Shown: piece after piece, positions 1 through 64,000 of the stretch
Layout: the number at the start of each line of letters is the position of its first letter
How positions within the stretch are numbered: position 1 is the stretch's first letter
Sequence record: MH719082.1
Strand: one strand, 5' to 3'
Source: Escherichia phage vB_EcoM_IME392
DNA length: 64,000 nucleotides
Notes under the pieces: model-generated
Told to the model about the DNA's origin: nothing
The model's input: only the letters and a program-made list of their open reading frames with translations
Database searches by the model: none
Program-made: the position numbers and the translations under genes

Positions 1-931
1 TCACATCCAGAGTTGATCCTGGTTGGAACTCTCGACCAACATCTTCCATTACGTATTCTAGAATACTGTGATCGCTATTATAACGAGAAGCAGCATCTTC
101 AAGAGTAGCGATGTAATGCTGGAAGTAGGTACGGATCTTATACCAGGAATTAAGTGATCCGAGATCAATCGTAGTTACCGGAGCTTCATTAATGTCGTCA
201 ACATAAGCTCGGATATTACTTACCTGCTTCTTGATGTTCGACACTTCCGGATACCAGTGGAGATCATCCGTCATCACCACATAGTTGCCCATATCTACTT
301 TGAGCATAGTTGCGATGATTTCCTGGATGATCGTGAACTCCACCAGATTAACGTTAGTCAATCCCCAGATTAGATCATTACTACGGTTGAATACCGTGCA
401 GTCCAGACCACCATTACGGTACTTAAACGATAGAGCAATGTTGCAGATCATATCTGCGGTATTGATGCTGCCGATGCTGTTTACCAAACCTACATCAGAA
501 TCACGGCTGGGATCGTGAATAGTAGCCACGCACTTACGGTTACCCAGGTCAGAACGGAGGCGGTCTGTTACAGTCTGGAGTTGATCGTAGTTATACAGAC
601 GCTCACCGTAAGCACCACGCCAGGTAACCATATCATCGCTAAACATCTTAGCGCGAGGAACCATAATCGACATCCAGTTATCGATTGCATAGCCACCAGA
701 CAGTACCCACAATACTTCCCCCATAATTCCGAGGATATTGTCTTTACGTTCTGGATGAGCCATCCAACGATTAATCGGATTACTTAACTCAACTACAGCA
801 TGACCGATGGATACTACCGCCGAAGAGTTAACAGAAGTTCTGGACTTCTGCAACTCACCAGCCTTATCCATAGTATTGATGCTGTTAACCAGGATTTCAG
901 TATTACTGTTACCGCGAATTACCGAGATCAT
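1..931 (-). CDS. Thymidylate-synthase-superfamily enzyme, probable deoxypyrimidylate hydroxymethylase (C-terminus lies beyond window edge)
   Basis: Not in the ORF track because there is no stop in the window. My translation of the minus strand from ATG 931-929 stays open for 310 codons (MISVIRGNSNTEILV...). TS-fold motifs: WRGAYGERLY, NRKCVATIHDPSRD, Cys segment ADMICNIALSFKY (Cys codon 445-443), RSNDLIWGLTNVN, TDDLHWY. The start overlaps the kinase stop as ATGA (928-931). Confidence 0.75.
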   Translation of the reverse strand, partial: MISVIRGNSNTEILVNSINTMDKAGELQKSRTSVNSSAVVSIGHAVVELSNPINRWMAHPERKDNILGIMGEVLWVLSGGYAIDNWMSIMVPRAKMFSDDMVTWRGAYGERLYNYDQLQTVTDRLRSDLGNRKCVATIHDPSRDSDVGLVNSIGSINTADMICNIALSFKYRNGGLDCTVFNRSNDLIWGLTNVNLVEFTIIQEIIATMLKVDMGNYVVMTDDLHWYPEVSNIKKQVSNIRAYVDDINEAPVTTIDLGSLNSWYKIRTYFQHYIATLEDAASRYNSDHSILEYVMEDVGREFQPGSTLDV

Positions 932-1650
932 TTAGAGTCCTTACGCACTGAATCAATAGACTTAACTGCAGAGGACAGTAACTCCAGACGGGCCTCCTGA
1001 GGGATCATACCAGATGGCTCATTCAGGATCATAATACCTTTACCAGTATTAGTAAAACGAGCTGTGATTGATCCAGGATACACCGGATGATTCAGAGTTA
1101 CAGAATTACACAACGCAGCACCGAATCGCTCCTCGTAGGCACGCATAGTTACCTTAAGGAGAGTAGAACTGACTGCTACAGAGTATTCCGGATCAACAAC
1201 ACGGAAGTTATTGTCCTCAATACTCTTATCCTTCGTATTGAAGAACAGAGTCATGTTATAATAATCAATAGACTCGTTACTGAGACGTAATGCCTCATCA
1301 CGAGCTTCCTGGCTAGCAAACATACTGTTATGCAGCAGGAAGTAAACGTACGAATCGAATACCGCACGATCACTGACGATCAACTCGCCACGATTGTAGG
1401 CATCCTTGAACATCTGAGTTCGCTGACGAATAAGACGCAGCTGGAACTCTACCGCTTCCATAGGATCTTCCACAGCTAAGCGCAGAATATCCATATGGGA
1501 TGTTACTCCCAGAGGAAGATGGTCACGAGTCTGTACTGCACGGAAGGTACATTCGGTTGATTCTTCCCAGCCTTTAGCCAGAGTAGATTTACCGGTACCC
1601 TGCGCACCAGACATAATTACACTGTAGCCTGGGATACTATAGTCTCTCAT
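928..1650 (-). CDS. P-loop kinase of deoxynucleoside/dNMP-kinase type (candidate hm-dNMP kinase or 5-hmdU DNA kinase)
   Basis: Walker A SGAQGTGKSTLAKG. IVSDRAVFDSYVYF resembles the ERS..D..F motif of dNK/TMPK-type kinases. I prefer ATG at 1650 (GGAGAGAATA-ATG) over the TTG at 1662 used by the track. Confidence 0.6.
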   Translation of the reverse strand: MRDYSIPGYSVIMSGAQGTGKSTLAKGWEESTECTFRAVQTRDHLPLGVTSHMDILRLAVEDPMEAVEFQLRLIRQRTQMFKDAYNRGELIVSDRAVFDSYVYFLLHNSMFASQEARDEALRLSNESIDYYNMTLFFNTKDKSIEDNNFRVVDPEYSVAVSSTLLKVTMRAYEERFGAALCNSVTLNHPVYPGSITARFTNTGKGIMILNEPSGMIPQEARLELLSSAVKSIDSVRKDSK

Positions 1651-1682
1651 TATTCTCTCCAATTAAGAATCTTTCCCACATT

Positions 1683-1713
1683 TTAACAGCCTTTCAAGAC
1701 CCTAAAAGAGCGG
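1683..1713 (-). promoter_or_regulatory. Conserved early/middle promoter-like motif, copy 1 of 15
   Basis: Minus strand reads CCGCTCTTTTAGGGTCTTGAAAGGCTGTTAA followed by AAT (TGTTAAAAT, an extended -10-like element). It lies about 30 nt upstream of the kinase ATG. Confidence 0.6.
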
Positions 1714-1739
1714 ACTAAAAAGGCTGGTGTAAATGTGAA

Positions 1740-2711
1740 CTAGCTAAACTTATACCAGCGAGGTCTCATACGGATCTCGTGATTCAGTTTATGTAGTTTC
1801 GAGAATTCGCAGAATGAGTTGGTGAACATCTGACGAGTATAGAACCGCTCATCCTCCGGCATGAAGTGGAACCATTTCTCCGGCTCCCATGCATACCCGA
1901 AATGAGCACATATCTCTTTGATGTTCTGATACCACCATTCCACGAACATCTGGTAGCCGCAAGGAGGGTTCTGGTCATTAAGCATGTACCATACCCCATC
2001 CTGCGTCCCGGGTCCACATACGATAGCATCGTTATCTGTGTACGCAGTCTCTTTAGAGTAGGACATAGTTGCCCAGCATTGATATGCCATGAACGGACCT
2101 AATCCAGATACCTGTAACAGATGCTCGATGGCCTCGGTAGCGAACGGAGACTTCCATGCCAGTAAGATAGGATCACTGTAGGTCTTCACCAGATAGGCTC
2201 TGGCAGCTACACTGTACTTAATATCCTCTGGACATACTTCATTAGCCATCTTAACTGCTGTGCTAAGGAAGTAGGCATTTGATTGCTGTGGAGCAGTGAA
2301 CGGAGGACCATCCTCATAACGACGTAGCTCTTCACGACCCATGTTATGTATGTCGTCATAGCTCATCTCATAAAGAGGAAGGACTCTGCGGAAGCGATCC
2401 ATATATGAATCACCACGGTTTATCATCTGGAAGAGTACCACGTTAAGCGCCTTACTCTCCCAGCTTAGGGAATCGTTCTCCAGAATGTTCTTGATAGCCC
2501 ATACTGTTTCACGATCGTGCTTACGGAACACGTTAGTGAATTTAAACTTACTAATCCACTTATGTTCTGTCCACGGAGGAGGTAGCTTAAGTATCTCCTT
2601 CTTATAATAAACCTCAGTCCGCTCGCGGTTATACTCCACATACTCACGTAGCTCCTCGGGATTTATCATCCCGAGTAACCCGTCGAAGTGCAAACCTAAC
2701 GGTTTAGACAT
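1740..2711 (-). CDS. Conserved 323-aa protein; tentative aGPT-Pplase-like (alpha-glutamyl/putrescinyl thymine pyrophosphorylase family) DNA hypermodification enzyme
   Basis: Clean ORF with a TAATG overlap to the upstream gene (2709-2713). The segment PPPWTEHKWISKFKFTNVFRKHDRETVW matches what I recall of aGPT-Pplase-type proteins (memory only). It sits between a DNA-glucosyltransferase-like gene and a P-loop kinase plus TS-like pair. Confidence 0.4.
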   Translation of the reverse strand: MSKPLGLHFDGLLGMINPEELREYVEYNRERTEVYYKKEILKLPPPWTEHKWISKFKFTNVFRKHDRETVWAIKNILENDSLSWESKALNVVLFQMINRGDSYMDRFRRVLPLYEMSYDDIHNMGREELRRYEDGPPFTAPQQSNAYFLSTAVKMANEVCPEDIKYSVAARAYLVKTYSDPILLAWKSPFATEAIEHLLQVSGLGPFMAYQCWATMSYSKETAYTDNDAIVCGPGTQDGVWYMLNDQNPPCGYQMFVEWWYQNIKEICAHFGYAWEPEKWFHFMPEDERFYTRQMFTNSFCEFSKLHKLNHEIRMRPRWYKFS

Positions 2712-3790
2712 TAAAGAATACCTTCTTTGGTAAAGTAGTCTATTACTTCATCCTGAAGTTCTTGTGCGTAATCCTTGCGCAGATATAGATTCTCATACTG
2801 ATGTTTCAGCAGAGCATCACGATCTTTCAGTTTCTCTGCAATCTCCGCATTACTGGAGACGATCAGAGGAGCCAGTAGCTCTTCGGGGACGCCGCTCCGG
2901 ATTATTGTTCCAGCAGCATCTTTATCCACCAGCATCAGAGTACCAGAGCTCAGGTATTCGTAATAACGGTTAGGTGGGCTGGTATAGAACGAATTACTGG
3001 AGTTCCAGTCTTCGATAAGCAGTACCGCTGCATATTTAGCCACTTCATCCAGCATCTCTGACAGCTTAAACTTAGGCAGCCAGTTAATCGGAGCAGCAGG
3101 TCCCAGCCACTTACGTTCTTTAGGATCCAGCTCTTCCCAGTTTTCCTGCTCGTAGCCGTCAAATCCTGCAAGACCACCAGTATGTTTAGCGATGGACATC
3201 TGAGCTTTGTAGCTCGGCACCGACATAAACAGTTCCAGACCATCTTGCTGGGAGAAGTACTGAGTGAACTTATGGAAGCGGCCTTCACGAGCAGCACCGT
3301 AATACAGCAGGCTATTGTCCGGCTTATCTGACGATCCATAGCGAGGCTTACGACCAGGAACGTAGGTAAGACGGTTCCAGTTAATGTGATGATAGTTCTC
3401 TTCGCTAGGAGAATACTGATTACCCCAGGAAGTACGTTCAAATGCTGCTACAACTTTAAATACAGTAGCTGCGGTGATGTGTCTCCACTGCGGACCCTGG
3501 ATACGCATCTTAGACGAGTAATCCTGTCCAATCCAGTAGAACTTAGCTCCGACATCTGCCTGGTCTACCCAGAACTTATACATCTCGTCGCGGAACTTAC
3601 AGAAGGTAGGAACACCATTGATGGCGATAATCACGTCATATTTAGTGCCATCTTCCATAGCCTTAACGAACTTAGGAGTATCGTCCAACAGGTCAGCTTG
3701 AAGTCCGTAGGCTAACCAGGAAGCCAGAGTATTACTGGCAATGATGGATTTATCGCTGCATGGCGAAAAGTTAGTTACTGCAATCTTCAT
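2711..3790 (-). CDS. T4 beta-glucosyltransferase-like DNA glycosyltransferase (GT-B, GT63-like)
   Basis: 359 aa versus 351 aa for T4 BGT. Colinear matches to my recollection of T4 BGT: MKIAVTNFS / MKIAIINMG; YDVIIAINGVPTF / YDRLIVVNSSINF; LLYYGAAREGRFHKF / DVIYGGSFRSGQRESK; AAVLLIEDWNSSNSF...TLMLVDKD / IAALIIGDKNYNDNF...AVMLIDEE. Confidence 0.6.
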   Translation of the reverse strand: MKIAVTNFSPCSDKSIIASNTLASWLAYGLQADLLDDTPKFVKAMEDGTKYDVIIAINGVPTFCKFRDEMYKFWVDQADVGAKFYWIGQDYSSKMRIQGPQWRHITAATVFKVVAAFERTSWGNQYSPSEENYHHINWNRLTYVPGRKPRYGSSDKPDNSLLYYGAAREGRFHKFTQYFSQQDGLELFMSVPSYKAQMSIAKHTGGLAGFDGYEQENWEELDPKERKWLGPAAPINWLPKFKLSEMLDEVAKYAAVLLIEDWNSSNSFYTSPPNRYYEYLSSGTLMLVDKDAAGTIIRSGVPEELLAPLIVSSNAEIAEKLKDRDALLKHQYENLYLRKDYAQELQDEVIDYFTKEGIL

Positions 3791-3818
3791 GTTTAATTTC
3801 TCCGTAGGCTGTCACAAT

Positions 3819-3849
3819 TTAACAGCCTTTTAGCTCATCAAAGAAGCGA
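3819..3849 (-). promoter_or_regulatory. Conserved promoter-like motif, copy 2
   Basis: Minus strand reads TCGCTTCTTTGATGAGCTAAAAGGCTGTTAA followed by ATT. The upstream half overlaps the stop of the GT2 gene. It lies about 25 nt before ATG 3790. Confidence 0.55.
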
Positions 3850-4872
3850 GTTAGCTGATGCCCAGCTCAGCCAGTTATCGTTGAGATCGGTCAGGTAGGA
3901 GTAATCCTTATTCAGACCGAATACAGTACGGTTAGTTCCGTCGAACTTCATTATACCAGCGCCAGGAGCTCTGATGATTGCATCTTCCGTAGCCAGACAA
4001 TATTCTTTCAAGTATTCCTGGATGTTGGGACGAATACGACGGAAGGAACTATCTGCCGAGTCATAGTGGAACATATCTGCGCAGTGCCACTGTACGTAGG
4101 ATTTATCCGGACGGCTGAGTAGTTCATTACGGGTAACCATATCTTTAGGAGAATATCCCAGCTTAGCTACAGTGACTTCGTGAATACCTCCACCATTAGA
4201 CGAAGTATCCATCAGCCAGTTTTCGTCCCAGTAGAACGAAGTACCAGTACCAGTTACCTGTCCAACCTTCCAGCCCATCGCCATACCTTTAAACAACAGG
4301 TAGCAATCTTCTCCTACGGTCAACTGTTGGAAGGTTATATCGAACAGCCAGAACATCTTCTCACTGGTCTTGACCATGATACCGAGGTCAGTGGCCGGAG
4401 CAGTGTTATTATGTGACTGACGATCGCATAGTTCAACAATCTTGTAGTTACGATTCTTGAAGCTACGGACGAACGCCATCTCAAACTCAGATCCCTCGAA
4501 GTCTATAACGGAACGGTCCAGATGGAAAATATTATCTGCGAACCAGACATCATCATCCACGAAGTAGCAGATGTCTGGACACCAGTTCTGATCCTCCATT
4601 AAAATCCATGCCTTATCAAGAGCATGAGCTCGGATTCTTCCGATTACCGGATTATCGTACTTAGGACGATGCCAGAAATTAAACTGCTCGTCCCCACCGA
4701 ACTGCTCTTCCAGAACTGCCTTATCTTCTTCGGAGGCATCCTGCATAAAGTAGAAGAAACGATACTCGATAGAGTCGTCAGTCTTCTTAGCATCTTTGAA
4801 CGACTGAATCTGACGGAGTACCGACTTCATACGATGATAGGTTGGGATGATAAAAGCCACTTTGGTAGTCAT
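3838..4872 (-). CDS. Family-2-type (GT-A) glycosyltransferase
   Basis: N-terminal VAFIIPTYHRMKSV (the GT2 signature IPTYNR-like) and a DXD-like YFVDDDVWF. Only 6 nt separate it from the upstream deacetylase gene. Confidence 0.7.
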   Translation of the reverse strand: MTTKVAFIIPTYHRMKSVLRQIQSFKDAKKTDDSIEYRFFYFMQDASEEDKAVLEEQFGGDEQFNFWHRPKYDNPVIGRIRAHALDKAWILMEDQNWCPDICYFVDDDVWFADNIFHLDRSVIDFEGSEFEMAFVRSFKNRNYKIVELCDRQSHNNTAPATDLGIMVKTSEKMFWLFDITFQQLTVGEDCYLLFKGMAMGWKVGQVTGTGTSFYWDENWLMDTSSNGGGIHEVTVAKLGYSPKDMVTRNELLSRPDKSYVQWHCADMFHYDSADSSFRRIRPNIQEYLKEYCLATEDAIIRAPGAGIMKFDGTNRTVFGLNKDYSYLTDLNDNWLSWASANSLL

Positions 4873-4878
4873 ATTTAT

Positions 4879-5490
4879 TTATCCAATTTGACGAACTAAG
4901 CGAAACCCTTCGGCGTACGGCCACTGGGCAGAATATCCACGTAAGGTGGCTAGAGCTAAGATACTCTGGGTATCTCGGTCTGACTTAATCTGGGAGTCGA
5001 ATCGTCCCATAGCCTGGCACTTACACTCAATATCGTCCTTATTCAGACGCTCGAAGTAATTAGGTTCCATCTGACCGAACTGGGTCAGGGACTCGGCATA
5101 CTCATATTCCAGGATAAGCCAGTTATACGCTCGGAGAGCTACACGAGCAGCATGATTAACTAGTTGATGGTCCTGGTGTAGGCTACTGAACGGAATATAG
5201 ACTACATCCGGCCTGATTTTAGCAACATAGTCCGCAATATCCTTAGCCAATTGCGGAATATCCTTCTGAGTCATACCATCGCCTGTGGAGGCATCGTTAC
5301 GCTCCAGGCAATGTACTTCTTTGATATTCGGATAGACACCGAATGCTGCTTCGGCTTCACCACGACGGGTCTCGTCCGGAGCAGTTACTTCGAGGATGAA
5401 AAATTGGTCGTCGCGGAATTTGCTCATAATACCTCCGCAACCCAGAATCTCATCATCGTGATGTGGGCTGATAATCAATCGTGACTTCAT
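4879..5490 (-). CDS. PIG-L/LmbE-family N-acetylglucosaminyl deacetylase
   Basis: LIISPHHDDEILGCGG (PIG-L motif HPDDE) and a later HQDHQLV metal-binding-type motif. RBS GAGGA lies before ATG 5490. Confidence 0.8.
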   Translation of the reverse strand: MKSRLIISPHHDDEILGCGGIMSKFRDDQFFILEVTAPDETRRGEAEAAFGVYPNIKEVHCLERNDASTGDGMTQKDIPQLAKDIADYVAKIRPDVVYIPFSSLHQDHQLVNHAARVALRAYNWLILEYEYAESLTQFGQMEPNYFERLNKDDIECKCQAMGRFDSQIKSDRDTQSILALATLRGYSAQWPYAEGFRLVRQIG

Positions 5491-5505
5491 TATTAATCCT
5501 CGCTA

Positions 5506-5541
5506 CACAAAAATGGGGTTAGGCCGTAGAGACCTAACCCC
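5506..5541 (-). terminator. Rho-independent terminator-like hairpin
   Basis: 9-bp stem ggggttagg / cctaacccc (5515-5523 / 5533-5541), followed on the minus strand by TTTTT (plus-strand aaaaa 5509-5513). It shares the 17-nt string ctacacaaaaatggggt with the terminator at 13341-13357. Confidence 0.6.
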
Positions 5542-5557
5542 GTACGCCTCTGACACC

Positions 5558-5588
5558 TTAACAGCCTTTTAGGTCATCAAACAGGAGG
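5558..5588 (-). promoter_or_regulatory. Conserved promoter-like motif, copy 3
   Basis: Minus strand reads CCTCCTGTTTGATGACCTAAAAGGCTGTTAA followed by GGT. It overlaps the 3' end of the transporter gene and lies upstream of the 5515-5541 hairpin. Confidence 0.5.
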
Positions 5589-6959
5589 AGTTTCCTTAGC
5601 CAAGAATACTTTAGGTACAAAGATCTTGAGGAACCCGAATAGAATACACAATACCCCAATCAGTACCGGAACAGCCGATACAGCTACCAGAGTCTTCGTT
5701 ACAGTTACTACGTCACCACCTGCCCAGTTAAGTGCAGCAGCAACTACACCCATGCTTACAATCCAGAATACACGAGTTCTAGGAGCGGTCATGGACTCTA
5801 CCGTAATACCTGCTGAGTCATGACCTGTAATAAAGAACAGAATCACAGACACGAGGGTAATTACTGAGAATATCCATCCGCCTGGGAAATTAGCCAGAAG
5901 CTGGAAGATATCCTGAGCACCATGTTGCAAACCGGCTACACCGAATACGGTAAACCATACGTTACTGATAATGGTAGGGAACAGTACACATCCCAGGATC
6001 AGTTCGCGAATAGTACGGCCGTAAGAGATACGTGCCACAAACGCTCCGACGAATAATGCCCAACCTACCCAGGCTGCATAGTAAGCATAAGGCCAGCTAG
6101 CCAGCCATTGCTTCTCTTCAGCAGTACTGCCAATGTTTACCGACATAGGAATAATCTGGAGCAGATAGCTGCCAGAATAGGTGATGGTCTTCCAGAGGTA
6201 TTCAAAGAATGTACCACTTACAGCAACGAATGCCATAATAGATAGAGCTACGATTACATTATATCTGGATAACCACTTAACCCCACGATCGACACCAGTT
6301 ACGGCACTAAGTACAGTGCCCAGAGTCAGGAGTGCGATAATGGTGTAAGGACCAACATCCACACCAAGGAACTCTTTAAATCCAGAACTGATCGGGCCTA
6401 CTGCGTAGACGAACGACAGGGTTAAGCCTATGATGGTCGAGAAGAGTAAGCTTATCGTATTAAGGTTATTCAGAGTTCGGGACTTGAATAACTGATTAAG
6501 CGGACGGTCTTCACCACGTACATGCAGTAAGTACCCGAATGCCACCCCTACGACTGCATACACAGCCCATGCATTAAGTCCCCAGTCAAAGAAGGTAGTT
6601 ACCATATTCTGACGTTCGGACATACCCTCCTGATGATGGTACATAGGTTCGAGTACGCCATAATAAATCATGGATACACCCATACCGGTACTAAACATCA
6701 TAGAGTAATAGGTAAAGCGATTGTATTTCGGAGTACCTTTACCCAGCTTAATGTTACCATGTTTGCTGAATACAAAGAATGCCAGGAACGCCAGGAAGAT
6801 CAGCGAAGACCAGGTAAATATGAATCCATACTGAGATATAAATACAGACTTACTCCAGTCCATTACAGCACCAAACTGGGTGGGAGCAAACATAATGGCG
6901 AGTACAATACCCACCGTTACCAGCACCGTCCCCCAGGTAACTACCTTTGAATCGGACAT
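5577..6959 (-). CDS. BCCT-family (betaine/carnitine/choline-type) secondary transporter
   Basis: 460 aa, hydrophobic throughout with about 11-12 predicted helices by eye. FSKHGNIKLGKGTPKYNRFTYYSMMFSTGMGVSMIYYGVLEP matches the BCCT N-terminal block (RLG...F..SWFAMLFAAGMGIGL.FWGVAEP). WPYAYYAAWVGWALFVGAFVARISYGRTIRE matches the BCCT signature W.....W..W.PFVG.FIARIS.GRTIRE. Confidence 0.75.
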   Translation of the reverse strand: MSDSKVVTWGTVLVTVGIVLAIMFAPTQFGAVMDWSKSVFISQYGFIFTWSSLIFLAFLAFFVFSKHGNIKLGKGTPKYNRFTYYSMMFSTGMGVSMIYYGVLEPMYHHQEGMSERQNMVTTFFDWGLNAWAVYAVVGVAFGYLLHVRGEDRPLNQLFKSRTLNNLNTISLLFSTIIGLTLSFVYAVGPISSGFKEFLGVDVGPYTIIALLTLGTVLSAVTGVDRGVKWLSRYNVIVALSIMAFVAVSGTFFEYLWKTITYSGSYLLQIIPMSVNIGSTAEEKQWLASWPYAYYAAWVGWALFVGAFVARISYGRTIRELILGCVLFPTIISNVWFTVFGVAGLQHGAQDIFQLLANFPGGWIFSVITLVSVILFFITGHDSAGITVESMTAPRTRVFWIVSMGVVAAALNWAGGDVVTVTKTLVAVSAVPVLIGVLCILFGFLKIFVPKVFLAKETPPV

Positions 6960-6962
6960 TGA

Positions 6963-7871
6963 TTATTCCTCAATTACGCCCTTAGCGATTAACTGGCGAC
7001 GGACGTATGCGTAGCCAGCAGGTGAAGTAGCGAGGACGATGTCCGCACTACGGAAGTTGGTTTCGATATAGAAGCACTCCTGAAGATCCCGAGTACAGAA
7101 GAGCTCAGTACTCATCATACCCTCGCGTACGTTACATGCATCTGCAACGAATTGCGCAACATCTTCGAAGTGGTCTACCGAATGACTATAGCCGAATCCA
7201 CGGGCATCAGTAGATATAACGTAGTTAGGGCAGTACGGAGTGAAGTCAGTATCTTCGTAGGATTTACCCTGGATAGTGAAGATATCTGCATAGTCCTTGA
7301 ACCCGCTCGGGCTAACCAGAAGATCCCAGGCAACTACCATACCATCGATAACATCTGCCTGAAGTACCAGAGAGGTAGTATATTCGTCCGGTGCCTTATC
7401 GCAGACCAAAATTGGGGAGTCTCCCAGAAGGTCCGACATAGTGCCCGCACCCTTGCCCCCGTGAACACGATCACGGCGTACAAACGCCTCCTGAGGCCTC
7501 TGGTACAGTCTGAACGACGGTACAATCAGCGAATCAGGCAGAGTTCCCAGGTTAGCTTCGGAGCGAAGGCAGGATAATTGGTCAGCTTTAGACCACGTAC
7601 TTTCGATAGCGTGCAGATCGTTACCGATTTTGGTATAGATATAGCTTTCCGGATTACGGCACTTACCCTGATTCAACTCTTCGATAACCGAGTCGAAATA
7701 AGGAAGTCGTACTGATCCCTCACGAGGAGCAGTTAACGCTACTGAGCCATGCTTGGTATGATCCTGATCAACTACCATAACCTGGTCCAGACTTACACCC
7801 ATCTTAAGAATCTGGGATAATGTAGCTGCCGTGTGATTAGTGCAGCCAATCATCAAATCTAACTTCTTCAT
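6963..7871 (-). CDS. ATP-grasp-like ligase (tentative)
   Basis: 302 aa. Glycine-rich RRDRVHGGKGAGT and C-terminal FYIETNFRSAD (the E-x-N metal-binding motif of ATP-grasp enzymes). A 3-nt gap to the transporter gene implies co-transcription. Confidence 0.4.
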   Translation of the reverse strand: MKKLDLMIGCTNHTAATLSQILKMGVSLDQVMVVDQDHTKHGSVALTAPREGSVRLPYFDSVIEELNQGKCRNPESYIYTKIGNDLHAIESTWSKADQLSCLRSEANLGTLPDSLIVPSFRLYQRPQEAFVRRDRVHGGKGAGTMSDLLGDSPILVCDKAPDEYTTSLVLQADVIDGMVVAWDLLVSPSGFKDYADIFTIQGKSYEDTDFTPYCPNYVISTDARGFGYSHSVDHFEDVAQFVADACNVREGMMSTELFCTRDLQECFYIETNFRSADIVLATSPAGYAYVRRQLIAKGVIEE

Positions 7872-7899
7872 TTTAATTCCTCAGTTAACTTGTACAACC

Positions 7900-7930
7900 T
7901 AACAGCCTTTCGAACCCTAAAAAGAGCGAA
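7900..7930 (-). promoter_or_regulatory. Conserved promoter-like motif, copy 4 (variant CTAACAG)
   Basis: Minus strand reads TCGCTCTTTTTAGGGTTCGAAAGGCTGTTAG followed by GTT. It lies about 28 nt upstream of ATG 7871. Confidence 0.5.
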
Positions 7931-7965
7931 ATAATAGATATCTAGCCATCTCGTAAGATGGCTAT
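7931..7965 (-). terminator. Terminator-like hairpin after the methyltransferase gene
   Basis: 9-bp stem tagccatct / agatggcta (7944-7952 / 7957-7965) with a 4-nt loop. The minus-strand downstream tract is T-rich but interrupted (GATATCTATTATTT). Confidence 0.45.
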
Positions 7966-7972
7966 GTATATA

Positions 7973-8713
7973 TTACTTTAATTCGGAGAGATCTGCGATC
8001 TTCACCTTAGCTGATACATCCCAGATTCCTTCACCAAATCCGGTATCTTCCAGCAGCTTAGGCACTTCACGTTTCTGTACCTTAGATTGCTCGTACTTAA
8101 GCAGAGGAATATTACCGGTCTTATCTGATTGATCCCACAGATAAGTAGCAGCACCGATGTTATCGAACAGTGCGAGATCTGGATTAAACTGGGTAAGGAG
8201 TCGGCAGTCCCAGTGAGACTTATGTTCCTCGAAAGGATTAGTTTCCGTGCCACGCTGACGATACTCATAGTTAGGAGTACCGATCACGATTTTAGCCTTA
8301 GACTGGAATAGCTTAGACAACACCATAAGCCCGTCTTCGCTATCCAGATGCTCCAACACATCCAGCCAGATAATAGTGCCGAATTTATCCAGCTCTTCAA
8401 TAGGAAGATCTTTCAACAGTTCAACGATATTGCAGATATAGATATCGCTATATACATTTACACTGCCTTTGATGTAGTCTTCGCAGATGTCCAGACCTGT
8501 AATCTGACCATCGAATCCTGCGTTACGGAGAGCAAGACCAATTTCTCCACGACCTAATCCCATATCCAGGATTGGCCCGGAGATAATTTCGTTACGGAGC
8601 ATCCATTGGAGAAAGTGCTTCTGGACTAAGTAGGAGGTGCCTCCGTTGCCCAGTGAAGCCTTCGTGACCTTAGTACCAGGAACGAAATTACACTCGATAT
8701 GTTTACCAAACAT
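7973..8713 (-). CDS. Class I SAM-dependent methyltransferase
   Basis: Motif I ILDMGLGRGEIG, GLDICEDY, and the IIWLDVLEHL block typical of Methyltransf_11/23-type enzymes. Confidence 0.75.
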   Translation of the reverse strand: MFGKHIECNFVPGTKVTKASLGNGGTSYLVQKHFLQWMLRNEIISGPILDMGLGRGEIGLALRNAGFDGQITGLDICEDYIKGSVNVYSDIYICNIVELLKDLPIEELDKFGTIIWLDVLEHLDSEDGLMVLSKLFQSKAKIVIGTPNYEYRQRGTETNPFEEHKSHWDCRLLTQFNPDLALFDNIGAATYLWDQSDKTGNIPLLKYEQSKVQKREVPKLLEDTGFGEGIWDVSAKVKIADLSELK

Positions 8714-8739
8714 GTTCTGTCCTCATTAGTTTCGACACC

Positions 8740-8770
8740 TTAACAGCCTTTGGAGCCGTAAAAGAAGTGG
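8740..8770 (-). promoter_or_regulatory. Conserved promoter-like motif, copy 5
   Basis: Minus strand reads CCACTTCTTTTACGGCTCCAAAGGCTGTTAA followed by GGT. It sits between the 8785-8812 terminator and ATG 8713. Confidence 0.6.
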
Positions 8771-8784
8771 TATTGTACATATTC

Positions 8785-8812
8785 AAAAATTAGGGTGGCC
8801 GAAGCCACCCTA
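8785..8812 (-). terminator. Rho-independent terminator (UUCG loop)
   Basis: Stem tagggtggc / gccacccta (8791-8799 / 8804-8812). The loop cgaa is UUCG on the minus strand. A T5 run follows on the minus strand (plus-strand aaaaa 8785-8789). Confidence 0.75.
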
Positions 8813-8817
8813 GTTAG

Positions 8818-10065
8818 TTACAGTTTACCGATCATCTTCTGAATCATCTCGTCAGAAGTCTGATTCTCTACCTTAGCACGACGTTCTTGCAGATTAGCAA
8901 TGCGGTCGTCGTGATCTTTCTTACGTAGCATGCTGATGCTACGGCTAAGGCAGGAATTCAACACTTCCTGGGTAATACCGAGAGCTTTGATGATCTGAGC
9001 ATCAGACTTATCCTGCATAACCAGCTCGCCCACTTTAGGAAGAATCTGGTAAATCTCGATGTCTCGGTCAATCTTCTTAAGAGACTCAGTCTTATGGACG
9101 GAGAATGCCTGATTGTAGAGAGCCATCGTGACTGCAATCCAGTCGCGAATACCCATCGTCACCAGTTGACCATTGTAGGCTACCTGGATACGATGCGAGC
9201 GGTTCATGTAAGCAATATTCATGCATGCTTCGTGAACCTCGTCCATATCGATGGTCCTGATACGGGGAGCCTTCATTACTCGGATATAGATCTTATCCTT
9301 GGACATGTTCTTGACCAGGATCTTACCTTCTGATAACCACTTATTCAGGAACCCGATGCGAGGAGTAATTACCTCACCAGACCCGATGATGTCGATGGTG
9401 TCGGTATTGACGCGAGTTACCTTAAGGGTAAGGCCTAAGCGACCTACACCAGTTTCCCATAAGGACTTAAGGTCTGACTTACTCGGCACGATATCATACC
9501 CGTACTGAGCCTTAAGCAGATTATAATCGTCATGCTTGTAGGCTTCCAGCAGACTCTCGTAAGTGAATGCTGGGATACGGGACTGAATACCAGTAGCCCA
9601 TGAGAAGGTACCATACATCAGAGCATACGGAATAGGCACTGGAAGGTATGCGTATTCCATCTTCTCTTCACCTTCAACCTGCGGAACATAGTCCGCTAGA
9701 CCGAAGTAGTATTCTGCACGATCTTCGTTCAGGCCAACCTTCGTGTAACGAGGAGCAGCACCAGGAACTTCTTCCAGCAACTTAACGCCGAAAGATCCCT
9801 GACCATCAATAGCACCGATGCGAGCAAGACGGGAAATAGTCCCATCGATAGACTGGTCACCGAATGGGTGTAGCGACTGAGTTTCTGAGATAGCGCTCAG
9901 AGTCCCCACCAGCTTCCCACGAGCAATGCTATTCAGAGCCATGTAGATACGGCGCTGGGCAGGAATCAGGCCATCGATACCGGGAACTACACGATGAAGA
10001 GCACAATACACACTGTAGTCAGTGTAGTTCTTGGTGATGAATTCAGAAATCTTTACCTGTTCCAT
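8818..10065 (-). CDS. DNA topoisomerase II, DNA-cleavage subunit (T4 gp52-like / GyrA N-terminal-like)
   Basis: DGLIPAQRRIYMAL (GyrA/ParC motif DGLKPVQRR) and AAPRYTKVGL (active-site Tyr context). Adjacent to the ATPase/Toprim subunit. Confidence 0.85.
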   Translation of the reverse strand: MEQVKISEFITKNYTDYSVYCALHRVVPGIDGLIPAQRRIYMALNSIARGKLVGTLSAISETQSLHPFGDQSIDGTISRLARIGAIDGQGSFGVKLLEEVPGAAPRYTKVGLNEDRAEYYFGLADYVPQVEGEEKMEYAYLPVPIPYALMYGTFSWATGIQSRIPAFTYESLLEAYKHDDYNLLKAQYGYDIVPSKSDLKSLWETGVGRLGLTLKVTRVNTDTIDIIGSGEVITPRIGFLNKWLSEGKILVKNMSKDKIYIRVMKAPRIRTIDMDEVHEACMNIAYMNRSHRIQVAYNGQLVTMGIRDWIAVTMALYNQAFSVHKTESLKKIDRDIEIYQILPKVGELVMQDKSDAQIIKALGITQEVLNSCLSRSISMLRKKDHDDRIANLQERRAKVENQTSDEMIQKMIGKL

Positions 10066-10067
10066 AA

Positions 10068-12053
10068 TTACTCCTTAAACAGACCGTAGTCTTCTAACAG
10101 TTGGCGACGAGCACGAGATGAGTACAGCAACTTACGAGCGGCATCGAGATGCTCTTCATTATCATCGTAGGTTACCTGGATAAGACGGCGAGATTTCGAG
10201 TTAATGATGAATTGCTCAGTTTCTTCTTCGGTATATGACCCGAGTCCCTTACGACGTTCAACATAGCACTTATCGAAGTCGATCTTATCCTTCTCGTCAG
10301 CGTAGTAGAACTCGGTCTTCTTACCATTCTTAACTACATAGAACGGAGCTTCGAGTTTATACAGACGACCATCTTTAACCAGCTCTGGAGCATGGATAAG
10401 GAAGATTGAGCTAATGAGGTTACTGATGTGCTGACCATCAACATCAAGGTCGGTCATAATGATGATCTTACCGTAACGAGCCTTATCTATGTCAAACATC
10501 TGGCCCATACCACACCCGATAGTATTGATGATCGCCAGCAGCTCTGGGTTATTCACGAATTCCATGATATCCATGGAAGCCGAGTTACGCATCTTACCGC
10601 GAAGAGGAAGCACCGACTGATACTCATTACGCAACTTGATGATATTACCAGAAGCAGACGGACCCTCTGTGATGAACAGCTCACGAAGATCCCAGCGGTC
10701 GGACGGAGATTCGTAGATCTTCGCCATGTCACCATCCATAGCGGCCTTACGGTGATCATCACCCATCACCAGCTTAGACTTAATGAAGTCCATGTTGGAG
10801 AGTTTATTCAGGCTAGCTTTGTAAGCCAGGATCTTGGCAATCAGAGCATCAAAGAATTGCTTATTCTTCTCGTATACCAGGCTGAAGTAGAATGTGAGCT
10901 GACTCAGGCATTCTTTCTCGTAGAAGAAGTACTCGCCATAATAGTCGTAATCGTTGATTTGCTCATCATTCAGCATCAACTTATTCTTAGCCATGATTTC
11001 CCAGTCGCTCCAGGACATACCGAGGCCAGTTAACTTCTCCTTAGTCTGCGAGGAGAATGCTGTACGATAGCTGGAGAAGACGTTAGTGAACACGATCAAT
11101 CCCAGCTTAGCATCACCAACAGTGATAGCAGAGTTAACTTTATTCAGCATACCGCCGAGCGCTCTCGTGACCAGCTTCTCATGCAGACCACCATGCGGGT
11201 TATTGATCAAGTTGATCATGTCTACATGGGAGTAGGACATATTCTTATCAGAGTAGCCCAACTCACCAGAGAAGGTCAGACGATCGTTGAACGAGAACTC
11301 GTACTTGACTGTAGTATCGAGGAACAGCTTCTCATTCTCTGCAACATCACGACGAAAATCCCAGGTAGCCAGAGCTTCACCATTAACGGTGATAGTTGCA
11401 TCACGACCAATCAGGGAGATCTTCAGAGGAACAGTATCCACATCAGACCAGATGCTGCGGTACAGAGTCGCATCAGGCACCATGAAGACTGCTGTGGAGA
11501 AGTCGGTAGCCTTTAACGTCTCGAGCACTTCGTCTGGGAAGCCATCGTCGTGAAGATCATTCAGATCATTGATCACTCCATCGATTTCCATAACACCACG
11601 GCGGAATCCGAGGACATAGAACTGACCTGGCTCCATAGGGATGTGTGCCTTATCTCCCTGCATTACGCGACGGATTACAACGAATCGCTCGGACACTGCG
11701 TTAACAGCGGAGCTACCTACGCCATGGGTACCAGAGGTAATTTCACGGTTATCGCCCAGCTTAGAGCCAGCATGCAGATCTGTTACAGTAGAGAACAGAA
11801 TAGATTTAGACGGATCTTCCGGATCAGCGTAGATAGGAATACCACGTCCGTTATCGGTAACCAACTTGTAGGCTTCACGGTTAATGATCTGCACTAGGTT
11901 AGCATAACCATTAAGCAGCTCGTCCTCCGCATTATTGATTATTTCCTGGAGAGGATGAGTGTAGTTAATCGGGTCACCGAGATACATGGATACGTTCTGA
12001 CGAACGTTATCAGGGTAACGCAATCTTGTGATTTCAATAGCATGTTCTGACAT
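10068..12053 (-). CDS. DNA topoisomerase II, ATPase + Toprim subunit (T4 gp39-like / GyrB-like)
   Basis: NNAEDE, DNGRGIP, GTHGVGSSAVNAVS (GHKL ATPase blocks), ITEGPSASG and MTDLDVDGQHI (Toprim). Confidence 0.9.
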   Translation of the reverse strand: MSEHAIEITRLRYPDNVRQNVSMYLGDPINYTHPLQEIINNAEDELLNGYANLVQIINREAYKLVTDNGRGIPIYADPEDPSKSILFSTVTDLHAGSKLGDNREITSGTHGVGSSAVNAVSERFVVIRRVMQGDKAHIPMEPGQFYVLGFRRGVMEIDGVINDLNDLHDDGFPDEVLETLKATDFSTAVFMVPDATLYRSIWSDVDTVPLKISLIGRDATITVNGEALATWDFRRDVAENEKLFLDTTVKYEFSFNDRLTFSGELGYSDKNMSYSHVDMINLINNPHGGLHEKLVTRALGGMLNKVNSAITVGDAKLGLIVFTNVFSSYRTAFSSQTKEKLTGLGMSWSDWEIMAKNKLMLNDEQINDYDYYGEYFFYEKECLSQLTFYFSLVYEKNKQFFDALIAKILAYKASLNKLSNMDFIKSKLVMGDDHRKAAMDGDMAKIYESPSDRWDLRELFITEGPSASGNIIKLRNEYQSVLPLRGKMRNSASMDIMEFVNNPELLAIINTIGCGMGQMFDIDKARYGKIIIMTDLDVDGQHISNLISSIFLIHAPELVKDGRLYKLEAPFYVVKNGKKTEFYYADEKDKIDFDKCYVERRKGLGSYTEEETEQFIINSKSRRLIQVTYDDNEEHLDAARKLLYSSRARRQLLEDYGLFKE

Positions 12054-12089
12054 AATTTCTCCGGTCAGGTTTAAATAAGCTCACACAGT

Positions 12090-12120
12090 TTAACAGCCTT
12101 TGGAGGCCTCAAAGGAGCGG
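12090..12120 (-). promoter_or_regulatory. Conserved promoter-like motif, copy 6
   Basis: Minus strand reads CCGCTCCTTTGAGGCCTCCAAAGGCTGTTAA followed by ACT. It lies inside the last 10 codons of ORF 12090-12752 and about 35 nt before ATG 12053. Confidence 0.55.
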
Positions 12121-12752
12121 TTCACGAACAGGACTAAATCCTCTACTCTGGACTTATCTACCCACTCTGTTCTTCCTGGTAAGGACCTATTAGACTCGGA
12201 GAAGAAAGATAATCTCACTTTTGATTCTAAATCCACTCCCTCTTCTTTAGGCATCTCGATTAAGATTAGCGGGGTCATACCGATGCCTAATCCATCTAAT
12301 CTTCTTTCTATATTTGAAGTAATCCCATATTTAGCATTTCCAGATTGGTCCAATACGATATAAAAGACCACCTTACCTTCTGGAATGGTAGATATCGCTA
12401 GGTTCTTAATCACAGAGTTAGCGTATTCAGGATTCAACCATCGTTTATGATTTGAAGAGGATATCACTTTAGACATCTTCTTCTGGTAGTTCTCATCTTC
12501 CCACATTTTAATGTTGCGATTAGTCATGGAAACAGACCTAGCCCTGGTGGCGCATTCTGATCTTCCACATGTAGGACGATAGCCCTTAATCACGGATTTA
12601 AAGGAGCAGGGTTTTCCACATGAACATATTTTTACAGGAAAGAATTTTAAGTAATATTCATGCGGAGTTAAGCCATGAGATTTGGCATGGGAGGGAAATG
12701 CCTGGCCTCTTACTTCGGCAGAGCATATTCTACATTTATGATTCATAATCAT
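12090..12752 (-). CDS. Free-standing homing-endonuclease-like protein (N-terminal Zn-ribbon, DNA-binding repeats, C-terminal T5orf172/GIY-YIG-like domain)
   Basis: CRICSAEV...SHAKSHGLTPHEYY; repeats W.D.NY.KKMS / RWLNPEY; C-terminal VVFYIVLDQSGNAKYGITSNIERRL. Visibly more AT-rich than the flanking topoisomerase genes. Confidence 0.5.
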   Translation of the reverse strand: MIMNHKCRICSAEVRGQAFPSHAKSHGLTPHEYYLKFFPVKICSCGKPCSFKSVIKGYRPTCGRSECATRARSVSMTNRNIKMWEDENYQKKMSKVISSSNHKRWLNPEYANSVIKNLAISTIPEGKVVFYIVLDQSGNAKYGITSNIERRLDGLGIGMTPLILIEMPKEEGVDLESKVRLSFFSESNRSLPGRTEWVDKSRVEDLVLFVNRSFEASKGC

Positions 12753-12990
12753 ACCACTTAGTTAATTCAAGGAAGTCATCCATCGCGGAATTAAAGAAGG
12801 AGTCTATCTCCTTAGCCATTTCCTTGGCGAAGCGACCAGATTCGGTCGACATCACTACCTTAGCCTCGCCCATAGGGTGCTTGACCACTTCGTAGATTCC
12901 CAGATTTGGGTAATACACTATGCTGGATAGGAAGTTTACAGACTTAACCACCACAGTATTGAATTGAGTTACTTCCACCATCTTAATCAT
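12736..12990 (-). CDS. Hypothetical 84-aa protein (paralog of the next gene)
   Basis: ORF with overlapping junctions. Shares the pattern Y.P....Y.V ... DSF....D.FL with ORF 12987-13226. Confidence 0.5.
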   Translation of the reverse strand: MIKMVEVTQFNTVVVKSVNFLSSIVYYPNLGIYEVVKHPMGEAKVVMSTESGRFAKEMAKEIDSFFNSAMDDFLELTKWYDYES

Positions 12991-13226
12991 GCTTCACCTA
13001 CCATTTTCAGGAAGGTGTCTACCATAATCGGGTCGAAGCTATCGACATCGGCAGTATGCATCAGGGCGGAGAATAATGAGTTAGCCCAGTGCTCCGTAAC
13101 TCCGTCTTTACCTTCGAGAATTACGCAGTACTGATCTTTGGAAGGATGGTACTGAATCTTAGCAACATTGCGATTCGAGGTCAGGACCAAAATCTTGGTT
13201 CCCGAGATAGTGAAGATTCTAGACAT
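12987..13226 (-). CDS. Hypothetical 79-aa protein
   Basis: I place the start at ATG 13226 (MSRIFTISG). The track's longer start at 13301 would run into the terminator/promoter region. Confidence 0.45.
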   Translation of the reverse strand: MSRIFTISGTKILVLTSNRNVAKIQYHPSKDQYCVILEGKDGVTEHWANSLFSALMHTADVDSFDPIMVDTFLKMVGEA

Positions 13227-13345
13227 ATAATAATCCCAAATTAGAAGATCCGCAGCGGGAACGCCCCGCCACCCAAAAGAACGGGCTTTAGGAGGTCCCA
13301 TAAATCGTTTTATTTTTCATTATTTGAAAAATAAAATAATCTACA

Positions 13346-13370
13346 CAAAAATGGGGTCCGAAGACCCCAT
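13346..13370 (-). terminator. Rho-independent terminator (UUCG loop)
   Basis: Stem atggggtc / gaccccat (13351-13358 / 13363-13370), loop cgaa, then a T5 run on the minus strand. It lies 4 nt after the stop of the Mre11-Rad50 gene. Confidence 0.75.
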
Positions 13371-13373
13371 CAA

Positions 13374-16139
13374 CTACTCTTCCATAAACGTAGTTACGTT
13401 ATTGGAAAGGTAGGCACCAATTTTAGTGTTATATCTCTGGAAGGTAGGAACATGGGTAACCAGGATGATGTGGTTAACCGGAATGTCCTGAAGAGCATCA
13501 ATAGCTACGTCCAGAGTATTTACGTCCAGATTTCGCAGAGACTCATCCAGAATCAGACATCCTGCTCCCTTACTGAGGCTAATCAGCTTACCGATGAACA
13601 GTACGTCCACCAGGTTCTGTTGGCCACCAGACAGATCAGCATACGGAATTAACAGATCTCCAACTTTGTATTGAACATCGAAGTCAATCTTGATAGCTCC
13701 GTTAGCCTGTTCACGAACAGTAGAAATTACCATATCTCCACCAGTCATCATAGCAGCTACTTCTTTGAAGATAGAAGCAGTTACATCGCCGCTATTAGTG
13801 AACAGGCTCTGATACTCAACCAGTTTCTGATACTTAGGCTGGAGAATAGCCAACTGCGCATTAGCATCGTCGAGTTTCTTCTGAGCCTCGTCCATACGAG
13901 TCTTCAGACTACGAAGAGTAGCCATAGCGCCGATGGTAGAGTTGATCTCGATTAGCTCCTGCTCCAGCTTAGCCACTTCCTCTTCGAGAACCTGCACGGA
14001 AGGATAGGACTTAGTCTTACTCTTAAGCACTTCCACGTCGCTATTAACGGTATGGATCTTCTGACGAAGAGTAGCCACATCGTTCAGCAGACCGGACTTA
14101 CGTCTTAGTTCGGCTAATTCACTATTCTTAACGTTAAGCTTCTCTCTGAGTTCATCAGACTTAGGAGCCTTACTGATCTCAGCCTCGACAGCATCCAGCT
14201 TAGTAACAGATGCAGATCCTTGGGTTTCGAGATCATCCATCTTAGCTCTGATAGACTTCTCTACTTCTTTAATGTCCTCTTCCTTAAGGGACTGCTTACA
14301 GGTTGGGCACGTAGTAGGGATGTTGCGCATCTCGGTCTCGAGCTTAGTTAACTCCTTCTCTAAGCGAGTTAACTCATTAGTCAGAGATTCACTCTGATTA
14401 TGCAGTGACCGGATGTTACCTTCTACTTCAGATACCTCGGCATCCAGAGTAGTGATTTCGTCCCGGACCTTAGCGAGAGCGGAGTTAACCTCCTCTTCGT
14501 TAAAGTCAATCTTGAACGCAGCCAGAGAATCTTCCAGCATCTGGAGACTCTGTAGCTTACTGTCCAGATTACCCAGCTCACGGATCTTCTGACGAATATC
14601 ATCAATCTGTGGCAGGATTCGAGACTTATCTTCTTCCAGATTACTCACGTCCTTAAGTTTGGAGAAGTCGTGATCCTCCATGGTCTTAAGGACTTCTTCC
14701 TGAGCAGTTACCTGGGTCTGATAGTTACTGATCTCTACCTTACAGTTCTTAGCCGAGGCCTTTGCGACAGCTTCGTACTGGTTAATTACGGTAAGACCGA
14801 GCATCTTCGTGATCAGGTTAATACGTTCGTTGAATCCGAACTGGCTCAAGAACGGAGGACTATTCTGGGAACGATACAGAAGATCGAAGTGTTCGAGGAA
14901 TGGCAACATCTCCCAGAGCTTAGCTTCACGCTCTCGGATACTACCACCATCCATCTCATCACCATCAATCCAGACTCGGAAAGTCTGACCACCAGCCCAA
15001 TGGCGACTGATCAGGAATTCACGACCACCATACTCTAGCATCACTTCTACCAGAAGATGGTCTTGACCGCGTCTCACCACGTTACGAGGACTGTCGCTAC
15101 CAGTTAAGCAGTAGTTAAGAGCTCTCAGCAACGAGGATTTACCGTTACCAGTTTCGCCGTAGAGATAAGTAAGACCTCGCTTAAAGTTAAGCTCCAGCTT
15201 ATCAATACTGCGGAAGTTCTCTACCTTAATACTATTCAAGGTAAAGTTAAGGTCGAAGACCGACTCGGAACGATCAACGTGGGTAGACATCTCATCATGG
15301 ATATCTTTAAGACCCTTTGCCCGAACGACTTTGTCGATTACTTCTTCAACATCGATAGATTTAACTGAGATGCGTGAAGCATCCATCATCTGAGCTCTTT
15401 CACGAACTACCAGATGAGGGTAATTATCCATACCGGCAGGTACTTCATCTTCCCAGTACATCTTGAGGTATTTGTAGGAGTCAGACTCTACCGGAACCCG
15501 CTGCCAGGAAAGATCTTTAAGATCCAGCAGCACCAAGCTACCGTCCTGACAGTCACCCATCCCGTGAGGAATAGGTACGTTAACCGAGTGGGTATGACCG
15601 ATGCTGATAGGACGATGGATGTCACCAGCAAATCCCAGCTCATACTTAGTATCGTCGAACTCCTGACCAAACATAGAGGACAGAGTAATGTGGCCAATAA
15701 GGACATCTACTTTATCTTCGATAAAACTGAAGTCCTGGGTAGGACGCCAGTCGCTAAAGGCGACCTTACGGCCACCTAAGTTCAGGATTTTACCATCGAC
15801 ATATTCTGCCTTACCAGCGAGGATCGGCACCAGTGAGTTCTGGTAGTGATCAGCATCTACTGATTTGGAGTTAATGTCGTGGTTACCCAGAATATAATAA
15901 ATCTCGGTAAACTGCTCACCGAGGATCTCCATAAACTGGGATGTAGCGTGTGCAATTTTAGGCTCATGCTGAGCCTTATGCACTAAGTCGCCAGCGATAG
16001 ACAGACAGGTTACTTTATGTTCCCTGCCCATCTCCGCCATACGATGAGCTAAACCGATAAACTGCTTTAAGCGAAACCCTTCCGAGTTATGCTGCTGAAA
16101 TTCATGGATATGAATATCAGCTACGATCAACATTTTCAT
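13374..16139 (-). CDS. Fused Mre11/SbcD-like nuclease + Rad50/SbcC-like ATPase (T4 gp47+gp46 equivalents in one 921-aa chain)
   Basis: N-terminus has phosphoesterase motifs ADIHIH, AGDLVHK, LGNHD, GHITL, GDIHRP, GHTH. From about aa 300: Walker A YGETGNGKSSLL, long coiled coil, zinc hook CPTCKQ, signature LSGGQQ, Walker B CLILDE. Confidence 0.85.
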   Translation of the reverse strand: MKMLIVADIHIHEFQQHNSEGFRLKQFIGLAHRMAEMGREHKVTCLSIAGDLVHKAQHEPKIAHATSQFMEILGEQFTEIYYILGNHDINSKSVDADHYQNSLVPILAGKAEYVDGKILNLGGRKVAFSDWRPTQDFSFIEDKVDVLIGHITLSSMFGQEFDDTKYELGFAGDIHRPISIGHTHSVNVPIPHGMGDCQDGSLVLLDLKDLSWQRVPVESDSYKYLKMYWEDEVPAGMDNYPHLVVRERAQMMDASRISVKSIDVEEVIDKVVRAKGLKDIHDEMSTHVDRSESVFDLNFTLNSIKVENFRSIDKLELNFKRGLTYLYGETGNGKSSLLRALNYCLTGSDSPRNVVRRGQDHLLVEVMLEYGGREFLISRHWAGGQTFRVWIDGDEMDGGSIREREAKLWEMLPFLEHFDLLYRSQNSPPFLSQFGFNERINLITKMLGLTVINQYEAVAKASAKNCKVEISNYQTQVTAQEEVLKTMEDHDFSKLKDVSNLEEDKSRILPQIDDIRQKIRELGNLDSKLQSLQMLEDSLAAFKIDFNEEEVNSALAKVRDEITTLDAEVSEVEGNIRSLHNQSESLTNELTRLEKELTKLETEMRNIPTTCPTCKQSLKEEDIKEVEKSIRAKMDDLETQGSASVTKLDAVEAEISKAPKSDELREKLNVKNSELAELRRKSGLLNDVATLRQKIHTVNSDVEVLKSKTKSYPSVQVLEEEVAKLEQELIEINSTIGAMATLRSLKTRMDEAQKKLDDANAQLAILQPKYQKLVEYQSLFTNSGDVTASIFKEVAAMMTGGDMVISTVREQANGAIKIDFDVQYKVGDLLIPYADLSGGQQNLVDVLFIGKLISLSKGAGCLILDESLRNLDVNTLDVAIDALQDIPVNHIILVTHVPTFQRYNTKIGAYLSNNVTTFMEE

Positions 16140-16993
16140 GCCGACTCCAGTATCTTAGCCGTAACGGATCTGTTATATTTACCCAGTACACCATGGAAGT
16201 ACGGAGGGAATCTGAATCCTGGACAGAACTCTTCCAGAGTAGGTAGGATGCGCTGTTGCATCTGTACCTTAGACTCCTGTTCTTTAATGATGCTGTGGAC
16301 TTCTGTATCGGTTAGGATTCTGTCTAGACGCATCAGTTCCATATTAGAACGAATACGGAATTCAACCGATTGGCTTAAGCTACCATCTTTGTAGGCATTA
16401 ATCGCCTCCTTAACAGTGCTTAATCCAGTAGCCACTCCTGGAATGTTGTCGGAGCCGTCCCCGACGATGGCTTTGTAGATGAGATAATCCTTATGATCGT
16501 CCAGATCGTAGGTCTTCATTAACCAAGGAAGATCCACTAAACCATCGTCAGGATTTAAGACACAAGTATTCTCATTAATTGATAAGTACCAGTCACGGTC
16601 ACGAGAATGCAACATAACCGGACGTCCTGAATGAGCATAGTAGTAGCCTAAATCATCGGCTTCCACACCAGACACCTGGATACACTTAATACCCAATGCT
16701 GGGAAGATCTGCTCATGAAGTACATTCATAGCAGCCCACAATGCCTCAAAGCTCTCGTCATACTCACGATTAGCTTTATACTCCGGATTCTTATCTTTAG
16801 GCCTGTATCTCCACTTGCCTCGATCATATAGCATGATTAGCTCGGAGTTATATCCGTCTTCCTTAATCAACTTCGCTACACTACCAATAGTGGAGGAGAC
16901 CGTAGGACCTAAGTCCTGGGACTTACCGGCTGCGAACCAGTTACGAAGAGTCAGCCACTGACAATCGACTGGTATTAACGGGATGTCATTCAT
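16136..16993 (-). CDS. 5'-3' exonuclease / flap endonuclease (T4 RNase H-like)
   Basis: GVEADDLGYY and IVGDGSDNIPGV motifs of the FEN/Pol I 5'-nuclease family. ATGA-type overlap with the upstream gene. Confidence 0.85.
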   Translation of the reverse strand: MNDIPLIPVDCQWLTLRNWFAAGKSQDLGPTVSSTIGSVAKLIKEDGYNSELIMLYDRGKWRYRPKDKNPEYKANREYDESFEALWAAMNVLHEQIFPALGIKCIQVSGVEADDLGYYYAHSGRPVMLHSRDRDWYLSINENTCVLNPDDGLVDLPWLMKTYDLDDHKDYLIYKAIVGDGSDNIPGVATGLSTVKEAINAYKDGSLSQSVEFRIRSNMELMRLDRILTDTEVHSIIKEQESKVQMQQRILPTLEEFCPGFRFPPYFHGVLGKYNRSVTAKILESA

Positions 16994-17008
16994 AGTCTAC
17001 CTAGAGCG

Positions 17009-17038
17009 TCAAAAATAAAGGGACCGAAGTCCCTTTAT
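17009..17038 (-). terminator. Rho-independent terminator (UUCG loop)
   Basis: 10-bp stem ataaagggac / gtccctttat (17015-17024 / 17029-17038), loop cgaa, T-run on the minus strand (plus-strand aaaaa 17011-17015). Confidence 0.8.
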
Positions 17039-17045
17039 TAGTTAA

Positions 17046-18056
17046 TTAATTTTTACGGAACTTGGCGAAACGGGAAGCTGCACCACCTTCTTCCTGACCT
17101 TCGTCAGACTTATCTTCGCCGGCATCTTCGACTTTATCTTCAGACTTCTCTTCGGACTTAGTTTCAGATTTATCTTCACCAGCTTCGTCAGACTTAGCCT
17201 GATCTTCGGTAGGCTCGGACTTAGCGTCAGACTTAGTATCTTCAACTTTATCGTCTGATTTAGCTTCTTCAGCCTTAGCCTCTTCCTCAGCTTTGAGCTC
17301 TTCGAAGCCATCTTCACCAACTAACGGCAGACCCTTAGCCTTACGCTGGGAGCGAATTTCGTCCAGATCTTTACGGACACGCTTAACCAGACCTACGTAC
17401 TTATCTTTATCGAAACCTTCACGAATATAAGCCTGAGACAGAGGCTGGTAAGTCTGATCCACAACTACCGGATCAGCTTTGCTGAACAGCGGAGTGAAAG
17501 TTACAGATCCCTGGTTACCACGTACCACGGTAATTTTAACCGGAGATCCTTTGACGTCTTTATCCAGCATACCTTCCAGAACTTCTGGAGAGTCTTCCGC
17601 CAGCGCCGTAATGAAGTCGGTCAGTGCGTTAGCCACTTTACCGTTACCGATCACCGCATACAGAGTATTCGGCTTCCAGTTATCAGACGGAGTGTCGGTT
17701 TTCTGCAGGAAGAAGTAGAACAGGATGTTGTACTTCAGACCGTATTTCCAGTGATTGTACTCATTCAGCTCTTCGAGCATGTCATCCAGCTCGGCATAGT
17801 TGAAGTTCTCAGGAAGATCTTCACAGTCAGACGGAGTCTGAATACCATAACTGAAGTAACCGTGAGTACGGACTTCGCGATACAGGTTACCGACAGGGTC
17901 AGTGATGATACGACCCTGATGGCTACCTTCTGGTAAGAACGTAGCATTTGGGAAGTTACCGGTACCGCCGGACTTCTCTTTACGTTCTTTCATTTTACCT
18001 GCGAGGGCTTTGATACCGGCTACGTCTAACTTCTTAACTTGAGTTTGTTCAGTCAT
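17046..18056 (-). CDS. Putative ssDNA-binding protein (gp32-like organisation) with long acidic K/E/D/S tail
   Basis: N-terminus (AGIKALAGKMKE...ATFLPEG) loosely parallels T4 gp32 (AELAAQMAKLNG...IRFLPS). The C-terminal ~90 aa are low-complexity acidic (EEAKSDDKVEDTKSDAKSE...). Sits in the replication gene neighbourhood. Confidence 0.45.
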   Translation of the reverse strand: MTEQTQVKKLDVAGIKALAGKMKERKEKSGGTGNFPNATFLPEGSHQGRIITDPVGNLYREVRTHGYFSYGIQTPSDCEDLPENFNYAELDDMLEELNEYNHWKYGLKYNILFYFFLQKTDTPSDNWKPNTLYAVIGNGKVANALTDFITALAEDSPEVLEGMLDKDVKGSPVKITVVRGNQGSVTFTPLFSKADPVVVDQTYQPLSQAYIREGFDKDKYVGLVKRVRKDLDEIRSQRKAKGLPLVGEDGFEELKAEEEAKAEEAKSDDKVEDTKSDAKSEPTEDQAKSDEAGEDKSETKSEEKSEDKVEDAGEDKSDEGQEEGGAASRFAKFRKN

Positions 18057-18117
18057 CTTTGTGATCTCTATTTAAACAATGTTTCAACAATCATAATCAG
18101 AGTTGCCCTCTGACACC

Positions 18118-18148
18118 TTAACAGCCTTTCGACCCTCCAAAAGAGCGG
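18118..18148 (-). promoter_or_regulatory. Conserved promoter-like motif, copy 7
   Basis: Minus strand reads CCGCTCTTTTGGAGGGTCGAAAGGCTGTTAA followed by GGTGTCAGAGG, the same downstream string as copy 3. It lies about 60 nt before ATG 18056. Confidence 0.6.
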
Positions 18149-18152
18149 CGGA

Positions 18153-19193
18153 CTACACTTTACGCAATCGATCTATCATTTTAGCACGATGCTGCTCTTC
18201 TGTATTGATGATCGAGTACATACGAACCAACACTGACGGATCATTATCCACTCTGTTAGCCAACTTATCCAGAGCTCCTAAGTAGATACTGGTTTCTTCC
18301 TTGATTACCTTACGGACTGAGTCAGCGAAGGTAAATCCAATACTGTCTGGGTCGAACGTAATACCGTCCAGCATCACAGCCAGCATGACATTATCCTGGA
18401 AGATATCTGACTTAATGGAATCCAGCACGCTATTCTTGCGCACTGCTTCCAATATAGAAACTACCTTAGATACCTTCGGGAACCCTTTCCGGCCATTTAG
18501 TAATTCCAGGAAGGTAAAGAACTTGCCTATGTCTTTGATAGATGTGAGCAGCAGAAACAGTTCCGGATGGTGCTCTGCTAGGATCGACAGAAACATCATC
18601 TTCTCTGTATTCGTCTTAGGAATCAGATCCTGTATCGCTTTAATATCTACGTCGGTCACGATTGCTCCCATGTGTTCGAGTATGCGAGTCACGATGATCC
18701 TGTCTGTAAGATCAAGATGCTCGACCATAACCACTCCCCAGTCTAAATATAGCTGGATGATAGGTTTAAATCGTTTAGGGAGGAACTGATTCCAAAGATT
18801 AACATAGCGATGGACAGCTACCTCCTGTCGCACGCTGTAACTATTGCCTAACTCCAGAGCCTTGTAAAAATCTGAGTTCTCGGCTAATTCGGGTTCTAAC
18901 ATGTCGATCGATACTTGCTTTACTTCTTTCTTAATTATCGATTCTAGATGATCCCGAGTAACTTCTTCTGTAGTAGTTAACAGCATGTAGGTCAGGCTGG
19001 TTACTGCAGAAGATAATGCCTCTTCGGTCTGTCCTCTGAATTTATAATAAGTACACACCCGTCGGACGATCGCCAGGGATAGGGTGAATAGGGTACGAGA
19101 ATCCCTCTTCACTGAATTAATTTCCCTATTCACCAGTTCCACTAGCTTATCGACGGTAGCGTTCTCGAGGATCTCTACCATCTCTTTTATCAT
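18153..19193 (-). CDS. Hypothetical 346-aa protein
   Basis: Long ORF translationally coupled to the downstream genes. No motif recognised. Confidence 0.6.
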   Translation of the reverse strand: MIKEMVEILENATVDKLVELVNREINSVKRDSRTLFTLSLAIVRRVCTYYKFRGQTEEALSSAVTSLTYMLLTTTEEVTRDHLESIIKKEVKQVSIDMLEPELAENSDFYKALELGNSYSVRQEVAVHRYVNLWNQFLPKRFKPIIQLYLDWGVVMVEHLDLTDRIIVTRILEHMGAIVTDVDIKAIQDLIPKTNTEKMMFLSILAEHHPELFLLLTSIKDIGKFFTFLELLNGRKGFPKVSKVVSILEAVRKNSVLDSIKSDIFQDNVMLAVMLDGITFDPDSIGFTFADSVRKVIKEETSIYLGALDKLANRVDNDPSVLVRMYSIINTEEQHRAKMIDRLRKV

Positions 19194-19417
19194 TTAAATA
19201 TCTTCCTTAAGCCAGCATCTGGATCTCCTTCGTCAACCAGATCTTGCTTCATGCTAACAGCATCATTGATAGATATTTTGAACTCCTCGTCTGTTACACG
19301 AGTTATAGTTCCGTACTTACTTTCTATGGAATTACCTGGGCTGATGGAACTAAGCACCATGAATACCATAGCTTCGTTGGGCAGGGTACCTACGATATCG
19401 GACAGCTTTACACTCAT
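19190..19417 (-). CDS. Hypothetical 75-aa protein
   Basis: ORF in an operon context (4-nt overlap downstream). Confidence 0.5.
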   Translation of the reverse strand: MSVKLSDIVGTLPNEAMVFMVLSSISPGNSIESKYGTITRVTDEEFKISINDAVSMKQDLVDEGDPDAGLRKIFK

Positions 19418-19420
19418 ATA

Positions 19421-19870
19421 TTACCCCATACTTGATAAAGAGATAGACTTTTCGTCTAGTTCGCATACCTCCATGATTAAAATCAGGTATTCGTAATTAT
19501 CTTTATCGTTTATTAGTTTATCCATATTTAAGGTGATGGTGAACCGATCATCTATGCTAATAGCTTCCTTGACAGCATCTTCCACTGCTTTAATTAGGTT
19601 AGATACGTCACGAGTCCAGAATGACTGGCTAAACGAGAATATCATCCTAATATTCAGCATCACAGGCTTACCTTTATATACCAGGAAGTCTTCACGAGCT
19701 CCTTGCATATCTAGGGAGGATTTAACCCACTCTTTAAAGTCCTTGATGCTGGGGTCGAGATAGACCCATGATCTTCCTCCACGAGCCCTCCCGACTTTAT
19801 ACATCTCGTTTACGGAGGGGAAGTTCCCTCCGTATTGCAGCAGGTAGTTATGAGTTCCTAATACTTCCAT
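19421..19870 (-). CDS. RusA-family Holliday-junction resolvase
   Basis: PSVNEMYK (RusA P-S-x-N) and RDVSNLIKAVEDAVKEAISIDDRF (D-x-x-N..K...D......DD catalytic block). Confidence 0.7.
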   Translation of the reverse strand: MEVLGTHNYLLQYGGNFPSVNEMYKVGRARGGRSWVYLDPSIKDFKEWVKSSLDMQGAREDFLVYKGKPVMLNIRMIFSFSQSFWTRDVSNLIKAVEDAVKEAISIDDRFTITLNMDKLINDKDNYEYLILIMEVCELDEKSISLSSMG

Positions 19871-21129
19871 TAGTTCCTCCGGCCACCTCTGCCACCATAA
19901 GTCTGCATACGTGAGTATACATCACGACCGATCTGCTCGATTTCACCATGAGATCGCATAATCCATGGAGAACTAACTCCATCTTTACCACGACGGCATT
20001 TAGCTACTTTCAAGATCCCGCAGTGTTTCTCACTACGAGGACTCAGACCTACGGTTATCATCATATCCACGTTCTGCTGTTTACGAGCAGACTCACCAGC
20101 CGAGTCGATATTCAGTTCTTCCTCGCCCCAGTATTGAATCTTAGGCTGGGAAGCAACGAATACCAGACGAGCAGGTTCGTAGATAGGTTTAGCAATAGAT
20201 GTAAGTATGTCATAGATATGACCACCATCATCATACATGCTACCAGTTTCAGGACGCTTAAGGTTAGAGTCATAGTCGACTACCAGACAGTCATAGCGTT
20301 TCTTACCGCGGCAACTATCCAGATACTCTTCCAAATCTTCAGCACCTAAGCTACGAGACGGAACCGTAATCAGATCGATATAGTTCAGGATCTCACGAAC
20401 GTCGTCGGTGAGATGTTTATTAAGTTCGGCAACTACCTTGGCATAAGGAGTACCGGTGATCACTGCCGTAGCACGAGATAGGAAGTCATAGCGAGTTAAG
20501 TCTCCAAGAGCTACCCATAACGTGCGGCGACCCTGTGTAGCAAATCCGAGGACTTCCTGTAGCATGATAGCAGACTTACCACCACCAGGACGACCTACGA
20601 ACTGAATTACCTGACCAGGAATATAGCCATTGAATACTGATGCTTCAGTAACCACATCCAGAGTAGACTGGAATACGCCATCTAAACCACCGATGTCATG
20701 CTCCATTACAGTATCTACATCCAGACCACCCAGAGTATGTACCGGAATAGTTGAAGTAAGACTACGAGGAATCTCGCGAATCATATCAATCAACATTCCG
20801 GTATCTTCGGAGTTAGCCTTCATGATCTCGGTCAGTTTACGTTCCTGATAGAACTTGAAGAAGTTATTTACAATCTTCTCTATTTCTTTAGGATCCGTAA
20901 CCAGACGGAAGTTTTCAGCTAACTCCACAAAGTTAGATATGTCCTCGGCAGGACATATTTCACCAAGTATCGAATGAATTACAGCTGGGGTAGCATCCGG
21001 TAACTTAATACCGGACTCCACGAGGGCTCTTGCAATCTCAGTAGACCAGGGAAGATCATTAATAGTGAGTCCCATAGACTCTTTGATCTTAGGGTTAAAC
21101 AAACTTGCTACGTGTGTGATCTCTGACAT
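19870..21129 (-). CDS. DnaB-like / RecA-fold replicative helicase
   Basis: Walker A VGRPGGGKSAIMLQE, Walker B-like CLVVDYDS, N-terminal helical domain, replication neighbourhood. Confidence 0.65.
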   Translation of the reverse strand: MSEITHVASLFNPKIKESMGLTINDLPWSTEIARALVESGIKLPDATPAVIHSILGEICPAEDISNFVELAENFRLVTDPKEIEKIVNNFFKFYQERKLTEIMKANSEDTGMLIDMIREIPRSLTSTIPVHTLGGLDVDTVMEHDIGGLDGVFQSTLDVVTEASVFNGYIPGQVIQFVGRPGGGKSAIMLQEVLGFATQGRRTLWVALGDLTRYDFLSRATAVITGTPYAKVVAELNKHLTDDVREILNYIDLITVPSRSLGAEDLEEYLDSCRGKKRYDCLVVDYDSNLKRPETGSMYDDGGHIYDILTSIAKPIYEPARLVFVASQPKIQYWGEEELNIDSAGESARKQQNVDMMITVGLSPRSEKHCGILKVAKCRRGKDGVSSPWIMRSHGEIEQIGRDVYSRMQTYGGRGGRRN

Positions 21130-21138
21130 TTCTATGTC

Positions 21139-22779
21139 CTATTTGCGAAATGATACCTTAGCGTGACTGATTACTTTCAGTCTACTTTTAATAGTTTCCA
21201 TCTTGGACTTCATCTGCTTATTCAGCATATAGTTATGCTTATCGAAGAAGAGTCCTACCTTAACTGCATCACCACGAGCCGAACGACCGATCGTCTGAAT
21301 TACGCTCTTGTATGACTTACCAGTTAATGGTATAATAGAATCTAAGTTAGGGATGTCGATCCCTTCGGTACCTACGGATGTAGTAATCAGCACTTTGAAT
21401 GCTAAATCCTGAGCTAGTTCCTTGAGTTCATCAAGTCCCAACCCATCCGCTTCGCCTACAGGTGTCCAAACTACCGAACTCGAGAAGAATACAGTATCAA
21501 TTCCAATAGCATTCAGATTCTTAGCGATCTGAACACCATCCTCGACCTGCACCATCGGGATATAGGTTATTCCTTTACCACCGAATACTTCATTATAGGT
21601 TCGTTTAATAGCCTCAGCAGTCATCATGCTACCCATATGCAGGTACAAACTACCTAACATATACTCGGGTCGCTCTTTCTGATACTTGGCAATAACAGAT
21701 CTGTCTTCTGACATCTCAACCAGTATTTCTGTCAACTCTACCGGAACAGGTAGGTCGTGCTCAATAATGGATGGTCCGCAATATGCTAATACAGCCATCC
21801 CTTTACTTGATGCTCCGAACTTAAATCCTTCTACGAGTAAACTGACGCCTTCCAGAGAATCTCCGGTAGCCGTAGTTCCCCAGATATACTCGGGATCAAT
21901 TAGTTCGGTAAGTCTCTGCCAACCAGATGCAGAGAAGTGGTGAGCCTCGTCGGCTATAATACAGTTTACCTGTTTAAAGAACTCGGCATACTCACCTTTC
22001 TTGTATTTATTAGTTCTCTGGAGTCCAGCAGGATTAATAACGTTAATCGGGCTATTTACATCCAGATCCCACGGAATAGTTACCCCGTACTTCTCAGCAC
22101 GTAGAATAATCTCTTCCTTAACTCTGTTAGCGAAAGTATAGATTAGTACTTTCTCTGTCAGACCCGCTTCCAGTACAGATTCGGCAGTACCGATCAGCAG
22201 TTCTGTCTTACCAGCACCGGTATATAAGCCAATAATTCCGAACTTAGAGTGGCAGATAGCATCTGCTGCACTCATCTGAATTTTACCCTTCTCTGGCTTA
22301 GGGTGATTCTGATAGATATCTATCCATTTCTGGCTAAAGTTAAATGCTGGATCTTCCAGACTATTATCGAACTGGGTAGGATCATCAGCAGTAGCGAACG
22401 CTGTAGCTCCTGGAATTACATCAGCTCCAGAGTTAATCAGCTGATATAACATCTGACCGACGCCTAATTGGCAGTTAACCTCTCCAGAGAATAGACTCGT
22501 ATATTTAATTTCTTTACGAGTCGGTAACATTCTCTTCATCCGCCAATTGTATTCCATAACATCTTCGATGGCGGTAGCGAACATGTGAATCTGTTTCAGA
22601 GCTTCCTGATCGTCAGCCGTGATCTTGCACAGCATACGAGGCTCGCGAGTAAAATGTACATTGTACGTTTTACCTACAGACTCGTTCTTAATCTTGGCCA
22701 GTTCCATGCGGATAGCTTTAGACACATCCGGATTTACTTTAGCCTTCTTACCTACAAGATCCTCTAGCTTTACAGACAT
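21139..22779 (-). CDS. Superfamily-2 DEAH-box helicase (UvsW/ResIII-like)
   Basis: Motif I YTGAGKTE, motif II IIADEAHHF, motif III TTATGD, GTEGIDIPN, motif VI QTIGRSARG. Confidence 0.8.
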   Translation of the reverse strand: MSVKLEDLVGKKAKVNPDVSKAIRMELAKIKNESVGKTYNVHFTREPRMLCKITADDQEALKQIHMFATAIEDVMEYNWRMKRMLPTRKEIKYTSLFSGEVNCQLGVGQMLYQLINSGADVIPGATAFATADDPTQFDNSLEDPAFNFSQKWIDIYQNHPKPEKGKIQMSAADAICHSKFGIIGLYTGAGKTELLIGTAESVLEAGLTEKVLIYTFANRVKEEIILRAEKYGVTIPWDLDVNSPINVINPAGLQRTNKYKKGEYAEFFKQVNCIIADEAHHFSASGWQRLTELIDPEYIWGTTATGDSLEGVSLLVEGFKFGASSKGMAVLAYCGPSIIEHDLPVPVELTEILVEMSEDRSVIAKYQKERPEYMLGSLYLHMGSMMTAEAIKRTYNEVFGGKGITYIPMVQVEDGVQIAKNLNAIGIDTVFFSSSVVWTPVGEADGLGLDELKELAQDLAFKVLITTSVGTEGIDIPNLDSIIPLTGKSYKSVIQTIGRSARGDAVKVGLFFDKHNYMLNKQMKSKMETIKSRLKVISHAKVSFRK

Positions 22780-22781
22780 AA

Positions 22782-23300
22782 TTACTCCTCTTTACTCTGG
22801 TAAAGTAACTGGATATCTGCCGAGTTCTCGACATATTCCTGAGCTATTCGAATAGCTCTAACGACCATAGCCTTCTCTCCCCAGCTTAGGAATTCTGGGG
22901 TAGCAGCCATCTTAACTACTAACTCGCGAGAAAGATCTTCGATACACTTAATCTTGTTCGAGACCTTAGGGAACGCAAGTCTATTATTAATAGTTATACG
23001 ATCAGCAGGAATCTGGGTGAAGGTCTCGCTGAATAGTCTATCGAAATCTCCGATATTTAATTCAGTGAAATAACCCTTACCCTCTTCTGTATCGAATATA
23101 CCATGAACAACTACTTCTTGTCGAATAGATACATTTAGTAAGTACTTCGAGTTCAACAAGATAACGTAGATGCTCGAATAGCTCCGAAGATCTCGTTTCC
23201 ATGCTGATAGGGACTCAGTAGGTGATCCCTTGTATTCTACTCCCGAATTCAGAAGCATCTTACAAAATGGGTCTAGGCTGTTAATTACTACAGTACTCAT
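22782..23300 (-). CDS. Hypothetical 172-aa protein
   Basis: I place the start at ATG 23300 (GAGGAGAATACA-ATG). The track's GTG at 23321 would sit on the promoter -10 region. Confidence 0.55.
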   Translation of the reverse strand: MSTVVINSLDPFCKMLLNSGVEYKGSPTESLSAWKRDLRSYSSIYVILLNSKYLLNVSIRQEVVVHGIFDTEEGKGYFTELNIGDFDRLFSETFTQIPADRITINNRLAFPKVSNKIKCIEDLSRELVVKMAATPEFLSWGEKAMVVRAIRIAQEYVENSADIQLLYQSKEE

Positions 23301-23324
23301 TGTATTCTCCTCACGTGCCACAGT

Positions 23325-23355
23325 TTAACAGCCTTTCGACGCTAATTAAAGGTGG
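23325..23355 (-). promoter_or_regulatory. Conserved promoter-like motif, copy 8
   Basis: Minus strand reads CCACCTTTAATTAGCGTCGAAAGGCTGTTAA followed by ACT. It lies 24 nt before ATG 23300. Confidence 0.55.
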
Positions 23356-23657
23356 TCTTTAACAGTTCCCAGGATAGCTTCTCTGGTGTGGATTAGGCCA
23401 GATCGATTAATCTCTACTTTGGTGGTAGTCACCATTTCGAATACTTCCAGCTCAATACCAGGATGAGCCATGCATGTATGAATCAATACAGACAGAGCAT
23501 CATCATAGCTGGGATAACCAGTGGCATATTTATGATTGTCGTTCCACAGGCGGTCGGTTGCATGCCTGCGTTCGCTGATGTAAGATATCTTACCTTCTTT
23601 CATCCGGCCTACATAATACTTAGCTTCGGAATTATCCGAAATATGTAACGTTTCCAT
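23346..23657 (-). CDS. Hypothetical 103-aa protein
   Basis: Start placed at ATG 23657 (AGGAGAAATT-ATG, METLHISDN...). Confidence 0.5.
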   Translation of the reverse strand: METLHISDNSEAKYYVGRMKEGKISYISERRHATDRLWNDNHKYATGYPSYDDALSVLIHTCMAHPGIELEVFEMVTTTKVEINRSGLIHTREAILGTVKDHL

Positions 23658-23701
23658 AATTTCTCCTAATGGGGAGTTTTTACCTCCCCCGAGCAAAGGT
23701 A

Positions 23702-23947
23702 TTAGAATGGGCTATGACGAGATTCCGTTACTTGCAGACCGGAGAGGATCTGACCGATAAAGTCATAGCTTACACCATCTTCTACAGATGTAATCTTAAC
23801 TTCATTGGTATTTTCGATCTTCTGGCCAGTTGCCAGTAATCCGTTAGGGAGGACGACGCCTACGAATTCACGAGTATCGACTGGCTTACGAAAGTGCTTC
23901 TTAGCTGGTTTCTTATGTCTCATGAACGGATTGTTATTATAAGGCAT
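23702..23947 (-). CDS. Hypothetical 81-aa basic protein
   Basis: ORF in an operon; overlaps the upstream ORF by 11 nt. Confidence 0.45.
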   Translation of the reverse strand: MPYNNNPFMRHKKPAKKHFRKPVDTREFVGVVLPNGLLATGQKIENTNEVKITSVEDGVSYDFIGQILSGLQVTESRHSPF

Positions 23948-24254
23948 TGTCTGATTCCCCTTTTATAGTATGATCTTTGAAAACTCTTAAACTATACGGA
24001 TTCTCTATTTCTTCGAACTGTAGACCATCAAAGCCATGTATCATATTCACATAGTTCATACTATACATAGTAATTCTGATTTGCCAGATCGTCGAATTAG
24101 AGGACTTACGAAATACTCTACACGGCTCACTAACTACAGCACCCTTAATCTTCCCAAGTTCCCTGAGAATACCAGTTATGTCCTCGATCTCGCAGAACGA
24201 TTGAAAGATGCGGGATGGACATCGTCTTATGGGACTAACGTCTGAACCATACAT
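23937..24254 (-). CDS. Hypothetical 105-aa protein
   Basis: First ORF downstream of motif copy 9. Confidence 0.45.
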   Translation of the reverse strand: MYGSDVSPIRRCPSRIFQSFCEIEDITGILRELGKIKGAVVSEPCRVFRKSSNSTIWQIRITMYSMNYVNMIHGFDGLQFEEIENPYSLRVFKDHTIKGESDNAL

Positions 24255-24310
24255 AATTTTACATAATAGGTAAGTTGGACACAGAAGGACGCAGTCACGC
24301 CTCCACCGTT

Positions 24311-24341
24311 TTAACAGCCTTTTAGGTCATTAAAACGGCGG
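24311..24341 (-). promoter_or_regulatory. Conserved promoter-like motif, copy 9
   Basis: Minus strand reads CCGCCGTTTTAATGACCTAAAAGGCTGTTAA followed by AAC. Confidence 0.55.
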
Positions 24342-24348
24342 AGTTCAA

Positions 24349-25140
24349 TCAGTACCGAGGATCAGTATCCTGATAGTCGCGAATTAGGTCATAGACGAGC
24401 ACATCCAGACGAGTAGCATCTTCACGTTTCATGCGGGTAGGTCTGTACATATGGATACATACACAATGCTTAGACCAGACCTTAGCAGTCTGACGCTCCG
24501 TAAGTTCTTTACGGTCGATAATGTACTTCTCGAATGCGTGATAAGAGATAGGCTTTGATACTTCGACATGCTGGCACATATCGAGGAACTGCGGGTAGTC
24601 GTCAGTTAAGAAGCGACTGAATACGTCCTGGTAATAAGAGTAGTTAGGGAATTTACCACCCTGCTCCAGAGATAACGCATGAGTCTCGATCTCCTTCAAC
24701 ATCAGAGCCATAAATTCCTGATTATTGCTGGGAGAGGTCCACATGTTTATCTCGCAGTAATCTAACCGAGGGGAATAAACACGTACCTGAGTCTCGTGAG
24801 GAGTATACGTTTCGTGAGGGCTTCTGATAAAGAGAGTATCAGCATCTACATAGGAGTAACCACGAAGATCCATCATTACCTGAATCTTGAGTCGCAGATA
24901 GTCACATACAGAGGCCATCTTAGCCTTAGTTTTCAGGATATTATACGCCTTCTCCATAATAGGATCTCTGGCGAATAAATCCTGGATCATAACGCAACGG
25001 CAACCTTCGATAATATTCTCTTCGTTATCGATCACCAGTACATGATCATTAGGTCCGTATTTCTGTAAGGACTTAATGCATTCCCGAACATGGATAGGCA
25101 TTTTGGGTCCTACCCAAAGCTGGAAATAATTCTGACTCAT
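24349..25140 (-). CDS. GT32-like (DXD sugar-binding) glycosyltransferase
   Basis: FQLWVGPKMP (GT32 N-terminal IWIG..lP), ASVCDYLRLKI (SD.lRy block), YSYVDADTLF (DxD). RBS GAGGT lies before ATG 25140. Confidence 0.55.
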   Translation of the reverse strand: MSQNYFQLWVGPKMPIHVRECIKSLQKYGPNDHVLVIDNEENIIEGCRCVMIQDLFARDPIMEKAYNILKTKAKMASVCDYLRLKIQVMMDLRGYSYVDADTLFIRSPHETYTPHETQVRVYSPRLDYCEINMWTSPSNNQEFMALMLKEIETHALSLEQGGKFPNYSYYQDVFSRFLTDDYPQFLDMCQHVEVSKPISYHAFEKYIIDRKELTERQTAKVWSKHCVCIHMYRPTRMKREDATRLDVLVYDLIRDYQDTDPRY

Positions 25141-25775
25141 AGTTACCTCTATGTTATTTATTTTAAACTGGATAGGGACTAATAAAGTAAATAGTAATTA
25201 AATACTTATTAATCTTCCTCTTATCTAATGCTAAGGGAAGCGTACTCGAGGAGTACAGAAGCTTAGCGAAGAGCGGAGTAACCATTTGATTTAAACAGTC
25301 ACCGTAGAGAGCGAAGGAGTCGCGCCCGCTTGAGGCGGCGCGACCTCCGCTTCACCAATCCTACCGGATGGACGCCTGCGACCACCCGAGCCTACCCCTG
25401 CCTCACTCACTAAAGCCACTTCGGGCTTTACCTCGTTCCGCTACGCGATACGCAGGCAGATAGCTACACTAAGTCCCCTGGAGATGGCTAGTAAGTATCC
25501 GTTACCAGACCATGTCCAACCTAACATTGACGAAGCCAGGGACTAGGCACTCCTCGCCAATAAGCTACATTAGGATTTATGTCCGTATTTCGAAGATAGG
25601 CCGATCGGGGAGACTATGCATTCATCTCTGCTCAACCAGGAAGCACCGATTAGGGTAAATACCCAAACTATCTTCTTAATGTCACTCCTCCCAGACCGCT
25701 TCGGGACTTAGCTTAAGTCTTATCCGAATAATCTGGCATCTACGACGGACCGTAGTGTATGGAGCGTACTGCAAT
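25141..25775 (-). ncRNA. Candidate ~630-nt structured non-coding RNA or giant 5' leader
   Basis: Immediately downstream (minus strand) of motif copy 10. No ORF >=60 aa in any frame. Locally GC-rich: 43/60 GC at 25321-25380 versus 23/60 in the neighbouring coding line 25021-25080. Multiple hairpins and long-range complementarities (see findings). Confidence 0.35.
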
Positions 25776-25806
25776 TTAACAGCCTTTTGACTCATCAAAA
25801 GAGCGT
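25776..25806 (-). promoter_or_regulatory. Conserved promoter-like motif, copy 10
   Basis: Minus strand reads ACGCTCTTTTGATGAGTCAAAAGGCTGTTAA followed by ATT. It contains a perfect 7-bp dyad CTTTTGA/TCAAAAG. Confidence 0.55.
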
Positions 25807-25923
25807 AATTAGGGCCCGATTATTTCACTTAGCTTCCATCCGTTCGGGCCAACACGGATCGTACATGACGTTACCGTCGTTTCAAGTCACTCGGATTATT
25901 AGTTCCCGGTGCTCATATAAAGA

Positions 25924-25952
25924 TGGTGCCACGTAGGGAATCGAACCCTATA
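25924..25952 (-). pseudogene. tRNA-like 3' fragment (T-arm + acceptor 3' strand + CCA)
   Basis: Minus strand reads TAGGGTTCGATTCCCTACGTGGCACCA, a canonical T-arm. No matching 5' acceptor strand, D-arm or 7-nt anticodon loop could be folded from the upstream ~100 nt. Confidence 0.3.
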
Positions 25953-26065
25953 TCAGGTAAACGTCTAGCCGTAGACTGCTGAGTGCCCTCAGCTACCCTA
26001 TCACTTAACCGAACCATCGGCAAATCTTTCACAGATACTTACACGTGATTTTCTCTGATCGGATC

Positions 26066-26092
26066 TGGTGATTCCTCGGAGTCGAACCGAGG
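26066..26092 (-). pseudogene. tRNA-like 3' fragment (T-arm + ACCA-like end)
   Basis: Minus strand reads CCTCGGTTCGACTCCGAGGAATCACCA. It starts only about 12 nt after the CCA of tRNA-Met, so there is no room for a 5' half. Confidence 0.3.
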
Positions 26093-26104
26093 AGTGGCAT
26101 AATA

Positions 26105-26180
26105 TGGTGGTCCATACTGGTTTCGAACCAGTGACCAAGCGATTATGAGTCGCCTGCTCTCACCACTGAGCTAATGGACC
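26105..26180 (-). tRNA. tRNA with CAU anticodon (elongator Met, or Ile2 if lysidinylated)
   Basis: Hand-folded cloverleaf: GGTCCAT-TA-GCTC-AGTGGTGA-GAGC-A-GGCGA-CTCATAA-TCGCT-TGGTC-ACTGG-TTCGAAA-CCAGT-ATGGACC-A-CCA. All stems are perfect. G1-C72, so not an initiator. Confidence 0.9.
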
Positions 26181-26649
26181 GAACTAGATTGAGCGATAGG
26201 CTATGGAGTACCTTACCATCGGGCGTCTTTCGCTAAATAGCCCATCATGGGCTACCGCAGGGGCATGACACCTATCGCTCAAATTGGTCGGGATCGTGGC
26301 CCACGTCGGAGGATTTGCCAAACTCCCCATTATCATAGCCTAAGCTATCCAGACGGCCGTAACTACCCTGCTCCGGTACATGCGATAATGGGGACGTATC
26401 CAAAGATGTGGAGATCCCGTTAAAATATCTTAAGCTTCTCGCTATGTGTGTCCTACACTCTACCCTTGCGGGGTACCGGAGGATGAATCCGAACTTCCTG
26501 CGACCACACACGGAGGCCCTTGCAGACGTGCTTTATTGCGCTCATCCTGGCATAGCGAGAACTTAAGATATCTATTGATGCGCACCAGATAAGTATTTCC
26601 CAAGCCATGAACTTAATCTGGGATCTTGACCTATCCAGTGCGACTTATG
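26181..26649 (-). ncRNA. 469-nt structured inter-tRNA spacer (processing substrate or independent ncRNA)
   Basis: 12-bp perfect long-range helix 26189-26200 / 26271-26282. 21-bp helix with one bulged C, 26425-26446 / 26551-26571. Nested hairpins such as tagccca-tca-tgggcta at 26238-26254. Confidence 0.35.
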
Positions 26650-26725
26650 TGGTACTCCCTACTGGATTCGAACCAGTGACCGTCGGTTTAGAAGACCGAT
26701 GCTCTATCCTCTGAGCTAAGGGAGC
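26650..26725 (-). tRNA. tRNA-Arg (UCU)
   Basis: Hand-folded cloverleaf: GCTCCCT-TA-GCTC-AGAGGATA-GAGC-A-TCGGT-CTTCTAA-ACCGA-CGGTC-ACTGG-TTCGAAT-CCAGT-AGGGAGT-A-CCA. G1-U72 wobble, other stems perfect. Reads the rare AGA codon. Confidence 0.9.
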
Positions 26726-26735
26726 TTAACTTTAG

Positions 26736-26802
26736 GATGACCTCTTAGCTTACCATCGCGAAAGCTACATGGAGTGTAGTTAACGTGAACTAAGAGGTCA
26801 TC
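26736..26802 (-). other. 13-bp-stem hairpin immediately 5' of tRNA-Arg
   Basis: gatgacctcttag (26736-26748) pairs with ctaagaggtcatc (26790-26802). The loop holds two small hairpins and shares cttaccatcg and atggagt strings with the element 5' of tRNA-Met. Confidence 0.5.
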
Positions 26803-26812
26803 ATAAAATCAG

Positions 26813-26905
26813 TTACTGACGAATTATACTTTCCCAACCATCCACATATACTGCGTTGGCTATGTAAAGAATGCAGAACAAGCCAACGATTAAAGGATTA
26901 ATCAT
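26813..26905 (-). CDS. Possible 30-aa hydrophobic micro-protein
   Basis: Below the track cutoff. Minus strand reads GGAGAAGTACA-ATG ATT AAT CCT..., giving MINPLIVGLFCILYIANAVYVDGWESIIRQ*. Single TM-like segment with a good SD. Confidence 0.3.
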   Translation of the reverse strand: MINPLIVGLFCILYIANAVYVDGWESIIRQ

Positions 26906-27302
26906 TGTACTTCTCCATTTAATTAAGTTACCTGCTTACTGTTACAGGGACGCCGTTCGTCGCGCCAGATTACCAATTGGCGTATTAAGCCAATCTCGCC
27001 AACCGCGTAACGCCATTGGCTGGTATCACATAGGCTTGTAGCCCTCAGTCAACCTATCCTGAGGATGAAGATCAGATACTCTCTAACGGCGGGATTGATA
27101 GTCCCAGAGTACGATCTCTTTGCCATTCTCGTATGACCTAGGAGACGACTGCCCTGGTTAAGGAGACCAGACAGCTGATATGGTTTAGTTTATTTTTAAT
27201 TTGAGTCCCACTCATACCTTACAGACTCAAGCACTGCAGACCACCATGAAGCCGACTCGTACGCTAACAGTCGACACCACGGATCCATGAAACTCCAACA
27301 AT

Positions 27303-27333
27303 TTAACAGCCTTTCGACTCATCAAAAGAGTGT
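27303..27333 (-). promoter_or_regulatory. Conserved promoter-like motif, copy 11
   Basis: Minus strand reads ACACTCTTTTGATGAGTCGAAAGGCTGTTAA followed by ATT. No ORF follows for about 400 nt. Confidence 0.5.
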
Positions 27334-27485
27334 TAAATTGTCCGCTCCCTATCACCGAGCACTGTGATGATGGGAAAATAGGGAGCGAAGCGATTCCTAA
27401 GTTTTATCTCTTCTCTAAGTGATTAACCGTTACATACGATGTACCTTCTCGAAAGAATTAAGCCGGTATTGGCACTTCAGACACT

Positions 27486-27516
27486 TTAACAGCCTTTCGA
27501 CCGTACAAAAGAGCGG
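27486..27516 (-). promoter_or_regulatory. Conserved promoter-like motif, copy 12
   Basis: Minus strand reads CCGCTCTTTTGTACGGTCGAAAGGCTGTTAA followed by AGT. The 31-mer is identical to copy 15. Confidence 0.5.
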
Positions 27517-27521
27517 CGTAA

Positions 27522-28064
27522 TTAGACGCTCGCCTCAGGCACTTTAACAGCCTTTGGACGTGTAAAAAGAGCGGGATTATACCATTCTGGGGTACGATAG
27601 AAAGAGATCTTACGACCCTCTTTCTTCCAGAAGTAGAATTTATCGTTGAGGTAGTTACGGTACTTCTCGTAGACTGTCTCACCAGGAGCACCTGATACAC
27701 ATGCATACGGAGTCATATCGGTCTCTGGACCTACTACCAGATTTTTAGGTAGTGCCACAAGACGGGATAAAATTTCTTCGGTTGCATGGAGCCGTCCGGT
27801 ACGTTCAAAGAATAGCATGCATAAATAGCTTGCCAAGTCACGAACGAAGTTGTAGTTACCTGACGATTCACGAACCCACTTAGCACACGGATGATTAACA
27901 TGCGTCTGCTTATAAATACCCTCGATAGCGTTTTCGCCATCCAGAACATGATGAGCAGTAGATAATAACTGAGCACACTCAATAATCATTTTATTCTGGT
28001 GCATAGGCATACAGTGGTCCATAGCACATTCTAACGCATCTTCGTGAGTACGGAAAATATTCAC
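27522..28064 (-). CDS. Conserved hypothetical 180-aa protein (THVNHPCAKW motif)
   Basis: GTG start with AGGAGTAATTATT upstream. The KMIIECAQLLSTAHH...YKQTHVNHPCAKWVRES block is one I recall seeing in unrelated phages, function unknown. The last ~17 codons overlap motif copy 13. Confidence 0.55.
   Translation of the reverse strand: MNIFRTHEDALECAMDHCMPMHQNKMIIECAQLLSTAHHVLDGENAIEGIYKQTHVNHPCAKWVRESSGNYNFVRDLASYLCMLFFERTGRLHATEEILSRLVALPKNLVVGPETDMTPYACVSGAPGETVYEKYRNYLNDKFYFWKKEGRKISFYRTPEWYNPALFTRPKAVKVPEASV
27544..27574 (-). promoter_or_regulatory. Conserved promoter-like motif, copy 13
   Basis: Minus strand reads CCGCTCTTTTTACACGTCCAAAGGCTGTTAA followed by AGT. It lies 58 nt upstream of copy 12. 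Confidence 0.5.
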
Positions 28065-28148
28065 AATAATTACTCCTAACGTGGTTGCTTACTTTAAGTC
28101 TCTCGTGAAAGATTTAGAGTAAGCATCGGAGGAATTACCTCCGACACT

Positions 28149-28179
28149 TTAACAGCCTTTCGACGGCACAAAAGAGCGG
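28149..28179 (-). promoter_or_regulatory. Conserved promoter-like motif, copy 14
   Basis: Minus strand reads CCGCTCTTTTGTGCCGTCGAAAGGCTGTTAA followed by AGTGT, then the hairpin CGGAGG-TAATT-CCTCCG. Confidence 0.55.
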
Positions 28180-28181
28180 TT

Positions 28182-28343
28182 TTAAATTTTACATGCATCT
28201 CCGCAGTCGTCGTCACCAGGCTGGCTGATAACTTCGTCTACGTTAACCATGCGATCTTCTACACGACGAGATGCCTCGTCTAATTCTTCCTGAGATGGGA
28301 GATTGGAGAAATCCAATTCTTCACCAGATTTATTGCCTGACAT
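28182..28343 (-). CDS. Small acidic 53-aa protein
   Basis: Start placed at ATG 28343 (GGAGTGATT-ATG; MSGNKSGEELDF...DDDCGDACKI). The track start at 28388 lies inside the upstream gene. Confidence 0.45.
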   Translation of the reverse strand: MSGNKSGEELDFSNLPSQEELDEASRRVEDRMVNVDEVISQPGDDDCGDACKI

Positions 28344-28812
28344 AATCACTCCACACGTTAATAACTTCTTTACCACAGGATTTAGCATAGGCTACACAGT
28401 TACCTGTGCCACCCGAACTACCATCCCATAGGGCTAATCCCATCTGACTACGGTTAACCATGTATCGGTTACGCACCATCATCTTGAAGGAATCATACCC
28501 AGGCTCGGACACTATAATTGTGCGACGACTTTTTCTGCATAGCTCAGTCCATTTTTCTGTATCTGCAGATCGCCACATTTTGGGTTGGTCAATCATAGGG
28601 ATTGTTGCAAAGTATGGTATTCCGAGATTGGCACATGCCTGAGCACATGCCATATCCCATCCTAACGCCATACCTATAAACCAGCAGTCCACGCTATTCT
28701 TAGCTGTAAGCTCCTGGATGTGATGTTCGGCAAACTGGGTAAGATGATCATGGCTAAAGTTATCCCATCCACCCAGCTTATCTGGCCTATGACCAGTCAC
28801 GAACATAAACAT
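28330..28812 (-). CDS. SLOG-superfamily protein of the YpsA/DUF1273 type
   Basis: Colinear with my recollection of B. subtilis YpsA: VTGHRPDKLG / ITGYKPFELG; IGMALGWDMACAQAC / ISGQLGVELWAAEAA; TIPMIDQPKMW / ITPFYEQEKNW; GLALWDGSSGGTGNCV / LLLLYDPEKEGSPKYM. Confidence 0.65.
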   Translation of the reverse strand: MFMFVTGHRPDKLGGWDNFSHDHLTQFAEHHIQELTAKNSVDCWFIGMALGWDMACAQACANLGIPYFATIPMIDQPKMWRSADTEKWTELCRKSRRTIIVSEPGYDSFKMMVRNRYMVNRSQMGLALWDGSSGGTGNCVAYAKSCGKEVINVWSDYVRQ

Positions 28813-29153
28813 TACTTCTTGCCCATCTTAGCCTGCATAGCACGGACGGTATCCATGGCGCTGGCCAATTTGGCTGAAGTATCCTGCGGACCATCTTCTT
28901 CTAGCTGTTTCTTAAGGGACTCCATACGATCAGTAGTACCCTTAGTATCCATCTCGATTAATTCGTTGATGGTCGAACCACCCACGTTAGGTAACTTACC
29001 CAGCTGAGTAAGATCCTTAACTTCTGGGATTTTAACATGAAGTTGAATAGACTGGGATGCTCTCGCGAACGACCCAGCACGACGATTGTCTCCTACCTTA
29101 TTGTACAGGGAAGATAGGTTACCCAGGAACGTAATGATATCAGCAGTTTTCAT
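28812..29153 (-). CDS. Stand-alone DNA polymerase beta N-terminal (8-kDa, HhH, dRP-lyase-type) domain protein
   Basis: Start placed at ATG 29153 (GGAGGAATCAAAT-ATG). IITFLGNLSSLYNKVGDNRRAGSFARASQSIQ...LGKLPNVGGSTINELIEMDTKG parallels the Pol beta segment ITDMLTELANFEKNV...YNAYRKAASVIAK...[22 protein letters not shown]. Confidence 0.55.
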   Translation of the reverse strand: MKTADIITFLGNLSSLYNKVGDNRRAGSFARASQSIQLHVKIPEVKDLTQLGKLPNVGGSTINELIEMDTKGTTDRMESLKKQLEEDGPQDTSAKLASAMDTVRAMQAKMGKK

Positions 29154-29172
29154 ATTTGATTCCTCCAACAAG

Positions 29173-29203
29173 TTAACAGCCTTTCGACCGTACAAAAGAG
29201 CGG
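29173..29203 (-). promoter_or_regulatory. Conserved promoter-like motif, copy 15 (first of the leftward transcription arm)
   Basis: Minus strand reads CCGCTCTTTTGTACGGTCGAAAGGCTGTTAA followed by CTT. It lies 20 nt before ATG 29153. Confidence 0.6.
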
Positions 29204-29349
29204 TTTTTACTCAAAAAGACTCTTAAAATTATGTTTTCGAGCTTTACAGGACGCCCCTGCGGTCTAAAGATAGGCCTCAAAAGGGTGTTTTTGTGAAGGT
29301 TGTCCGAGGCCCGTCCGTGACGTCTTCAATTATAAACAGGAGAAATACA

Positions 29350-29823
29350 ATGGGCGAGTTAGCTAAGCAAAACTTAAGTACTATTCAAAAGGGTCTTTCC
29401 TTAGTTAATTCGGAGGGCTCTGAATCCGTAAACGTTAAAGCCCTACAAGGTAAAGAAATAGGCTTACAGATTCTTCAGTTAGGTCTGGCAGAATCCGAGG
29501 CTAACCGAGTAGCAAAGCTTAACGGGATTATAGAGATCCTGGAAAAGAAAATATTCGATCCTGAGCGATTAGATAGACTTACCGAGAAGGAGCAGATCGA
29601 GAGATATCAGCTGGCCTTAGCTAGCGCATCTCAATCGGCAGCATTCGTTAAATCGACCATCGGCTCGATTAACTGGACAGCTATCGAAGTTTCTCTCTTA
29701 AGTCTGGCATCCGCCATTGAGACAGCCAACGAAGGTCAGTCTCCTAAGGATCGTAAAGACATGTCTACTATTGCCAATAACTTGATTAAGCAGTTGGCAG
29801 AAGGCATTGGTCCTAAGGGGTAA
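29350..29823 (+). CDS. Putative terminase small subunit
   Basis: Position directly upstream of the large terminase. Start placed at ATG 29350 (AGGAGAAATACA-ATG) rather than the track's GTG at 29293. Confidence 0.4.
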   Translation: MGELAKQNLSTIQKGLSLVNSEGSESVNVKALQGKEIGLQILQLGLAESEANRVAKLNGIIEILEKKIFDPERLDRLTEKEQIERYQLALASASQSAAFVKSTIGSINWTAIEVSLLSLASAIETANEGQSPKDRKDMSTIANNLIKQLAEGIGPKG

Positions 29824-29826
29824 GCC

Positions 29827-31653
29827 ATGGCTGATGCATTAGATGAGTTTATTGAAGCATGTGGCTCTAGACTCGAAGCTATGCATCAGTTAGCATTGAT
29901 GAGTGGCTACGAGGAGCGGGTTCCAACGATCCAAGAGTTCGTAATGGATCCATACTACCTGGGTAAGTCCTTGGTAGATGCTGATGGTGTCTGCTCGGTC
30001 TATCCTATTTGGATGGATGCTCTGGCTAAGATTTATCCTACTCCGTACACTTCACCAGCCGTAGAGATTTATCTCACTGGTGGTATCGGTCTTGGTAAGT
30101 CTACTGCTGCTAAGATTATCACTCTCTATGACTTGTGCAAATTGCTATGTCTTAGAGATCCTCGTGCACATTTTAAACTTCTGCCATCCACAGTAATTCG
30201 CTGGATGCTGATGAACGCCACTAAAGGTCTGTCCTACGATGTACTCTATGCAGAGATCATCGAGTGGATAGAGAATAGCCCATTCTTCAAAGGTAAGATG
30301 ACTGGTGGTAAGAATCCTCGTACTCTGTTCATTAAGAACGTAGACTTAGGATTCGGTTCTCGTGGTCAAGATGCTCTGGGTCAGGCTACCGTAGGTGCCA
30401 TCTTCTCAGAGATAAACGACATGACCGTAGTTCACGGTCAAGCAGAAGATAACTTTGATACCATCTATACTCGTATGAACTCTCGTTTCGGGGGTAAAGG
30501 GGTAGAGATGATTGGCCACTTGATTCTGGACTCTTCGAATAAGGGAAACCGTTCCTTTATCGATGTTCGTCTAGAGGATAAGGCCAAGAAAGGAATTCAC
30601 GACTATCTGTTATTCAGATACGCTCACTGGGAAGCTAAATGGCACCTCGGCGGGTATTCTGGGGAAATGTTCTACGTCTATGCTGGTGACCAGTATCGAG
30701 ATCCGTTTATCTTCGATGAGAATACTCTCAAGATTAAAGACGGTCTGGAGCCATCTCGTATTATCTCTGTACCTGTTGAACATAGACAGGAATTCGAGAC
30801 TAACATTGTTAAGTCTCTTAGGGATCTTGCAGGTGTGTCCACATTCGGTACATGGTCGTTCATCTCGTCCTACGAGGTGCTTAACCGAGCTGCTGATCAC
30901 ATTAACCCTACTGAATCTAACGTGGTGGTTCTGGACTTCTTCGATAAGGAGCAGACTCTTCACCAGACTATAGATATTCCTAGACTTGCCTTCCTTAATA
31001 AGAAGGATAGGTTCATCCATATTGACTTGGGTCTTAAGAACGACTCAACTGGTATAGCCTGTTCCTATCTCGATGGTTATGTTGACCAAGAGACTTACGA
31101 TCCTCTAACCAGTACGCGCATGGTTACTCGTGAACCTAAGATCGTTACTGAGTGGGCGTTAGAAATTACCTGCCAGCCTGGTCAGGAAGTTCCTATCTAC
31201 AAGATTAAGAACTTCTTAATAGAAGCATCTCAGCAGGGTTACCCAATTAAAATGGTAACCACCGATGGATACCAATCCACTAACTTACGTCAGGATTTAA
31301 CTCTGGCTGGGTTCGAGACTGCTCTGCTATCTGTTGACCGGACTAAAGATCCATATAACTACTTAAGGAACTCGATTCTCGAAGGTCGCAGCACTATTCC
31401 AGCTGTACCTAAGTTGATCAAAGAACTTAAGGAGCTAGAGGAAGGCGAAGGTAAATTCGACCATCCACCAGATGGCTCTAAGGATATCGCGGATGCCGTA
31501 TGTGGATCCCAATGGTCTGTTAAGGAGAATATCCATAAGATCGGGTCTACTGCTACGGTTGAAGATCTTCAAGTTGCACTCCACGAACTTAATAAGTCTA
31601 GGGATGCGAAGGAGATGTTTCGGAACATTATTAAGCAACGAGTGGGTGGCTAA
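29827..31653 (+). CDS. Terminase large subunit
   Basis: Walker A LTGGIGLGKSTAAK. C-terminal RNase-H-like nuclease acidic residues (IHIDLGLKNDSTGIA, TTDGYQS, DHPPDGSKDIADAV). Confidence 0.85.
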   Translation: MADALDEFIEACGSRLEAMHQLALMSGYEERVPTIQEFVMDPYYLGKSLVDADGVCSVYPIWMDALAKIYPTPYTSPAVEIYLTGGIGLGKSTAAKIITLYDLCKLLCLRDPRAHFKLLPSTVIRWMLMNATKGLSYDVLYAEIIEWIENSPFFKGKMTGGKNPRTLFIKNVDLGFGSRGQDALGQATVGAIFSEINDMTVVHGQAEDNFDTIYTRMNSRFGGKGVEMIGHLILDSSNKGNRSFIDVRLEDKAKKGIHDYLLFRYAHWEAKWHLGGYSGEMFYVYAGDQYRDPFIFDENTLKIKDGLEPSRIISVPVEHRQEFETNIVKSLRDLAGVSTFGTWSFISSYEVLNRAADHINPTESNVVVLDFFDKEQTLHQTIDIPRLAFLNKKDRFIHIDLGLKNDSTGIACSYLDGYVDQETYDPLTSTRMVTREPKIVTEWALEITCQPGQEVPIYKIKNFLIEASQQGYPIKMVTTDGYQSTNLRQDLTLAGFETALLSVDRTKDPYNYLRNSILEGRSTIPAVPKLIKELKELEEGEGKFDHPPDGSKDIADAVCGSQWSVKENIHKIGSTATVEDLQVALHELNKSRDAKEMFRNIIKQRVGG

Positions 31654-33231
31654 ATGGCAGAAAACGAAGTGGTCTCTAAGCAAGACTTAGATGACAAACC
31701 TGGTTCTCGCCAGGAGGTCTTAGCAAAGTTGCTAGACGATACCATCACTATGAAGCATAGTGATGGATTGTTGGGCACGGTACAGGCTTACCTTACCGAT
31801 CGCCTTACCAATATGGTAACCACTCGTGAAAAGTATTTCAACGAGCTGGCGAGATTTCGCTATAACTATATCACAGCTGGTATCTATGATATCATCTGCA
31901 ATGACGTGCTCACCAATACGGATGATGGTGGATTCGTCATAGAGATTGAAGGTGATGAAGAACTGACTCAGGAGGCGAACGAGCTAATTAAGGCTCTGGC
32001 CATCCCGGACTTCCTCACCTCCATTTTGCCGGAGTTACTGCACTATGGATCATACCCCTTAAGACCGTCACTGGAAGATGGCGAGGGATTGATTGGGTTG
32101 GTGGATGATTTTGATCCGCGTGATGTTATCGCAGTAACTGATTCATCCGGCCTTCCTATTTTCTTCTTCGTGAATTACACGACTAAAGATGCTGGGTACA
32201 TAGACTATGAGTCTCGTCAGAAGATGGAGTATCTAGGTCCTCAAGAGGTATCTTACCTCTCTCTGGATCAGAACTTCATTAAGCTGCCGATTCCCGATAA
32301 AGTCACTGCCCAGATGAAGCGTAAAATTACGGAAGAGTTGGGTGAAGACGAACCTATGGCTAAGCTCATGGGTAAGTCGATTAAAATTCGTTCGTCCTTG
32401 TCATTCTTATGGGGATCTCTGGATAAGCTCAAGAATATCTTGATGCTGGATAAGGTTAACGTCTATAAGACGCTGGCTAACCTCCTGAGTCCGTCTGTAA
32501 TCGGTGTTCCTCTCCCGAATAATAACGACATTAAGCAGATGAAGTCTATAGTCAACGACTATGACCAAATCATTAACAGTACTAACCTGTTTGCTGCTGA
32601 TATGAGTAACCTCCAGTTTAACCTGCAGGATATTGTATCAGTTAAAGTCGTTCCTATCTCTGGAGATCGGTCTGTACCTCAGATCCTGGATACTGGTAAG
32701 TCGGATAACACTATCGATCCAGAGAAGATCAGATCCGAGTTAGAGGTTCTGTTACAGTCCTATGGTATTCCTCTGGAATTATTCCTCGGAAGCCTTTCCT
32801 CTAAGGATAACCTAAGGACGAATATTCGTTATGCTAAGAAGATCAAGCGCATCGGTAAGAGCCTGTGTAAATGGCTGCAATATCTGCTGCTGTTACACTT
32901 CGGCTTTAAATACGAGAATCTGGATCTCGAGTTATCTGAAATTAAGGTAACACTGAAGTCCTCTATTAACGTAGATGCTCTTGAGAATATGGAGACTCAA
33001 GATCTTCTTATCACAAGTATTAATGGTATGACTGGGATGCTGGATTCTCTGAAGAACGAGATCGAGAACTCCAATTATACTATTGATAACGATGCTCTGC
33101 TTAAGGTAGTCGCGGATACTCTCGCAGACATAGGCTCTCCGTTCCACGGAGTAATTAAGCTTAAGTCCGAGGTCCCTATAACCCAGCAGACTCCTCCTGC
33201 TCCCCCAGAAGATGGTGAAGAGAATGAATAA
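31654..33231 (+). CDS. Portal protein
   Basis: 525 aa, immediately after TerL (the TAA and ATG abut), acidic C-terminus. Assigned by position and size. Confidence 0.65.
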   Translation: MAENEVVSKQDLDDKPGSRQEVLAKLLDDTITMKHSDGLLGTVQAYLTDRLTNMVTTREKYFNELARFRYNYITAGIYDIICNDVLTNTDDGGFVIEIEGDEELTQEANELIKALAIPDFLTSILPELLHYGSYPLRPSLEDGEGLIGLVDDFDPRDVIAVTDSSGLPIFFFVNYTTKDAGYIDYESRQKMEYLGPQEVSYLSLDQNFIKLPIPDKVTAQMKRKITEELGEDEPMAKLMGKSIKIRSSLSFLWGSLDKLKNILMLDKVNVYKTLANLLSPSVIGVPLPNNNDIKQMKSIVNDYDQIINSTNLFAADMSNLQFNLQDIVSVKVVPISGDRSVPQILDTGKSDNTIDPEKIRSELEVLLQSYGIPLELFLGSLSSKDNLRTNIRYAKKIKRIGKSLCKWLQYLLLLHFGFKYENLDLELSEIKVTLKSSINVDALENMETQDLLITSINGMTGMLDSLKNEIENSNYTIDNDALLKVVADTLADIGSPFHGVIKLKSEVPITQQTPPAPPEDGEENE

Positions 33232-33478
33232 ATCTGAGCTGCTTATGCAAGCTGTTGATGAGTCTGCTGCTACTACGTACACGCTGACTCGCCTTGCAAA
33301 AGATAACAGCGATACCGTAAATGGTGTGCTGGATAACTTCCTCCGTGACGTGCAGATCCACGATGCTGGCGCTACTGCATCTACCGATGACAATGGCGAT
33401 CTCACAGTAACTACTCGCCTCGGCGATGGTCTGACTTATATCATGGAAAAGTACGGCTTCAGCTACACTAAGTCGTAA
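33212..33478 (+). CDS. Hypothetical small head-module protein
   Basis: ORF overlapping the portal 3' end. The real start could be the ATG at 33224. Confidence 0.45.
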   Translation: MVKRMNKSELLMQAVDESAATTYTLTRLAKDNSDTVNGVLDNFLRDVQIHDAGATASTDDNGDLTVTTRLGDGLTYIMEKYGFSYTKS

Positions 33479-33490
33479 TAAGGAACCGCT

Positions 33491-34927
33491 ATGGAAGTCG
33501 TAGACTCAGTCAATGCTGTTGACTTAGTTGAGGTATCCGAGGCAGTCCAATTCGACGTAGTTGAAAACGCATCCGAAGTTGATGGAAAATACGTCCTAGC
33601 GAAAGCTGTAGGTCCTGCGTTCTTTCCTGGTCAAACCTCTGGTAATAAAGTTTATTACCCCGAGGCGCTCTGGGAAAAAGTGCTGGCCGATGGGGACGTT
33701 AATTCCCGGCTGCAAAACCGTACCATGTTTGGTACGATTGGTCACGACATTGAGGATATCAATGACGAGGTCATCCGTCGAGGCGAACTGTCTCATATCG
33801 TAACTAAACTTTTTGTAGATGATGCTGGTGTAGGTCGAGCTGAGTATCTGGTGGTCAATACCCCGACTGGTCAGATTCTCAACACGCTACTCCGAGCAGG
33901 CTCTAAGCTGCGGGTGTCTACAAAGGCTAAGGGAGCGTTGTCCCATCCAGATGAGAATGGGGTCAAAACTCTCAGAAGCTACTATCTTAAAAGGATAGAC
34001 TTCGTACTTACCCCAGGATTCGAGCAGGCACTGCCCGAAGTAGCAGAGTCTCTGAACAAAATCCGTAACCAACTACCAGATCCCGTCGAGGAGAGTAAAA
34101 TGGAACAGAACGAATTCATTGAGCACCTTAAGACTGAGAACGCTCAGCTGAAGGCTCAGGTTGATGAATCCAAGCAGGCCAATACGGTCCTGAAAACTCA
34201 GCTGGATGAAGCGAAGACCCAACTGGCTACCGCTACCGCCCAGCTGGCTGAAGTTAACGAGTCCCTGGCTAAATACCAGACTCTGGGTACCTTCGAGCAG
34301 GTAGACGAAGCACTGACTAAAGGTGCGGAAACTATCACCACTCTGAAAGAGTCTCTGAACGAGGCTATCGAAGAGTCTGCTCACGACGTCCACGATCTGG
34401 AAGTCGTAGAAGAAGCTCTGGAGAAATACAAAGAGCTGGGTACTCCTGAAGAGATCTCCGAAGCTATCGCCACCCTGAATGGCTTGATCGAAGAGAAAGA
34501 GACCCAGGTCTGCGAATCTCTGGCCAAGAAATTCAAACGCAGCCCGAGCATGATTAAAACCATGCAGACTGCGCTGGGTGGCCTGGATAAAGTCGAAGAA
34601 GCTCTGGTAGCTGAAGCTGCCGAACTGGGCATCAAAATCGACGAATCCGACGATGGCGAAGATAAAGGCGACGGTAAAGACGATAAGGGTGATGACAAAT
34701 CCGACAAGAAAGATGGTGGGGATGACAAAGGCGACGATGCCGATGAATCCAAGAAAACTCCGTCTAAAGTCGAAGAGTCCCTGAATCGTGTAAATCGCCT
34801 GGGATCTCTGATGTCTACCAAACAGATCCGCACCAATCTGATTAATACCCAGAAAGTTGACGAGTCTGCTGGTAAAACTGCCGACGCGCCTCAATCTCGT
34901 GCCGGTAAACTGATGTCTCGTCGATAA
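33491..34927 (+). CDS. Prohead scaffolding protein, possibly protease-scaffold fusion
   Basis: Globular N-terminal ~190 aa, then long coiled-coil Q/E/A/L-rich region and a K/D/G-rich acidic tract. Lies between portal and capsid. Confidence 0.5.
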   Translation: MEVVDSVNAVDLVEVSEAVQFDVVENASEVDGKYVLAKAVGPAFFPGQTSGNKVYYPEALWEKVLADGDVNSRLQNRTMFGTIGHDIEDINDEVIRRGELSHIVTKLFVDDAGVGRAEYLVVNTPTGQILNTLLRAGSKLRVSTKAKGALSHPDENGVKTLRSYYLKRIDFVLTPGFEQALPEVAESLNKIRNQLPDPVEESKMEQNEFIEHLKTENAQLKAQVDESKQANTVLKTQLDEAKTQLATATAQLAEVNESLAKYQTLGTFEQVDEALTKGAETITTLKESLNEAIEESAHDVHDLEVVEEALEKYKELGTPEEISEAIATLNGLIEEKETQVCESLAKKFKRSPSMIKTMQTALGGLDKVEEALVAEAAELGIKIDESDDGEDKGDGKDDKGDDKSDKKDGGDDKGDDADESKKTPSKVEESLNRVNRLGSLMSTKQIRTNLINTQKVDESAGKTADAPQSRAGKLMSRR

Positions 34928-34982
34928 CAGACTCAGTATCCGTAAGTGTAATTTGACTTTCCATGATTAAGGACTAATTTTC

Positions 34983-36410
34983 ATGACTAAGCAGAATATC
35001 GTGCTGTCTAACGTCGACGAGGCCTCCGCAGATGTAATGGCTAACGCCTACTTCGACAAATACAGCGAGCAAATGGATGCATACGCATCTAACTCCATCC
35101 TGGCGCGTGTTAACGAAAGCCTGTCTCCGTTCGAAATGATCGCAGTCGGCCAGACTCTGGACCAGTACCAGGGTTACCAGAAGTACGTCAACGAATCCAT
35201 GAGTGGCCTGGCATCTATGGGTGCTATTCCGGCAATCGCTCTGGACGTTATTACCGCATCTGTCGGTAACTCAATCCTGCCTCTGATCTGCTCTATCCAG
35301 CCGATCCCTGAAGAGCATGGTATTGTTTACTACCGTCAGATCAAAGCATCCCAGACCTCCGGCGGTTACAACGCAGGCGACGTGATCCGTGATCCGCTGT
35401 CTCGTGATAATCCTGGCGAAGGTACCCTGGGTGCCCAGCGTCGTCAGCAGGTAATCGGCACCGGTAACGGCACCGAAACTAACTTCGCTGCTACTCTGGA
35501 ACTGTATCCTGTTCGTCCGAACATGGTCTTCGTCAACATCCCTGGTGTTGGTAATGGTCAGGACGACGGTAACGGTAAGATCCTGGGCTTCGGCTTCGAT
35601 GGTACCATCAACTACAAAACTGGCGCGATCACTATCGCAGCTAAAGCAGCTGTTCCTAACACTGCTCAGGTTGCTGTTCGCTTCGACGTTGATGTTGATC
35701 TGCTGGATAACCTGGATAAAATCCAGGCTGGTCTGATCTCCAAAGATATCCGTGCGGAAATCTGGACCCTGGCTGCTGATATCGGCACCTTCGCTAACTT
35801 CGCCTTCCAGAATCGCTTCGGCCGTTCTGCAGAAGACGAAGTCGCATCCGACCTGTCCAACGAAATCACTAACGTCCTGAACGTTCGTGCTATCAAACAG
35901 ATCGCTGCGATGGCTATCGGAGAAACTATCTGGGATCAGACTCCTCCGGCTGGTGTTTCCTACGCTGAGCACAAACTGACTCTGGTTGATACCTTTGCTC
36001 GTGCTGAATCCGTGTTGCACAACAACGCTGGTGTAGGCTCTGTGAACCGTATCATCTGCGGTCGCTCTGCTGCTGCGGTATTCCGTGGTATGCCTGAGTT
36101 CACCCCAGCAGGTCAGTCTGTCGGTACTTCCGTATCTCTGTACGGCTTCTACGACGGCGTGCCGGTAATTCGTGCAACTGGTGTTATCGAAGATAACGCT
36201 GCGTATCTGATCTGCAACCCGGACGGTTACTTCAACTGCCCGCTGGCATACTCTCCGTTCATGCCGCTGATCGTTACCGATACCATCCAGAACCCGAACA
36301 ACCCGTTCCGTGGTACTAAAGCTGCTGGCGTTTGGGCGGGTATGACCCAGCTGAACCCGAACCTGGTAACCAAACTGACCTTCAAACTGGCTAACTTCTC
36401 TGGTAGCTAA
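34983..36410 (+). CDS. Major capsid protein
   Basis: 475 aa following the scaffold. Strongly E. coli-optimal codons (ctg, cgt, ggt, aac), followed by a strong terminator. Confidence 0.7.
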   Translation: MTKQNIVLSNVDEASADVMANAYFDKYSEQMDAYASNSILARVNESLSPFEMIAVGQTLDQYQGYQKYVNESMSGLASMGAIPAIALDVITASVGNSILPLICSIQPIPEEHGIVYYRQIKASQTSGGYNAGDVIRDPLSRDNPGEGTLGAQRRQQVIGTGNGTETNFAATLELYPVRPNMVFVNIPGVGNGQDDGNGKILGFGFDGTINYKTGAITIAAKAAVPNTAQVAVRFDVDVDLLDNLDKIQAGLISKDIRAEIWTLAADIGTFANFAFQNRFGRSAEDEVASDLSNEITNVLNVRAIKQIAAMAIGETIWDQTPPAGVSYAEHKLTLVDTFARAESVLHNNAGVGSVNRIICGRSAAAVFRGMPEFTPAGQSVGTSVSLYGFYDGVPVIRATGVIEDNAAYLICNPDGYFNCPLAYSPFMPLIVTDTIQNPNNPFRGTKAAGVWAGMTQLNPNLVTKLTFKLANFSGS

Positions 36411-36436
36411 GATTTGATGCGTTAAGTTGGCATTAG

Positions 36437-36469
36437 CTACGGCCTCTTATTGAGGCCGTAGTTTTTCTT
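36437..36469 (+). terminator. Rho-independent terminator after the capsid gene
   Basis: 10-bp stem ctacggcctc / gaggccgtag (36437-36446 / 36452-36461), then ttttt 36462-36466. Confidence 0.8.
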
Positions 36470-36482
36470 GTTTTAATTTACT

Positions 36483-36512
36483 TTGACATATCTCGATTAG
36501 TCAAACTAAATT
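36483..36512 (+). promoter_or_regulatory. Sigma70-like promoter
   Basis: TTGACA (36483-36488), an 18-nt spacer, then TAAATT (36507-36512). It lies about 45 nt upstream of ATG 36560. Confidence 0.45.
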
Positions 36513-36559
36513 TAGTCAGGACGACACACTAGCACTAACCACCAACCAAAGAGGTAGAT

Positions 36560-37276
36560 ATGTATAAGGTAACTAATAAGTCCGAGTACACTGTTCAAGC
36601 TAACCTATCCGCAGACGGTCCGGTAAGCATCGCTCCTAAAGAGAGTCTGACCATTCGTAACCCGTCTCGCGATTTCGTTAAAGAGATCGGTCGCGTATCT
36701 AACCTGCTTTCCTATACGGAAGTAAGTGGTGATGCGTCTGGTGATCAGACCGATAAAGACGAAGTGGTCGTAGCTGAGCCAGAACATCCGAACTCGCTGG
36801 ACAAAGAGCCAGGTACTGTTATTCAGGGTACTGCTCTGACCAAAGAAGAAATTAACACTGCTGCTGAGCGCTCTGATCATAAGATCAATGACAAAGTGCC
36901 CGACACTGCGGTAGTTGGCGCTAACCAGGATGCTGCTGCACCTAAAACTGGTGGCGAGTCTAACGTCGCTCCTAAAGAAGTGACTGACGCAGAATTAAAT
37001 AACGCTGGCGCTGGCGCTGCTGCCGGTGGTGAAGATCAGGGTACTGGTAATGCGGAAGATGCTTCTGCAGATAAATCCGACTCTGGCATCCGTCAGTTTA
37101 CCGGTGAAGAACCTACCAAATCTGAAGATGACGGCGAAGGTGAGCAGTACACTCGCGAAGAGCTGGAATCTACTCACTGGGCTACCGTTAAGAGCATCGC
37201 GGAATCTAACGGTATTGACTACACCAACAAAGGTGAAGCGATCACCGCTATTCTGGATGCTAAAGTAACCAAGTAA
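36560..37276 (+). CDS. Acidic 238-aa protein with C-terminal HeH/Rho-N-like motif
   Basis: Own promoter-like element and the preceding terminator. Low-complexity acidic middle. C-terminal HWATVKSIAESNGIDYTNKGEAITAIL resembles HeH/SAP-type helix-extension-helix modules. Confidence 0.4.
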   Translation: MYKVTNKSEYTVQANLSADGPVSIAPKESLTIRNPSRDFVKEIGRVSNLLSYTEVSGDASGDQTDKDEVVVAEPEHPNSLDKEPGTVIQGTALTKEEINTAAERSDHKINDKVPDTAVVGANQDAAAPKTGGESNVAPKEVTDAELNNAGAGAAAGGEDQGTGNAEDASADKSDSGIRQFTGEEPTKSEDDGEGEQYTREELESTHWATVKSIAESNGIDYTNKGEAITAILDAKVTK

Positions 37277-37309
37277 TAGCTAAAATTCAACGAGCCTACG
37301 GAGCATAGT

Positions 37310-37846
37310 ATGGATATTCGCAGTTTAGTTCTCCAGGGAACAGATACTCTCAGGAAGAATCAATATCCTACTGGTAAAGTAGGCTCGTTCGATTTTAACT
37401 ATGTTATGAGAAATAAACAGCTCATCGTTAAATCTCAGGCACGCCCTTCCAGTGGTGAATCGTATTCGGCATATCAGTCCCAGATTGTATTCTCTGGAGT
37501 AGGTTATTCTGATGTTCCGTCTCCTGATTTCCCTCTGACGTACAATTCTCCTAACGGGAAGATTTATCTTCAGAAGCCTACCACTCGGAATACTGTCCAG
37601 ATCAGATGTTCTTGTAAGGACGATTATTTCATGTGGCAGTACCCTAATAAGTCTAAGGGTGCTCTCCTGGGTAGATTTAAGCCGTATGTACGTAAAACAA
37701 CGGATCGTCCTCCTAGAAACCCAGGCAACGTACCAGGAATGTGTAAACATGCTCTGGCTCTCGTGAAGAATCTGTTTTCTATGGGAGTTCTCCAGCCTGA
37801 TTCTCAGGTACAAGAGTACTTATCAAGACCAACTAGGAGTATATAA
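37310..37846 (+). CDS. SWIM zinc-finger protein
   Basis: CxC...CxH pattern: IRCSCKDDYFMW ... GMCKHALALV. Confidence 0.55.
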   Translation: MDIRSLVLQGTDTLRKNQYPTGKVGSFDFNYVMRNKQLIVKSQARPSSGESYSAYQSQIVFSGVGYSDVPSPDFPLTYNSPNGKIYLQKPTTRNTVQIRCSCKDDYFMWQYPNKSKGALLGRFKPYVRKTTDRPPRNPGNVPGMCKHALALVKNLFSMGVLQPDSQVQEYLSRPTRSI

Positions 37847-38133
37847 TGGTAACTGCAGCAGAAGTTCTTTCGTCTGTTGACGAAGCCACTTATACGATCA
37901 AGCGCATCAAACAGATTCGTGACGGTCGTCTGGTGATTCGTCAGAAGCGTCAGTACGCTGGTCCGGCACCTAAGCCAGGATTTAAGCGTAATCCTCAGAC
38001 TGGCAACATCGAGAAGATGACAGCTACTGAGCACCGTAAGCGTTCTAAAGCTGTCCGTAAGGTACAGCGTAAGGCCACGGTTAAGCTGAAACGCGCTAAA
38101 TCAATTCGTCGCAGAGAGGCTATGGGGTTATGA
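37846..38133 (+). CDS. Small basic protein
   Basis: 95 aa, K/R-rich C-terminus. ATGA-type overlaps on both sides. Confidence 0.45.
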   Translation: MVTAAEVLSSVDEATYTIKRIKQIRDGRLVIRQKRQYAGPAPKPGFKRNPQTGNIEKMTATEHRKRSKAVRKVQRKATVKLKRAKSIRRREAMGL

Positions 38134-38759
38134 GTCTGAGCTATGATGAACTCGTTGAATCGTTCCTGTTAGAATCAGGGCAATTTATTCTGGATAGTCT
38201 GGATGATACTGCTCTTACGCAGGACCGAGTGGAGCTTATCATAGCTAAAGAGCTAGCCACCTACTCCAGATATAAACCTAATCTGGTTACTGGAGCTTTG
38301 AATCTCTGGAATAACCGAAGATTTACTGGTAAGGATGAGCACGGTAATCCTGAGCCCATCCCTATCGTAATTCACCGACTATTCGTTAATGGTGGTTTTA
38401 CTCGCTTGATCACCAACAATAGATTCGGTACCATCTCCCAGAACTACTGGCGCTTCGATAACGGAGTGTTCAATATGTATATGGAAGATGGGCAGTACTT
38501 GTGTGAGTATGCAGTAGCGCACACCTATAATAAAGAAACTAAGTCAATCGACTCCTTAGACTTAACAGCAACTACGTTCATGAGTATGGTTCATGGTAAG
38601 ATGATGCAAGTCTTAGGCAGGTCCCGACGAGCCTTCCAGATCAGTGATAGTCCTATACTGATGGATGGTGATGCACTAATAGCGGACGGCCAACAGATGT
38701 ATGACCAGGCTATGGAAGATCTTAAAACCCAGAGCGATTACATGTTGGCTTCTATGTAA
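38130..38759 (+). CDS. Head completion / connector protein (by position only)
   Basis: ORF between the head and tail modules. Confidence 0.35.
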   Translation: MSLSYDELVESFLLESGQFILDSLDDTALTQDRVELIIAKELATYSRYKPNLVTGALNLWNNRRFTGKDEHGNPEPIPIVIHRLFVNGGFTRLITNNRFGTISQNYWRFDNGVFNMYMEDGQYLCEYAVAHTYNKETKSIDSLDLTATTFMSMVHGKMMQVLGRSRRAFQISDSPILMDGDALIADGQQMYDQAMEDLKTQSDYMLASM

Positions 38760-38768
38760 GAGGCTTTT

Positions 38769-39332
38769 ATGGAGAAGAGAACTCACCAGGATAGACTGGA
38801 GGAGGCTTCCCGCAAGTTCGCATTAGTTCAAATACCTTTAGCAGTGAAAACTGCTGGTATATATTGTCGGTTGTATCGTAAAGTCAACGACCTACGTGAT
38901 GAGGTCTACGGCAATTACGGAGGAGTCGACGAACTAATCCCCATTACAGCGAACTCGGTGTATTCTGGCATGGATAATGCAGTTGCATCGGCATCAGGTT
39001 CGTCGCTGGACTTATCCAGCTTGGGTACTTTAGAGGACGGTGCGCTAGCTCAGAACGAAATCGACGTCTCTTCGGGCTACGAAGTAGAAGACGAGTTCCG
39101 AGTGCTGCTTACCGCATCTCAATGGCGAATAGTAGCGGGCTATGAGGGAGGCTTCCTCGAGGATAGCGGGTATGCTTTTGCTCTTACCTCCAAGGACTTA
39201 AAGACAGGTGATGTCGTAGAGTTCGACAGGAAAGACGGAGCTCTCGCGAGATTCCGAGTAATTAAGCCGGTATCTCTTGGTCGAAAAGTGGATATCGTTA
39301 CCAGATTCCAATTATCAAACATAGGGGATTGA
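38769..39332 (+). CDS. Head-tail joining protein (by position only)
   Basis: ORF between the head and tail modules. Confidence 0.3.
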   Translation: MEKRTHQDRLEEASRKFALVQIPLAVKTAGIYCRLYRKVNDLRDEVYGNYGGVDELIPITANSVYSGMDNAVASASGSSLDLSSLGTLEDGALAQNEIDVSSGYEVEDEFRVLLTASQWRIVAGYEGGFLEDSGYAFALTSKDLKTGDVVEFDRKDGALARFRVIKPVSLGRKVDIVTRFQLSNIGD

Positions 39333-39333
39333 T

Positions 39334-39999
39334 ATGGCTAGTTTGGCGATCACTCCTGCTGATGTAATTGCTGCTCTTAATAAGTGGTTAGCTACTAACT
39401 ATAAGACTGTTAAGAGTATCGTGTTTGATCCTATGGCTGGTTATGAAACATCCATAGAGAATGTCAGAGCCACGAGTATTCAATTGAATAACTATCGTGA
39501 GGCTAAATCCACGATGCCGATTCTGTCGTGGAACCGGACGCCCTTCCGCAGAGGAGATATGGGTAAAACCATATCCCAGAAGATGAAAGGTGCCGATGGT
39601 AAATGGTACAACGTAACTGTAGCCATGATGAAGATGGACTACAGATTCGTATTCTTCGCCACGAATATGAAAGATGTTGAGCAGTTTGAGGTTGACTGGT
39701 TAACACAGCGTGGGTTAAACGGGATTACGAATGCTACAGTGAACATGGGGCAGTCGCTAGGTGAATTTACCTTCGCCTTAAACTGGGGCATGTCTCTGGA
39801 AGATATAACCTTTAATCTGGAGACTAATTACTACAAAGCCTTAACTGGCTCTGCGGAGATTAGTGGACCGGTTATATCAGCCACGGAACTGGGTGAGGAT
39901 GACCTCAATAACCTTATCGAGGTGGTTGAGTTCCAACTCCAGTCCTGTAATGGCGGAGTACTTCCGGATAAGTTTACAATTACAGATCTCGGAGATTAA
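39334..39999 (+). CDS. Tail completion / neck protein (by position only)
   Basis: ORF preceding the sheath gene cluster. Confidence 0.3.
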   Translation: MASLAITPADVIAALNKWLATNYKTVKSIVFDPMAGYETSIENVRATSIQLNNYREAKSTMPILSWNRTPFRRGDMGKTISQKMKGADGKWYNVTVAMMKMDYRFVFFATNMKDVEQFEVDWLTQRGLNGITNATVNMGQSLGEFTFALNWGMSLEDITFNLETNYYKALTGSAEISGPVISATELGEDDLNNLIEVVEFQLQSCNGGVLPDKFTITDLGD

Positions 40000-40000
40000 G

Positions 40001-40192
40001 ATGTCTGAACAAAATAAAACCGACGCCCCAGTTAGCGAAAAGGTTCGCCTGTTCTCTATTGTGGATTATGACGTCGAGATCACCATTAAAGGTGGTCAAA
40101 CTATCCTCGTTCCTCCGAAGGGCATCCTGAAAGATGTTCCTAAAGAGTGGCTGGAAGATGTCAAACTTCCTGCTGGCGTTAAGATGAAATAA
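40001..40192 (+). CDS. Hypothetical 63-aa protein
   Basis: Start placed at ATG 40001 (GGAGATTAAG-ATG). The track's 39863 start overlaps the previous gene. Confidence 0.45.
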   Translation: MSEQNKTDAPVSEKVRLFSIVDYDVEITIKGGQTILVPPKGILKDVPKEWLEDVKLPAGVKMK

Positions 40193-40202
40193 GGAGATTT
40201 AA

Positions 40203-42002
40203 ATGTCTGCACCACGCGTAAGCTATGCGGAGCGCGATCTGAGTGCGTACGTTCCTGCCACTGAGACTATTTATGCGGCTATCGTAGTTGATGCTGTTAA
40301 AGGTCCGGTAGAGAAACCGATCGTGCCTGGCAATGCTCCCAACTTCCTGAAAATCTTTACGCCAAATGAGCAAATCGACATCGGTATGTCTACTGCGCAC
40401 TTCTCTGCGCTAACCGTGTTGGAGAAATACTCCAGCGTGGTGGTAGTTCGTGCTGCTTCTGCTGATGCTCGCTATTCAGGCGCTCTGGTAAATAAAGACG
40501 GTACCGTCGTTACTGCCAGTGATATTAAAGATCCGTCTGCAGTGGATATGGACGACGAGTCCTTCCTGATCGCAGCAGCTAACCAGGGTCTTTGGGGTGA
40601 TGAACTCCGCTTCCAGGTACTCGGCTATAAAGCTACTGAGACTGTCGCCGTAACTGGTGGTATTCTTAAGTCTACCCAGAAATGGGGTGCTGGTTATCCG
40701 GTTAAACTGGCTGGCTCTAACCTGCCTGCTGAAGTAAATGATTACACCACTTACTTCGCAGTACCTGCTGCTGGTGGTATTAAGCTGGCAACCAGCCGAG
40801 CTAATGCTACCGCATCTACTCCTGTTACATTGACCGTGTCCGATGCTACTGGAGTTATCGTATCTCCAGCTGTGGAGTACACCAAGATCCCTAATACCTT
40901 CAATCTGCGGGTATTTAAAGCGGACGATCTGGTTAATCCAGTGCTGGACGTAATCGGTTCTAAGATCAATGGTCTTAAGGATCAGGACAATAAGTCTCTG
41001 TACATCGAAGATGTTACTGCCGACAATATCTACGCTCAGGTGTTTAATAACCCTCTGAACACTGATCCGGTTACTGACATCGTTATCCCAGCAGCATTGG
41101 GTGGTGGTTCTAACGGATCTCCTGTTACCGATGGAGACTGTATTCGTGCTCTGAATAAGCTCAACAACCCTCGTGAATTCGCTATTAAAGTGATCATGAA
41201 CGGTGGTCGTACTTCTCAGGCATACGGTTCAGCGATCATCGCACTGGCAGAGTCCCGTGCTGACTGCGTCGGTATTACCTCGGTTCCTCTGACTGCACAG
41301 GGTGGTGTATCTCCTGCCCAGTCTATGGTTAACTATCGTAAGCACGACACTAACTGGGATACCAGTTATGCTGCCATGTATGCGCCTCACGTTAAGATCT
41401 ACGATCGTTACAACGACCGTAATCTGTGGGTATCTCCGGACGGCGTTGCGACGAAGGCTATCTTCGATACCGCATCTAACTTCGAGATCTGGTACCCAGT
41501 GGGTGGTAACAAGCGTGGCGTGGTTAACGTGCTGGATACGTACGTACACCTGCTAGACTCTGACCAGGATCTTCTGTATGATGCGGGTATTAACCCTATC
41601 GTATTCGAAGAAGGAGAAGGTATCAAGATCTGGGGTCAGAAGACTCTTCAGTATGCCAGCTCTATGCTGGATCGTCTGAATGTCCGACTCCTGCTGGTTA
41701 CCATCGGTCCGGCTATCCGTAAACTGCTGGCGAACTTCCTGTTCGAATTCAACGATGCGGATACTCGTGCGCTGGCTAAAGGTATGGTCGATACCTATAT
41801 GGATTCGATCATGGCTCGTCGCGGTGTTACTAAGTATGTCACTATCTGTGATGATACCAACAACACTGCAAGCGATGTGGATAACCATATCCTGCGAGTA
41901 AGCCTGCTGGTTTGCCCGAATAACTCGACCGAATACATCCCTCTGACTATTGGTATTACCAATAACAGTGTGGACTTCGATCTGGCCGCGGAAGCACTGT
42001 AA
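40203..42002 (+). CDS. Tail sheath protein
   Basis: 599 aa. C-terminal AGINPIVFEEGEGIKIWGQKTL matches the sheath-family block G.NpI....G..vWG.rT. Followed by the tube gene. Confidence 0.8.
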   Translation: MSAPRVSYAERDLSAYVPATETIYAAIVVDAVKGPVEKPIVPGNAPNFLKIFTPNEQIDIGMSTAHFSALTVLEKYSSVVVVRAASADARYSGALVNKDGTVVTASDIKDPSAVDMDDESFLIAAANQGLWGDELRFQVLGYKATETVAVTGGILKSTQKWGAGYPVKLAGSNLPAEVNDYTTYFAVPAAGGIKLATSRANATASTPVTLTVSDATGVIVSPAVEYTKIPNTFNLRVFKADDLVNPVLDVIGSKINGLKDQDNKSLYIEDVTADNIYAQVFNNPLNTDPVTDIVIPAALGGGSNGSPVTDGDCIRALNKLNNPREFAIKVIMNGGRTSQAYGSAIIALAESRADCVGITSVPLTAQGGVSPAQSMVNYRKHDTNWDTSYAAMYAPHVKIYDRYNDRNLWVSPDGVATKAIFDTASNFEIWYPVGGNKRGVVNVLDTYVHLLDSDQDLLYDAGINPIVFEEGEGIKIWGQKTLQYASSMLDRLNVRLLLVTIGPAIRKLLANFLFEFNDADTRALAKGMVDTYMDSIMARRGVTKYVTICDDTNNTASDVDNHILRVSLLVCPNNSTEYIPLTIGITNNSVDFDLAAEAL

Positions 42003-42012
42003 GGAGATCAGG

Positions 42013-42537
42013 ATGCCGCCTATTACTTTGGATCAAGTCCGCAATCTGGGAGACTTCGCCACGATCGTCGACTGGGAATTACAGTTCATCACTGTACCTT
42101 CCGGCCTGAATAATCTGTCGGATGCAGTCTTCCTGCGTTGCGAATCTTCGGATATTCCGAAAAAGACTGGTACTTCCACATCTATCCAGATTCGTGGTCT
42201 GGTGCCAGTTAAACAGCCTGGGATTTACGCTCCTCCTCAGACTCTTACACTAACCTGTAACGAAACTGTGGATAACGCAATCGCTCAGCAGATTGCTAAC
42301 TGGCGTGAAATGTGCTACCAGACTGGTACTGGTGTTGCTGGTCGTACTCAGGATGTTAAGGCGAAACTGCGTCTTAAACGTCTGAATCGTCAGAAAGTCG
42401 GTATCTGGTATTATGATCTCGAAGGTGTATTCCTGGAAGATTATGATGCTGGTGGCCAGCTGGGCTCTACTTCGGCTGACGTACTGAAACCAGTCCTGAC
42501 GTTGTCCTACGACGACTTCAAGGAAGGAGCTCTTTAA
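42013..42537 (+). CDS. Tail tube protein
   Basis: Start placed at ATG 42013 (AAGGAGATCAGG-ATG). 174 aa directly after the sheath. Confidence 0.6.
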   Translation: MPPITLDQVRNLGDFATIVDWELQFITVPSGLNNLSDAVFLRCESSDIPKKTGTSTSIQIRGLVPVKQPGIYAPPQTLTLTCNETVDNAIAQQIANWREMCYQTGTGVAGRTQDVKAKLRLKRLNRQKVGIWYYDLEGVFLEDYDAGGQLGSTSADVLKPVLTLSYDDFKEGAL

Positions 42538-42551
42538 TAGAGAGGTAGACC

Positions 42552-43028
42552 GTGTTTTTGAATAATGTTCAACAAGTACGGTCTATCGAATGGGGACAAA
42601 TGCACTTGTGGGATGTAAGATTCCCTGATGCTCCGTCCCCATTCTCCGACTGGTTTCCTGCTACGGATTATCAGTTGAACTCAGTAACTGGGTTAGCTAT
42701 GTCTCAGCAGTTTTACATGCGAGATTTTAAGTTCCCCCAGAGTAAAGGATCTCCGGATTTAACATTCCAGGTATTGGACGATGAGAAGATGACACTCCAT
42801 GAGTGGTATCAGCATTGGTTCGATGAAATATACCAGGAATCTTCCGGAGTACTTACTTTAGCTGAGTGTGTTAGACCAGTTATAGTAGCTACCTTAAATC
42901 GTCAGAGACAGAGAGTGTTGTTAGAGACATTCTATGTATTCCCAGACGGTGCGGTAAACAGAAGTGGCTCGTCCAATTCGGATCAAGTCAACTTCACAAT
43001 GAACTTCATCATAGCAGGTAAGAACTAA
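42552..43028 (+). CDS. Tail protein (tube-associated or assembly chaperone; by position only)
   Basis: GTG-start ORF between the tube and tape-measure genes. Confidence 0.35.
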   Translation: MFLNNVQQVRSIEWGQMHLWDVRFPDAPSPFSDWFPATDYQLNSVTGLAMSQQFYMRDFKFPQSKGSPDLTFQVLDDEKMTLHEWYQHWFDEIYQESSGVLTLAECVRPVIVATLNRQRQRVLLETFYVFPDGAVNRSGSSNSDQVNFTMNFIIAGKN

Positions 43029-43034
43029 GGATCA

Positions 43035-43865
43035 ATGATGGAAACTGTATCTCGTGAAGAATTAGCGTCCCAGAAGGCTTCCGAGGAAGTCGTTGCTGCG
43101 ACTCCTGTAGTCGATCCGGCTACGTCAGACTCTACTGGTATTCTGATTACCGCGGAACAGCTTCCGTCTCGGTTCTTAGCTTACCCTGCTGGTACCACTA
43201 TTTCGTATAAGCCCTACAGCTTCGGCGAAGTAGAGAGATGGTCCCACGGTAAGATGACTCTTGAGCAGAAGATCGAACTAACCTTCGCCAACATCGAAAC
43301 TCGCGGTATAACTAAGGGACAGATCGTATTCGAAGATCTCCTCCTTATTATGGTACTCCGTAAGTTAACCACGTTCTCTAAGAACGAGTGGCGTCTTTCC
43401 TACACATGCCCAGGTTGCCAGGAATATATCTCCTCTAGCCGTAGCTTAAGCGAGATTATCTTCCAGGACTTAACCGAAATAGAAGAATTGCCTATTATCC
43501 TCGATCTTCCTAATGGGGATACTCTGGAATTCACCCCGTTTACGGTTGATGATATGATGGTGTGCCGTCGTATCTCTCCCGAGCGCTCTGCGGAAGTAGA
43601 GTTGCCTAAGATGGTCCGTAATAAGACCTACGAAGAAGCCAAGAAGATTATCCTCGAGAATAAAGACTCTGATATAATTCAGGCTCTTCAGATGATCGAC
43701 GAGATTCTTGACTTTGGTCGCCAGTATATTGAATGTGCTTGCCCTAAGTGTGGACATAAGGCCGAAGTAACGGTCAAGGGGGTAAGCCAACTGGCGGAAC
43801 CGTTTCGTAGAGATGAAGTCTCTATTAAACATCTCATCTCTTTTGGCAAGAAGAAACATGGTTGA
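43035..43865 (+). CDS. Tail assembly chaperone-like protein with two CxxC pairs
   Basis: Immediately upstream of the tape measure. CPGC ... CPKC zinc-ribbon-like pairs. Confidence 0.35.
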   Translation: MMETVSREELASQKASEEVVAATPVVDPATSDSTGILITAEQLPSRFLAYPAGTTISYKPYSFGEVERWSHGKMTLEQKIELTFANIETRGITKGQIVFEDLLLIMVLRKLTTFSKNEWRLSYTCPGCQEYISSSRSLSEIIFQDLTEIEELPIILDLPNGDTLEFTPFTVDDMMVCRRISPERSAEVELPKMVRNKTYEEAKKIILENKDSDIIQALQMIDEILDFGRQYIECACPKCGHKAEVTVKGVSQLAEPFRRDEVSIKHLISFGKKKHG

Positions 43866-43943
43866 TCTTTACCACGTGAAAAGGATGGACTTTTCCGAGG
43901 CATTCCACCATTATCAAGAAATAGTTGCTGCGGAGAGTAAATA

Positions 43944-46802
43944 ATGGTTAGCATAGTTAGAGGCATATCTGGGATTGCTCGTACAGAAGCTACCGATCCG
44001 ATTAAGGATGCCTCTGATTACGAGCATGCCAGGTCTAAATTGGAAGAAGATCTTATCGGGATCCGTTCTACGGTTAAGATACTCTCCAGCAACGATGTAG
44101 ATGTAGGTCTTAGCTCCGATGAAGTTAAGACCCTGAATACACTGATGGGTAAGTTTTACGGCAGGGCTAAGTTCTCTACCCAGGAAGCTGAGCAGCTGAT
44201 CTCCTTAAGAGATAAAGTCGGCCAGGTTGCGGATATGTACGCTACTGCCGAGGATCAAAAGGCCATCGCTGCGGAATCTTTACTCGACACCTATCAGTCA
44301 ATATTAAATGACTCTAGACTTACTCGTGGCGTCCGTATGACTGCTATGAGAGAACTGAGTGGGTTACTTCGGGTACTTAACGTATCCAATTCCTCACTTA
44401 GTACTATCAATATGCGGAAGAATAACCGCATCATTGAGCAAGCTAGAGCTGAGTTAGCCAATCAGAACGTAAAGATTAAATATTCTGATACGGTAAAGGT
44501 TGCTAACTTAACGAACAGGAGTAAGGATGAGAGGGATACTCTTGACAGATTTAACATACGTCAAACTGGCCGTAATTTAAGGGATTCGTTCCTTAATACC
44601 CCATCGCAGTTTTCCGTAGGTTCTGTCCGCAAGGAAGCACTCTCATCAGGTCTAGGTGCCTTAGGTTTAGGGGACCTGGATAGTGTATTCGGTATATCTG
44701 ATAAATTGGATGGTGCCATATCATCCATGTTCCGTAAAAGGAAAGATGAACCGGATACTACTGACGAAGAATTAAAGGCCATATCTCGAGAGATTCTTAA
44801 ATCAGAAAATAAACCCGATGGAGAATCTTCCACTGAGGCCTCTGCTAAAGTCGACGGTAAAGAGGCTAAGGTCGAGATTACTACTCCAGATGCTACTGTA
44901 AATCCAAAACCCAGTTTCGGACCTACTCCAGAAGAGGAGCAGAATCAGAAGCTGGACGAGATTAACAACAGCATTCGAGAGTTAATTAATGAGACTAGGT
45001 CTGGCCAGGACGAACTGTCCCGTAAGCAGACTCAGTTAATTAATGGTCAGTCTACTTTGGTGGATATCGATGAGCAACTGGTATCGGTAACCAGAGCTAA
45101 TGGAAGAGCTAACCATGAAGAAATTGATCCTTTCGCTAACGAACAGAAGCAGGGTGCTGCTGATTCTATCTTTGATGATCTTATCGGTGGTGGCGATGAG
45201 CGTGGCCGCAGAGGTAGAAGAGGTAGGGGAAGAAGAGGCAGGACTCGTCTCGGTCGTGGACTCAGCAGGTTCGGTAGACTCGGCAGGATGGCAGGCAGAG
45301 CAGTCGACGCAGCTGCCACCGGAGGACTTGCGAGAGGTGCTGCTCGTGGAGGTGGTGCGCTTCTGAGAGCTGGCCTTAAGGGAGCTAAGTTCATCCCAGG
45401 AATCGGGTTAGCCGTAACTGCTGGTATGGGAGTTTATGATGCTGTCTCTGGATGGGATGGAGATAAGGCTAAGGAACTATTCGGTAGTGACGATAACTGG
45501 GCTAAGGCTGGCTCATCTGCAGCCTCACTATCCTCTGGGTTAACTTTAGGGTTAGCATCTCCAGAGGATGTAGTGAATGTCGCTAAGTCTGCTGTAGATA
45601 CTGTACAGAAGACATACGAAGGTGCGGTTAATATTGCAAATAACCTAACGGCGTCATTCTCAGGGATGTATAAGAATGCGTCCGACTGGCTTTCCAAGTC
45701 CGTCTCCGATACATCTAAGTGGTTCTCCGATAGTTACGACTCAGTAACCAAGTCCATAACCGGAGAAATCAGTGAATTATCTAACTTGGTTACAGAATTT
45801 ATAAATGATCCTATGAAGTCTATAGGTGAAGGTATTGGTGGCCTATTTGATTGGCTATCAGACCTACCGGTAGTCGGTGACTTCTTTAAAGGACTTAAGA
45901 AAGGAGCTGTTGCGGTATCCAATGGGATTATCGGAGCAGGTGCCTCCATAGTTAATGGCGCAAGAGCTGTTGGTGGAATAATATCCAATGGTTATGACAG
46001 TGCTGTTGATGCCGGTGGTAGTATCCTACAGTCCGCTATGCAGAATGCCTCTCGATACCTCCCAAGCTCTAAGGAGCAGACGGAGCGTAAGAACAATCTG
46101 GCAGAGTATGCTAAGCAGCAGGGAATCGACGATAAAGAATTGGCTCTATTCATGGGCCAGGTTCAGCATGAATCTGGTAACTTCCGTTATAATAAAGAAC
46201 TAGCCTCTGGTAAAGCGTACGAGGGTCGTAAAGACCTGGGTAACGTAAATCCTGGGGACGGGGTTCGTTATAAGGGTCGTGGCTGGATACAGCTTACTGG
46301 TAGGGCTAATTACCAGAAATATGGTAAGATGCTGGGTATAGATCTCGAAAATAATCCGGAGATGGCTGAAGATCCTGAAATCGCCAATAAGTTGGCGGTT
46401 GCATATTGGAAAGATCGTGTGCGACCACAGCTGGAGAAGAAAGGATCTACTGTTGAAGTGGCAACTAAGGCAGTCAATGGTGGGTATAATGGGTTAGCAG
46501 ACCGTGCTGCATATACTGCAGAATGGATGAAGAATGGTTCTGATGCTGAGGCATCTAAGTCAGGAGCTACCCAGGTTGCTCAGAACGTACCTCTCGAGGT
46601 CCCTAAAGCTCCTACCCCTACAGACGATGTTAATAAACAACGTCAAGATCAGAATAATCAATTGGCTGCTATGGCTGCTGGTTCCACCAGAAATCAGGAT
46701 CCTGCTGCTATAACTCCTAACGTACCTTCAGTGGTTACGGATAAGAGTGACACTATTGATGACTATGGTCTGGCGTTCTTCAACAAGATGGTGTTCTCAT
46801 AA
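43944..46802 (+). CDS. Tape measure protein with C-terminal GH19-type (chitinase-like) peptidoglycan hydrolase domain
   Basis: 952 aa, helical N-terminus, Arg/Gly tract GRRGRRGRGRRGRTRLGRGLSRFGRLGR, glycine-rich hydrophobic segment. GH19 block: QVQHESGNFRYNKE...YEGRKDLGNVNPGDGVRYKGRGWIQLTGRANY. Confidence 0.8.
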   Translation: MVSIVRGISGIARTEATDPIKDASDYEHARSKLEEDLIGIRSTVKILSSNDVDVGLSSDEVKTLNTLMGKFYGRAKFSTQEAEQLISLRDKVGQVADMYATAEDQKAIAAESLLDTYQSILNDSRLTRGVRMTAMRELSGLLRVLNVSNSSLSTINMRKNNRIIEQARAELANQNVKIKYSDTVKVANLTNRSKDERDTLDRFNIRQTGRNLRDSFLNTPSQFSVGSVRKEALSSGLGALGLGDLDSVFGISDKLDGAISSMFRKRKDEPDTTDEELKAISREILKSENKPDGESSTEASAKVDGKEAKVEITTPDATVNPKPSFGPTPEEEQNQKLDEINNSIRELINETRSGQDELSRKQTQLINGQSTLVDIDEQLVSVTRANGRANHEEIDPFANEQKQGAADSIFDDLIGGGDERGRRGRRGRGRRGRTRLGRGLSRFGRLGRMAGRAVDAAATGGLARGAARGGGALLRAGLKGAKFIPGIGLAVTAGMGVYDAVSGWDGDKAKELFGSDDNWAKAGSSAASLSSGLTLGLASPEDVVNVAKSAVDTVQKTYEGAVNIANNLTASFSGMYKNASDWLSKSVSDTSKWFSDSYDSVTKSITGEISELSNLVTEFINDPMKSIGEGIGGLFDWLSDLPVVGDFFKGLKKGAVAVSNGIIGAGASIVNGARAVGGIISNGYDSAVDAGGSILQSAMQNASRYLPSSKEQTERKNNLAEYAKQQGIDDKELALFMGQVQHESGNFRYNKELASGKAYEGRKDLGNVNPGDGVRYKGRGWIQLTGRANYQKYGKMLGIDLENNPEMAEDPEIANKLAVAYWKDRVRPQLEKKGSTVEVATKAVNGGYNGLADRAAYTAEWMKNGSDAEASKSGATQVAQNVPLEVPKAPTPTDDVNKQRQDQNNQLAAMAAGSTRNQDPAAITPNVPSVVTDKSDTIDDYGLAFFNKMVFS

Positions 46803-47437
46803 TGGCAGTATTAGACATCGAGAAGCTATACGCGAATCCAGATGCTAGAATTGTCTTAGTCCATCCTGGTAACAAGTCCCGTACTGTAGGTCTTATAGAG
46901 ACGGATTTCGGATTCGATATTTCGTCTCTGTTTGAATCTGGTGAAAACTTGATGGCTGGTACCTTAACGCGAGGTGCTAACGCGGTAGCTAATACCGTGG
47001 GTATGGATCAGATGGTTATACGAAATATTCGTGAAACTATCGCTCAGTGGCGAGGAAGTACCAAACCAGTATTTCCAGTGCCTCTGACAATTATCTCATA
47101 CAATCCATCCATCAGACCTTTGGACATAGTTAAAGAGTTCCTGGCTGGGGTAACATACACTACCAAGAACGGACTTATGTTCGGAGCTCCTAATGGGTAC
47201 TCTGTAACCAAGGCGACTGGTAATTTCAATCCGGATACCGCTATAACAGGTACATGGACTCTGCAGATCGGCCAGTGGTTCAGGGCAACTAGCCTTATAC
47301 TCGTGAACGTGTCGACTCAGTACAGCAAGGAAATAGCTCGCTCTACTGGTCAGCCGTTATGGGCTAAGGTGCAACTGTCCTTCACCCCAGCATATCTGCC
47401 GGATGAGGATCATGTAAGATCCTGGTTTATTAAATAG
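46802..47437 (+). CDS. Baseplate/tail protein (unassigned)
   Basis: ATGA-type overlap with the tape measure (the TAA and ATG share 46802). Confidence 0.35.
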   Translation: MAVLDIEKLYANPDARIVLVHPGNKSRTVGLIETDFGFDISSLFESGENLMAGTLTRGANAVANTVGMDQMVIRNIRETIAQWRGSTKPVFPVPLTIISYNPSIRPLDIVKEFLAGVTYTTKNGLMFGAPNGYSVTKATGNFNPDTAITGTWTLQIGQWFRATSLILVNVSTQYSKEIARSTGQPLWAKVQLSFTPAYLPDEDHVRSWFIK

Positions 47438-47444
47438 GTGACTT

Positions 47445-47822
47445 ATGTTCAAGATAGACTCAGACAAATTGGCTCAGAGGTATGATATCTCTAAATTCAT
47501 GTCTAATGAGAATGGGTCTATCTTGGACTCTGTTGATTCTGAATTTATGTACAAACTGAAGAATCTTTCTCGGTATGGTACATATACAGTGATCTCAGAA
47601 GTGGGTAGACCCGACCTACTCTCAGAACGAATCTATGGTGCTGGATTGACTCAGTACTGGTGGATTCTTATGATGGTGAATGAGTTGCGGTTCCCATGGG
47701 ACTTAACCATGAACTTAGTTCTGAGATATCCACTGATTGACGATCTGGAAGATATTTACTTCTCGCTGACTCCAGATGTGTCATCTGTCTCCGCTACTGC
47801 TAAAGTGGAGAGCTTATCATGA
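47445..47822 (+). CDS. LysM-like tail protein X (P2 gpX-like)
   Basis: RPDLLSERIYGAGLTQYWWILMMVNEL...LRYP parallels the P2 gpX / LysM pattern. Assignment also rests on position. Confidence 0.4.
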   Translation: MFKIDSDKLAQRYDISKFMSNENGSILDSVDSEFMYKLKNLSRYGTYTVISEVGRPDLLSERIYGAGLTQYWWILMMVNELRFPWDLTMNLVLRYPLIDDLEDIYFSLTPDVSSVSATAKVESLS

Positions 47823-48943
47823 TAGGTGTAAAAGGTCAATATGTTGCCATGTTTAAGATTGGCGACTTTAAAGACTTCATCGGCCCTAGAGATCTTATCC
47901 AGTTTAAGATCATCGAAGAGGCTGGTAACGTTATGCCTACTTATGAGCTAGTTTTCGAGTGCCGAGATGAGCAAATAGTCTCAGTACTCAAGGAAGGCAA
48001 TTTCATTTATGCCAGTTTCGGTCGTAACGAAGCTAGCATGATTAACGTTAAGTTAGCCATCCTAAAACGTCAGAAAACTAATTTCGGAGTAGGGTCTCAA
48101 ATCCTCAGAGTACTGGGAGTCTTCGGAGCTGTTCCGTACAGAATAGATTCCCAGGCAGCAAGTCATACTGGTACCTCAATAGAGGTGATGAAGTCTATAG
48201 TCTCTAAGTATTTTAAGGCAGACTTCAATTGCCCAGCATCTGATAACAAGATGAACTGGCTGCAGAATAACATTAACGATCGAGATTTCGTTAACCAGTT
48301 ATGGCTTCACAGTAATTTAAACTCCGATACTCCATTGGTAGGTATTACTACTGATGGTTTGTTTAGGGTCCGGTCTATCTCTACAGCAGTGGACAGGAAT
48401 AATCCTAACTGGAAGTTAACTTCCCTAGAGACCAAAGATGCCGGTGCTATTTATTACGATAAGCCACCTAACATCTATAGCGATTCAGGAGCAGTAAATG
48501 CTCTTGGTGGCTATGCCAAATCCAGGATTGTTCACAATCAGAGCGACAATCAGTCGTTCTACTCCACTCCTCAGGGATCCCCTATCCTATCAGTATCGAG
48601 TAATCAGGAAGTCTCGGATACGGGACGGCGTCTGGGAGGAGTGTCCATCCTTAATGAGAATGTACATTCTTCCTACCATTCGTCCTTCGATTACAACATC
48701 CGAAACCTCCTCCGATTATCCATGATGAAAGCCAAGGTCGAGATTACTGGGTATTATTTCAATATCAGAGTTCTCGATTCTGTGTTACTTAAAGAAGACT
48801 CTGATGCTCGTCGTAAGGAAGCCAATATGGATTCGTCAGGTCTTTGGCTAACCCAGAAGGTGTGCAGGATCTTCACTAACAAAGACTTATGTACCGTCCT
48901 TACGTTATGCAGAGATGGGATGAATAATTCCAGAGAGGTTTAA
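47819..48943 (+). CDS. Baseplate hub protein (P2 gpD / Mu gp44-like; by position and size)
   Basis: 374 aa between the gpX-like and spike genes. Confidence 0.4.
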   Translation: MIGVKGQYVAMFKIGDFKDFIGPRDLIQFKIIEEAGNVMPTYELVFECRDEQIVSVLKEGNFIYASFGRNEASMINVKLAILKRQKTNFGVGSQILRVLGVFGAVPYRIDSQAASHTGTSIEVMKSIVSKYFKADFNCPASDNKMNWLQNNINDRDFVNQLWLHSNLNSDTPLVGITTDGLFRVRSISTAVDRNNPNWKLTSLETKDAGAIYYDKPPNIYSDSGAVNALGGYAKSRIVHNQSDNQSFYSTPQGSPILSVSSNQEVSDTGRRLGGVSILNENVHSSYHSSFDYNIRNLLRLSMMKAKVEITGYYFNIRVLDSVLLKEDSDARRKEANMDSSGLWLTQKVCRIFTNKDLCTVLTLCRDGMNNSREV

Positions 48944-48945
48944 GT

Positions 48946-49605
48946 ATGATAAATATTATAGACCTCATGCGTAATGGTCAGGATCCTCTGAAGGCCATCC
49001 ATAAGGGAGTAGTCGTTGATAATAACGACCCTGCCCAAAAATGCAGAGTAAAGGTTAGGGTTCCTGGGGTACTCGATGGTGATGGTATCCCATGGGCCAT
49101 TCCTATTGCATCTGCATTCCTGGGGGATGGGGAATCTGACCGTGTGGAAATACCAGAAGTAGGTACCGAGGTATCTGTCTCGTTCCCCACAGGAGATCAG
49201 CATTTCCCATTCTACACTGGGAGATGGCACTCTAAGGAAGTCCCGGAAGAGTTTAAAGAGAATTATCCCAATAGGTACGGATTTAAGGATTCTACCGGCA
49301 CTGTATTCTATATAGATAAAGTGTCTAAGGAAGTTCATTTTAAGCACTGTTCTGGATTTCAGTTCGATATTGACCAAGAGGCTAATTTTACTCTCACCAC
49401 CCCAGGAGGAGGTAAGGTCGATATCGCTAAAGCTCTGGAGATAATCGCCAAAGAGCATATCAAACTGGATACTCCTCTTGTCGATGGAACAGGAGAGATC
49501 AAGGACAAGGTTCGCAAGATGTCGGAAGATCGCGCTATCTACAACGGTCACGATCATGTTGGCGATAGTGGTGGTAGTACATCTCCGCCTAACTCTAAAC
49601 AGTAG
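48946..49605 (+). CDS. Baseplate central spike (gpV / gp5 OB-fold family)
   Basis: GVVVDNNDPAQKCRVKVRVPGVLDGDGIPWAIP matches the gpV/VgrG N-terminal OB-fold block. Confidence 0.65.
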   Translation: MINIIDLMRNGQDPLKAIHKGVVVDNNDPAQKCRVKVRVPGVLDGDGIPWAIPIASAFLGDGESDRVEIPEVGTEVSVSFPTGDQHFPFYTGRWHSKEVPEEFKENYPNRYGFKDSTGTVFYIDKVSKEVHFKHCSGFQFDIDQEANFTLTTPGGGKVDIAKALEIIAKEHIKLDTPLVDGTGEIKDKVRKMSEDRAIYNGHDHVGDSGGSTSPPNSKQ

Positions 49606-49609
49606 GTTC

Positions 49610-49981
49610 ATGATGGTTCAGCCAATTTATCGAGATATAGACCAGACCCTTAAGCGTAACTCGCTTAAGGATGGTGATGCAGTATTTCAGGCCATAGTTA
49701 ATGTACTGAAGACTCGCAAAGGTACCAGAATGTTTAATATGGAGTTTGGTTCTAATCTCGAAGATATCATCATGGAACCATGCGACGATATCACTGGTCT
49801 GCAAGTTTATGCAGAGGTGGTCGACGCTGTTACGAGATGGGAGCCAAGAGCCCTGTTAGACCGAGGTAAAACTAAGGTTACTCCTGATCCGGATAATCAC
49901 ATATTCTGGGTAGACTTATGGTTCTCTGTCAAAGGAATCGATGGTCAAGAATTTAACTACGAGGTGGGTCTGAAACGATGA
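49610..49981 (+). CDS. Baseplate wedge protein, gp25/GPW family
   Basis: LKTRKGTRMFNMEFGSNLEDIIMEP ... VTRWEPRA match GPW_gp25 blocks. Start placed at ATG 49610. Confidence 0.7.
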   Translation: MMVQPIYRDIDQTLKRNSLKDGDAVFQAIVNVLKTRKGTRMFNMEFGSNLEDIIMEPCDDITGLQVYAEVVDAVTRWEPRALLDRGKTKVTPDPDNHIFWVDLWFSVKGIDGQEFNYEVGLKR

Positions 49982-51351
49982 ACATAATTCAAGATTCCTC
50001 TCTATCCTTCGACCAGATCAGAACGGATTTAGAGAACTATATTAAGTCTCTTCCAGATTATGAGACTAAGTGGAAGGACTTCTACGAGGCTGGTGCTGGC
50101 GAAACAGTACTTAATACTGGTGCTGGTATCACTGCATTCTTAGCTTACGCTGCCTACATGAACCGCCGAGATTCGTTACTGGATTTCGGCAATATGACCT
50201 CGACCATCGTGTCTATTGGGTCTGCATTAGGTTACGTGTATAATCGTAAATCTGCTCCTCTTCTCCAGATTACGTTTACATCCACTGAGCAAGTTTACTG
50301 GGATAAGGAAGATCCTATCGGTAACTACATGGGTCGTTCTCTGGTTCTCACCAACTCCACCCAAATAGAAGTTGGCGTGAACACCATTGTGGTTGCTATA
50401 GGTGATTGGGTCTCTCAGGAGATAACCATCACTGATGCTAAGGATTTTAAAGGTATCAACGTACCTATTCAGCCTGATAATAATCTGGTTAACCTGTATA
50501 TCGATGGAGAGAAGATCTCCTACACCACAGCTGCGGAAGATATGGATTCGGACAATGTCCTAATTCGTTCTTACTTCTCGGGAATATTCATTATCTTCGG
50601 GAACGGGTCACTGGGCAGGAAGGCTGCTGTTAACCAGGTACTTAAGATAGAGTACGTTGCTCCCGCTGATAAACTAGATGGGTTAACTCTGGATCCTACC
50701 AAGATTCAGTTATACGTTGAAAATACGAGTAACTCATCTGAAGTTAAATACCCTGGGTCAGACCCTGATAGTCCTGAGAAGATCGTTGCTATTGCTCCTG
50801 GTTATTATTCAGCCAAGAGACGTCTGGTTACTCTGGACGATTACGCTTCGATAGGTGCTTCTTATCAGGGTGTGGTAAGTGCTAACGCTGCTCTTCCGAC
50901 TACTTCTTGCTGCTCGGTTAACGTCTCGTACCTACGAGCCGATGAATTAACCATGAATGATGCTATGAAGGCAGATTTCGAGAAGTATATGCTGCAGTAC
51001 GCCATGCTGGGTTCTAACATAAATGTTATAGACCCTATCAGGATCATGGTCGATGTTAAGATGCGAGTGGTTATTGACTCCGGAGCTGATACGGATGCCA
51101 TTACCAAGAAGATTCGTGAAACCATAAATAAAAAGTGCATGACTAACGGTGCATTCTTTACGGTTAACGATATGACTCTGCCAGAGTCTCTTCGCGTTAG
51201 ACGTATCTACATTAAGCAGCCTATTCTTGACCGACAGGCTAAGTACAATGAGTACTATAAGCTCCGCAAACTGGAGATCAGTTATACGGAAGATCGGACT
51301 CTGGTAGATTCCGGAGGCACAGATAAGAATGCGGGGTATGAGTATGGCTAA
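49978..51351 (+). CDS. Baseplate J-like protein (gp6/gpJ)
   Basis: 457 aa directly after the gp25-like gene with a 4-nt overlap, the canonical W-J order. Confidence 0.55.
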   Translation: MNIIQDSSLSFDQIRTDLENYIKSLPDYETKWKDFYEAGAGETVLNTGAGITAFLAYAAYMNRRDSLLDFGNMTSTIVSIGSALGYVYNRKSAPLLQITFTSTEQVYWDKEDPIGNYMGRSLVLTNSTQIEVGVNTIVVAIGDWVSQEITITDAKDFKGINVPIQPDNNLVNLYIDGEKISYTTAAEDMDSDNVLIRSYFSGIFIIFGNGSLGRKAAVNQVLKIEYVAPADKLDGLTLDPTKIQLYVENTSNSSEVKYPGSDPDSPEKIVAIAPGYYSAKRRLVTLDDYASIGASYQGVVSANAALPTTSCCSVNVSYLRADELTMNDAMKADFEKYMLQYAMLGSNINVIDPIRIMVDVKMRVVIDSGADTDAITKKIRETINKKCMTNGAFFTVNDMTLPESLRVRRIYIKQPILDRQAKYNEYYKLRKLEISYTEDRTLVDSGGTDKNAGYEYG

Positions 51352-52822
51352 GTTCAACACTCTAGATTACTTCTCTCCTAACCTTAGAGGGAACGAGTTA
51401 TATAAGTTCTTCTCGCAGGTGCTGGATCATGGTCTAGAGACTGTTGTCTTTCCGGAGATGGATAAAAATACGGCGATTTATGATCCTAGTAAACCGTCTT
51501 ATGATCCGATTTATATCCTGGAGCTACTGGGTCAACCAGACTTAGCAGATCTCATAACTACCGAGGTAGACCAGAACTCAGTATCTGTACTCCTCCCAAG
51601 TATCCTTGATAACAAGGGTATGAAGGATGGGGTTGATCTTATCTTTAAGCTGATAAATGTAGAGATAGAAGAGATATTGTATCAGAAGACTCCGGAAGGC
51701 TGCTCACTGGCAACCATCCTGCTTCCTAAGAACGTGATCTTGTCTACTCGGCAGATTAAGCTAATTGATCGTCTGTCGCGTAAGGTATTTCCGATATGCG
51801 TAAGACTTACCGGTATCGCTAACTGTCTTCCAGATGGCGTTGAATCTCTCGGAAGCGCCTCCTTGGACACCAGTTGGTTGCTAGACACATCAATCCTGGA
51901 TGGTTCAGTAGGTATACGAGTCCCAGATATTTCGGATACTCTATGGCTGCGATTCTGTCTCGATATTATGTCGGAGATGGAAGTACCTCTTGAAGTGTTG
52001 ATTGATCGCTTCTCGGATCGTCTGATGAACTCTTATCTGACTGTATTCGATAGGAGAACTATCAAGCTAGATAATGGTCTTATTCTGGATATGGGTACAT
52101 ACTTAGATCTCCAGAATACCGACACTGCTCACAGCAGACTCTATAGCTCATTGGCTAAGTTTAATGTAGATTTAAGCGCCGATTCCAGAACTACTGAGAT
52201 TGAGTCCTTACTGGACTTATCAGACTTGGTAGCTGGGTTGGAGTTTAAGTCCTCTATGCTGCGTGAGATCTTCCTGTTCTTGGATATCGACCTCTCAGAG
52301 TTCGGATTCCAGAATTACATGGATAGGAAGATAGAGCACTTATCCAAGGGGATAGAGCAAGTAAATTATGGATATGAGGGTGGTAATTACGCTGATGGTT
52401 ACGATTTAACTAACTATCAGGGTTTCGAATACGAGAACTTATACGTAATCCAATCTCATCGTGATGGCCAAACTCAGCGTAGCGGGACGGCTTATTACGG
52501 ATTGCCGGAAATAGACTGGCTACACTTCGAAGGTATGGACTTCATTAATGGGTCTTACCTGCTGGATGGTACTCGTTATCTTCACCAGGAGTTCATTAAA
52601 AAGATCAAAGTGTACGATTGGTATACTCATTGGTCTAGCTACCGAGAAGCTATGTTCCTAACCACTCATAAGACCGAAAGACTCTTAGAGAAACGGGATG
52701 GGACTATTCTCCATGACGGAACTTATAATCGCGGTGAGAAAGTAACTCGTTACGGATTCGAACCTCTGTACAACGACGTTATTAGTCACGATGATACTTA
52801 CTATCGCGATGCCAATCTATAG
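51329..52822 (+). CDS. Baseplate/fiber-attachment protein (gpI-like position)
   Basis: Follows the J-like gene. An alternative start is ATG 51344. Confidence 0.35.
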   Translation: MRGMSMAKFNTLDYFSPNLRGNELYKFFSQVLDHGLETVVFPEMDKNTAIYDPSKPSYDPIYILELLGQPDLADLITTEVDQNSVSVLLPSILDNKGMKDGVDLIFKLINVEIEEILYQKTPEGCSLATILLPKNVILSTRQIKLIDRLSRKVFPICVRLTGIANCLPDGVESLGSASLDTSWLLDTSILDGSVGIRVPDISDTLWLRFCLDIMSEMEVPLEVLIDRFSDRLMNSYLTVFDRRTIKLDNGLILDMGTYLDLQNTDTAHSRLYSSLAKFNVDLSADSRTTEIESLLDLSDLVAGLEFKSSMLREIFLFLDIDLSEFGFQNYMDRKIEHLSKGIEQVNYGYEGGNYADGYDLTNYQGFEYENLYVIQSHRDGQTQRSGTAYYGLPEIDWLHFEGMDFINGSYLLDGTRYLHQEFIKKIKVYDWYTHWSSYREAMFLTTHKTERLLEKRDGTILHDGTYNRGEKVTRYGFEPLYNDVISHDDTYYRDANL

Positions 52823-52830
52823 GTGATTAG

Positions 52831-53598
52831 ATGAGCAATTATACTGGGGCATTTAACTTTCATGCTCAGGTGTACCAATTTGAAGAAAGTGATGTGGTTA
52901 AAGGTGGCCCGGACGGCATTGATAACGTGCCTCTTACCCAGCTGTCAGATCGTACGTTTTATCTTAAGGCTCTTGCTGACTTTACATTCCTTAAGCTATT
53001 CAATCTTAATCCTCTCGGCTCGTTCAAACAAGGATTCCAGATTAACGTGGCTGGGTATGCGGTCTTCGACGAGGCCTCCGGTAAGTGGTTTAAGTGGACA
53101 GGATCTCTACCTAAAGTAGTGGTTAAGTCTTCTAAGCCAGAAACTACTGGAGGTATCTATGATCCAACCACCAATCCGAGCGGTAAGTGGGTGGCTATTG
53201 ACTTCAGTGTTCTAGACCTTGGCGCTGGGGTTAAGATCCCTACAGCAGCTGCTCCTGGTAATCTGTATAGCGGTAAGTACAATCCAGCCTTCGTTAAGAT
53301 TGAGAATGTCTCCAATCTAGACATAGCAGAAGCCATATATACCAGACTAGGGAATGTGGTTACTGTTAATGGCAAGATCACTGCTTCTGCTACCGATGCC
53401 GGAGAAGTAATGAAAATAGGAATTGGCTTACCTATTAACGCTACCTTCTCAGATGACTCAAGCCTCTCAGGAGTTGGCGTTGGTATAGTAGCTGGTCAGA
53501 TTTATGCCGATGTGGACAGTAGTGTGGCTGTTCTTGAGATTAATCAGGGTAGTACAGACGAGCTGTCTCTGAGATACACGTTCTCTTACACTATATAA
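52831..53598 (+). CDS. Receptor-binding protein 1 (short fiber/spike with shared N-terminal adaptor)
   Basis: N-terminal GGPDGIDNVPLTQLSDRTFYLK and GKWFKWTGSLPKVVVKSSKPETTGG adaptor motifs, shared with ORFs 53611, 59505 and 62616. Confidence 0.6.
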   Translation: MSNYTGAFNFHAQVYQFEESDVVKGGPDGIDNVPLTQLSDRTFYLKALADFTFLKLFNLNPLGSFKQGFQINVAGYAVFDEASGKWFKWTGSLPKVVVKSSKPETTGGIYDPTTNPSGKWVAIDFSVLDLGAGVKIPTAAAPGNLYSGKYNPAFVKIENVSNLDIAEAIYTRLGNVVTVNGKITASATDAGEVMKIGIGLPINATFSDDSSLSGVGVGIVAGQIYADVDSSVAVLEINQGSTDELSLRYTFSYTI

Positions 53599-53610
53599 TA
53601 GGATATCGAA

Positions 53611-54528
53611 ATGGGTACTTATCAGGGTAAAAATCAGTACGTAGAGGACATCTATACCTTCGAACGTACTGACAAAGTGTCGGGTGGTGATGACGGTATT
53701 GATAACGTACCCATTAAGAATCTTACCGACAGAACTACATATCTCCGTAGTCTAGCATTGAATTCATTCCTGGATATCTATGGGATTAACCCAGTAGGTA
53801 CTTTCGGGATAGGATTTGATCTCCAGGACTCTGGGGATGGTGTGTATGACGAGGTGTCTGGCAAGTGGTATTACTGGCTAGGCTCCTTCCCCAAATCTGT
53901 TGCCGAGAATTCTTCTCCGGAAGATACTGGTGGTATCTTCGACCCAGAAAGTAATCCAGATGGATTATGGACTGAGGTAATTCCGGTAAACCAGCGTCAG
54001 GTAGATATGGCTGCTCGGGCATTCCGAGTTAAGACCGAAGAAGTCCAGTTCATGAAAGTAGGTCGTCCTCTCGACGGCTTTCGTGTATTGTATGACTTAG
54101 CTTCCCAGGAAGCTTATCGTTTACCTATGGATATCCCTGAAGGATCAACTATTGTTAGCTTAACAGACGGAGGGTGGCTAGAGCATAGCAATGGCAGGGT
54201 AAACTTATCTGCTTACGCCGTCGAATTAGAAGAGTATAAGTACTTTACCGGAGGCGACTTCAGTACCGGCTTTACTCTACGTCAGAACCACTGCATAGTT
54301 ATGCATGATGGTGTTCTGTATCGCTGGGATGGCGATTTTCCGAAGACCGTAAATGCTAACAGTACTCCAGAATCAGACGGTATTGGTGATGGTAAATGGG
54401 TTCCTGTTAAGACTGGTGCCCTGTATCGCTATGCTACTGTTGCCCAGTTAGATAGTGTTGAGAATGCTCTAACTACTCGCATAAACGAAGTAGAGAGCGC
54501 CGCTTTTGTTAACGCATTACTGTTCTAA
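53611..54528 (+). CDS. Receptor-binding protein 2 (paralogous N-terminus)
   Basis: GGDDGIDNVPIKNLTDRTTYLR and GKWYYWLGSFPKSVAENSSPEDTGG. A second copy of the W..G.FPK motif occurs near the C-terminus (YRWDGDFPKTVNANSTPESDG). Confidence 0.6.
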   Translation: MGTYQGKNQYVEDIYTFERTDKVSGGDDGIDNVPIKNLTDRTTYLRSLALNSFLDIYGINPVGTFGIGFDLQDSGDGVYDEVSGKWYYWLGSFPKSVAENSSPEDTGGIFDPESNPDGLWTEVIPVNQRQVDMAARAFRVKTEEVQFMKVGRPLDGFRVLYDLASQEAYRLPMDIPEGSTIVSLTDGGWLEHSNGRVNLSAYAVELEEYKYFTGGDFSTGFTLRQNHCIVMHDGVLYRWDGDFPKTVNANSTPESDGIGDGKWVPVKTGALYRYATVAQLDSVENALTTRINEVESAAFVNALLF

Positions 54529-54537
54529 GGAATACCC

Positions 54538-54879
54538 ATGGCAGCTAAATTTAAACGAGCTAGCGCTACGCTAACTAAATCTGAATCTACCATTTATACT
54601 ACTCCGGCTACTGGTGCTATAATCGTTGGAATCCTGGCAGCCCATAATGGTGTTACAGATGCTGCAGCTCAGTTTCAGCTTAAGATTAAACCTGCATCTG
54701 GAAATGATGTATACCTGCTAGGTAAAGACACTAATCTTCCTCAGAAGTCGGCATTGAATATCGATTCTGCTAAGGTAATTCTCATGGATGGTGATCAGGT
54801 AGTAGCTTCAGCATCTGCTGTAGATACTTCTAATAACTCGAACATGGTAGACCTGACTCTTTCCATTGTGGAGAACTAA
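54538..54879 (+). CDS. Hypothetical 113-aa protein in the fiber locus
   Basis: ORF with tight spacing in the fiber locus. Confidence 0.4.
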   Translation: MAAKFKRASATLTKSESTIYTTPATGAIIVGILAAHNGVTDAAAQFQLKIKPASGNDVYLLGKDTNLPQKSALNIDSAKVILMDGDQVVASASAVDTSNNSNMVDLTLSIVEN

Positions 54880-54880
54880 T

Positions 54881-56227
54881 ATGGGTGGTTATATTGGTTT
54901 CAATCCATCTGATGGTGCTGGTGAACTTCGTAATGAATTGACTCCTAAGATCAAGAACAACCAGGATAACATCATCGAGTTGTGGGCGAATGACTTAGCC
55001 GATTGTGGTTACAATCTGGCAGCTACTTTCGAGTTCGGTGGTATCTTATCTAACCGATTCGATCTGGTAGTATCTCTTGATCGTCAGCGTGCATATTCAT
55101 GGAAGGGTAACTTTCCAGTAGATATTGCAAACGCACCTATCACCCATTCTAATTGGGTACCTTGGTCGATCGACCAAATGGGTGCTGGTAACTTATTGGA
55201 AGTTAAGTGGGTATCCTCTCGTAAGTTATTAGGGTCACCATTATGGGGTGGATTCGTAGCAGCTGATGGTGGTATCTTCTCACGTATCTTGTATCCTGAT
55301 ACTTGGGCAGCAGTCAATGCTGGACTAGTACAAGTATGTCCTGAAGCTGACTGGGTAGCTGATCCTACTAAGCGCCACTGCTATACTACTGGTGATGGTA
55401 CTACTACCTTCCGAGTACCTGACTTAAATGGTGCGTACCGTCATCCTAGTGACTCCTCTAAGAACTCCATTCCAGGATTATTCTTACGTGGTGATAATGG
55501 TAGTGACTACGGATACGTCCAGCGTAATGCTGCACCTAATATTACTGGTATTATACAAGGTCGTACTTCTGGTACTTATGGTCGACTATTCAGTCAATCT
55601 ACTATTAATAGTGGAGCATTACAAACTAGTGATGAGAATGGTGGTGAATTCGCTACTGGTACAGTAACTGCATCGACTCCATCTGATCGTATGAGTAAGT
55701 TACTATTTGATGCATCAAAATCACTTACACCAGGTGCTGAGGCTTACGGTCGTGCTGAACCTAATGGTGCACCTGCTGATGAAGTCCGACCTAACAGTGC
55801 AGTAGGTTGTTACGCTATCCGTCTACAAGGTCGAGTTGTGAATCCCGGTACGGTGGATCTGTTATCATTAGTTGATACAGTTGCAGGTATGACTATAGGT
55901 AATACACCTAGCAGTAATCAGATTCCTAACATGAAGCATTGGACTCGTGGAGGGTCAGGTCGTGCATGGTGGAGGAAAGAACCTGATGGATTCATTAGAC
56001 AGGGAGGATTCTTTACTGCTAATGTTAGACCTGGTTCAGGTACTAAAGTGTACGTTGATGTAACATGGGCTATACCATTCCCTAATGAATGTAACTCAGT
56101 AACCGTAGGTGATGCTGGATTCGGTGATGGTAATATGTGGGGCGCCACTAATATCACCAGGACTGGAGCTCGTTTATGGTGTAGCGCAGTAGGCGAGGGT
56201 GGTTACTACTTGGCTGAGGGCTACTAA
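54881..56227 (+). CDS. Tail fiber protein with tail-collar-type domain
   Basis: Start placed at ATG 54881 (GGAGAACTAAT-ATG). TFRVPDLNG motif. 141-nt segment 55292-55432 is paralogous to 57033-57173. Confidence 0.65.
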   Translation: MGGYIGFNPSDGAGELRNELTPKIKNNQDNIIELWANDLADCGYNLAATFEFGGILSNRFDLVVSLDRQRAYSWKGNFPVDIANAPITHSNWVPWSIDQMGAGNLLEVKWVSSRKLLGSPLWGGFVAADGGIFSRILYPDTWAAVNAGLVQVCPEADWVADPTKRHCYTTGDGTTTFRVPDLNGAYRHPSDSSKNSIPGLFLRGDNGSDYGYVQRNAAPNITGIIQGRTSGTYGRLFSQSTINSGALQTSDENGGEFATGTVTASTPSDRMSKLLFDASKSLTPGAEAYGRAEPNGAPADEVRPNSAVGCYAIRLQGRVVNPGTVDLLSLVDTVAGMTIGNTPSSNQIPNMKHWTRGGSGRAWWRKEPDGFIRQGGFFTANVRPGSGTKVYVDVTWAIPFPNECNSVTVGDAGFGDGNMWGATNITRTGARLWCSAVGEGGYYLAEGY

Positions 56228-56655
56228 TGGCTAATTATCTATATAGCAATTCTCGTAAATCGTTCTATCCAGTATCGTTAATAGAAAATTATCAAAATAG
56301 CATAAACGGATTACCTGAAGATTTAGTAGAAGTCAGTGATTCTGACTTTAATGAATTTTCTCAGAGTCGTACTAATGAGTGCTGTAATTTAACTGAATCA
56401 GGATTCGAGTGGATTCCTAAAGGTCCTGAACCAGTATCAGTCGAAGATGCTCATCGTATCAAGAGTATCTTGATAAATAGTGCTAATAAGACTATTAGTA
56501 CCTGGCAGACTAAGTTGATGCTTAATAGACTATCTGACGAAGATAAAGTCAAACTGAATGCTTGGTTGGACTACATCGATGAGCTGGAAGCTATCAATCC
56601 TGACTCAGTAGAAGATACATCAGCTATCCCGTGGCCTACTGCTCCTGAAGCATAA
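56227..56655 (+). CDS. Tail fiber assembly chaperone (Tfa/gpG-like)
   Basis: C-terminal LSDEDKVKLNAWLDYIDELEAINPD...IPWPTAPEA is the typical Tfa ending. ATGA-type junction with the fiber gene. Confidence 0.7.
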   Translation: MANYLYSNSRKSFYPVSLIENYQNSINGLPEDLVEVSDSDFNEFSQSRTNECCNLTESGFEWIPKGPEPVSVEDAHRIKSILINSANKTISTWQTKLMLNRLSDEDKVKLNAWLDYIDELEAINPDSVEDTSAIPWPTAPEA

Positions 56656-56666
56656 AGAGGTATAAA

Positions 56667-58118
56667 ATGTCAAATGGATATATTGGTACCTACCCTAAAT
56701 TCGCTATTTATTCTCCTGAGAAATTGGCGAAAGGTACCACCACTAAGACTCTGCAGTATGCTCCAGGATCAGCTTATGCAATTCTGGTAGTAGTAGGCGG
56801 GGCGATTCAGGAACCTAACGTAGCCTATACTGTAGCAGGTAATGTCATTACTTTCACGGAGACGCTCCCGTACGATGGATGGGTTCAGTACCGTGGACTT
56901 GAAGGTAAGGATGCTACTGACTTTATCGCAGCTGCAGGTGATCCAGTACTATCAGCACGTTGGGCATTCTCACGTGATCATATCTGGGATGGATTCGTTC
57001 CACTAGATGGTCAGGAATTATCTCGTGCTATGTACCCGTCAGCATGGGAGGCTATCAATGCTGGATTAGTACCAGTCGAGGATGATGCTGCATGGTTGGC
57101 TGATCCCAAGAAACGTGCATCGTTTACTAAGGGTGATGGTACTTCAACATTCCGAGTACCTGACCTTAATGGTAAGTTGGGTGATTCTATAAAGGGACTG
57201 CACATCCGTGGAGATAATGGTGATTCAGCTCGTACCGGTAAAGTACTCCAGAATGGCGCTCCGAATATTACAGGATACACTAATTTATTAGGGTATAACA
57301 CATGGGCAAATAATGCCGGAGCGGCCAACGGTGCATTAAACTTAAGCCAGGGTTTAGCATTCTCCAACGGTACCGATTTAGTTGTAAACTCTTCTTACAG
57401 AGAATTAAGAGCTAATTTAGATGCATCTAAATCTAATGCATCTTATGGTCGTGACGGCACTGATGAAGTGCGTCCTAATGCAGCTATTGGATGCTGGGTA
57501 GTCAAGTTATTCGCAGGTATCGCTAATGCTGGTGTAGCTGATCTGCAGCAAGTGCTAGTCACGTTAGCTGGTAAGATGGATAAGACCAAGTACGAATTCG
57601 GTGTACCAATGATTGGCGTACCATTCTACTGGCCATCGGATAAGATGCCTGATGAAGTATATCCTGAGCTGAAAGGTATGCACTTCATCCAAGCTCGTGG
57701 TGATAACTTCGATGCTGAACTGTATCCTAAGTTAGCTACTGTTTATCCTAATAATAAGTTACCAGATTTACGTGGTGAATTCATCCGTGGTTGGGATGAC
57801 GGACGTGAAGTGGATACTGGACGAGCTCTGCTATCGCGTCAATCACATTCAATTATTGAACACTCACACTATATGGAGTTGTGGACAGGTGACGTACTTC
57901 ATTCTGGGGATGCTAGAGATGGGGTAAATGCAGGAGTACTGGCTACCTATGGTGATGGTGGGTCAATTAAATCTGACGAATCAGGTAATCATGTACCCTC
58001 CTTAGTACGAGCTATTAATACTCGTAATATTAATCGTTACAACGTAAATAGCGAAAATATAAGCACAGAAAACCGTCCACGTAACGTAGCATATAACATC
58101 ATTGTAAGGGCATTATAA
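56667..58118 (+). CDS. Tail fiber protein with two collar-type domains
   Basis: TFRVPDLNG and LPDLRGEFIRGWDDGR motifs. Paralogous to ORFs 54881 and 58802. Confidence 0.65.
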   Translation: MSNGYIGTYPKFAIYSPEKLAKGTTTKTLQYAPGSAYAILVVVGGAIQEPNVAYTVAGNVITFTETLPYDGWVQYRGLEGKDATDFIAAAGDPVLSARWAFSRDHIWDGFVPLDGQELSRAMYPSAWEAINAGLVPVEDDAAWLADPKKRASFTKGDGTSTFRVPDLNGKLGDSIKGLHIRGDNGDSARTGKVLQNGAPNITGYTNLLGYNTWANNAGAANGALNLSQGLAFSNGTDLVVNSSYRELRANLDASKSNASYGRDGTDEVRPNAAIGCWVVKLFAGIANAGVADLQQVLVTLAGKMDKTKYEFGVPMIGVPFYWPSDKMPDEVYPELKGMHFIQARGDNFDAELYPKLATVYPNNKLPDLRGEFIRGWDDGREVDTGRALLSRQSHSIIEHSHYMELWTGDVLHSGDARDGVNAGVLATYGDGGSIKSDESGNHVPSLVRAINTRNINRYNVNSENISTENRPRNVAYNIIVRAL

Positions 58119-58726
58119 TGAGCATTGAATTTAACGATCAAGGTTTTGCCACCACTTCTGGTAAAGTGATGGTTTATAACTACAATGAAGATACTCGTGA
58201 ATTCACATTTAATCGTGAAGAGTTTATCTACGTAGGTGTATCGGTACCAGCTCACTCCACAATCGTTCCAGTGCCTGCAGAACGTGAAGGATATGCTCGA
58301 GTGTATCATGAAGATACCAAGAAGTGGGAATATGTAGAAGATCACCGTGGAGTAGAAGTTTACTCAAAAGCTGATCAAACTAAAGTAACTATCCAGGAAC
58401 TCGGACCTATCGACGATATCTACACTACGATTGCTCCTACTTCAATCCATGATAATTGGGATGAAGATACTGGTGCATGGGTACTAGATGAAGTTGCTGA
58501 GCACGAAGCTAAGGTGGTTGCGGCTGATGCCAAGAAAGTAACATTGATTGAGGATGCTAATGCTTATATCAATAGTAAGCAGTGGCCATCCAAACTGGCA
58601 ATGGGCCGACTGAGCGATGCTGATAAAGTCAAGTTCAATTTGTGGCTAGATTATCAGGAGGAAGTAGAAGCTATTGAAACTACTGATCCTGATACTATCG
58701 TATGGCCAGAAGCACCTGCTAAGTAA
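58118..58726 (+). CDS. Tail fiber assembly chaperone (Tfa/gpG-like), second copy
   Basis: C-terminal LSDADKVKFNLWLDYQEEVEAIETTDPDTIVWPEAPAK. 1-nt overlap with the fiber stop. Confidence 0.7.
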   Translation: MSIEFNDQGFATTSGKVMVYNYNEDTREFTFNREEFIYVGVSVPAHSTIVPVPAEREGYARVYHEDTKKWEYVEDHRGVEVYSKADQTKVTIQELGPIDDIYTTIAPTSIHDNWDEDTGAWVLDEVAEHEAKVVAADAKKVTLIEDANAYINSKQWPSKLAMGRLSDADKVKFNLWLDYQEEVEAIETTDPDTIVWPEAPAK

Positions 58727-58801
58727 TATTTATTAAGGGGTAGTTATGTCAATTAATTACATGACTCCAGATAGTATCGTGATTGTAAGTGAGGTGTCAA
58801 T

Positions 58802-59425
58802 ATGAGCCTCACCCGTCTTAAGTATTTAATGAACGAAGGTACAGATGCTGAAGTTGAAGCGTATCTACGCCAGCTGGGTATCGGTAATGGAGCTCCATTA
58901 ATAGGAGTACCGTTCCCGTGGGTTCATCCTACCAAGATGCCTGATGAGATATTTACTTCAATGAAGGGTATGCGATTTCTGAAGATGAATGGTCAGACAT
59001 TCGATCCAGAAACATACCCAGAACTGGCTAAGCTATGGACAACTAATCAGTTACAAGATCTACGTGCACAATTTATCCGTGGATGGGATGACGGTCGAGG
59101 CATGGATGCAGGACGAACGATCAATACTGGTCAGTCAGATTCTGCCCCAGAAATATCTGGTTGGTTCAGGACTGTTAATACTGAGAATGCATCAATCTGG
59201 GAAAGCATAACATCAGGATTTGGTTCTGGAGCTCTCTACGGTACTAATACTAAAGGTCAGTATTATAGATTAGCGGGACTTCCAATGGATATTAACGCTA
59301 CCTATAAGTATCCTACAGTAATTAACTTCTTGGCATCACGATCATCTTCAGTATATGGACGAAACGGCACCAATGAAATTGTACCTAAAAACGTAGCATT
59401 TCTGTACATCGTTCGAGCTAAATAA
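58802..59425 (+). CDS. Short tail-fiber tip protein (collar-domain only)
   Basis: GVPFPWVHPTKMPDE...LQDLRAQFIRGWDDGR is homologous to the C-terminal half of ORF 56667 (nt 58904-59098 versus 57615-57806). Confidence 0.55.
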   Translation: MSLTRLKYLMNEGTDAEVEAYLRQLGIGNGAPLIGVPFPWVHPTKMPDEIFTSMKGMRFLKMNGQTFDPETYPELAKLWTTNQLQDLRAQFIRGWDDGRGMDAGRTINTGQSDSAPEISGWFRTVNTENASIWESITSGFGSGALYGTNTKGQYYRLAGLPMDINATYKYPTVINFLASRSSSVYGRNGTNEIVPKNVAFLYIVRAK

Positions 59426-59504
59426 ATAAATAGCTACAATAGCAGGTGCAACTTGTACATGGGTTATGATAAACGAAGTGTTGACAATATCATAGGGTGA
59501 TTAA

Positions 59505-62492
59505 ATGTCTTATAATCCAATTGTAGAAGGGTCAACTTGGCCCGAGACTATTCGCCGCTTAGAAAAGACGGATAGGGCAGAAGGCGGTCAACTAGTTACT
59601 AATTCTAAGGATGAACCAGTATCCGGACATATTAATCATCCAATAACCCAATTAGCTACTAGAACCTCCATTTTAAAAAAGTCTAATTTATCGATAATTA
59701 ATAATACTAAAGAACAGTGGAAGTTATTACTCGGTGACTTAGGACTAACTCTTGTTGGCACTTTTGAAGAAGGTGCTACAGTAAACAGTAAAAAGGATGC
59801 TGTCTGGCATATTGATGGTGGCCAGTGCTACGTGTGGGGTGGCGTGCTCCCTAAGACTGTATATGCTAACTCCTCACCGCTAACTACTGGTGGTGTCTCT
59901 TCTGATGCTTGGGTTAGTATTGGTGATACCGCACTGCGAGGGCAAATATCAGACCCGGATGGTGCAACAAAATACCCCGAATTGCAGATTGCTCGATGGC
60001 GTGACATTTTCGACCCTCGTGGTTGGGGAGCTAAAGGTGATGGATTAGTCGATGATACTGTGGCTCTTAATAATCTGTTAAGCGCTGCTCCAGTAGGTCA
60101 GAAAATTAATGGTAACGGCAGAACCTATAAAGTATCCGCACTTCCAGATATTAGCAGATTCGTTAACACTCGTTTCGTTTATGAGCGTATTCCTGGCCAG
60201 CCGCTTTATTATGTATCTGACGAGTTTGTTCAGGGTGAGTTAATTAAAATAACCGATACCCCTTATTACAATGCTTGGCCTCAGGATAAAGCGTTCGTTT
60301 ACGACGATGTTATTTACTGTCCGTTCATGGCTAGCGATCGGCACGGGGTTAGCAGGCTTCATGTATCCTGGGTTCGCTCAGGTGATGACGGACAGACCTG
60401 GACGACCCCGGAGTGGCTAACTGACCTACACCCTAATTACCCAACAGTTAACTACCACTGTATGAGTATGGGGGTGATGCGTAATCGTCTCTTTGCGATG
60501 ATTGAGACCCGTACTTTAGCAGCTAACGCATTAGTGACCTGTGAGTTGTGGGATCGCCCCATGTCCCGTAACTACCATCTGACAGGTGGTATAACAAAAG
60601 CTGCCAACCAGCCTGTGGCTGTAATTACCATCCCTGAACACGGTCTTTTTGCTGGGGATTTTGTTAACTTCTCGAACTCTGGGGTGACTGGCGTTTCTGG
60701 GAATATGACTGTAACTTCAGTTATTGACCGCAACACGTTTACAGTTACCACGCCAAATCAACAAGCATTCGACCAAAATAACTCTACCAGCCGCTGGCAT
60801 ATGGGGACATCGTTCCATCAGTCACCATGGCGTAAAACCAGCCTTGGATTGATCCCTATGGTTACCGAGGTTCACAGTTTTACCGCCATCAATAACGATT
60901 CATTCATGATGGGGTACCATCAGGGTGATGTTGCTCCGCGTGAAGTAGGTATGTTGTATTTCCCTGATGCATTTAACAATCCTGGGCATTATATAAAACG
61001 ACGTATCCCTGCTGAATATGAGCCGGATGCGGCAGAACCCTGTGTTAAATATTTTGACGGTGTTCTTTATGTTGTAACCCGTGGAACTCGGTCGGACCGT
61101 CTGGGTAGTTCGCTTCATCGTAGTAATGATTTGGGTATAACCTGGCAATCATTGAGGTTCCCGAATAATGTCCACCACTCCACCCTGCCATTCGCTAAGG
61201 TAGGAAACGAACTGATTCTTTTCGGCACTGAACGCGCCGACAACGAGTGGGAAGCAAACGCACCCGACCAGCGATATTTTAGTTCTTACCCACGAACGTT
61301 TTACACGCGAGTGAACCTCGACACCTGGAACCTGGATAATACTCAGTGGGTGAATATCACTGACCAGATTTATCAGGGTGGTATTGTTAACTCTGGCGTC
61401 GGTGTCGGATCGGTCGTCGTGAAAGATAGTTATATCTATTACATGTTCGGTGGGGAAGACCATCTGAACCCATGGACATATGGAGATAACTTAGAGAAAG
61501 ACCCATTCAAATCAGACGGTCATCCCTCAGATTTGTATTGTTACAAAATGCAGATCGGTCCAGACAATCGTGTTTCTCGTGATTTCAGGTACGGTGCTGT
61601 ACCTGACAGAGCGGTTCCAGTGTTTTTTGATACGAATGGAGTTCGCACTGTTCCTGCTCCAATGGAATTTACAGGGGATTTGGGTTTAGGTCATGTGACC
61701 ATTAGAGCCAGCACCAGTAGTAACATTCGCTCTGAAGTTTTAATGGAAGGTGAGTATGGGTTTATCGGGAAATCTGTACCGACTAATAACCCTGCAGGTC
61801 AGCGCATCATATTTTGCGGAGGCGACGGTACCAGTTCTTCTACTGGTGCACAGATTACGCTTTACGGTGCGAGTAACACAGCTTCTCGCAGGATAGTTTA
61901 CAACGGAGATGAGCATCTGTTTCGGAGTGCTGATGTTAAGCCTTATAACGATAACGTCATTGCGCTTGGTGGGCCTAGCAACCGTTTCACCACTGCATAC
62001 CTCGGAAGCAACCCTATTGTTACTTCTAACGGAGAGAAGAAAACAGAGCCGGTAGTTTTTGATGATGCTTTTTTAGATGCTTGGGGCGATGTTCATTACA
62101 TCATGTATCAGTGGTTGGATTCTGTACACCTGAAAGGAAATGACGCTAGAATCCATTTTGGCGTAATTGCTCAGCAGATCCGCGATGTATTCATTGCTCA
62201 CGGTCTGATGGATGAGAACAGCACGGATTGCCGCTATGCTGTTCTGTGTTACGACAAATATCCTCGCATGACAGACATGGTGTTCTCTCACTATGAAATA
62301 GTTGAACACACTGACGAGGAGGGTAATGTCACTACCACGGAAGAACCTGTATACACCGAGGTGGTTATTCACGAAGAGGGTGAGGAGTGGGGTGTGAGGC
62401 CTGATGGAATTTTCTTTGCTGAGGCAGCATTCCAGAGAAGAAGACTGGAAAGAATCGAAGCCAGACTTTCCGATCTTGAAAAGAAGCAGTAA
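59505..62492 (+). CDS. Endosialidase tailspike (endo-N-acetylneuraminidase, GH58) with C-terminal intramolecular chaperone domain
   Basis: Asp-boxes SGDDGQTW and SNDLGITW. Long colinear stretches match my recollection of coliphage K1F endoNF (GWGAKGDG..., QKINGNGRTYKV, ITDTPYYNAWPQDKAFVY, GDVAPREVG, GHPSDLYCYKM...). The C-terminal S74-type chaperone domain has a Ser-Lys dyad in VTS-NGEKK (Ser codon 62025-62027, residue 841; Lys 846). Confidence 0.85.
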   Translation: MSYNPIVEGSTWPETIRRLEKTDRAEGGQLVTNSKDEPVSGHINHPITQLATRTSILKKSNLSIINNTKEQWKLLLGDLGLTLVGTFEEGATVNSKKDAVWHIDGGQCYVWGGVLPKTVYANSSPLTTGGVSSDAWVSIGDTALRGQISDPDGATKYPELQIARWRDIFDPRGWGAKGDGLVDDTVALNNLLSAAPVGQKINGNGRTYKVSALPDISRFVNTRFVYERIPGQPLYYVSDEFVQGELIKITDTPYYNAWPQDKAFVYDDVIYCPFMASDRHGVSRLHVSWVRSGDDGQTWTTPEWLTDLHPNYPTVNYHCMSMGVMRNRLFAMIETRTLAANALVTCELWDRPMSRNYHLTGGITKAANQPVAVITIPEHGLFAGDFVNFSNSGVTGVSGNMTVTSVIDRNTFTVTTPNQQAFDQNNSTSRWHMGTSFHQSPWRKTSLGLIPMVTEVHSFTAINNDSFMMGYHQGDVAPREVGMLYFPDAFNNPGHYIKRRIPAEYEPDAAEPCVKYFDGVLYVVTRGTRSDRLGSSLHRSNDLGITWQSLRFPNNVHHSTLPFAKVGNELILFGTERADNEWEANAPDQRYFSSYPRTFYTRVNLDTWNLDNTQWVNITDQIYQGGIVNSGVGVGSVVVKDSYIYYMFGGEDHLNPWTYGDNLEKDPFKSDGHPSDLYCYKMQIGPDNRVSRDFRYGAVPDRAVPVFFDTNGVRTVPAPMEFTGDLGLGHVTIRASTSSNIRSEVLMEGEYGFIGKSVPTNNPAGQRIIFCGGDGTSSSTGAQITLYGASNTASRRIVYNGDEHLFRSADVKPYNDNVIALGGPSNRFTTAYLGSNPIVTSNGEKKTEPVVFDDAFLDAWGDVHYIMYQWLDSVHLKGNDARIHFGVIAQQIRDVFIAHGLMDENSTDCRYAVLCYDKYPRMTDMVFSHYEIVEHTDEEGNVTTTEEPVYTEVVIHEEGEEWGVRPDGIFFAEAAFQRRRLERIEARLSDLEKKQ

Positions 62493-62615
62493 ATAAAGAC
62501 TTTTACCGTAGGTAGGAGAAGGTAGAGGCTTCAATTTAAGATTTAACTTAAACTAATCACCACTCTAAAGTTACTAAGTGTTTGTACATCATGTAATATT
62601 TTATGGAGATCACCA

Positions 62616-64000
62616 ATGGGCGGTCGTTCTAAGTTATTTAGCGAACTGGGCGGAGCTCCTCTTAATACTTATCAGCATGATAACCAGACTCTCGATATTC
62701 GCGAGTTAGAAAATCAGCAGAAAGTATTAGACGAGACTCTTGCCGAAACAATAGGCAACGTTAACGAGTTGCAACAGACTGCTGGTCAGTCTATGTATAT
62801 CCTCGGTAACTATGCCTCCGGAATGGTGATCGAGAACGACCGCCAGTACGTCAGATATGATAATCTGCTGTACTATTGGACTGGTCCTGTACCGTTCACT
62901 ACCACCGGCAACTTCTACGAAGAATCCTACTGGACTGGTGGGGTACAGAGCGGTATCGAGTGGAGTTACGAGGTACAGGAAGATGGGGAATTCGAGTTTA
63001 ATATTCCTTACTCCTTTACCAACGTACGTCTATTCGTAGGTGGTGTCCGCCTTACTCGCGTAGAAGATTACACTATCGATGTGATTAATCGCAAGATCAC
63101 TCTGACTAAGGTTAAGCTGTCGAAGGGTGTCCTGGTGACTGCCGAGCTGAACTCTCGTGATGCTCTTAGCGTTACCCAGGATCGCATCGATAGCCTTACC
63201 AGAGAGATCTCAGAGAAAGTAGGTTTCGTTAATTACAAACTTACTGATCTGTCTGAAGGTCAGAGCCTGACTCTCACTACCAGAGTCCAGACTGTAAGCT
63301 TCTCAGTAAATGGGGAGTATTATAAATGGGATGGCGTTCTTCCTAAAGTTGTTAATTATGGAGATCCGGAGCCATCTCAATCTGAACAGGGGACTGGTAA
63401 GTGGATTCCTGTAGGTTCTGGTGCTCTTAAGTCAGAGCTCATGACTGCTGGCGAAACTACTGGTGCTGCTATTGTCTATCTGAGATATGGTGGCACGGTG
63501 GCTGATGGTATTCGATACATCACCCCAGAAATGGCTCGAGCTAAAGGCGACGGTACTACGGACGATACAGCAGCTCTTCGCTCTGCTGTTACCCTGGCTA
63601 AGACTTATGGTCTTAAGCTTATGGGTATGGGTACTTACAAGATCTCTAACCAATCGGTGGATATTTCCGGGGTAGTGATCGAGAACCTAACCATAGTTGG
63701 TACCGGTGCTAGTTCACAGCTGCTGGTTAATGGCGATACGGACATAACTAAGCTGAACCTTAGCAAATGCGGTATTCGTCACATCAACGGTATCTTTAAA
63801 CTCGACCAGTTCGAAATTAATGACTGTTCTGCGACTGCTGCTCTGCTGTGTCAGCAATTAGCAGCTAATAGCCAACTGTTCGTCACTAATGGTATTATGC
63901 GTCGCTGTAACTATGGTTACCTCCGTCAGGGTAGTCCTGCATCTTCCAAGCCGCTCACTGCGACTCTGCTACAGAACTTACAGTTCTTCGACATGAAGAG
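62616..64000 (+). CDS. Tailspike with right-handed beta-helix (pectate-lyase-like) depolymerase domain, 3'-truncated by window
   Basis: Not in the track because there is no stop in the window. My translation from ATG 62616 (GGAGATCACCA-ATG) is open to 64000: MGGRSKLFSELGG... It has the adaptor motif YYKWDGVLPKVVNYGDPEPSQSEQGTGKW, then ARAKGDGTTDDTAALRSA, typical of beta-helix tailspikes. Confidence 0.7.
   Translation, partial: MGGRSKLFSELGGAPLNTYQHDNQTLDIRELENQQKVLDETLAETIGNVNELQQTAGQSMYILGNYASGMVIENDRQYVRYDNLLYYWTGPVPFTTTGNFYEESYWTGGVQSGIEWSYEVQEDGEFEFNIPYSFTNVRLFVGGVRLTRVEDYTIDVINRKITLTKVKLSKGVLVTAELNSRDALSVTQDRIDSLTREISEKVGFVNYKLTDLSEGQSLTLTTRVQTVSFSVNGEYYKWDGVLPKVVNYGDPEPSQSEQGTGKWIPVGSGALKSELMTAGETTGAAIVYLRYGGTVADGIRYITPEMARAKGDGTTDDTAALRSAVTLAKTYGLKLMGMGTYKISNQSVDISGVVIENLTIVGTGASSQLLVNGDTDITKLNLSKCGIRHINGIFKLDQFEINDCSATAALLCQQLAANSQLFVTNGIMRRCNYGYLRQGSPASSKPLTATLLQNLQFFDMK

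Follow-up and report, generated by a model that had tools for sequence, protein, structure and literature searches.

A fixed-register, promoter-like motif on the early arm of Escherichia phage vB_EcoM_IME392 and its probable phage-set recognition

We analysed a stretch of 64,000 nt (the window) of Escherichia phage vB_EcoM_IME392 (record MH719082.1), which belongs to a myovirus and is 94.5% identical to Escherichia phage EP_H11. The window holds fifteen copies of a conserved motif, here class A. Each copy is probably a promoter heading a transcription unit, with a specificity that is set by the phage and not by plain host sigma-70. On the one hand, the promoter reading is drawn from the position, orientation and distribution of the copies. 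On the other hand, the phage-set specificity is drawn from the way the motif changes among related phages.

Sequence and register of the class A motif

A search of the window with AAAGGCTGTTAAA, allowing up to two mismatches, gave 18 matches where 1.38 were expected, a count that none of 100 shuffles reached. Fifteen of them are the minus-strand copies reported in the first-pass annotation; the other three were chance or partial matches, one within coding sequence (15306) and two on the plus strand (27325 and 29215). A PWM made from 25 non-orthologous copies, taken from the window and the rest of EP_H11, found exactly 15 sites of 46-65 bits in the window, all of them minus-strand and within 1672-29207 (Table 1), confirming the reported count and strand. 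No window site scored between 8 and 46 bits, nor did any site outside the 15 exceed 6 bits, and the top plus-strand score was 5.8 bits, in agreement with the reported absence of the motif from the late module. The copy starts given earlier lie within 1-3 nt of those re-derived here, and copies 12 and 15 do share an identical 31-mer, CCGCTCTTTTGTACGGTCGAAAGGCTGTTAA (core starts at 27497 and 29184). The motif had 0 matches in 5,426 E. coli genomes.

The motif had been described as 31 nt long with a spacer of 6 or 7 nt. Instead, all copies have one fixed register, and the conservation is longer. The class A motif covers ~46 nt, aa..CCGCtcTTTt.a.g.gtcgAAAGGCTGTTAAa.TGT.ggAg, starting with two A's at -23/-22 and ending with GGAG at +18..+21, where positions are counted from the first A of AAAGG. 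In this numbering T+14 and G+15 are invariant or nearly so (24 of the 25 copies have T+14), and 20 of the 25 carry A+20. The GC content of the core, GGC included, is ~45%.

Table 1. Class A copies and related elements in the window
Feature	Position	Strand	PWM score (bits)	Setting
Copy 1	1672..1717	-	53.0	Upstream of AAA_28 gene (ATG ~1650)
Copy 2	3808..3853	-	46.2	Starts at stop codon of gene 3838-4872; 27 nt upstream of gene 2711-3790
Copy 3	5547..5592	-	47.2	Overlaps BCCT transporter stop codon; then strong terminator hairpin 5515-5541, then PIG-L gene 4879-5490; arrangement kept in L140
Copy 4	7888..7933	-	47.1	Upstream of gene 6963-7871; preceded by hairpin 7943-7964
Copy 5	8729..8774	-	52.9	Upstream of methyltransferase gene 7973-8713; preceded by terminator hairpin 8791-8812
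Copy 6	12079..12124	-	54.8	35 nt upstream of GyrB-like topoisomerase gene 10068-12053; orthologous position occupied by a copy in L140, L141 and L142
Copy 7	18107..18152	-	59.2	Upstream of gene 17046-18056
Copy 8	23314..23359	-	46.1	Upstream of gene 22782-~23300 and helicase operon; reverse-complement core (TTAACAGCCT) ~40 nt downstream, at 23284
Copy 9	24300..24345	-	47.5	Upstream of small genes, 23937-24254 onward
Copy 10	25765..25810	-	51.9	Downstream of tRNA-Met; ~640 nt upstream of glycosyltransferase-like gene 24349-25140
Copy 11	27292..27337	-	55.0	~580 nt upstream of tRNA-Arg (26650-26725)
Copy 12	27475..27520	-	59.6	31-mer same as copy 15
Copy 13	27533..27578	-	53.9	Tandem with copy 12, 58 nt apart; heads mostly non-coding stretch holding tRNA genes
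Copy 14	28138..28183	-	64.9	Top-scoring copy; upstream of gene 27522-28064 (phrog_624, 'DNA binding protein')
Copy 15	29162..29207	-	61.4	Core AAAGGCTGTTAAC at 29184-29172; divergent region; first element of early arm; first-gene ATG 29153 (Pfam HHH_8 protein)
Class B cassette	13226..13345	-		Second, related promoter-like motif; preceded by terminator 13350-13371
Degenerate motif-like AAAGACTCTTAAAAT	29215..29229	+		2-mismatch match at head of late arm; best plus-strand PWM 5.8 bits

Gene context, dyad and the promoter reading

Every copy lies between genes or over the last codons of a gene and is oriented as the genes are. For most of them, 18-35 nt separate the end of the core from an ATG with a Shine-Dalgarno sequence. 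The early arm is headed by a copy in the divergent region and carries none at its end, and the late arm has no copies. EP_H11 holds 24 class A copies, all in the early arm and 0 in the late arm, the last, at 55406, being ~4.2 kb short of the point (59624) where the arm ends convergently. A terminator, then the motif, then a gene are found in that order at 8812 and 7964, and likewise at 13371 for class B. Considering this position, the gene-wise orientation, the copy that heads the arm, the lack of one that ends it and the empty late arm, a promoter is the best reading. Judged from the sequence, the class A copies are almost certainly promoters for the replication, DNA-modification and tRNA genes of the early arm, and the earlier proposal of promoter-like elements in an early/middle arm is borne out by position, orientation, polarity and absence from the late module. 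At 32906 of EP_H11 the core itself forms a terminator stem and the predicted start lies within its loop, so that only read-through RNA would terminate there. Copy 3 is followed immediately by a strong intrinsic terminator, which counts against the promoter reading.

The strict strand bias and high sequence invariance would also suit a DNA-level signal apart from transcription, such as strand-specific nick sites of the T5/phiKMV type, or replication or packaging signals. However, the copies are intergenic, stand close to a start codon at a regular spacing and are oriented with the genes, and relatives keep the motif at orthologous gene starts. We consider such a signal extremely unlikely.

A dyad with compensating pairs had also been described, with a dimer site or a hairpin as its possible meaning. 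The dyad and the quoted pairs exist, and standard pairs fill 83.2% of cells against 78.8% in shuffles (0 of 500 as high), but the effect is weak. Seventeen of the 25 copies fold alike, with a mean MFE of -5.5 against -3.8 kcal/mol (z -0.84), and RNAalifold gave no consensus structure among the copies. The inner pair is absent in 40% of copies and otherwise varies between GC, AU and GU; L142, one of the related contigs compared below, has a C-G to G-C switch. In Acinetobacter phage Ab1-TPeters the dyad (AACTCAA/TTGAGTT) lies upstream of the core and is not homologous. Pairing above shuffles favours the two meanings weakly; the weak MFE, the missing RNAalifold structure and the non-homologous dyad speak against them.

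If the dyad GCTCTTT...AAAGGC were the site of a dimeric phage regulator, a repressor or activator, it would overlap promoters whose essential elements are the downstream part only. The excess of pairing, the changing innermost pair and the switch in L142 are consistent with this. But the half-site centres are ~17-18 bp apart and so fall on different helix faces, the inner pair is often unpaired, the Ab1-TPeters dyad is of other origin, and in two relatives (L143 and RP13) the box is degenerate where the core is conserved. We regard a dimer site as very unlikely. Slightly less probable still is an RNA-level element, in which the hairpin and GCUGUUAAA would mark RNA for processing, signal a pause or termination, or belong to the leader of read-through transcripts. 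The shared small hairpin, its strand-specific fold, which is due to G-U pairs, and the intergenic placement argue for it. Its stability is weak, however, consensus structure and U-run are missing, the copy ahead of the first gene of the arm has nothing to process, the last EP_H11 copy stops short of the arm end, and relatives conserve sequence and not pairing.

Two known hairpin elements were rejected. The hairpin is too weak for an intrinsic terminator (mean -5.5 kcal/mol), GCUGUUAAA comes after it in place of a U-run, and none of the copies is called by a terminator scan. An N4-type hairpin promoter does not match a loop of 6-10 nt, 8 of 25 copies without a hairpin and no consensus structure. 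N4 virion-RNAP promoters also have an inverted repeat inside a conserved early promoter, and N4 and the present phage both encode or depend on DNA topology enzymes. In N4 the stem is 5-7 bp, the 3-nt loop has its centre near -12, and the reader is a single-subunit polymerase, whereas the class A dyad is weak, with a loop centre close to -27, and relatives do not conserve it. The PeSL (promoter-early stem-loop) cassettes of T4-type phages likewise recur between genes as promoter cassettes, and a stem-loop follows some of them; class B has a conserved leader hairpin. However, PeSLs carry sigma-70 early promoters, and stem-loops after class A copies are not general (mean z -0.14).

Conservation in relatives and the sigma-70 features

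All 15 window copies contain TGTTAAAnT with extended -10 geometry (TG at -15/-14, T-12, A-11, T-7), and a conserved purine follows 6-7 nt downstream of TAAAnT. In the present phage this is a textbook extended -10, so host sigma-70 could read the motif unaided, which counts against phage-set specificity.

The relatives compared were metagenomic contigs (L140 to L143 and L147; 76-44% GyrB identity), Ab1-TPeters and Ralstonia phage RP13. The same genes are preceded by the motif in L140 (76% GyrB identity), L141/L147 (56%), L142 (45%), L143 (44%), Ab1-TPeters and RP13. Common to these relatives is a co-evolving core, AAA(S)(S)CT(K)T(Y)A...TG, the invariant G at -6 included, and this core varies by lineage (AAAGGCTGTTAAA, AAAGGCTGTCAA, AAACCCTGTTAGGG, AAACCCTTTTAAT, AAAGCTGTTTAAA, AGACCTTGTAAG), with GG changed to CC in L142 and L143. 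L143 and RP13 keep the core but have a degenerate upstream box. The sigma-70 contact features are not conserved in the homologous promoters of relatives infecting other bacteria: L143 has CTTTTAA and lacks TG, Ab1-TPeters has CTGTTTAAAGT with TG displaced by one, L141 has TGTCAAC, TGTCAAT and TGTCAGG with T-12 changed to C, and L142 has TAGGGT at -10, with GGG as its centre. The skeleton T-12/A-11/T-7 survives in most lineages, and A-11 and T-7 in all class A lineages. Accordingly, the extended -10 proposed in the first-pass annotation fits the present phage but is not general. Because the core is conserved and covaries with the lineage while the sigma-70 features break, a phage-determined recognition factor or polymerase is indicated. 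Comparison of these sequences suggests that the motif is read by phage-determined machinery and not by the ordinary sigma-70 system of the host.

No TTGACA-like hexamer was found 16-18 bp upstream of the -10; CTTTTG or TCTTTT stands there, as the earlier remark that the upstream box is unlike TTGACA had implied. Sigma-70-like promoters were not enriched (24 against 24.7 expected, 30 against 27.3 and 16 against 26.7), and consensus scans miss the copies. The copies might still be ordinary host sigma-70 extended -10 promoters, their extra conservation reflecting a UP or activator-type site or inheritance, with the phage polymerase used for late genes only. The geometry and the purine at the expected start are those of the E. 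coli element (TGnTATAAT, without a usable -35), no class A lineage has lost A-11 or T-7, the beta' genes need a transcriber present at time zero, and the late arm has no visible virion RNAP genes. But class A has 12 invariant bases upstream into the spacer and an invariant G-6, and AAAGGC (-21 to -16) and G-6 are positions that sigma-70 does not read. Moreover, TG, T-12 or the -10 centre is lost or altered in the relatives, the core of the sister class B (GTTCTTTTGG) is without A-11, the -35 element is missing and consensus sites are at or below chance. We consider this explanation unlikely.

The upstream box had also been likened to the MotA box of T4. The MotA box has the consensus (a/t)(a/t)(a/t)TGCTTtA centred at -30; the class A box, CCGCTCTTTT at ~-40 to -31, does not fit it and was rejected as a T4 middle promoter box, and no MotA, AsiA or sigma domain was found in the scanned proteins. 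The comparison may hold as an analogy. T4 middle promoters (MotA box plus sigma-70 -10, with sigma appropriation by MotA/AsiA) also join a -10-like element to a phage-specific box replacing the -35 and are scattered before replication and nucleotide-metabolism genes. However, the strongest conservation of class A adjoins the -10 and not the box. A sigma-54 promoter (TGGCACG-N4-TTGCW; GG at -24, GC at -12) was rejected since class A reads AGGCTGT-TAAA-GTGT, with TGT for TGC, and GG becomes CC in L142/L143. The late promoter of the AR9 non-virion RNAP, 5'-AACA-N6-TA/G(+1) on the non-template strand (PMC7598289), was rejected because the class A core is CTGTTAAAnTGT and AACA is missing at -11 to -8.

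The phage polymerase, class B and related systems

In the EP_H11 group thymidine is hypermodified, and the encoded RNA polymerase beta' is of bacterial type and split. Its two parts in the present phage, beta'N and beta'C, share ~30% identity with bacterial RpoC; no beta subunit was found, nor any sigma, MotA/AsiA or gp68/gp226-like factor. MotA, AsiA and sigma Pfam domains were absent from 10 small early window proteins, 10 RNAP-region ORFs and 53 further EP_H11 ORFs, in a search that would miss divergent factors. In the relative YerA41 the RNAP subunits are early gene products and are found in virions (PMC7354516).

Under phage-set specificity, class A promoters would head the units of the 75-kb early/middle arm with its replication, nucleotide-metabolism, thymidine-hypermodification and tRNA genes. 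Recognition would go through a fixed-register signal of ~46 bp, with the invariant core AAAGGCTGTTAAAnTGT (~-21 to -5) as the primary element and the box as a lineage-specific auxiliary element. The start is predicted at the conserved GGAG, on the A or G 6-7 nt past TAAAnT. The reader may be the bacterial-type RNA polymerase of the phage (split beta') with a putative specificity factor, possibly delivered by the virion, or else the host polymerase redirected by a phage factor.

Class B consists of an AT-rich stretch (AAATAAAACGATTTATG), 9 nt, AAAGCCCGTTCTTTTGG, a GC hairpin, TCTAATTTGGGA and ATG. It has 6 copies in EP_H11, 2 of them directly before the beta' genes, and is also found in L147 and RP13; its core is related to that of class A. 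Since class B copies, and at 22480 of EP_H11 a class A copy, stand before the very genes for the polymerase, at least one of the two classes must be read by a polymerase already present, which counts against the favoured reading. The degenerate AAAGACTCTTAAAAT heading the late arm might conceivably be a leader promoter for that arm, to judge by its resemblance to the motif.

T7-type class II/III promoters share with class A a long near-invariant consensus before each transcription unit, and they too form two related classes with a common core, as classes A and B do. However, they are read by a single-subunit polymerase, which the present genome lacks, and the sequences are unrelated. In jumbo phages that encode RNAP, the virion-RNAP promoter is a conserved, phage-specific motif that precedes early operons and can be found bioinformatically, late promoters are cryptic and not detectable by sequence, and split beta/beta'-type subunits are encoded (PMC7598289). 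The pattern of an early motif and cryptic late promoters is the same here. The jumbo-phage motifs are ~10 nt, AT-rich and centred at -10, whereas class A is ~46 nt, bipartite and not AT-rich. The present phage, little studied and 111 kb in size, is not jumbo; in contrast to jumbo phages, it has a single beta' set, much closer to bacterial RpoC, and no detectable beta.

In summary, the class A copies are probably promoters whose specificity is set by the phage. As a tentative and rather doubtful extension, classes A and B could represent the two kinds of promoter in a transcription system not characterised before, that of non-jumbo, hypermodified-thymidine phages. Here, a bacterial-type polymerase with a phage-encoded split beta', and with a beta that is too divergent to recognise or is borrowed from the host, would be delivered by the virion or built on host subunits, and would read modified DNA via a factor without detectable sigma likeness.

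Definition and distribution of the class A motif

We have determined the register and extent of class A, the repeated motif of the minus strand. When the window was searched with AAAGGCTGTTAAA at up to two mismatches, 18 matches were obtained against 1.4 expected, and 15 of the 18 were the copies of the first-pass annotation, whose claim of fifteen copies, all on the minus strand, was thus borne out. The PWM returned exactly 15 sites on the minus strand of the window (46-65 bits) and none between 8 and 46 bits; its top score on the plus strand was 5.8 bits. Copies 12 and 15 indeed share identical 31-mers, but the spacer of six or seven nucleotides proposed earlier did not hold, as the upstream box stands in a single fixed register in all copies when anchored on the core. 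The consensus was derived from 25 copies, comprising the 15 of the window and 10 non-orthologous ones from the remainder of Escherichia phage EP_H11, to whose genome (111,373 bp) the window is 94.5% identical. The conserved length is about 46 nt, aa..CCGCtcTTTt.a.g.gtcgAAAGGCTGTTAAa.TGT.ggAg. Counting from the first A of AAAGG, AAAGGCTGTTA (positions 0-10) and G at +15 are invariant in 25/25 copies, A at +11 and T at +14 each occur in 24/25, and A at +20 in 20/25. The 24 EP_H11 copies are confined to the coding strand of the early/middle arm, which spans 75 kb, and the late arm has none, in agreement with the absence from the late module reported before.

The late-arm intergenic regions (window 29215-29245, 58740-58760 and 59455-59470, plus strand) have (A/T)TTATG(T) in common, which recalls the late TATG element of phiKZ, with weak statistics here. 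The head of the late arm carries a degenerate class-A-like sequence, AAAGACTCTTAAAATTATG, and similar sequences are present in the divergent regions of Acinetobacter phage Ab1-TPeters and of contig L143.

The relatives came from Logan, ENA and JGI assemblies, where they were reached through homologues of the GyrB-like protein and of beta'. In IMG/VR, searches with a 14-mer and a gapped pattern of the motif, as well as for helicase relatives, yielded at most chance single matches. The GyrB-like homologues form a graded series of relatives, whose contigs carry the motif at orthologous intergenic sites: CGCTTCTTTGATAC.CTAAAAGGCTGTTAA in L140 (GyrB identity 76%), CTCTTTAATTAATCTAAAAGGCTGTCAAnnTGTTGG in L141 and L147 (56%), CGACGTTT-N7-tCGAAACCCTGTTAGGGTGG in L142 (45%) and tCGAAACCCTTTTAAnnTGTTGG in L143 (44%). 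Ab1-TPeters, of 109.7 kb and the same architecture, has GAAACTC-AAAATTGAnnTC-AAAAGCTGTTTAAAGTGT, whose occurrences are enriched on the strand of the early arm, and the motif of Ralstonia phage RP13 is AGACCTTGTAAG.

Promoter, hairpin and sigma-factor readings

The class A copies lie between genes, or reach no further than the final codons of the gene upstream, and are oriented in the direction of the genes. In most copies the core ends 18-35 nt upstream of an ATG with a Shine-Dalgarno sequence. One copy lies in the divergent region, ahead of the first gene of the arm, and the two highest-scoring copies (61 and 65 bits) are those opening the arm. The last EP_H11 copy, at 55406, falls about 4.2 kb short of the convergent arm end at 59624. 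This polarity, with a copy before the first gene and none at the arm end, argues against a terminator or processing site. Copies 4 and 5 have intrinsic terminators just upstream. The base pattern, TG-n-TAAAnT and then a conserved purine after another 6-7 nt, is consistent with the geometry of an initiation site. Accordingly, the promoter part of the first-pass interpretation stands and we regard the class A copies as putative promoters, which are probably not of the plain extended -10 type also suggested there, and its hairpin alternative is weak.

For the hairpin, dyad arms able to pair do exist, GC(T)CTTTT(G) with (C)GAAAGGC, and standard pairs fill 83.2% of cells against 78.8% in shuffles, the innermost pair being GC, AU or GU. 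This innermost pair is unpaired in 14/35 sequences, RNAalifold predicted no structure on the motif copies, and the mean MFE was -5.5 against -3.8 kcal/mol for shuffles (z -0.84), with another fold in 8/25 copies. A hairpin or dyad as the main feature was rejected on these pair counts, RNAalifold results and MFE z-scores. Furthermore, the inverted repeat is located elsewhere in Ab1-TPeters, and L143 and RP13 have a degenerate upstream box. We regard the dyad as a secondary or accidental feature. General stem-loops just downstream of class A were expected but not found (mean z -0.14).

Copy 3, upstream of the PIG-L gene, is followed immediately by a strong intrinsic terminator (window 5515-5541, minus strand; 11-bp stem, ATTTTTG). 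L140 keeps this terminator with a compensatory A-to-G change, in the order promoter then terminator, and such an arrangement would be unusual if the polymerase were of the host type. Reverse complements of the core (TTAACAGCCT) were confined to sites shortly downstream of some few class A copies. At EP_H11 32906, the core and its reverse-complement copy make up a terminator (11-bp stem and T-run) with the predicted start inside its loop, so that only read-through RNA would terminate.

Canonical sigma-70 sites in the arm are at or below chance (24 against 24.7 expected, 30 against 27.3 and 16 against 26.7). A host origin of the motif was rejected on the lack of any match in 5,426 E. coli genomes, and a sigma-54 reading on the -12 GC and on the relatives. 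Among the relatives, the sigma-70 hallmarks vary: TG has been lost or has moved, C replaces T-12, and one lineage has GGG at the -10 centre. The best-kept positions are the spacer bases AAAGGC and G-6, neither of which is read by sigma-70. A core that is kept and co-varies with lineage, whereas sigma-70 hallmarks are not kept, is the pattern that would be expected of a phage-encoded specificity determinant. The annotated 'sigma-70 promoters' of YerA41, a distant relative, showed no common motif and are therefore of no use as a comparison.

Polymerase genes and the class B cassette

In its part beyond the window, EP_H11 has genes for a bacterial-type beta' split into two halves (record 22571-32897), which carry a Zn finger, RVDYSGRSV, NRAPSLHR and the DVDGD active site and show about 30% identity to bacterial RpoC over the full length. 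Neither a beta subunit nor a specificity factor emerged from Pfam, PHROG, PDB phmmer, tblastn with YerA41 beta, a six-frame motif scan or homologue search, and the RP13 annotation has beta' pieces only. Factors of the sigma, MotA/AsiA or gp68 type were not detected among 10 small early window proteins, 10 ORFs of the RNAP region and 53 further EP_H11 ORFs. For the phrog_624 protein, AlphaFold gave a model with a pLDDT of 46.

Class B, a second promoter-like motif, was first spotted in L147 as a repeated intergenic motif and subsequently found in the present phage. It consists of AAATAAAACGAtTTaTG-N9-AAAGCCCGTTCTTTTGG, then a GC hairpin, then TCTAATTTGGRG. Two of the six EP_H11 copies lie immediately 5' of the two beta' genes, with a terminator between them and the class A copy at 22480. 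In RP13, class B occupies the same syntenic positions as in EP_H11, following the SbcC(D) gene and preceding both beta' genes. AAAG.C.GTT....TG is common to the cores of class A and class B, but class B has C at the A-11 position. The class B core is also alike at 13/17 positions to the class A upstream box, a likeness that other lineages do not preserve. As a pair of related non-sigma-70 classes, A and B are reminiscent of the class II/III promoters of T7-type phages.

Since polymerase genes are preceded by class B and by one class A copy, at least one of the classes must be read by some polymerase that is there at time zero. Candidates for this reader are a phage enzyme that is packaged and the host polymerase, the latter perhaps assisted by an injected factor. 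The RNAP subunits of YerA41 belong to its early products and have been detected in virions (PMC7354516). In RNAP-encoding jumbo phages, a conserved early motif represents virion-RNAP promoters and late promoters are cryptic (PMC7598289).

Coordinates of class B copies, reverse-complement core sites and selected genes
Feature	Source	Position	Strand	Remark
Class B (n=1)	Window	13345-13226	-	After SbcCD terminator
Class B (n=6)	EP_H11 record	2259, 25015, 25371, 28839, 33054, 36552		
Class B	L147	6419, 9195, 12328, 13573		
Class B	L148 (RP13 locus)	4101-4244, 8188-8286, 12891-13270		
Reverse-complement core	Window	23284	-	
Reverse-complement core	Window	3808-3830		
Reverse-complement core	EP_H11 record	32906-32946		
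Reverse-complement core	L140	7597, 11678		
BCCT (betaine/carnitine/choline) transporter gene	Window	5577-6959	-	Full-length; E 1e-92
tRNA Met-CAT	Window	26105-26180	-	
tRNA Arg-TCT	Window	26650-26725	-	

Gene content and significance

Genes for terminase, protease, sheath, baseplate, fibres and tailspike are found in the plus-strand 35 kb, and the minus-strand arm has those for a type IIA topoisomerase, SbcCD, helicases, RusA, a 5'-3' exonuclease, 5-hmdU DNA kinase, PIG-L, a BCCT transporter and two tRNAs. The transporter gene, kept in EP_H11 and L140, lies within the thymidine-hypermodification cluster (with 4879-5490, 1740-2711 and neighbours), adjoining PIG-L and 5-hmdU DNA kinase, and may import a substrate for base modification. 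The cluster of relatives additionally has PS decarboxylase and an ATP-grasp enzyme. About 2.3 kb at window 25140-27520 (minus strand) has no convincing ORF and holds four class A copies and only the two tRNAs; the approximately 580 nt between copy 11 and tRNA-Arg, which gave no Rfam match, could encode novel RNAs. Early ORFs of EP_H11 (record 32054-32560 and others) code for an Acb1-like anti-CBASS domain (E 3e-06), a PinA-like Lon inhibitor, NADAR, a PolX thumb/HHH_8 protein and an RNase H adjoining beta'N.

Mechanical ORFs at window 12090-12752, 28812-29195 and 12987-13301 (minus strand) run into or through motifs, one using the TAA of the core as its stop and two starting upstream of the promoter; the true starts are probably further downstream, e.g., the ATG at 29153 and that at 13226. 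The EP_H11 annotation places a 37-aa CDS over a motif copy.

EP_H11 has been counted among the hypermodified-thymidine phages of the RP13/YerA41/SP-15 group (PMC12686479; bioRxiv 10.1101/2025.03.26.645540). Our literature search found no transcription study of the EP_H11/IME392/RP13/Ab1-TPeters group, which combines hypermodified thymidine with a bacterial-like split beta'. Class A is a new, putative promoter consensus of an unstudied phage transcription system. As an element it is of an ordinary kind, and its moderate interest comes from the unusual polymerase and modified DNA behind it. In summary, we provide a precise promoter consensus, its variants across seven lineages and a second class ahead of the polymerase genes. 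The motif is a source of orthogonal promoter parts and corrects several annotated gene starts. The regulatory program of these phages is now directly testable in terms of which polymerase reads each class, whether modified T is needed and whether the polymerase is injected.

Follow-up and report, generated by a model that had tools for sequence, protein, structure and literature searches.

Candidate sugar-decorating genes in a predicted thymidine-hypermodification operon of Escherichia phage vB_EcoM_IME392

Three neighboring genes of Escherichia phage vB_EcoM_IME392, which encode a BGT-like GT-B enzyme related to T4 DNA beta-glucosyltransferase (BGT, CAZy family GT63), a GT-A-fold glycosyltransferase candidate and a PIG-L-family zinc deacetylase, may form the sugar-decorating arm of an operon for thymidine hypermodification, a reading to which we give about an even chance (0.5). 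The genes lie in the 64,000-nucleotide stretch of phage DNA analyzed here (the window; Table 1). Because they share one operon with hydroxymethyluracil genes, the sugar enzymes most likely act on the phage's own DNA. The product would be a short sugar chain, possibly bearing a free amino group, of a kind not described on DNA. If this is true, then the modification unites bulky sugars and cationic amines, both known themes of phage pyrimidine hypermodification, and would block host nucleases. As IME392 is a cultured phage, the proposal is directly testable.

Table 1. Features of the sugar cluster and its surroundings in the IME392 window
Feature	Coordinates	Strand	Length (aa)	Basis or remark
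Thymidylate synthase (TS) homologue, N-terminal 310 codons, predicted dUMP hydroxymethylase	1..931	-		Translation; continues past window
P-loop kinase	928..1662	-	244	Pfam AAA_28 2e-9; weak dNK and thymidylate-kinase matches
HMUDK_hel / clade-1 aGPT-Pplase-type protein	1740..2711	-	323	Pfam PF18723 3.2e-35, whole protein
BGT-like GT-B, remote T4 DNA beta-glucosyltransferase homologue	2711..3790	-	359	hhalign profile-profile match
Orphan GT-A-fold glycosyltransferase candidate	3838..4872	-	344	6 nt downstream of PIG-L
PIG-L/LmbE-family (CE14) zinc deacetylase	4879..5490	-	203	Pfam PF02585; heads the unit, behind the hairpin
Terminator-like hairpin	5515..5541	-		11-bp stem, 7 GC pairs, T-run; between BCCT and PIG-L
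BCCT-family (betaine/carnitine/choline) transporter	5577..6959	-	460	Pfam BCCT 1e-92; adjacent upstream unit
Conserved protein, family not recognised	6963..7871	-	302	3 nt upstream of BCCT
Class I SAM-dependent methyltransferase	7973..8713	-	246	Pfam Methyltransf_25/23/31/11, 4e-5 to 1e-3
Third possible glycosyltransferase (DXD sugar-binding region)	24349..25140	-	263	Pfam Gly_transf_sug 5.5e-4, under cut-off

An earlier note, made from the letters of the window, had read three ORFs across positions 2711-5490, and they stand exactly there, on the minus strand. Compared with Escherichia phage EP_H11, which is 93% identical to the window at the nucleotide level, the BGT-like, GT-A and PIG-L genes show synonymous:nonsynonymous codon differences of 49:6, 70:12 and 36:5, and none contains an internal stop; all three are real genes under purifying selection. 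Their products have no TM segments, indicating a soluble module. The unit is bounded by terminators, with the hairpin of Table 1 as its upstream edge, and comprises, co-oriented, the PIG-L, GT-A, GT-B, HMUDK_hel, P-loop kinase and TS genes. Overlaps of 1 nt (GT-B stop and HMUDK_hel start codon) and 4 nt (kinase stop and TS start) join adjacent genes, and the sugar genes as a group sit between topoisomerase and nucleotide-metabolism genes, to which they are translationally coupled. The gene order recurs in EP_H11 and in a metagenomic relative of 75% identity. The GT-A, PIG-L, BCCT and 302-aa genes are confined to a small clade, and comparative support comes from three genomes.

Profile comparison identifies the GT-B protein as a genuine, though very distant, relative of T4 BGT. 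In hhalign, a 74-sequence alignment of the BGT-like family matched a 7-sequence BGT alignment (whose T4 member we checked to be 100% identical to T4 b-gt) end to end over 290 columns at 98.6% (E 1.1e-15). This bears out the colinearity that the earlier note had claimed: the N-terminal block, where MKIAVTNFS pairs exactly with MKIAIINMG, the YGG..R.G.R block and the C-terminal block all align exactly. D90 is aligned with BGT D100, Y163/G165/R168/R171 with Y186/G188/R191/R195, D261 with D258, and R275/E278 with R269/E272, so that the catalytic Asp and the UDP-binding Arg/Arg/Arg/Glu are kept; all of these except D90 are invariant in the BGT-like family, as is Y277. The differences are nevertheless large. 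Identity is about 20% in the profile alignment, the invariant BGT Glu22 lies opposite a gap and has no counterpart, and some 40 residues are inserted at about 195-235. The relationship is invisible to BLAST and HMMER, with none detectable by phmmer or by hmmsearch with the 74-sequence profile against the PDB, or by tblastn against 50,697 phage records. Pfam Glyco_trans_1_2 matches weakly (0.023), and AF2 gave no usable model (pLDDT 38.7). Both T4 BGT and the IME392 protein are phage enzymes encoded beside a TS-family hydroxymethylase, but the IME392 acceptor is probably 5-hmU rather than 5-hmC, because its partners are HMUDK_hel and a dUMP-type TS homologue.

Almost certainly, the base acted on is the thymine replacement 5-hydroxymethyluracil and not hmC. 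The TS homologue, whose EP_H11 counterpart is annotated "thymidylate synthase" and whose orthologue in the related locus L008 has Pfam Thymidylat_synt, carries Asn at the position equivalent to ThyA N177, where T4 dCMP hydroxymethylase has Asp. The phage genome also encodes a dCTP deaminase, HMUDK_hel is a neighbor, and IME392 and EP_H11 have been placed in the UDG-PolA group, for which thymidine glycosylation is predicted or shown and whose members YerA41, SP-15 and Carin-5 have oligosaccharide-modified thymidine. For these reasons, we read the base as derived from uracil, and the T-even hmC frame of the earlier note gives way to thymidine hypermodification. The P-loop kinase (PHROG "thymidylate kinase," 1.2e-11) is probably a (hydroxymethyl)dUMP kinase; its relatives were found in Ab1-TPeters and RP13 only, and in Ab1-TPeters it is paired with a TS homologue and accompanied by no GT or aGPT gene. 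It has no HMUDK_HMUD1 match in Pfam, and no recognisable 5-hmU DNA kinase was found in IME392, although it could conceivably act as one itself. The HMUDK_hel protein has matches in 371 phage records, mostly of ViI-like phages, and its C301-E302-x-x-K305 motif is invariant among 27 homologues. Amino acid transfer by aGPT-Pplases has been demonstrated for clade 2 only, the HMUDK_hel clade (clade 1) being without demonstrated activity; because the Cys-Glu dyad is kept, the protein may install a non-sugar group, altering what the transferases act on.

In viral contigs, the wider BGT-like family, with about 288 metagenomic representatives at E<=1e-3, keeps two kinds of company: HMUDK_hel and TS homologues, or ParB and TET/JBP dioxygenases. 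Among 53 nonredundant viral loci, HMUDK_hel is adjacent in 29 and a TS homologue in 25. The remaining 21 are rich in ParB and TET/JBP dioxygenases, with no C5-methylase among the 25 commonest neighbor families listed for that group; these loci agree with published work on ParB-dependent thymidine dioxygenases. Ranked by identity, the nearest metagenomic relatives of this GT-B fall within such rows of ParB, TET/JBP and GT genes.

For the second transferase candidate, the earlier note's GT-A fold and DDD motif stand, whereas its GT2 assignment found no family-level match. The deacetylase it had proposed is borne out by PF02585 (6.7e-14; 52.9 bits against a cut-off of 28.2) and by the motifs SPHHDDE (8-14) and HQDH (105-108), which align with the PIG-L metal and catalytic motifs, the metal motif being intact. 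The protein is 97.5% identical to its EP_H11 counterpart and matches PHROG 11796 (2.5e-21). Full-length PDB matches are TT1542 (1UAN, 1.9e-6) and diacetylchitobiose deacetylase (8BGN, 1.7e-4), and the best NCBIfam matches are BshB1 and BshB2, with all scores far under the equivalog cut-offs. In the mycothiol (MshA/MshB), bacillithiol (BshA/BshB), GPI-anchor (PIG-A/PIG-L) and aminoglycoside (BtrM/BtrD) pathways, a zinc deacetylase of the PIG-L family acts after a GlcNAc transferase, yielding GlcN-inositol, GlcN-malate, GlcN-PI and paromamine, respectively, and deacetylation frees an amine on which the next step acts. By analogy with MshA/MshB and BshA/BshB, GlcNAc addition followed by deacetylation is plausible in IME392. 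However, those pathways use GT4 transferases on small-molecule or lipid acceptors, in contrast to the BGT-like and GT-A enzymes and presumed DNA acceptor of the phage.

Collectively, these data suggest a model in which the TS homologue and the nucleotide-type kinase would substitute 5-hydroxymethyl-dU for dT in the DNA. Once the DNA is replicated, the BGT-like enzyme would cooperate with the HMUDK_hel protein, as their genes overlap and the two domains are naturally fused in one metagenomic relative (P0073). The BGT-like enzyme would transfer the first sugar from a UDP-sugar to the hydroxymethyl oxygen of 5-hmU in DNA or, alternatively, to a hydroxyl of a group installed on 5-hmU by the HMUDK_hel protein. 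The GT-A enzyme would add a second sugar, most likely GlcNAc, from which the PIG-L enzyme would strip the acetyl group to leave glucosamine, its amine protonated near neutral pH. Addition of the first sugar by a GT-B enzyme and the second by a GT-A enzyme, with a TS homologue encoded nearby, has a precedent in relatives of the T-even phages. More speculatively, the methyltransferase, the 302-aa protein and the BCCT transporter may serve to decorate that amine further. The literature searched contained no description of a deacetylated amino sugar on phage DNA, in agreement with the earlier note, but the novelty is narrower than it supposed: HexNAc has been reported on phage 5hmC, through metavirome GTs, and in the thymidine hypermodification of Carin-5.

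Several other readings account for part of this evidence. Glucosylation of 5-hydroxymethylcytosine by the BGT-like enzyme and addition of a second sugar, as in the gentiobiosyl-hmC of T2 and T6, would fit the T4 BGT homology, and the hmC phages Moon, PG7 and STML-198 have gp42, a GT-A "beta-glucosyl-HMC-alpha-glucosyltransferase" and BGT in a row, with the GT-A gene directly upstream of the BGT-type gene and near a TS homologue, as in IME392. It is established that in T-even phages a GT-A-fold enzyme adds the second sugar, and two metagenomic members of the BGT-like family (L052 and L079) adjoin TS homologues with Asp at the specificity position. Yet the IME392 TS homologue has Asn there, the overlapping HMUDK_hel belongs to a family with ties to 5-hmU, the genome encodes a dCTP deaminase, the phage is classed with thymidine-modified phages, and the TET/JBP-linked relatives lack C5-methylases among their listed neighbor families. 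Moreover, the T-even systems have no deacetylase, and their GT-A enzyme shows no significant similarity to that of IME392, with only the xED-motif region aligning (probability 4%). We thus consider an hmC target very improbable. A target other than nucleic acid, such as virion proteins or glycans of the host envelope (by seroconversion, or by modification of O-antigen or LPS), also appears quite improbable. The PIG-L and GT genes of some phages may add sugars to virion proteins and not to DNA, annotated glycosyltransferases and "glucosaminyl deacetylases" lie away from DNA genes in the genomes of mycobacteriophages and Arthrobacter phages, and the authors of the DLP3 study considered LPS modification for its GT. 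Against this, the three IME392 proteins lack TM segments, our searches found no bacterial homologues of the GT-A and GT-B proteins, the phage is lytic and this region shows no lysogeny genes, and the company of the BGT-like family consists of TS, HMUDK_hel, TET and ParB genes. The earlier note had named a lipid-carrier or O-antigen cassette as the case against its module; we instead find the genes embedded among genes for DNA precursors and DNA modification and translationally coupled to their neighbors.

Two further readings keep the modified thymidine but change the part played by the sugar enzymes. They might build a soluble amino-sugar compound without ever touching DNA, the HMUDK_hel/aGPT-Pplase protein then attaching it to activated 5-hmU, as with putrescine, glycine and serine in other phages. 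PIG-L enzymes usually act on small GlcNAc-glycosides, aGPT-Pplases move free nucleophiles to DNA, the Cys-Glu-x-x-Lys motif is invariant, and the adjoining transporter could provide an aglycone. We nonetheless judge this route distinctly unlikely: the characterised relatives of the BGT-like enzyme all act on DNA, family members occur with ParB and TET/JBP where there is no aGPT gene, the fusion with a DNA-binding HMUDK_hel domain favors action on DNA, and no DNA 5-hmU kinase is recognisable to activate the base. It is also unlikely that DNA carries neutral sugars only, with PIG-L deacylating a nucleotide-sugar precursor, a host metabolite or a non-sugar base amide comparable to 5-acetylaminomethyl-dU. 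Amidases such as Mca belong to the PIG-L family, phage PaMx11 has acetylated amines on its thymidine, and the PIG-L gene of Stenotrophomonas phage DLP3 adjoins the nucleotide-sugar enzyme genes WcaG and WecE. In IME392, however, PIG-L lies just 6 nt from GT-A in one shared unit, the cluster contains neither an acetyltransferase nor a nucleotide-sugar enzyme, and the closest PDB and NCBIfam likenesses are to deacetylases of GlcNAc-glycosides.

Sugar-decorated 5-hmU in IME392 would have partial parallels elsewhere. Base J, made by the kinetoplastid JBP thymine hydroxylase and JGT (not known to be a BGT relative), and the phage thymidine-dioxygenase clusters also involve glycosylation of 5-hmU in DNA, but there by thymidine oxidation, in contrast to the pre-replicative, TS-dependent origin predicted for IME392. 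Published ParB-dependent and ParB-independent phage thymidine dioxygenases are linked to GTs and thymidine hypermodification. SP-15, YerA41 and Carin-5 share with IME392 and EP_H11 the "RP13-like," UDG-fused PolA group, and Carin-5 thymidine bears two hexoses and one HexNAc, its cluster encoding GTs and a predicted polysaccharide deacetylase. That deacetylase is from another family, tblastn found no matches in these three phages to the three IME392 proteins, and their modification includes a pentyl-type linker and phosphate, whereas no radical-SAM or comparable linker genes were found in the IME392 window. ViI, M6, PaMx11 and PhiW-14, with 5-HMUDK and clade-2 aGPT-Pplases, share the 5-hmU platform and a homologous helical fold with Cys-Glu conserved. 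The IME392 protein, in contrast, matches PF18723 only, and, with no kinase of the 5-HMUDK type, PLP enzyme or radical-SAM enzyme present, the phage has sugar enzymes instead. Unrelated phages also carry PIG-L next to GT4 and ParB genes: in V-YDF132 of Vibrio and in DLP3 and DLP5 of Stenotrophomonas, a PIG-L (25-28% identical) is clustered with a methyltransferase and a glycosyltransferase, and DLP3 DNA resists 15 restriction enzymes. Unlike IME392, their GT is GT4 (BshA-like), nucleotide-sugar enzymes or WbqC-like proteins and ParB are present, and there is no TS or HMUDK_hel gene.

Upstream of the unit, the BCCT transporter has eight TM-like segments and keeps its position in EP_H11 and L008; NCBIfam betaine_BCCT matches at 1.8e-72, far under the equivalog cut-off, and it is possible that the protein supplies a quaternary-amine substrate or is an unrelated auxiliary gene. 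The 302-aa protein, with no Pfam or PDB match, has four homologues only and the invariant motifs FVRRDRVHGGKGAG and YIE(T/S)NFR; by eye only, it resembles ATP-grasp. The methyltransferase, whose Pfam scores are all just under cut-offs, is flanked by two terminator-like hairpins similar to that of Table 1 (8791-8812 and 7943-7964) and is replaced by other genes in L008. The third possible glycosyltransferase lies 19 kb from the sugar cluster of IME392 but is homologous (2e-17) to L008:1956-2738, which falls inside the L008 version of the cluster.

All genes from 1 to about 29,000 lie on the minus strand, and the 359-aa product of the BGT-like gene is 100% identical to the vB_EcoM_IME392 protein, which fixes the source of the window. 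Spacing in the modification region is tight: 6 nt lie between the PIG-L gene and the gene for the 344-aa protein, the 359-aa gene and the HMUDK_hel gene have one nucleotide in common, and the kinase and thymidylate-synthase (TS) homologue genes overlap by 4 nt. On the coding strand, hairpins resembling terminators occur at 8791-8812, 7943-7964 and 5515-5541 (a scan returned 16 terminator-like sites against 7.5 ± 2.9 in shuffles). The tight spacing and the hairpin positions thus group the three sugar genes with those for HMUDK_hel, the kinase and TS in a single unit; ORF302 (the 302-aa protein gene) and the BCCT gene form one separate upstream unit and the methyltransferase gene another. Escherichia phage EP_H11 is the only close cultured relative, with 93% nucleotide identity across 900-8800, and synonymous differences far outnumber non-synonymous ones in all eight genes compared (49:6 for the 359-aa gene, 70:12 for the 344-aa gene and 36:5 for the PIG-L gene). 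These eight are real, constrained genes, and include the three on which the earlier note had built its sugar module.

Genes of the modification region of IME392 and two further ORFs of the window
Feature	Coordinates	Strand	Support
921-aa ORF	13374-16139	-	
263-aa ORF	24349-25140	-	
Topoisomerase II subunits	10068-12053, 8818-10065	-	L008 (75%-identical metagenomic relative) orthologues have gyrase B/Toprim and topoisomerase IV Pfam matches
Class I methyltransferase	7973-8713	-	
302-aa protein, no family (ORF302)	6963-7871	-	
BCCT transporter	5577-6959	-	Pfam 1e-92
PIG-L deacetylase	4879-5490	-	Pfam
344-aa protein (second enzyme)	3838-4872	-	
359-aa protein (first enzyme)	2711-3790	-	
HMUDK_hel protein	1740-2711	-	Pfam 3e-35
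P-loop kinase	928-1662	-	
Thymidylate-synthase homologue, runs off the window	1-931	-	

The first enzyme of the module had been described as colinear with the DNA β-glucosyltransferase (BGT) of phage T4. Neither phmmer against the PDB, tblastn against phages, nor a 74-sequence HMM against the PDB detects any similarity to BGT; in single-sequence and HMM-versus-sequence searches the protein matches no solved structure and no phage except EP_H11, and in Pfam it has only a weak, sub-threshold match to Glyco_trans_1_2 in its C-terminal half. Exhaustive HMMER searching of 1.84 billion representatives collects 288 proteins (E ≤ 1e-3), most of them about 300 aa long, as a BGT-like family, and in a 74-member alignment of this family Y163, G165, R168, R171, D261, R275, Y277 and E278 are invariant and D90 is nearly so. 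This alignment was compared by hhalign with one of T4 BGT and six homologues (32-61% identity) from Acinetobacter, Escherichia, Serratia, Salmonella, Enterococcus and Lactobacillus phages, the T4 sequence being confirmed by tblastn as 100% identical to T4 b-gt. The two profiles match along their whole length, 290 columns between the initial Met and the C-terminus (98.6% probability, E 1.1e-15), pairing D90 with BGT D100, Y163/G165/R168/R171 with Y186/G188/R191/R195, D261 with D258, and R275/E278 with R269/E272; these BGT counterparts, from D100 to E272, are invariant in the BGT alignment as well. In the Morera structures of BGT, D100 is the catalytic base and R191/R195/R269/E272 are UDP-binding residues. 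The invariant Glu22 of BGT has no counterpart in the IME392 protein, where hhalign places a gap after A18-S19-N20, and the IME392 protein carries an insertion at about 195-235. An AF2 model built from a 2-sequence alignment was unusable (pLDDT 38.7), leaving the weak Glyco_trans_1_2 match as the pointer to a putative two-domain GT-B fold. Because the relationship appears in the profile–profile match and not in phmmer, hmmsearch or tblastn, the family is best regarded as a sister of BGT (GT63) and not a plain member: the colinearity holds, the assignment to BGT proper does not.

The second enzyme had been called a GT-A enzyme of family GT2. Its 344-aa sequence has only three homologues in 5.8 billion proteins, none in a pattern scan of the viral contigs of IMG/VR, and no sequence match in Pfam, NCBIfam, PHROGs or the PDB even at E ≤ 10; a profile search of the PDB was also empty. 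Across the 4 homologues the motifs IPTYHR, DDD (D106-D107-D108) and GED (G187-E188-D189) are invariant. An AF2 model from the 4-sequence alignment is confident for residues 1-110 only, which form a domain of alternating strands and helices in which DDD directly follows predicted strand 101-105. The protein thus displays a single Rossmann-like fold, a DXD motif and an acceptor-side xED motif, and on this model it is a candidate transferase of predicted GT-A fold. The GT-A part of the assignment is thereby retained and GT2 is given up, as no GT2 or any other GT-A sequence model matches. A relationship to the second-sugar enzyme of T-even phages was not supported, the profiles aligning over 25 columns (the xED region only) at a probability of 4%.

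The third enzyme is a PIG-L/LmbE deacetylase, as the earlier note had it. Its product scores 52.9 bits against PF02585 (gathering score 28.2) and matches PHROG 11796; it carries the P-H-x-D-D motif near the N-terminus and H-x-D-H about 100 residues on, and aligns full-length in the PDB with TT1542 and diacetylchitobiose deacetylase, SPHHDDE (8-14) and HQDH (105-108) pairing with APHPDDG and HPDH of TT1542. The best NCBIfam matches, BshB1/BshB2, are far below their cut-offs. By family precedent an N-acetylglucosaminide is a plausible substrate. Beyond the IME392 clade, phage PIG-L genes occur in 46 phage records. In Vibrio phage V-YDF132 and Stenotrophomonas phage DLP3, both unrelated to IME392, PIG-L is clustered with a methyltransferase, a GT4 transferase and ParB, and these clusters also hold WbqC-like proteins or WcaG/WecE. 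DLP3 DNA is reported to resist 15 restriction enzymes. The recurrence of clustered PIG-L and glycosyltransferase genes in unrelated phages, and such restriction-resistant DNA, suggest that the IME392 arrangement is not a one-off.

Several independent lines point to replacement of thymine, rather than to the hmC named in the earlier note. The HMUDK_hel gene, which lies downstream of the 359-aa gene and overlaps it, matches PF18723 over its whole length, and its product matches 371 phage records, mostly of ViI-type phages, a group known for 5-hmU-derived hypermodification. The IME392 TS homologue has Asn at the position of E. coli ThyA N177, where T4 dCMP hydroxymethylase has D179; in mutagenesis work, Asn or Asp at this specificity position sets uracil against cytosine. 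In two papers IME392 and EP_H11 are grouped with phages whose family-A polymerase is fused to UDG, a group in which YerA41, SP-15 and Carin-5 bear oligosaccharides on T, and the same papers predict T modification of both phages from the aGPT-Pplase gene; for IME392, a dCTP deaminase and a TS homologue are listed as well. In the literature on IME392 DNA modification we found these predictions, from polymerase group and aGPT-Pplase gene, and no chemistry.

The wider BGT-like family bears on the same question. A pattern scan of IMG/VR gave 80 BGT-like loci, or 53 clusters when grouped at ≥80% identity. Of these 53, 29 are flanked by an HMUDK_hel gene, usually directly upstream or downstream, and 25 by a TS homologue; Asn occupies the specificity position in 24 of 27 flanking TS homologues. 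The typical row is aGPT1 > BGT-like > (radical SAM/SPASM > small kinase >) TS > HD > PolA, the small kinase being AAA_33. The other 21 clusters, into which the members most similar to the IME392 protein fall, have neither HMUDK_hel nor TS and are rich in directly adjacent ParB and TET/JBP dioxygenase genes. Among 129 neighbours surveyed with Pfam, Tet_JBP was counted 10 times, ParB_N 8, radical SAM 5 and the TET-associated glycosyltransferase TAGT 3, with no C5-methylase among the 25 commonest neighbour families listed. The combination of ParB and TET/JBP is the signature of ParB-dependent T-dioxygenases, published in 2026. One metagenomic protein of 634 aa (P0073) is a fusion in which residues 13-310 align end to end with the IME392 enzyme (2e-20) and 347-599 form an HMUDK_hel domain, the order of the overlapping IME392 genes (window 1740-3790). 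Some 5-hmU DNA kinases carry this helical domain at their C-terminus, and the fusion suggests that it may be a reusable module for handling 5-hmU. In another BGT-like member (P0115) the fusion partner is a methyltransferase domain. None of the accessory genes of the metagenomic loci (radical SAM/SPASM, AAA_33 kinase, HD, ParB, TET/JBP, UvrD and others) is present in the IME392 window, and in this comparison the GT-A, PIG-L, BCCT and ORF302 genes are confined to IME392, EP_H11 and L008. The picture that emerges is of a widespread core (TS, HMUDK_hel and BGT-like genes) with what appears to be a clade-specific extension (GT-A, PIG-L, perhaps more). With the HMUDK_hel neighbour, the TS residue and the phage group, these family links displace hmC in favour of 5-hmU, and context points to 5-hmU as the probable acceptor of the BGT-like enzyme, instead of the 5-hmC in duplex DNA to which BGT transfers glucose from UDP-glucose. 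At two of the loci (L052 and L079) the BGT-like gene lies beside a TS homologue with Asp at the specificity position, and these members may act on hmC.

At E ≤ 1 the IME392 HMUDK_hel protein matches PF18723 alone and so falls outside clade 2, the clade of ViI gp247 and M6 gp51 for which amino-acid:DNA transferase activity has been demonstrated. Among cultured phages it is closest to the second ViI-type paralogue (SFP10 SFP_0121), and PaMx11 gp46 is matched only at 7e-4. The motif Cys-Glu-x-x-Lys, including C301-E302, is invariant in 27 homologues, and C301-E302 is the putative equivalent of the active-site Cys-Glu dyad of clade 2. Five positions that are 93% conserved in the rest of the family are changed in IME392 and L008 (H50 for D, Q95 for R, T215 for D, T225 for D and D238 for R), and the invariant R31, F58, R63, D66, G233, G235, G239, C301, E302 and K305 are kept; the departures may reflect a changed substrate or partner.

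The adjacent kinase matches AAA_28, dNK and thymidylate kinase but not the 5-HMUDK model PF18748, and relatives of it occur only in RP13 and Acinetobacter phage Ab1-TPeters. In the latter (109.7 kb) the kinase precedes a TS homologue in the same replication backbone, with no HMUDK_hel/aGPT or sugar gene. Our first reading took the HMUDK_hel protein and the kinase for a classical pair of 5-HMUDK and amino-acid:DNA transferase. It was dropped because the Pfam match is to HMUDK_hel (clade 1) only, the 5-HMUDK signature is absent from the kinase, and the Ab1-TPeters kinase is paired with TS alone. Given this context and the missing 5-HMUDK match, the kinase is read as a putative nucleotide kinase for 5-hmdUMP, a DNA-kinase role being also possible; a 2025 preprint in which no 5-HMUDK could be found is in line with this reading. 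Ab1-TPeters has the backbone kinase-TS-HD-primase-helicase-PolA in common with IME392 and has no HMUDK_hel, GT, PIG-L or BCCT genes, which makes it a natural "minus-module" comparator.

Collectively, these results suggest a route in which 5-hmdU would enter DNA at replication, the BGT-like enzyme would attach the first sugar, aided by or after the HMUDK_hel protein, the GT-A enzyme would add a second, and PIG-L would turn GlcNAc into GlcN by de-acetylation, by analogy with MshA/B, BshA/B, PIG-A/L and BtrM/D. The order GT-B then GT-A has precedent in T-even phages, where gp42, the GT-A gene and b-gt stand in a row. We give this mechanism as a whole about one chance in two. The gene identities and linkages on which it is built are shown, and its chemical steps are inferred. 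What it keeps of the sugar module first proposed is the outline, namely a DNA-directed chain of two or more sugars with a plausible amino sugar; what it replaces is the base, 5-hmU for hmC. The same three genes might have been read as an O-antigen or LPS seroconversion cassette, the alternative that the earlier note named as fatal to its proposal. However, no TM segments were detected in the three enzymes, and homologue searches found them only in phage and viral sequences and assemblies, with no relatives in bacterial polysaccharide loci, all of which argues against such a cassette.

Taken to its end, the DNA-directed reading predicts that thymine is replaced by 5-hmU bearing a short glycan that ends in a free-amine hexosamine, perhaps further decorated, and that the BGT-like family is the missing phage 5-hmU glycosyltransferase; we hold the two jointly as a tentative proposal that is less likely than not to be correct. 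If true, this would be the first free-amine amino sugar, cationic and de-N-acetylated, on any natural DNA. The adjacent methyltransferase, ORF302 and a compound imported by the BCCT transporter might then serve to N-methylate or N-acylate the amine. Together with HMUDK_hel, the BGT-like family may, moreover, represent the viral equivalent of base J synthesis, and one with a wide distribution among uncultured phages.

Which restriction, CRISPR and glycosylase defences a phage can evade depends on the hypermodifications of its DNA, and such systems have repeatedly supplied the enzymes of epigenomics, T4 BGT among them. Glycosyltransferases beside TS homologues or TET enzymes in phages are already documented, HexNAc has been produced on 5-hmC from metavirome glycosyltransferases, and the T modification of Carin-5 includes HexNAc, its cluster having a predicted polysaccharide deacetylase. 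The literature searched holds no description of the BGT-like family or of its link or fusion to HMUDK_hel, no PIG-L in a T-hypermodification operon and no free-amine sugar on DNA. What is new is therefore a large unannotated sister family of BGT, tied to 5-hmU-producing genes and naturally fused to a 5-hmU-handling helical domain, which offers a definite candidate for an enzyme that glycosylates 5-hmU in DNA beyond the kinetoplastids. New, too, are a PIG-L gene inside such an operon, predicting a cationic amino sugar on DNA that would join the "sugar" and "amine" strategies, and a membrane transporter beside a DNA-modification operon, which hints that some modifications may need imported metabolites. 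IME392 and EP_H11 are cultured on E. coli, so these predictions are open to standard testing.

The BCCT gene is full-length, stands directly upstream of the modification operon in a lytic phage, and is kept at the same place in EP_H11 and L008. The encoded protein has diverged from bacterial BetT, BetP and CaiT, with NCBIfam scores that all fall far short of the equivalog thresholds; the gene may serve to bring in a substrate for the modification, or else serve in osmoprotection. ORF302, separated from it by a 3-nt gap, has 4 homologues only, in which FVRRDRVHGGKGAG and YIE(T/S)NFR are invariant; it looks ATP-grasp-like by eye, and an assignment as an ATP-grasp ligase (motifs GGKGAG and E-x-N-x-R) found no Pfam or PDB profile support. 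The class I SAM methyltransferase gene heads the cluster, with hairpins on both sides, and in L008 the corresponding position is occupied by a DXD transferase, a phosphatidylserine-decarboxylase-like protein (2e-7), a weakly ATP-grasp-like protein and a CxxCxxCC protein.

Elsewhere in the window, the 263-aa product matches the DXD sugar-binding region Gly_transf_sug, though below threshold. Its L008 homologue (2e-17) is encoded inside the L008 modification cluster, and for that reason it may be a third IME392 transferase of the same pathway. The 921-aa product joins an N-terminal calcineurin-like phosphoesterase (Mre11/SbcD-like, residues 1-185) to an SMC/Rad50-type ATPase with a zinc hook, and looks like a fused SbcCD/Mre11-Rad50 nuclease. 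The coding strand switches at about 29200, from minus up to 29195 to plus from 29293, and the sign of the GC skew flips in the same area.

Follow-up and report, generated by a model that had tools for sequence, protein, structure and literature searches.

On the minus strand of the window (the whole stretch of 64,000 nucleotides of Escherichia phage vB_EcoM_IME392 that was analysed here), an ORF with an ATG start at positions 5577..6959 encodes a 460-aa, core-only secondary carrier of the BCCT family (GenBank AXY86083.1). Profile comparison confirmed that its sequence is that of a genuine full-length BCCT carrier: PF02028, the Pfam BCCT profile, matched with E=1e-92 (311.6 bits, cut-off 27) over carrier residues 7-446 and profile positions 1-481 out of 485. 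Both sequence blocks from which the original prediction had recognized the family are present, MFSTGMGVSMIYYGVLEP at residues 88-105 and WVGWALFVGAFVARISYGRTIRE at residues 297-319. A crude hydropathy method distinguished 11 clear segments and a Gly-rich TM3 (residues 82-103), that is, about 12 transmembrane helices where at least 10 had been expected. The protein already bears the name 'putative Bcct family transporter' in GenBank, so the presence of a BCCT carrier in IME392 is not new in itself.

The best solved relative of the carrier is BetP (E=2.7e-48), the Na+/glycine-betaine symporter of Corynebacterium glutamicum and structural archetype of the BCCT family, whose 12-TM core aligns with the phage protein from end to end at 30% identity. 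As in BetP, the Gly-rich TM3 carries a GMG motif, and the TM8 tryptophan motif, the ARISxGRTIRE signature and the TM4 aromatic box for the onium head group are all present. The S1 aromatic box is kept (W189/W194/Y197/W374 by alignment, in BetP numbering), as are W377, F380, T246, T467 and R387/R392. Unlike BetP, the carrier is encoded by a phage and coupled to a ligase, it is devoid of N- and C-terminal osmosensing domains (the terminal regulatory extensions of BetT are also missing), and five substitutions (G153→S, W373→A, W371→Y, T250→L and S468→G) alter part of the surroundings of S2 and the Na site. The Ser at BetP position 153 is common to the phage carrier and YeaV of E. coli. The Asp153 of BetT, the choline:H+ transporter of E. 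coli, is absent, and so are L246, M250, Q380 and Y377, the Na-independent substitutions of CaiT, the E. coli carnitine/γ-butyrobetaine antiporter. The carrier scored below all NCBIfam equivalog or subfamily cut-offs (in bits, betaine BCCT 244 against 650, BetT 155 against 695, PRK09950 111 against 647, CaiT 104 against 541 and TIGR00842 232 against 407), and by these cut-offs it does not belong to the BetT, CaiT, YeaV or glycine-betaine BCCT orthologues.

Secondary transporters had been described as rare in virulent phage genomes, and our survey agrees: a tblastn search with the carrier matched 26 of 50,697 phage records, most of which look bacterial or mis-binned from their sizes and annotations, and only EP_H11 and two Vibrio phages among them look like bona fide phages. 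The carrier gene was not copied from the host: its product is 24% identical to BetT, 20% to CaiT and 24% to YeaV of E. coli, and the gene found no DNA match by blastn in 5,426 E. coli genomes. Phage BCCTs form one clade with bacterial sisters (NJ bootstrap 91), and the closest bacterial relatives of the carrier come from a Neisseria MAG (42% identity across the alignment) and from Zobellella (37%), whose sister BCCT is encoded in a locus for the catabolism of carnitine and quaternary amines. In pattern-based scans of IMG/VR, JGI metagenomes and GTDB genomes, neither the BCCT clade nor the ligase encoded beside the carrier yielded any relative. Host capture was rejected in view of these identities, the missing E. 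coli DNA match, the equivalog scores and the phage clade.

As the gene family is otherwise bacterial, one could imagine that the carrier gene is an inert passenger, or a captured host gene in decay, as the original prediction had itself considered for a betT/caiT fragment. This seems to us hardly credible. The BCCT gene is strongly constrained by purifying selection, with dN/dS values of 0.03-0.05 (0.05 for the neighbouring ATP-grasp gene) on which the passenger or pseudogene reading was rejected; at least 11 cluster members retain an intact ORF, and the gene is conserved in divergent phage lineages while remaining distant from the E. coli paralogues. The window itself belongs to a myovirus that encodes replication functions of its own, and the ORFs scanned in it included none for lysogeny; a lytic lifestyle of IME392 is plausible.

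The gene that precedes the carrier on the same strand (6963..7871) encodes a 302-aa protein annotated as 'hypothetical protein' (GenBank AXY86084.1). It has no significant sequence match in Pfam, NCBIfam, PHROGs or PDB, and no HMM shows an ATP-grasp domain. The ATP-grasp character that the original prediction had sensed in this neighbour was borne out by structure prediction followed by a fold search, which recovered the three-domain fold. AF2 reached a pLDDT of 39.5 with 5 sequences and yielded a usable model after the addition of five distant homologues, which came from an exhaustive profile search. The closest folds are those of carboxylate-amine and carboxylate-hydroxyl ligases (Ddl/VanA, L-amino-acid ligases, LysX and PylC), and the ATP-grasp kinases ITPK1 and PPIP5K are also among the matches. 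No sequence-profile similarity could be detected between the 302-aa protein and Ddl/VanA, the L-amino-acid ligases, LysX/ArgX or PylC. As candidates for the catalytic motifs (a glycine-rich loop with Lys/Arg, and an acidic metal site of the form E/D…E-x-N), F130, R132, G138, K140, E256, E270 and R274 are invariant in the family alignment, and N272 is present in 8 of 9 sequences. The spacing of the putative metal site resembles that of its presumed DdlB counterpart (D257/E270/N272). The model thus identifies the 302-aa neighbour as a predicted, previously unrecognised ATP-grasp enzyme. Its family is tiny, and nearly all members are found on phage-like contigs.

At the junction of the two genes (6955..6975, minus strand), the ligase gene ends with GAG GAA TAA, followed by TCA and then by the ATG of the BCCT gene. 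The ligase ORF stops 3 nt ahead of this ATG, and a GAGGA Shine-Dalgarno motif lies within its final codons, 7 nt before the BCCT start. In homologous pairs, the genes overlap (contigs L007, L017 and L020) or are separated by a 3-nt gap (L015). On sequence grounds, the BCCT gene is very probably translationally coupled to the ligase gene. Two terminator-like hairpins on the minus strand flank exactly these two genes: the one at 5515..5541, immediately 3' of the BCCT stop, has an 11 bp stem with 7 GC pairs followed by ATTTTTGTGT, and the one at 7943..7964 is located between the methyltransferase and ATP-grasp genes. Both are consensus matches only, in a region that is enriched in terminator-like sites (15 against 6.4±1.9 expected). 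Upstream of the pair, no conspicuous sigma-70-like promoter was seen, and the region contains 16 promoter-like sites against 21.5±4 expected. As a separate terminator-bounded unit, the ligase and BCCT genes could be a self-contained moron.

Such a moron-like arrangement would fit an auxiliary function in host physiology, whereby the carrier would import compatible solutes such as betaine, choline or carnitine for the osmotic and metabolic fitness of the infected cell, the ATP-grasp enzyme would have an unrelated role and no DNA chemistry would be involved. The identity of the closest solved relative, BetP, points in the same direction, and many characterised BCCT carriers, including BetP and BetT, import osmoprotectants. 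The pair is also missing from a related phage, Acinetobacter Ab1-TPeters, which exhibits glycosyltransferases at the equivalent position and no BCCT gene, so that the two-gene unit is accessory. We nevertheless consider a purely physiological role unlikely. The carrier, which aligns with BetP over the core alone, lacks the extensions for osmosensing and regulation that BetP and BetT carry at their termini, and the history of the gene pair, described below, speaks against an unrelated role of the ATP-grasp enzyme.

The succession of an ATP-grasp gene and a BCCT gene recurs in four divergent phage lineages, one comprising the window, EP_H11 and contigs L015 and L021, and the others represented by contigs L007, L017 and L020. 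Coupling to the ligase has been kept even though identity between lineages is only about 41% for the BCCTs and about 30% for the ligases. Every contig long enough for judging has the pair in an hmdU island, next to 5-hmdU and thymidylate-synthase (TS)-type genes. Where contigs reach 15 kb or more, which is the case in three lineages, genes for a TS-like protein, an AAA_28 kinase and an HD protein are found within about 10 kb of the pair; the distance to the HMUDK_hel gene is up to about 5 kb in L015 and up to about 10 kb in L017. The surrounding gene order has been rearranged between lineages. The most divergent ligase homologue, the fifth, on contig L018, is followed by a transporter of another family (MFS, Sugar_tr, E=3e-37), which argues that this enzyme family acts on imported solutes and again disfavours a carrier serving the infected cell on its own. 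The homologues on L014 and L016 are not followed by a transporter gene, although both contigs are very short. The functional link between carrier and ligase that the original prediction had proposed is thus strengthened by the recurrence of the pair in four divergent lineages inside hypermodification islands.

In IME392, the surroundings of the BCCT gene have, as judged by their gene content, the components of a thymidine-hypermodification island based on 5-hmdU, with a TS homologue and kinase components, which bears out the predicted setting among DNA-modification genes. All of these genes are on the minus strand. The 3' part of the TS homologue, a probable dUMP hydroxymethylase, occupies positions 1..931 and continues past the window start; the syntenic gene of EP_H11 is annotated 'thymidylate synthase', and the Pfam family Thymidylat_synt was found in L015, L007 and L017. 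A P-loop kinase (AAA_28, with a thymidylate-kinase-like PHROG) is encoded at 928..1662; it could act as an hm-dUMP kinase or supply the kinase half of 5-HMUDK, and in L007, L015 and L017 its gene likewise has the TS-like and HD genes as neighbours. The product of 1740..2711 is a 5-hmdU DNA kinase helical-domain protein (aGPT-Pplase clade 1; HMUDK_hel, PF18723, E=3.2e-35) whose homologues in RP13 and ViI-like phages include one with the annotation 'alpha-glutamyl/putrescinyl thymine pyrophosphorylase clade 1'. IME392 and EP_H11 are indeed among the RP13-like phages predicted to contain a sugar-bearing hypermodified thymidine (PMC12686479; bioRxiv 10.1101/2025.03.26.645540).

Further ORFs, again on the minus strand, lie between these genes and the carrier. 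The 359-aa protein encoded at 2711..3790 gives a hint of a GT-B C-terminal domain below the cut-off (Glyco_trans_1_2, E=0.023) and has no PDB match. The 344-aa protein encoded at 3838..4872, which has a paralogue in L015, is possibly a GT-A glycosyltransferase by its motifs alone (IIPTYHR… and DDD); no match was found for it in Pfam, PHROG or PDB. The deacetylase that had been predicted on one side of the carrier is well supported: 4879..5490, downstream of the BCCT gene, encodes a 203-aa zinc deacetylase of the PIG-L/LmbE family (PF02585, 52.9 bits, cut-off 28.2), with PDB matches to TT1542 and diacetylchitobiose deacetylase and with PHHDDE and HQDH zinc-site motifs. It is 46% identical to its homologue in L007, and of the three lineages whose contigs extend far enough for judging, two have the PIG-L gene adjoining the BCCT gene. 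The methyltransferase predicted on the other side fared less well. The 246-aa product of 7973..8713 (minus strand) is a probable class-I SAM methyltransferase with only sub-threshold matches (Methyltransf_25, _23, _31 and _11) and an ILDMGLGRG stretch that we read by eye as motif I; its position is filled by other genes in the sister lineage L015/L021, and it is a variable gene outside the conserved core.

As far as we know, all characterised thymidine hypermodifications take their appended group from intracellular pools, be it of amino acids, polyamines or nucleotide sugars. The same TS-like hydroxymethylase, P-loop kinase and HMUDK_hel protein are encoded in the clusters of ViI, M6, PaMx11, ΦW-14 and SP10 (PMC5889632, PMC8989533) and of RP13/SP-15-like phages (PMC12686479), and variable tailoring enzymes are clustered with this core both in characterised systems and in IME392. 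In contrast to the characterised clusters, islands of the IME392 type have a transporter and an ATP-grasp ligase as conserved members. Characterised pathways append intracellular amino acids or polyamines via ADDT, whereas no ADDT/aGPT-Pplase2 (clade-2) transferase was detected in window ORFs 928-8713; a weak ADDT match and an HMUD2 match were seen only in the divergent contig L017. The original prediction had also raised an analogy with the 5-NeOmdU of phage ViI. This analogy is weak, because the aminoethoxy group of ViI is derived from serine by an amino-acid:DNA transferase and a PLP decarboxylase, and not from an imported alcohol (PMC8989533). Term searches of the full texts found no mention of a transporter in the 2021 pathway paper (PMC8989533) or in two papers on the RP13/SP-15 group, nor of ATP-grasp in the former, and our literature search found no paper tying a BCCT or other transporter to thymidine hypermodification.

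We propose that the BCCT importer and the ATP-grasp ligase may constitute an import-and-ligate module, through which a quaternary-ammonium compound of external origin would enter DNA hypermodification, a proposal to which we give slightly less than an even chance. The carrier would be a functional importer of a small molecule whose head group is a quaternary ammonium (or a similar onium); carnitine, γ-butyrobetaine, glycine betaine and choline are candidate solutes, and to our knowledge none of them is made de novo by E. coli. Co-translated with the carrier as the other half of a two-gene module, the phage-specific ligase would use ATP to join the imported solute to a partner through an acyl-phosphate, with the solute acting either as carboxylate donor (betaine or carnitine type) or as nucleophile (the choline hydroxyl, compare D-Ala-D-lactate ligases). 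As the module is located in a 5-hmdU-based island, the likeliest partner would be a side chain or sugar under construction on thymidine in phage DNA, for example the amine that the adjacent PIG-L deacetylase might release from a GlcNAc-type sugar. We infer the direction of transport, the substrate, the chemistry of the ligase and the attachment of the product to DNA. The more specific claim, that IME392-like phages covalently attach a quaternary-ammonium metabolite that their host cannot synthesize to hypermodified thymidine by means of an importer and a new ATP-grasp DNA-tailoring ligase, is tentative and, in our estimation, rather doubtful.

All this suggests that a nutrient imported from outside the cell may supply part of the decoration on the phage DNA. 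If true, this would be the first DNA hypermodification with a building block brought in from the environment by a virus-encoded transporter; the phage DNA would carry a permanent positive charge, and its modification would depend on nutrients. An importer and a ligase in such a cluster would add environmental metabolites as a new class of input and ATP-grasp as a new enzyme class in DNA-tailoring chemistry, and the two proteins would be reusable parts. One would then predict that the chemistry of phage DNA, and hence restriction evasion and sequencing behaviour, vary with the growth medium or the gut diet. On the other hand, a nutrient-dependent DNA modification would be a liability outside nutrient-rich habitats, which speaks against placing the product of the module on DNA.

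The import-and-ligate proposal is reminiscent of phosphocholine decoration by the lic pathway, in which LicB is the transporter, LicA the kinase, LicC the cytidylyltransferase and LicD the transferase. Both share the logic of an importer dedicated to an exogenous onium compound, one beyond the cell's own synthesis, with the attachment of this compound to a macromolecule entrusted to enzymes encoded alongside. Unlike the lic pathway, the IME392 window has no homologues of LicA, LicC or LicD, the partner is an ATP-grasp enzyme, and a BCCT protein replaces the LicB-type carrier. In Vibrio phages 1.031.O and 150E35-1, a lic-like set was found, consisting of a fused cytidylyltransferase/choline kinase, a BCCT and LicD in succession. 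This kinase, together with ITPK1 and PPIP5K among the fold matches of the 302-aa protein and a CTP_transf_like gene four genes downstream of the pair in L017, is consistent with trapping by phosphorylation: the ATP-grasp protein would be a kinase (compare inositol-phosphate kinases) that phosphorylates imported choline or carnitine for later transfer, in the manner of LicA. We regard such a kinase as quite improbable.

The lic-like module of the Vibrio phages has no recognisable hmdU genes within ±8 kb. It could thus be argued that the product of the IME392 pair is also not on DNA, being either a small-molecule conjugate or a decoration of glycans or proteins on the surface of host or phage, akin to the phosphocholine added by lic genes, with a role for example in superinfection exclusion or anti-defence, and that its position in the island is incidental; the PIG-L and glycosyltransferase-like neighbours would suit glycan chemistry equally well. 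Nevertheless, no choline kinase, cytidylyltransferase or LicD was found in the window, the linkage with TS, kinase and HMUDK genes persists through rearrangement in three lineages, and hypermodified thymidine was predicted independently for the RP13-like phages, including IME392 and EP_H11 (PMC12686479; bioRxiv 10.1101/2025.03.26.645540). A product located elsewhere than on DNA therefore appears improbable to us, about as much as the role in host physiology considered above. The Vibrio-phage modules offer an independent precedent for phage BCCTs feeding a decoration pathway. Even with a product off DNA, the occurrence of two transporter families next to the ligase and of a lic-like BCCT module in Vibrio phages would point to under-appreciated solute-uptake functions in phages.

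A BCCT gene on its own would be ordinary; what is unexpected in Escherichia phage vB_EcoM_IME392 is the conserved pairing of this transporter with a predicted ATP-grasp enzyme within thymidine-hypermodification islands. The window is a myovirus segment encoding tail sheath, baseplate and tail spike proteins, an SbcCD-like nuclease, helicases and topoisomerase II subunits, with every gene from 1 to ~29 kb on the − strand. The gene set around the BCCT gene is a thymidine-hypermodification island as defined by Lee et al. (PMC5889632, PMC8989533). It comprises a thymidylate-synthase homologue that runs off the window (up to 931; recognized by comparison with the close Escherichia phage EP_H11 and with contig L015), a P-loop kinase (928-1662; profile match), an HMUDK_hel/aGPT-Pplase clade 1 protein (1740-2711; E=3e-35), two proteins of 359 aa (2711-3790) and 344 aa (3838-4872) for which profile searches returned no family, a PIG-L/LmbE deacetylase (4879-5490), the BCCT gene (5577-6959), a gene for a 302-aa protein (6963-7871), a probable class-I methyltransferase (7973-8713) and the topoisomerase II A (8818-10065; profile match) and B (10068-12053; EP_H11 annotation and homology) subunits. 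The deacetylase and methyltransferase had been proposed as flanking genes; the former exceeds its Pfam cut-off (52.9 vs 28.2 bits), whereas the latter, with sub-threshold Pfam matches, is only probable. IME392 and EP_H11 have been counted among the SP-15/RP13-like phages predicted to have hypermodified thymidine, in work that leaves the transporter unmentioned (PMC12686479; bioRxiv 10.1101/2025.03.26.645540).

The original prediction of a polytopic BCCT carrier was confirmed as an observation, while its interpretation was supported in part. ORF 5577..6959 (−, ATG start, 460 aa) contains both motifs quoted for the family and matches PF02028 over practically its full length (E=1e-92, 311.6 bits, cut-off 27). 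Among solved structures, the betaine symporter BetP comes closest (E=2.7e-48), and the ORF also matches one PHROG family of unknown function. Hydropathy reveals 11 clear hydrophobic segments which, together with a Gly-rich, partly unwound TM3, give the 12 helices expected for BCCT. The N-terminus lies 5 residues ahead of TM1, the C-terminus 18 residues past TM12, and the alignment to BetP is confined to the membrane core; the regulatory extensions found at the termini of BetP and BetT are thus missing from the carrier. An exact look-up retrieved it as AXY86083.1, ‘putative Bcct family transporter’ (vB_EcoM_IME392, genome of 116,460 bp), so that the gene is already on record in GenBank. Its counterpart in EP_H11, the sole close genome in the phage collection (93% nucleotide identity), is annotated ‘high-affinity choline uptake protein BetT’. 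As a protein, the carrier is already annotated and represents a divergent new branch of a familiar transporter family.

Capture of a host gene that persists as an inert passenger is effectively refuted. The carrier shares only 24% identity with E. coli BetT, 20% with CaiT and 24% with YeaV, its NCBIfam equivalog scores fall far under the cut-offs, blastn against 5,426 complete E. coli genomes gave no match, and dN/dS is 0.030 vs EP_H11 and 0.048 vs L015. Neighbour-joining places the phage BCCTs in a single clade (bootstrap 91), whose nearest relatives are proteins of an uncultured Neisseria MAG and of Zobellella aerophila (joint clade bootstrap 100). The Zobellella locus holds a BKACE gene, a 3-hydroxyacyl-CoA (carnitine) dehydrogenase, a γ-butyrobetaine-hydroxylase-like gene, a Rieske oxygenase with its reductase, an α/β-hydrolase and three more BCCT genes, a neighbourhood of carnitine and quaternary-amine catabolism.

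Carrier residues were mapped onto BetP, with a numbering check that recovered all expected BetP residues. The central aromatic box (W189, W194, Y197, W374) is kept, as are W377, F380, T246, T467, R387 and R392; clade-wide changes are G153→S, W373→A or N, W371→Y or F, T250→L and S468→G. The Asp153 of BetT (H+/choline type) is missing, and so are the Na-independent substitutions of CaiT. In BCCT structural work, an intact aromatic box points to a substrate whose head group resembles trimethylammonium. The conserved residues thus indicate that the carrier probably takes such an onium compound, and choline, glycine betaine, carnitine and γ-butyrobetaine would fit alike. Such solutes, together with the likeness to a betaine symporter, could also suit a role in host physiology or osmoprotection; considering the conserved partner of the carrier and its location among hypermodification genes, we find this explanation unlikely.

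This partner is the 302-aa product of ORF 6963..7871 (−), directly upstream, which had been described as an ATP-grasp-like ligase. Every sequence profile failed to place it in the ATP-grasp or any other family, and searching 1.84 billion representative proteins exhaustively with a profile produced only nine matches, but predicted structure and fold search bear out the ATP-grasp part of the description. A confident AlphaFold2 model built from a 9-sequence alignment including the homologues found (pLDDT 79.3, pTM 0.82) is disordered only in a glycine-rich loop (residues 128-156), all of its best 50 Foldseek matches in the PDB are ATP-grasp enzymes, and it agrees with the BFVD model made independently for the identical protein (TM 0.92). 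Two sets of near-invariant residues may represent the glycine-rich loop (F130-x-R132…G138-G-K140) and the metal site (E256…E270-x-N272-x-R274, with N272 replaced by Asp in the most divergent homologue) of ATP-grasp enzymes; they would correspond to the sites of DdlB and biotin carboxylase. On the predicted structure, the protein is an ATP-grasp enzyme. It could in principle trap the imported solute by a kinase-type reaction, which we rate as very improbable.

The two genes behave as a unit. Three nucleotides separate the ATP-grasp stop from the BCCT start codon, as originally reported, and the GAGGA Shine-Dalgarno of the BCCT gene is located within the 3′ end of its neighbour. Terminator-like hairpins on the − strand, at 7964-7943 just 5′ of the ATP-grasp gene and at 5541-5515 just 3′ of the BCCT gene, enclose exactly this pair. 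With a third strong hairpin (8791-8812, −), they divide the island into the topoisomerase genes, the methyltransferase alone, the pair, and PIG-L onward. Between 600 and 12400, 15 terminator-like sites were found vs 6.4±1.9 expected (~2.3-fold); sigma-70-like promoters were not enriched.

Genomic context was checked for every retrievable homologue of the ATP-grasp protein, and the same order, with direct adjacency, recurs in four lineages. The first comprises the window, EP_H11, L015 and L021 (BCCT identity 87-98%, ATP-grasp 71-98%); in L007 (BCCT ~41%, ATP-grasp 30%) the genes overlap, in L017 (41% and 30%) they overlap by 1 nt, and in L020 (ATP-grasp 37-39%) a partial downstream ORF is a BCCT that also carries the GMGVS motif. 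The most divergent homologue (P0103, 24%; L018, 204-1785, on a 1.8-kb contig) is followed by an overlapping MFS Sugar_tr transporter (E=3e-37) in the place of BCCT, and the ATP-grasp family is thus paired with a second transporter family. In two very short contigs (L014, L016), the following genes are non-transporters. All contigs of at least 15 kb have TS-like, AAA_28 kinase and HD genes within ~10 kb of the pair, joined by HMUDK_hel in L015 and L017 and by weak ADDT and HMUD2 matches in L017. The module is rare: pattern scans of IMG/VR, JGI metagenomes and GTDB genomes found neither the BCCT clade nor the ATP-grasp family.

The identities and folds of the two proteins, the conservation of the pair, its island context and purifying selection are established. 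We tentatively favour, at slightly less than an even chance, a two-gene import-and-ligate module feeding thymidine hypermodification, a proposal in which transport direction, substrate, ligation chemistry and DNA target are all inferred. The carrier would bring in an exogenous onium compound that, to our knowledge, E. coli is unable to synthesise, and the ATP-grasp enzyme would link it to a partner via an acyl-phosphate. The solute could serve as the acid (betaine, carnitine) or equally as the nucleophile (choline hydroxyl), in the manner of D-Ala-D-lactate ligases, which rank with the top structural matches of the ATP-grasp protein. Given the conserved location of the pair, the partner is likely a substituent on 5-hmdU-derived thymidine; with PIG-L adjacent, a deacetylated GlcNAc-type sugar amine is an attractive, if speculative, acceptor. 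The analogy originally drawn with 5-NeOmdU is mechanistically weak, as that group comes from serine (PMC8989533).

Alternatively, the pair could make a non-DNA product or a surface decoration. Vibrio phages 1.031.O (MG592415; 6824-9822 of L009) and 150E35-1 (OX241562; 3827-6828 of L010), with genomes of ~150-160 kb, carry a lic-like module of three adjoining genes: a fused cytidylyltransferase and choline-kinase (366 aa), a BCCT (411 aa, PF02028 E=1e-45, annotated merely ‘TMhelix containing protein’) and an overlapping LicD-family transferase. This set represents a complete lic-like phosphocholine pathway with BCCT replacing LicB, and no hmdU genes occur within ±8 kb of it. Judged by gene content, this independent case shows phages feeding a covalent decoration pathway by means of BCCT carriers, a parallel to the import step proposed above. 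The window, in contrast, has no lic genes, and the pair resides among hypermodification genes; a non-DNA product or surface decoration appears improbable to us. Many other BCCT matches in the phage collection look bacterial or mis-binned. Staphylococcus ‘phage’ records of 153-386 kb, ‘Acinetobacter phage MD-2021a’ contigs carrying betT, betU and yeaV, and short fragments from Listeria and Salmonella are cases in point, and phage-transporter counts taken naively from the collection would therefore be inflated.

Seen as a system rather than a single protein, the island is a novel version of the thymidine-hypermodification cluster, with importer and ATP-grasp enzyme as conserved parts; ADDT, the transferase of characterised clusters, is not detectable in the window. 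Literature searches found nothing joining ‘5-hmdU DNA kinase’ with ‘transporter’, no mention of BCCT in the papers listed for bacteriophage hypermodified DNA, and nothing relevant on choline transporter and LicD. Gene order flanking the pair varies among lineages: PIG-L adjoins it in the window lineage and L007 but not in L017, the methyltransferase is limited to IME392 and EP_H11, and the Acinetobacter phage Ab1-TPeters (PP763253; 11704-15593 of L019), a backbone relative that shares the order helicase, exonuclease, SbcC, topoisomerase II, lacks a BCCT and fills the position after topoisomerase II with two glycosyltransferases and a 516-aa protein without assigned function. This position is a variable modification island, and the pair thus belongs to a variable tailoring cassette.

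In L015 (3674-7578) and L021 (3-2838), whose BCCTs are 87-89% identical to the carrier, five or six other genes stand where the window has the methyltransferase. Their products include a glycosyltransferase-like protein with a DXD motif, a paralogue of the 344-aa protein, a CxxCxxCC protein, a phosphatidylserine-decarboxylase-like protein (31 bits, cut-off 22) and a 286-aa protein with weak ATP-grasp likeness. Even close relatives thus evidently differ in their tailoring chemistry. The pair of L017 (5912-14536) lies alongside a GT4 glycosyltransferase, a cupin (mannose-6-P-isomerase type), a small cytidylyltransferase, an inositol-1-phosphate-synthase-like protein and the ADDT, HMUD2 and HMUDK_hel matches, in what looks like an unusually rich hypermodification cluster.

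The topoisomerase II A orthologue of the window (8818-10065) is without an intein; its homologue in L007 (9312-11708) is split by one (Pfam Intein_splicing) that includes an HNH-type domain (weak HNH_3). Relative to EP_H11, which is contiguous there, the window carries a ~640-bp insertion (12124-12760) that separates topoisomerase II B from the adjacent gene. Its ORF 12090..12752 (−, 220 aa) gave no significant Pfam match, has Cys/His-rich N-terminal motifs and, by eye, a GIY-YIG-like stretch, and may be a homing-endonuclease-type mobile gene. Finally, tRNA-Met(CAT) (26105-26180, −) and tRNA-Arg(TCT) (26650-26725, −) lie within an ORF-poor stretch (~25.1-29.3 kb) that ends at a −/+ strand switch near 29.3 kb, not far from where the cumulative GC skew reaches its minimum (28-30 kb).
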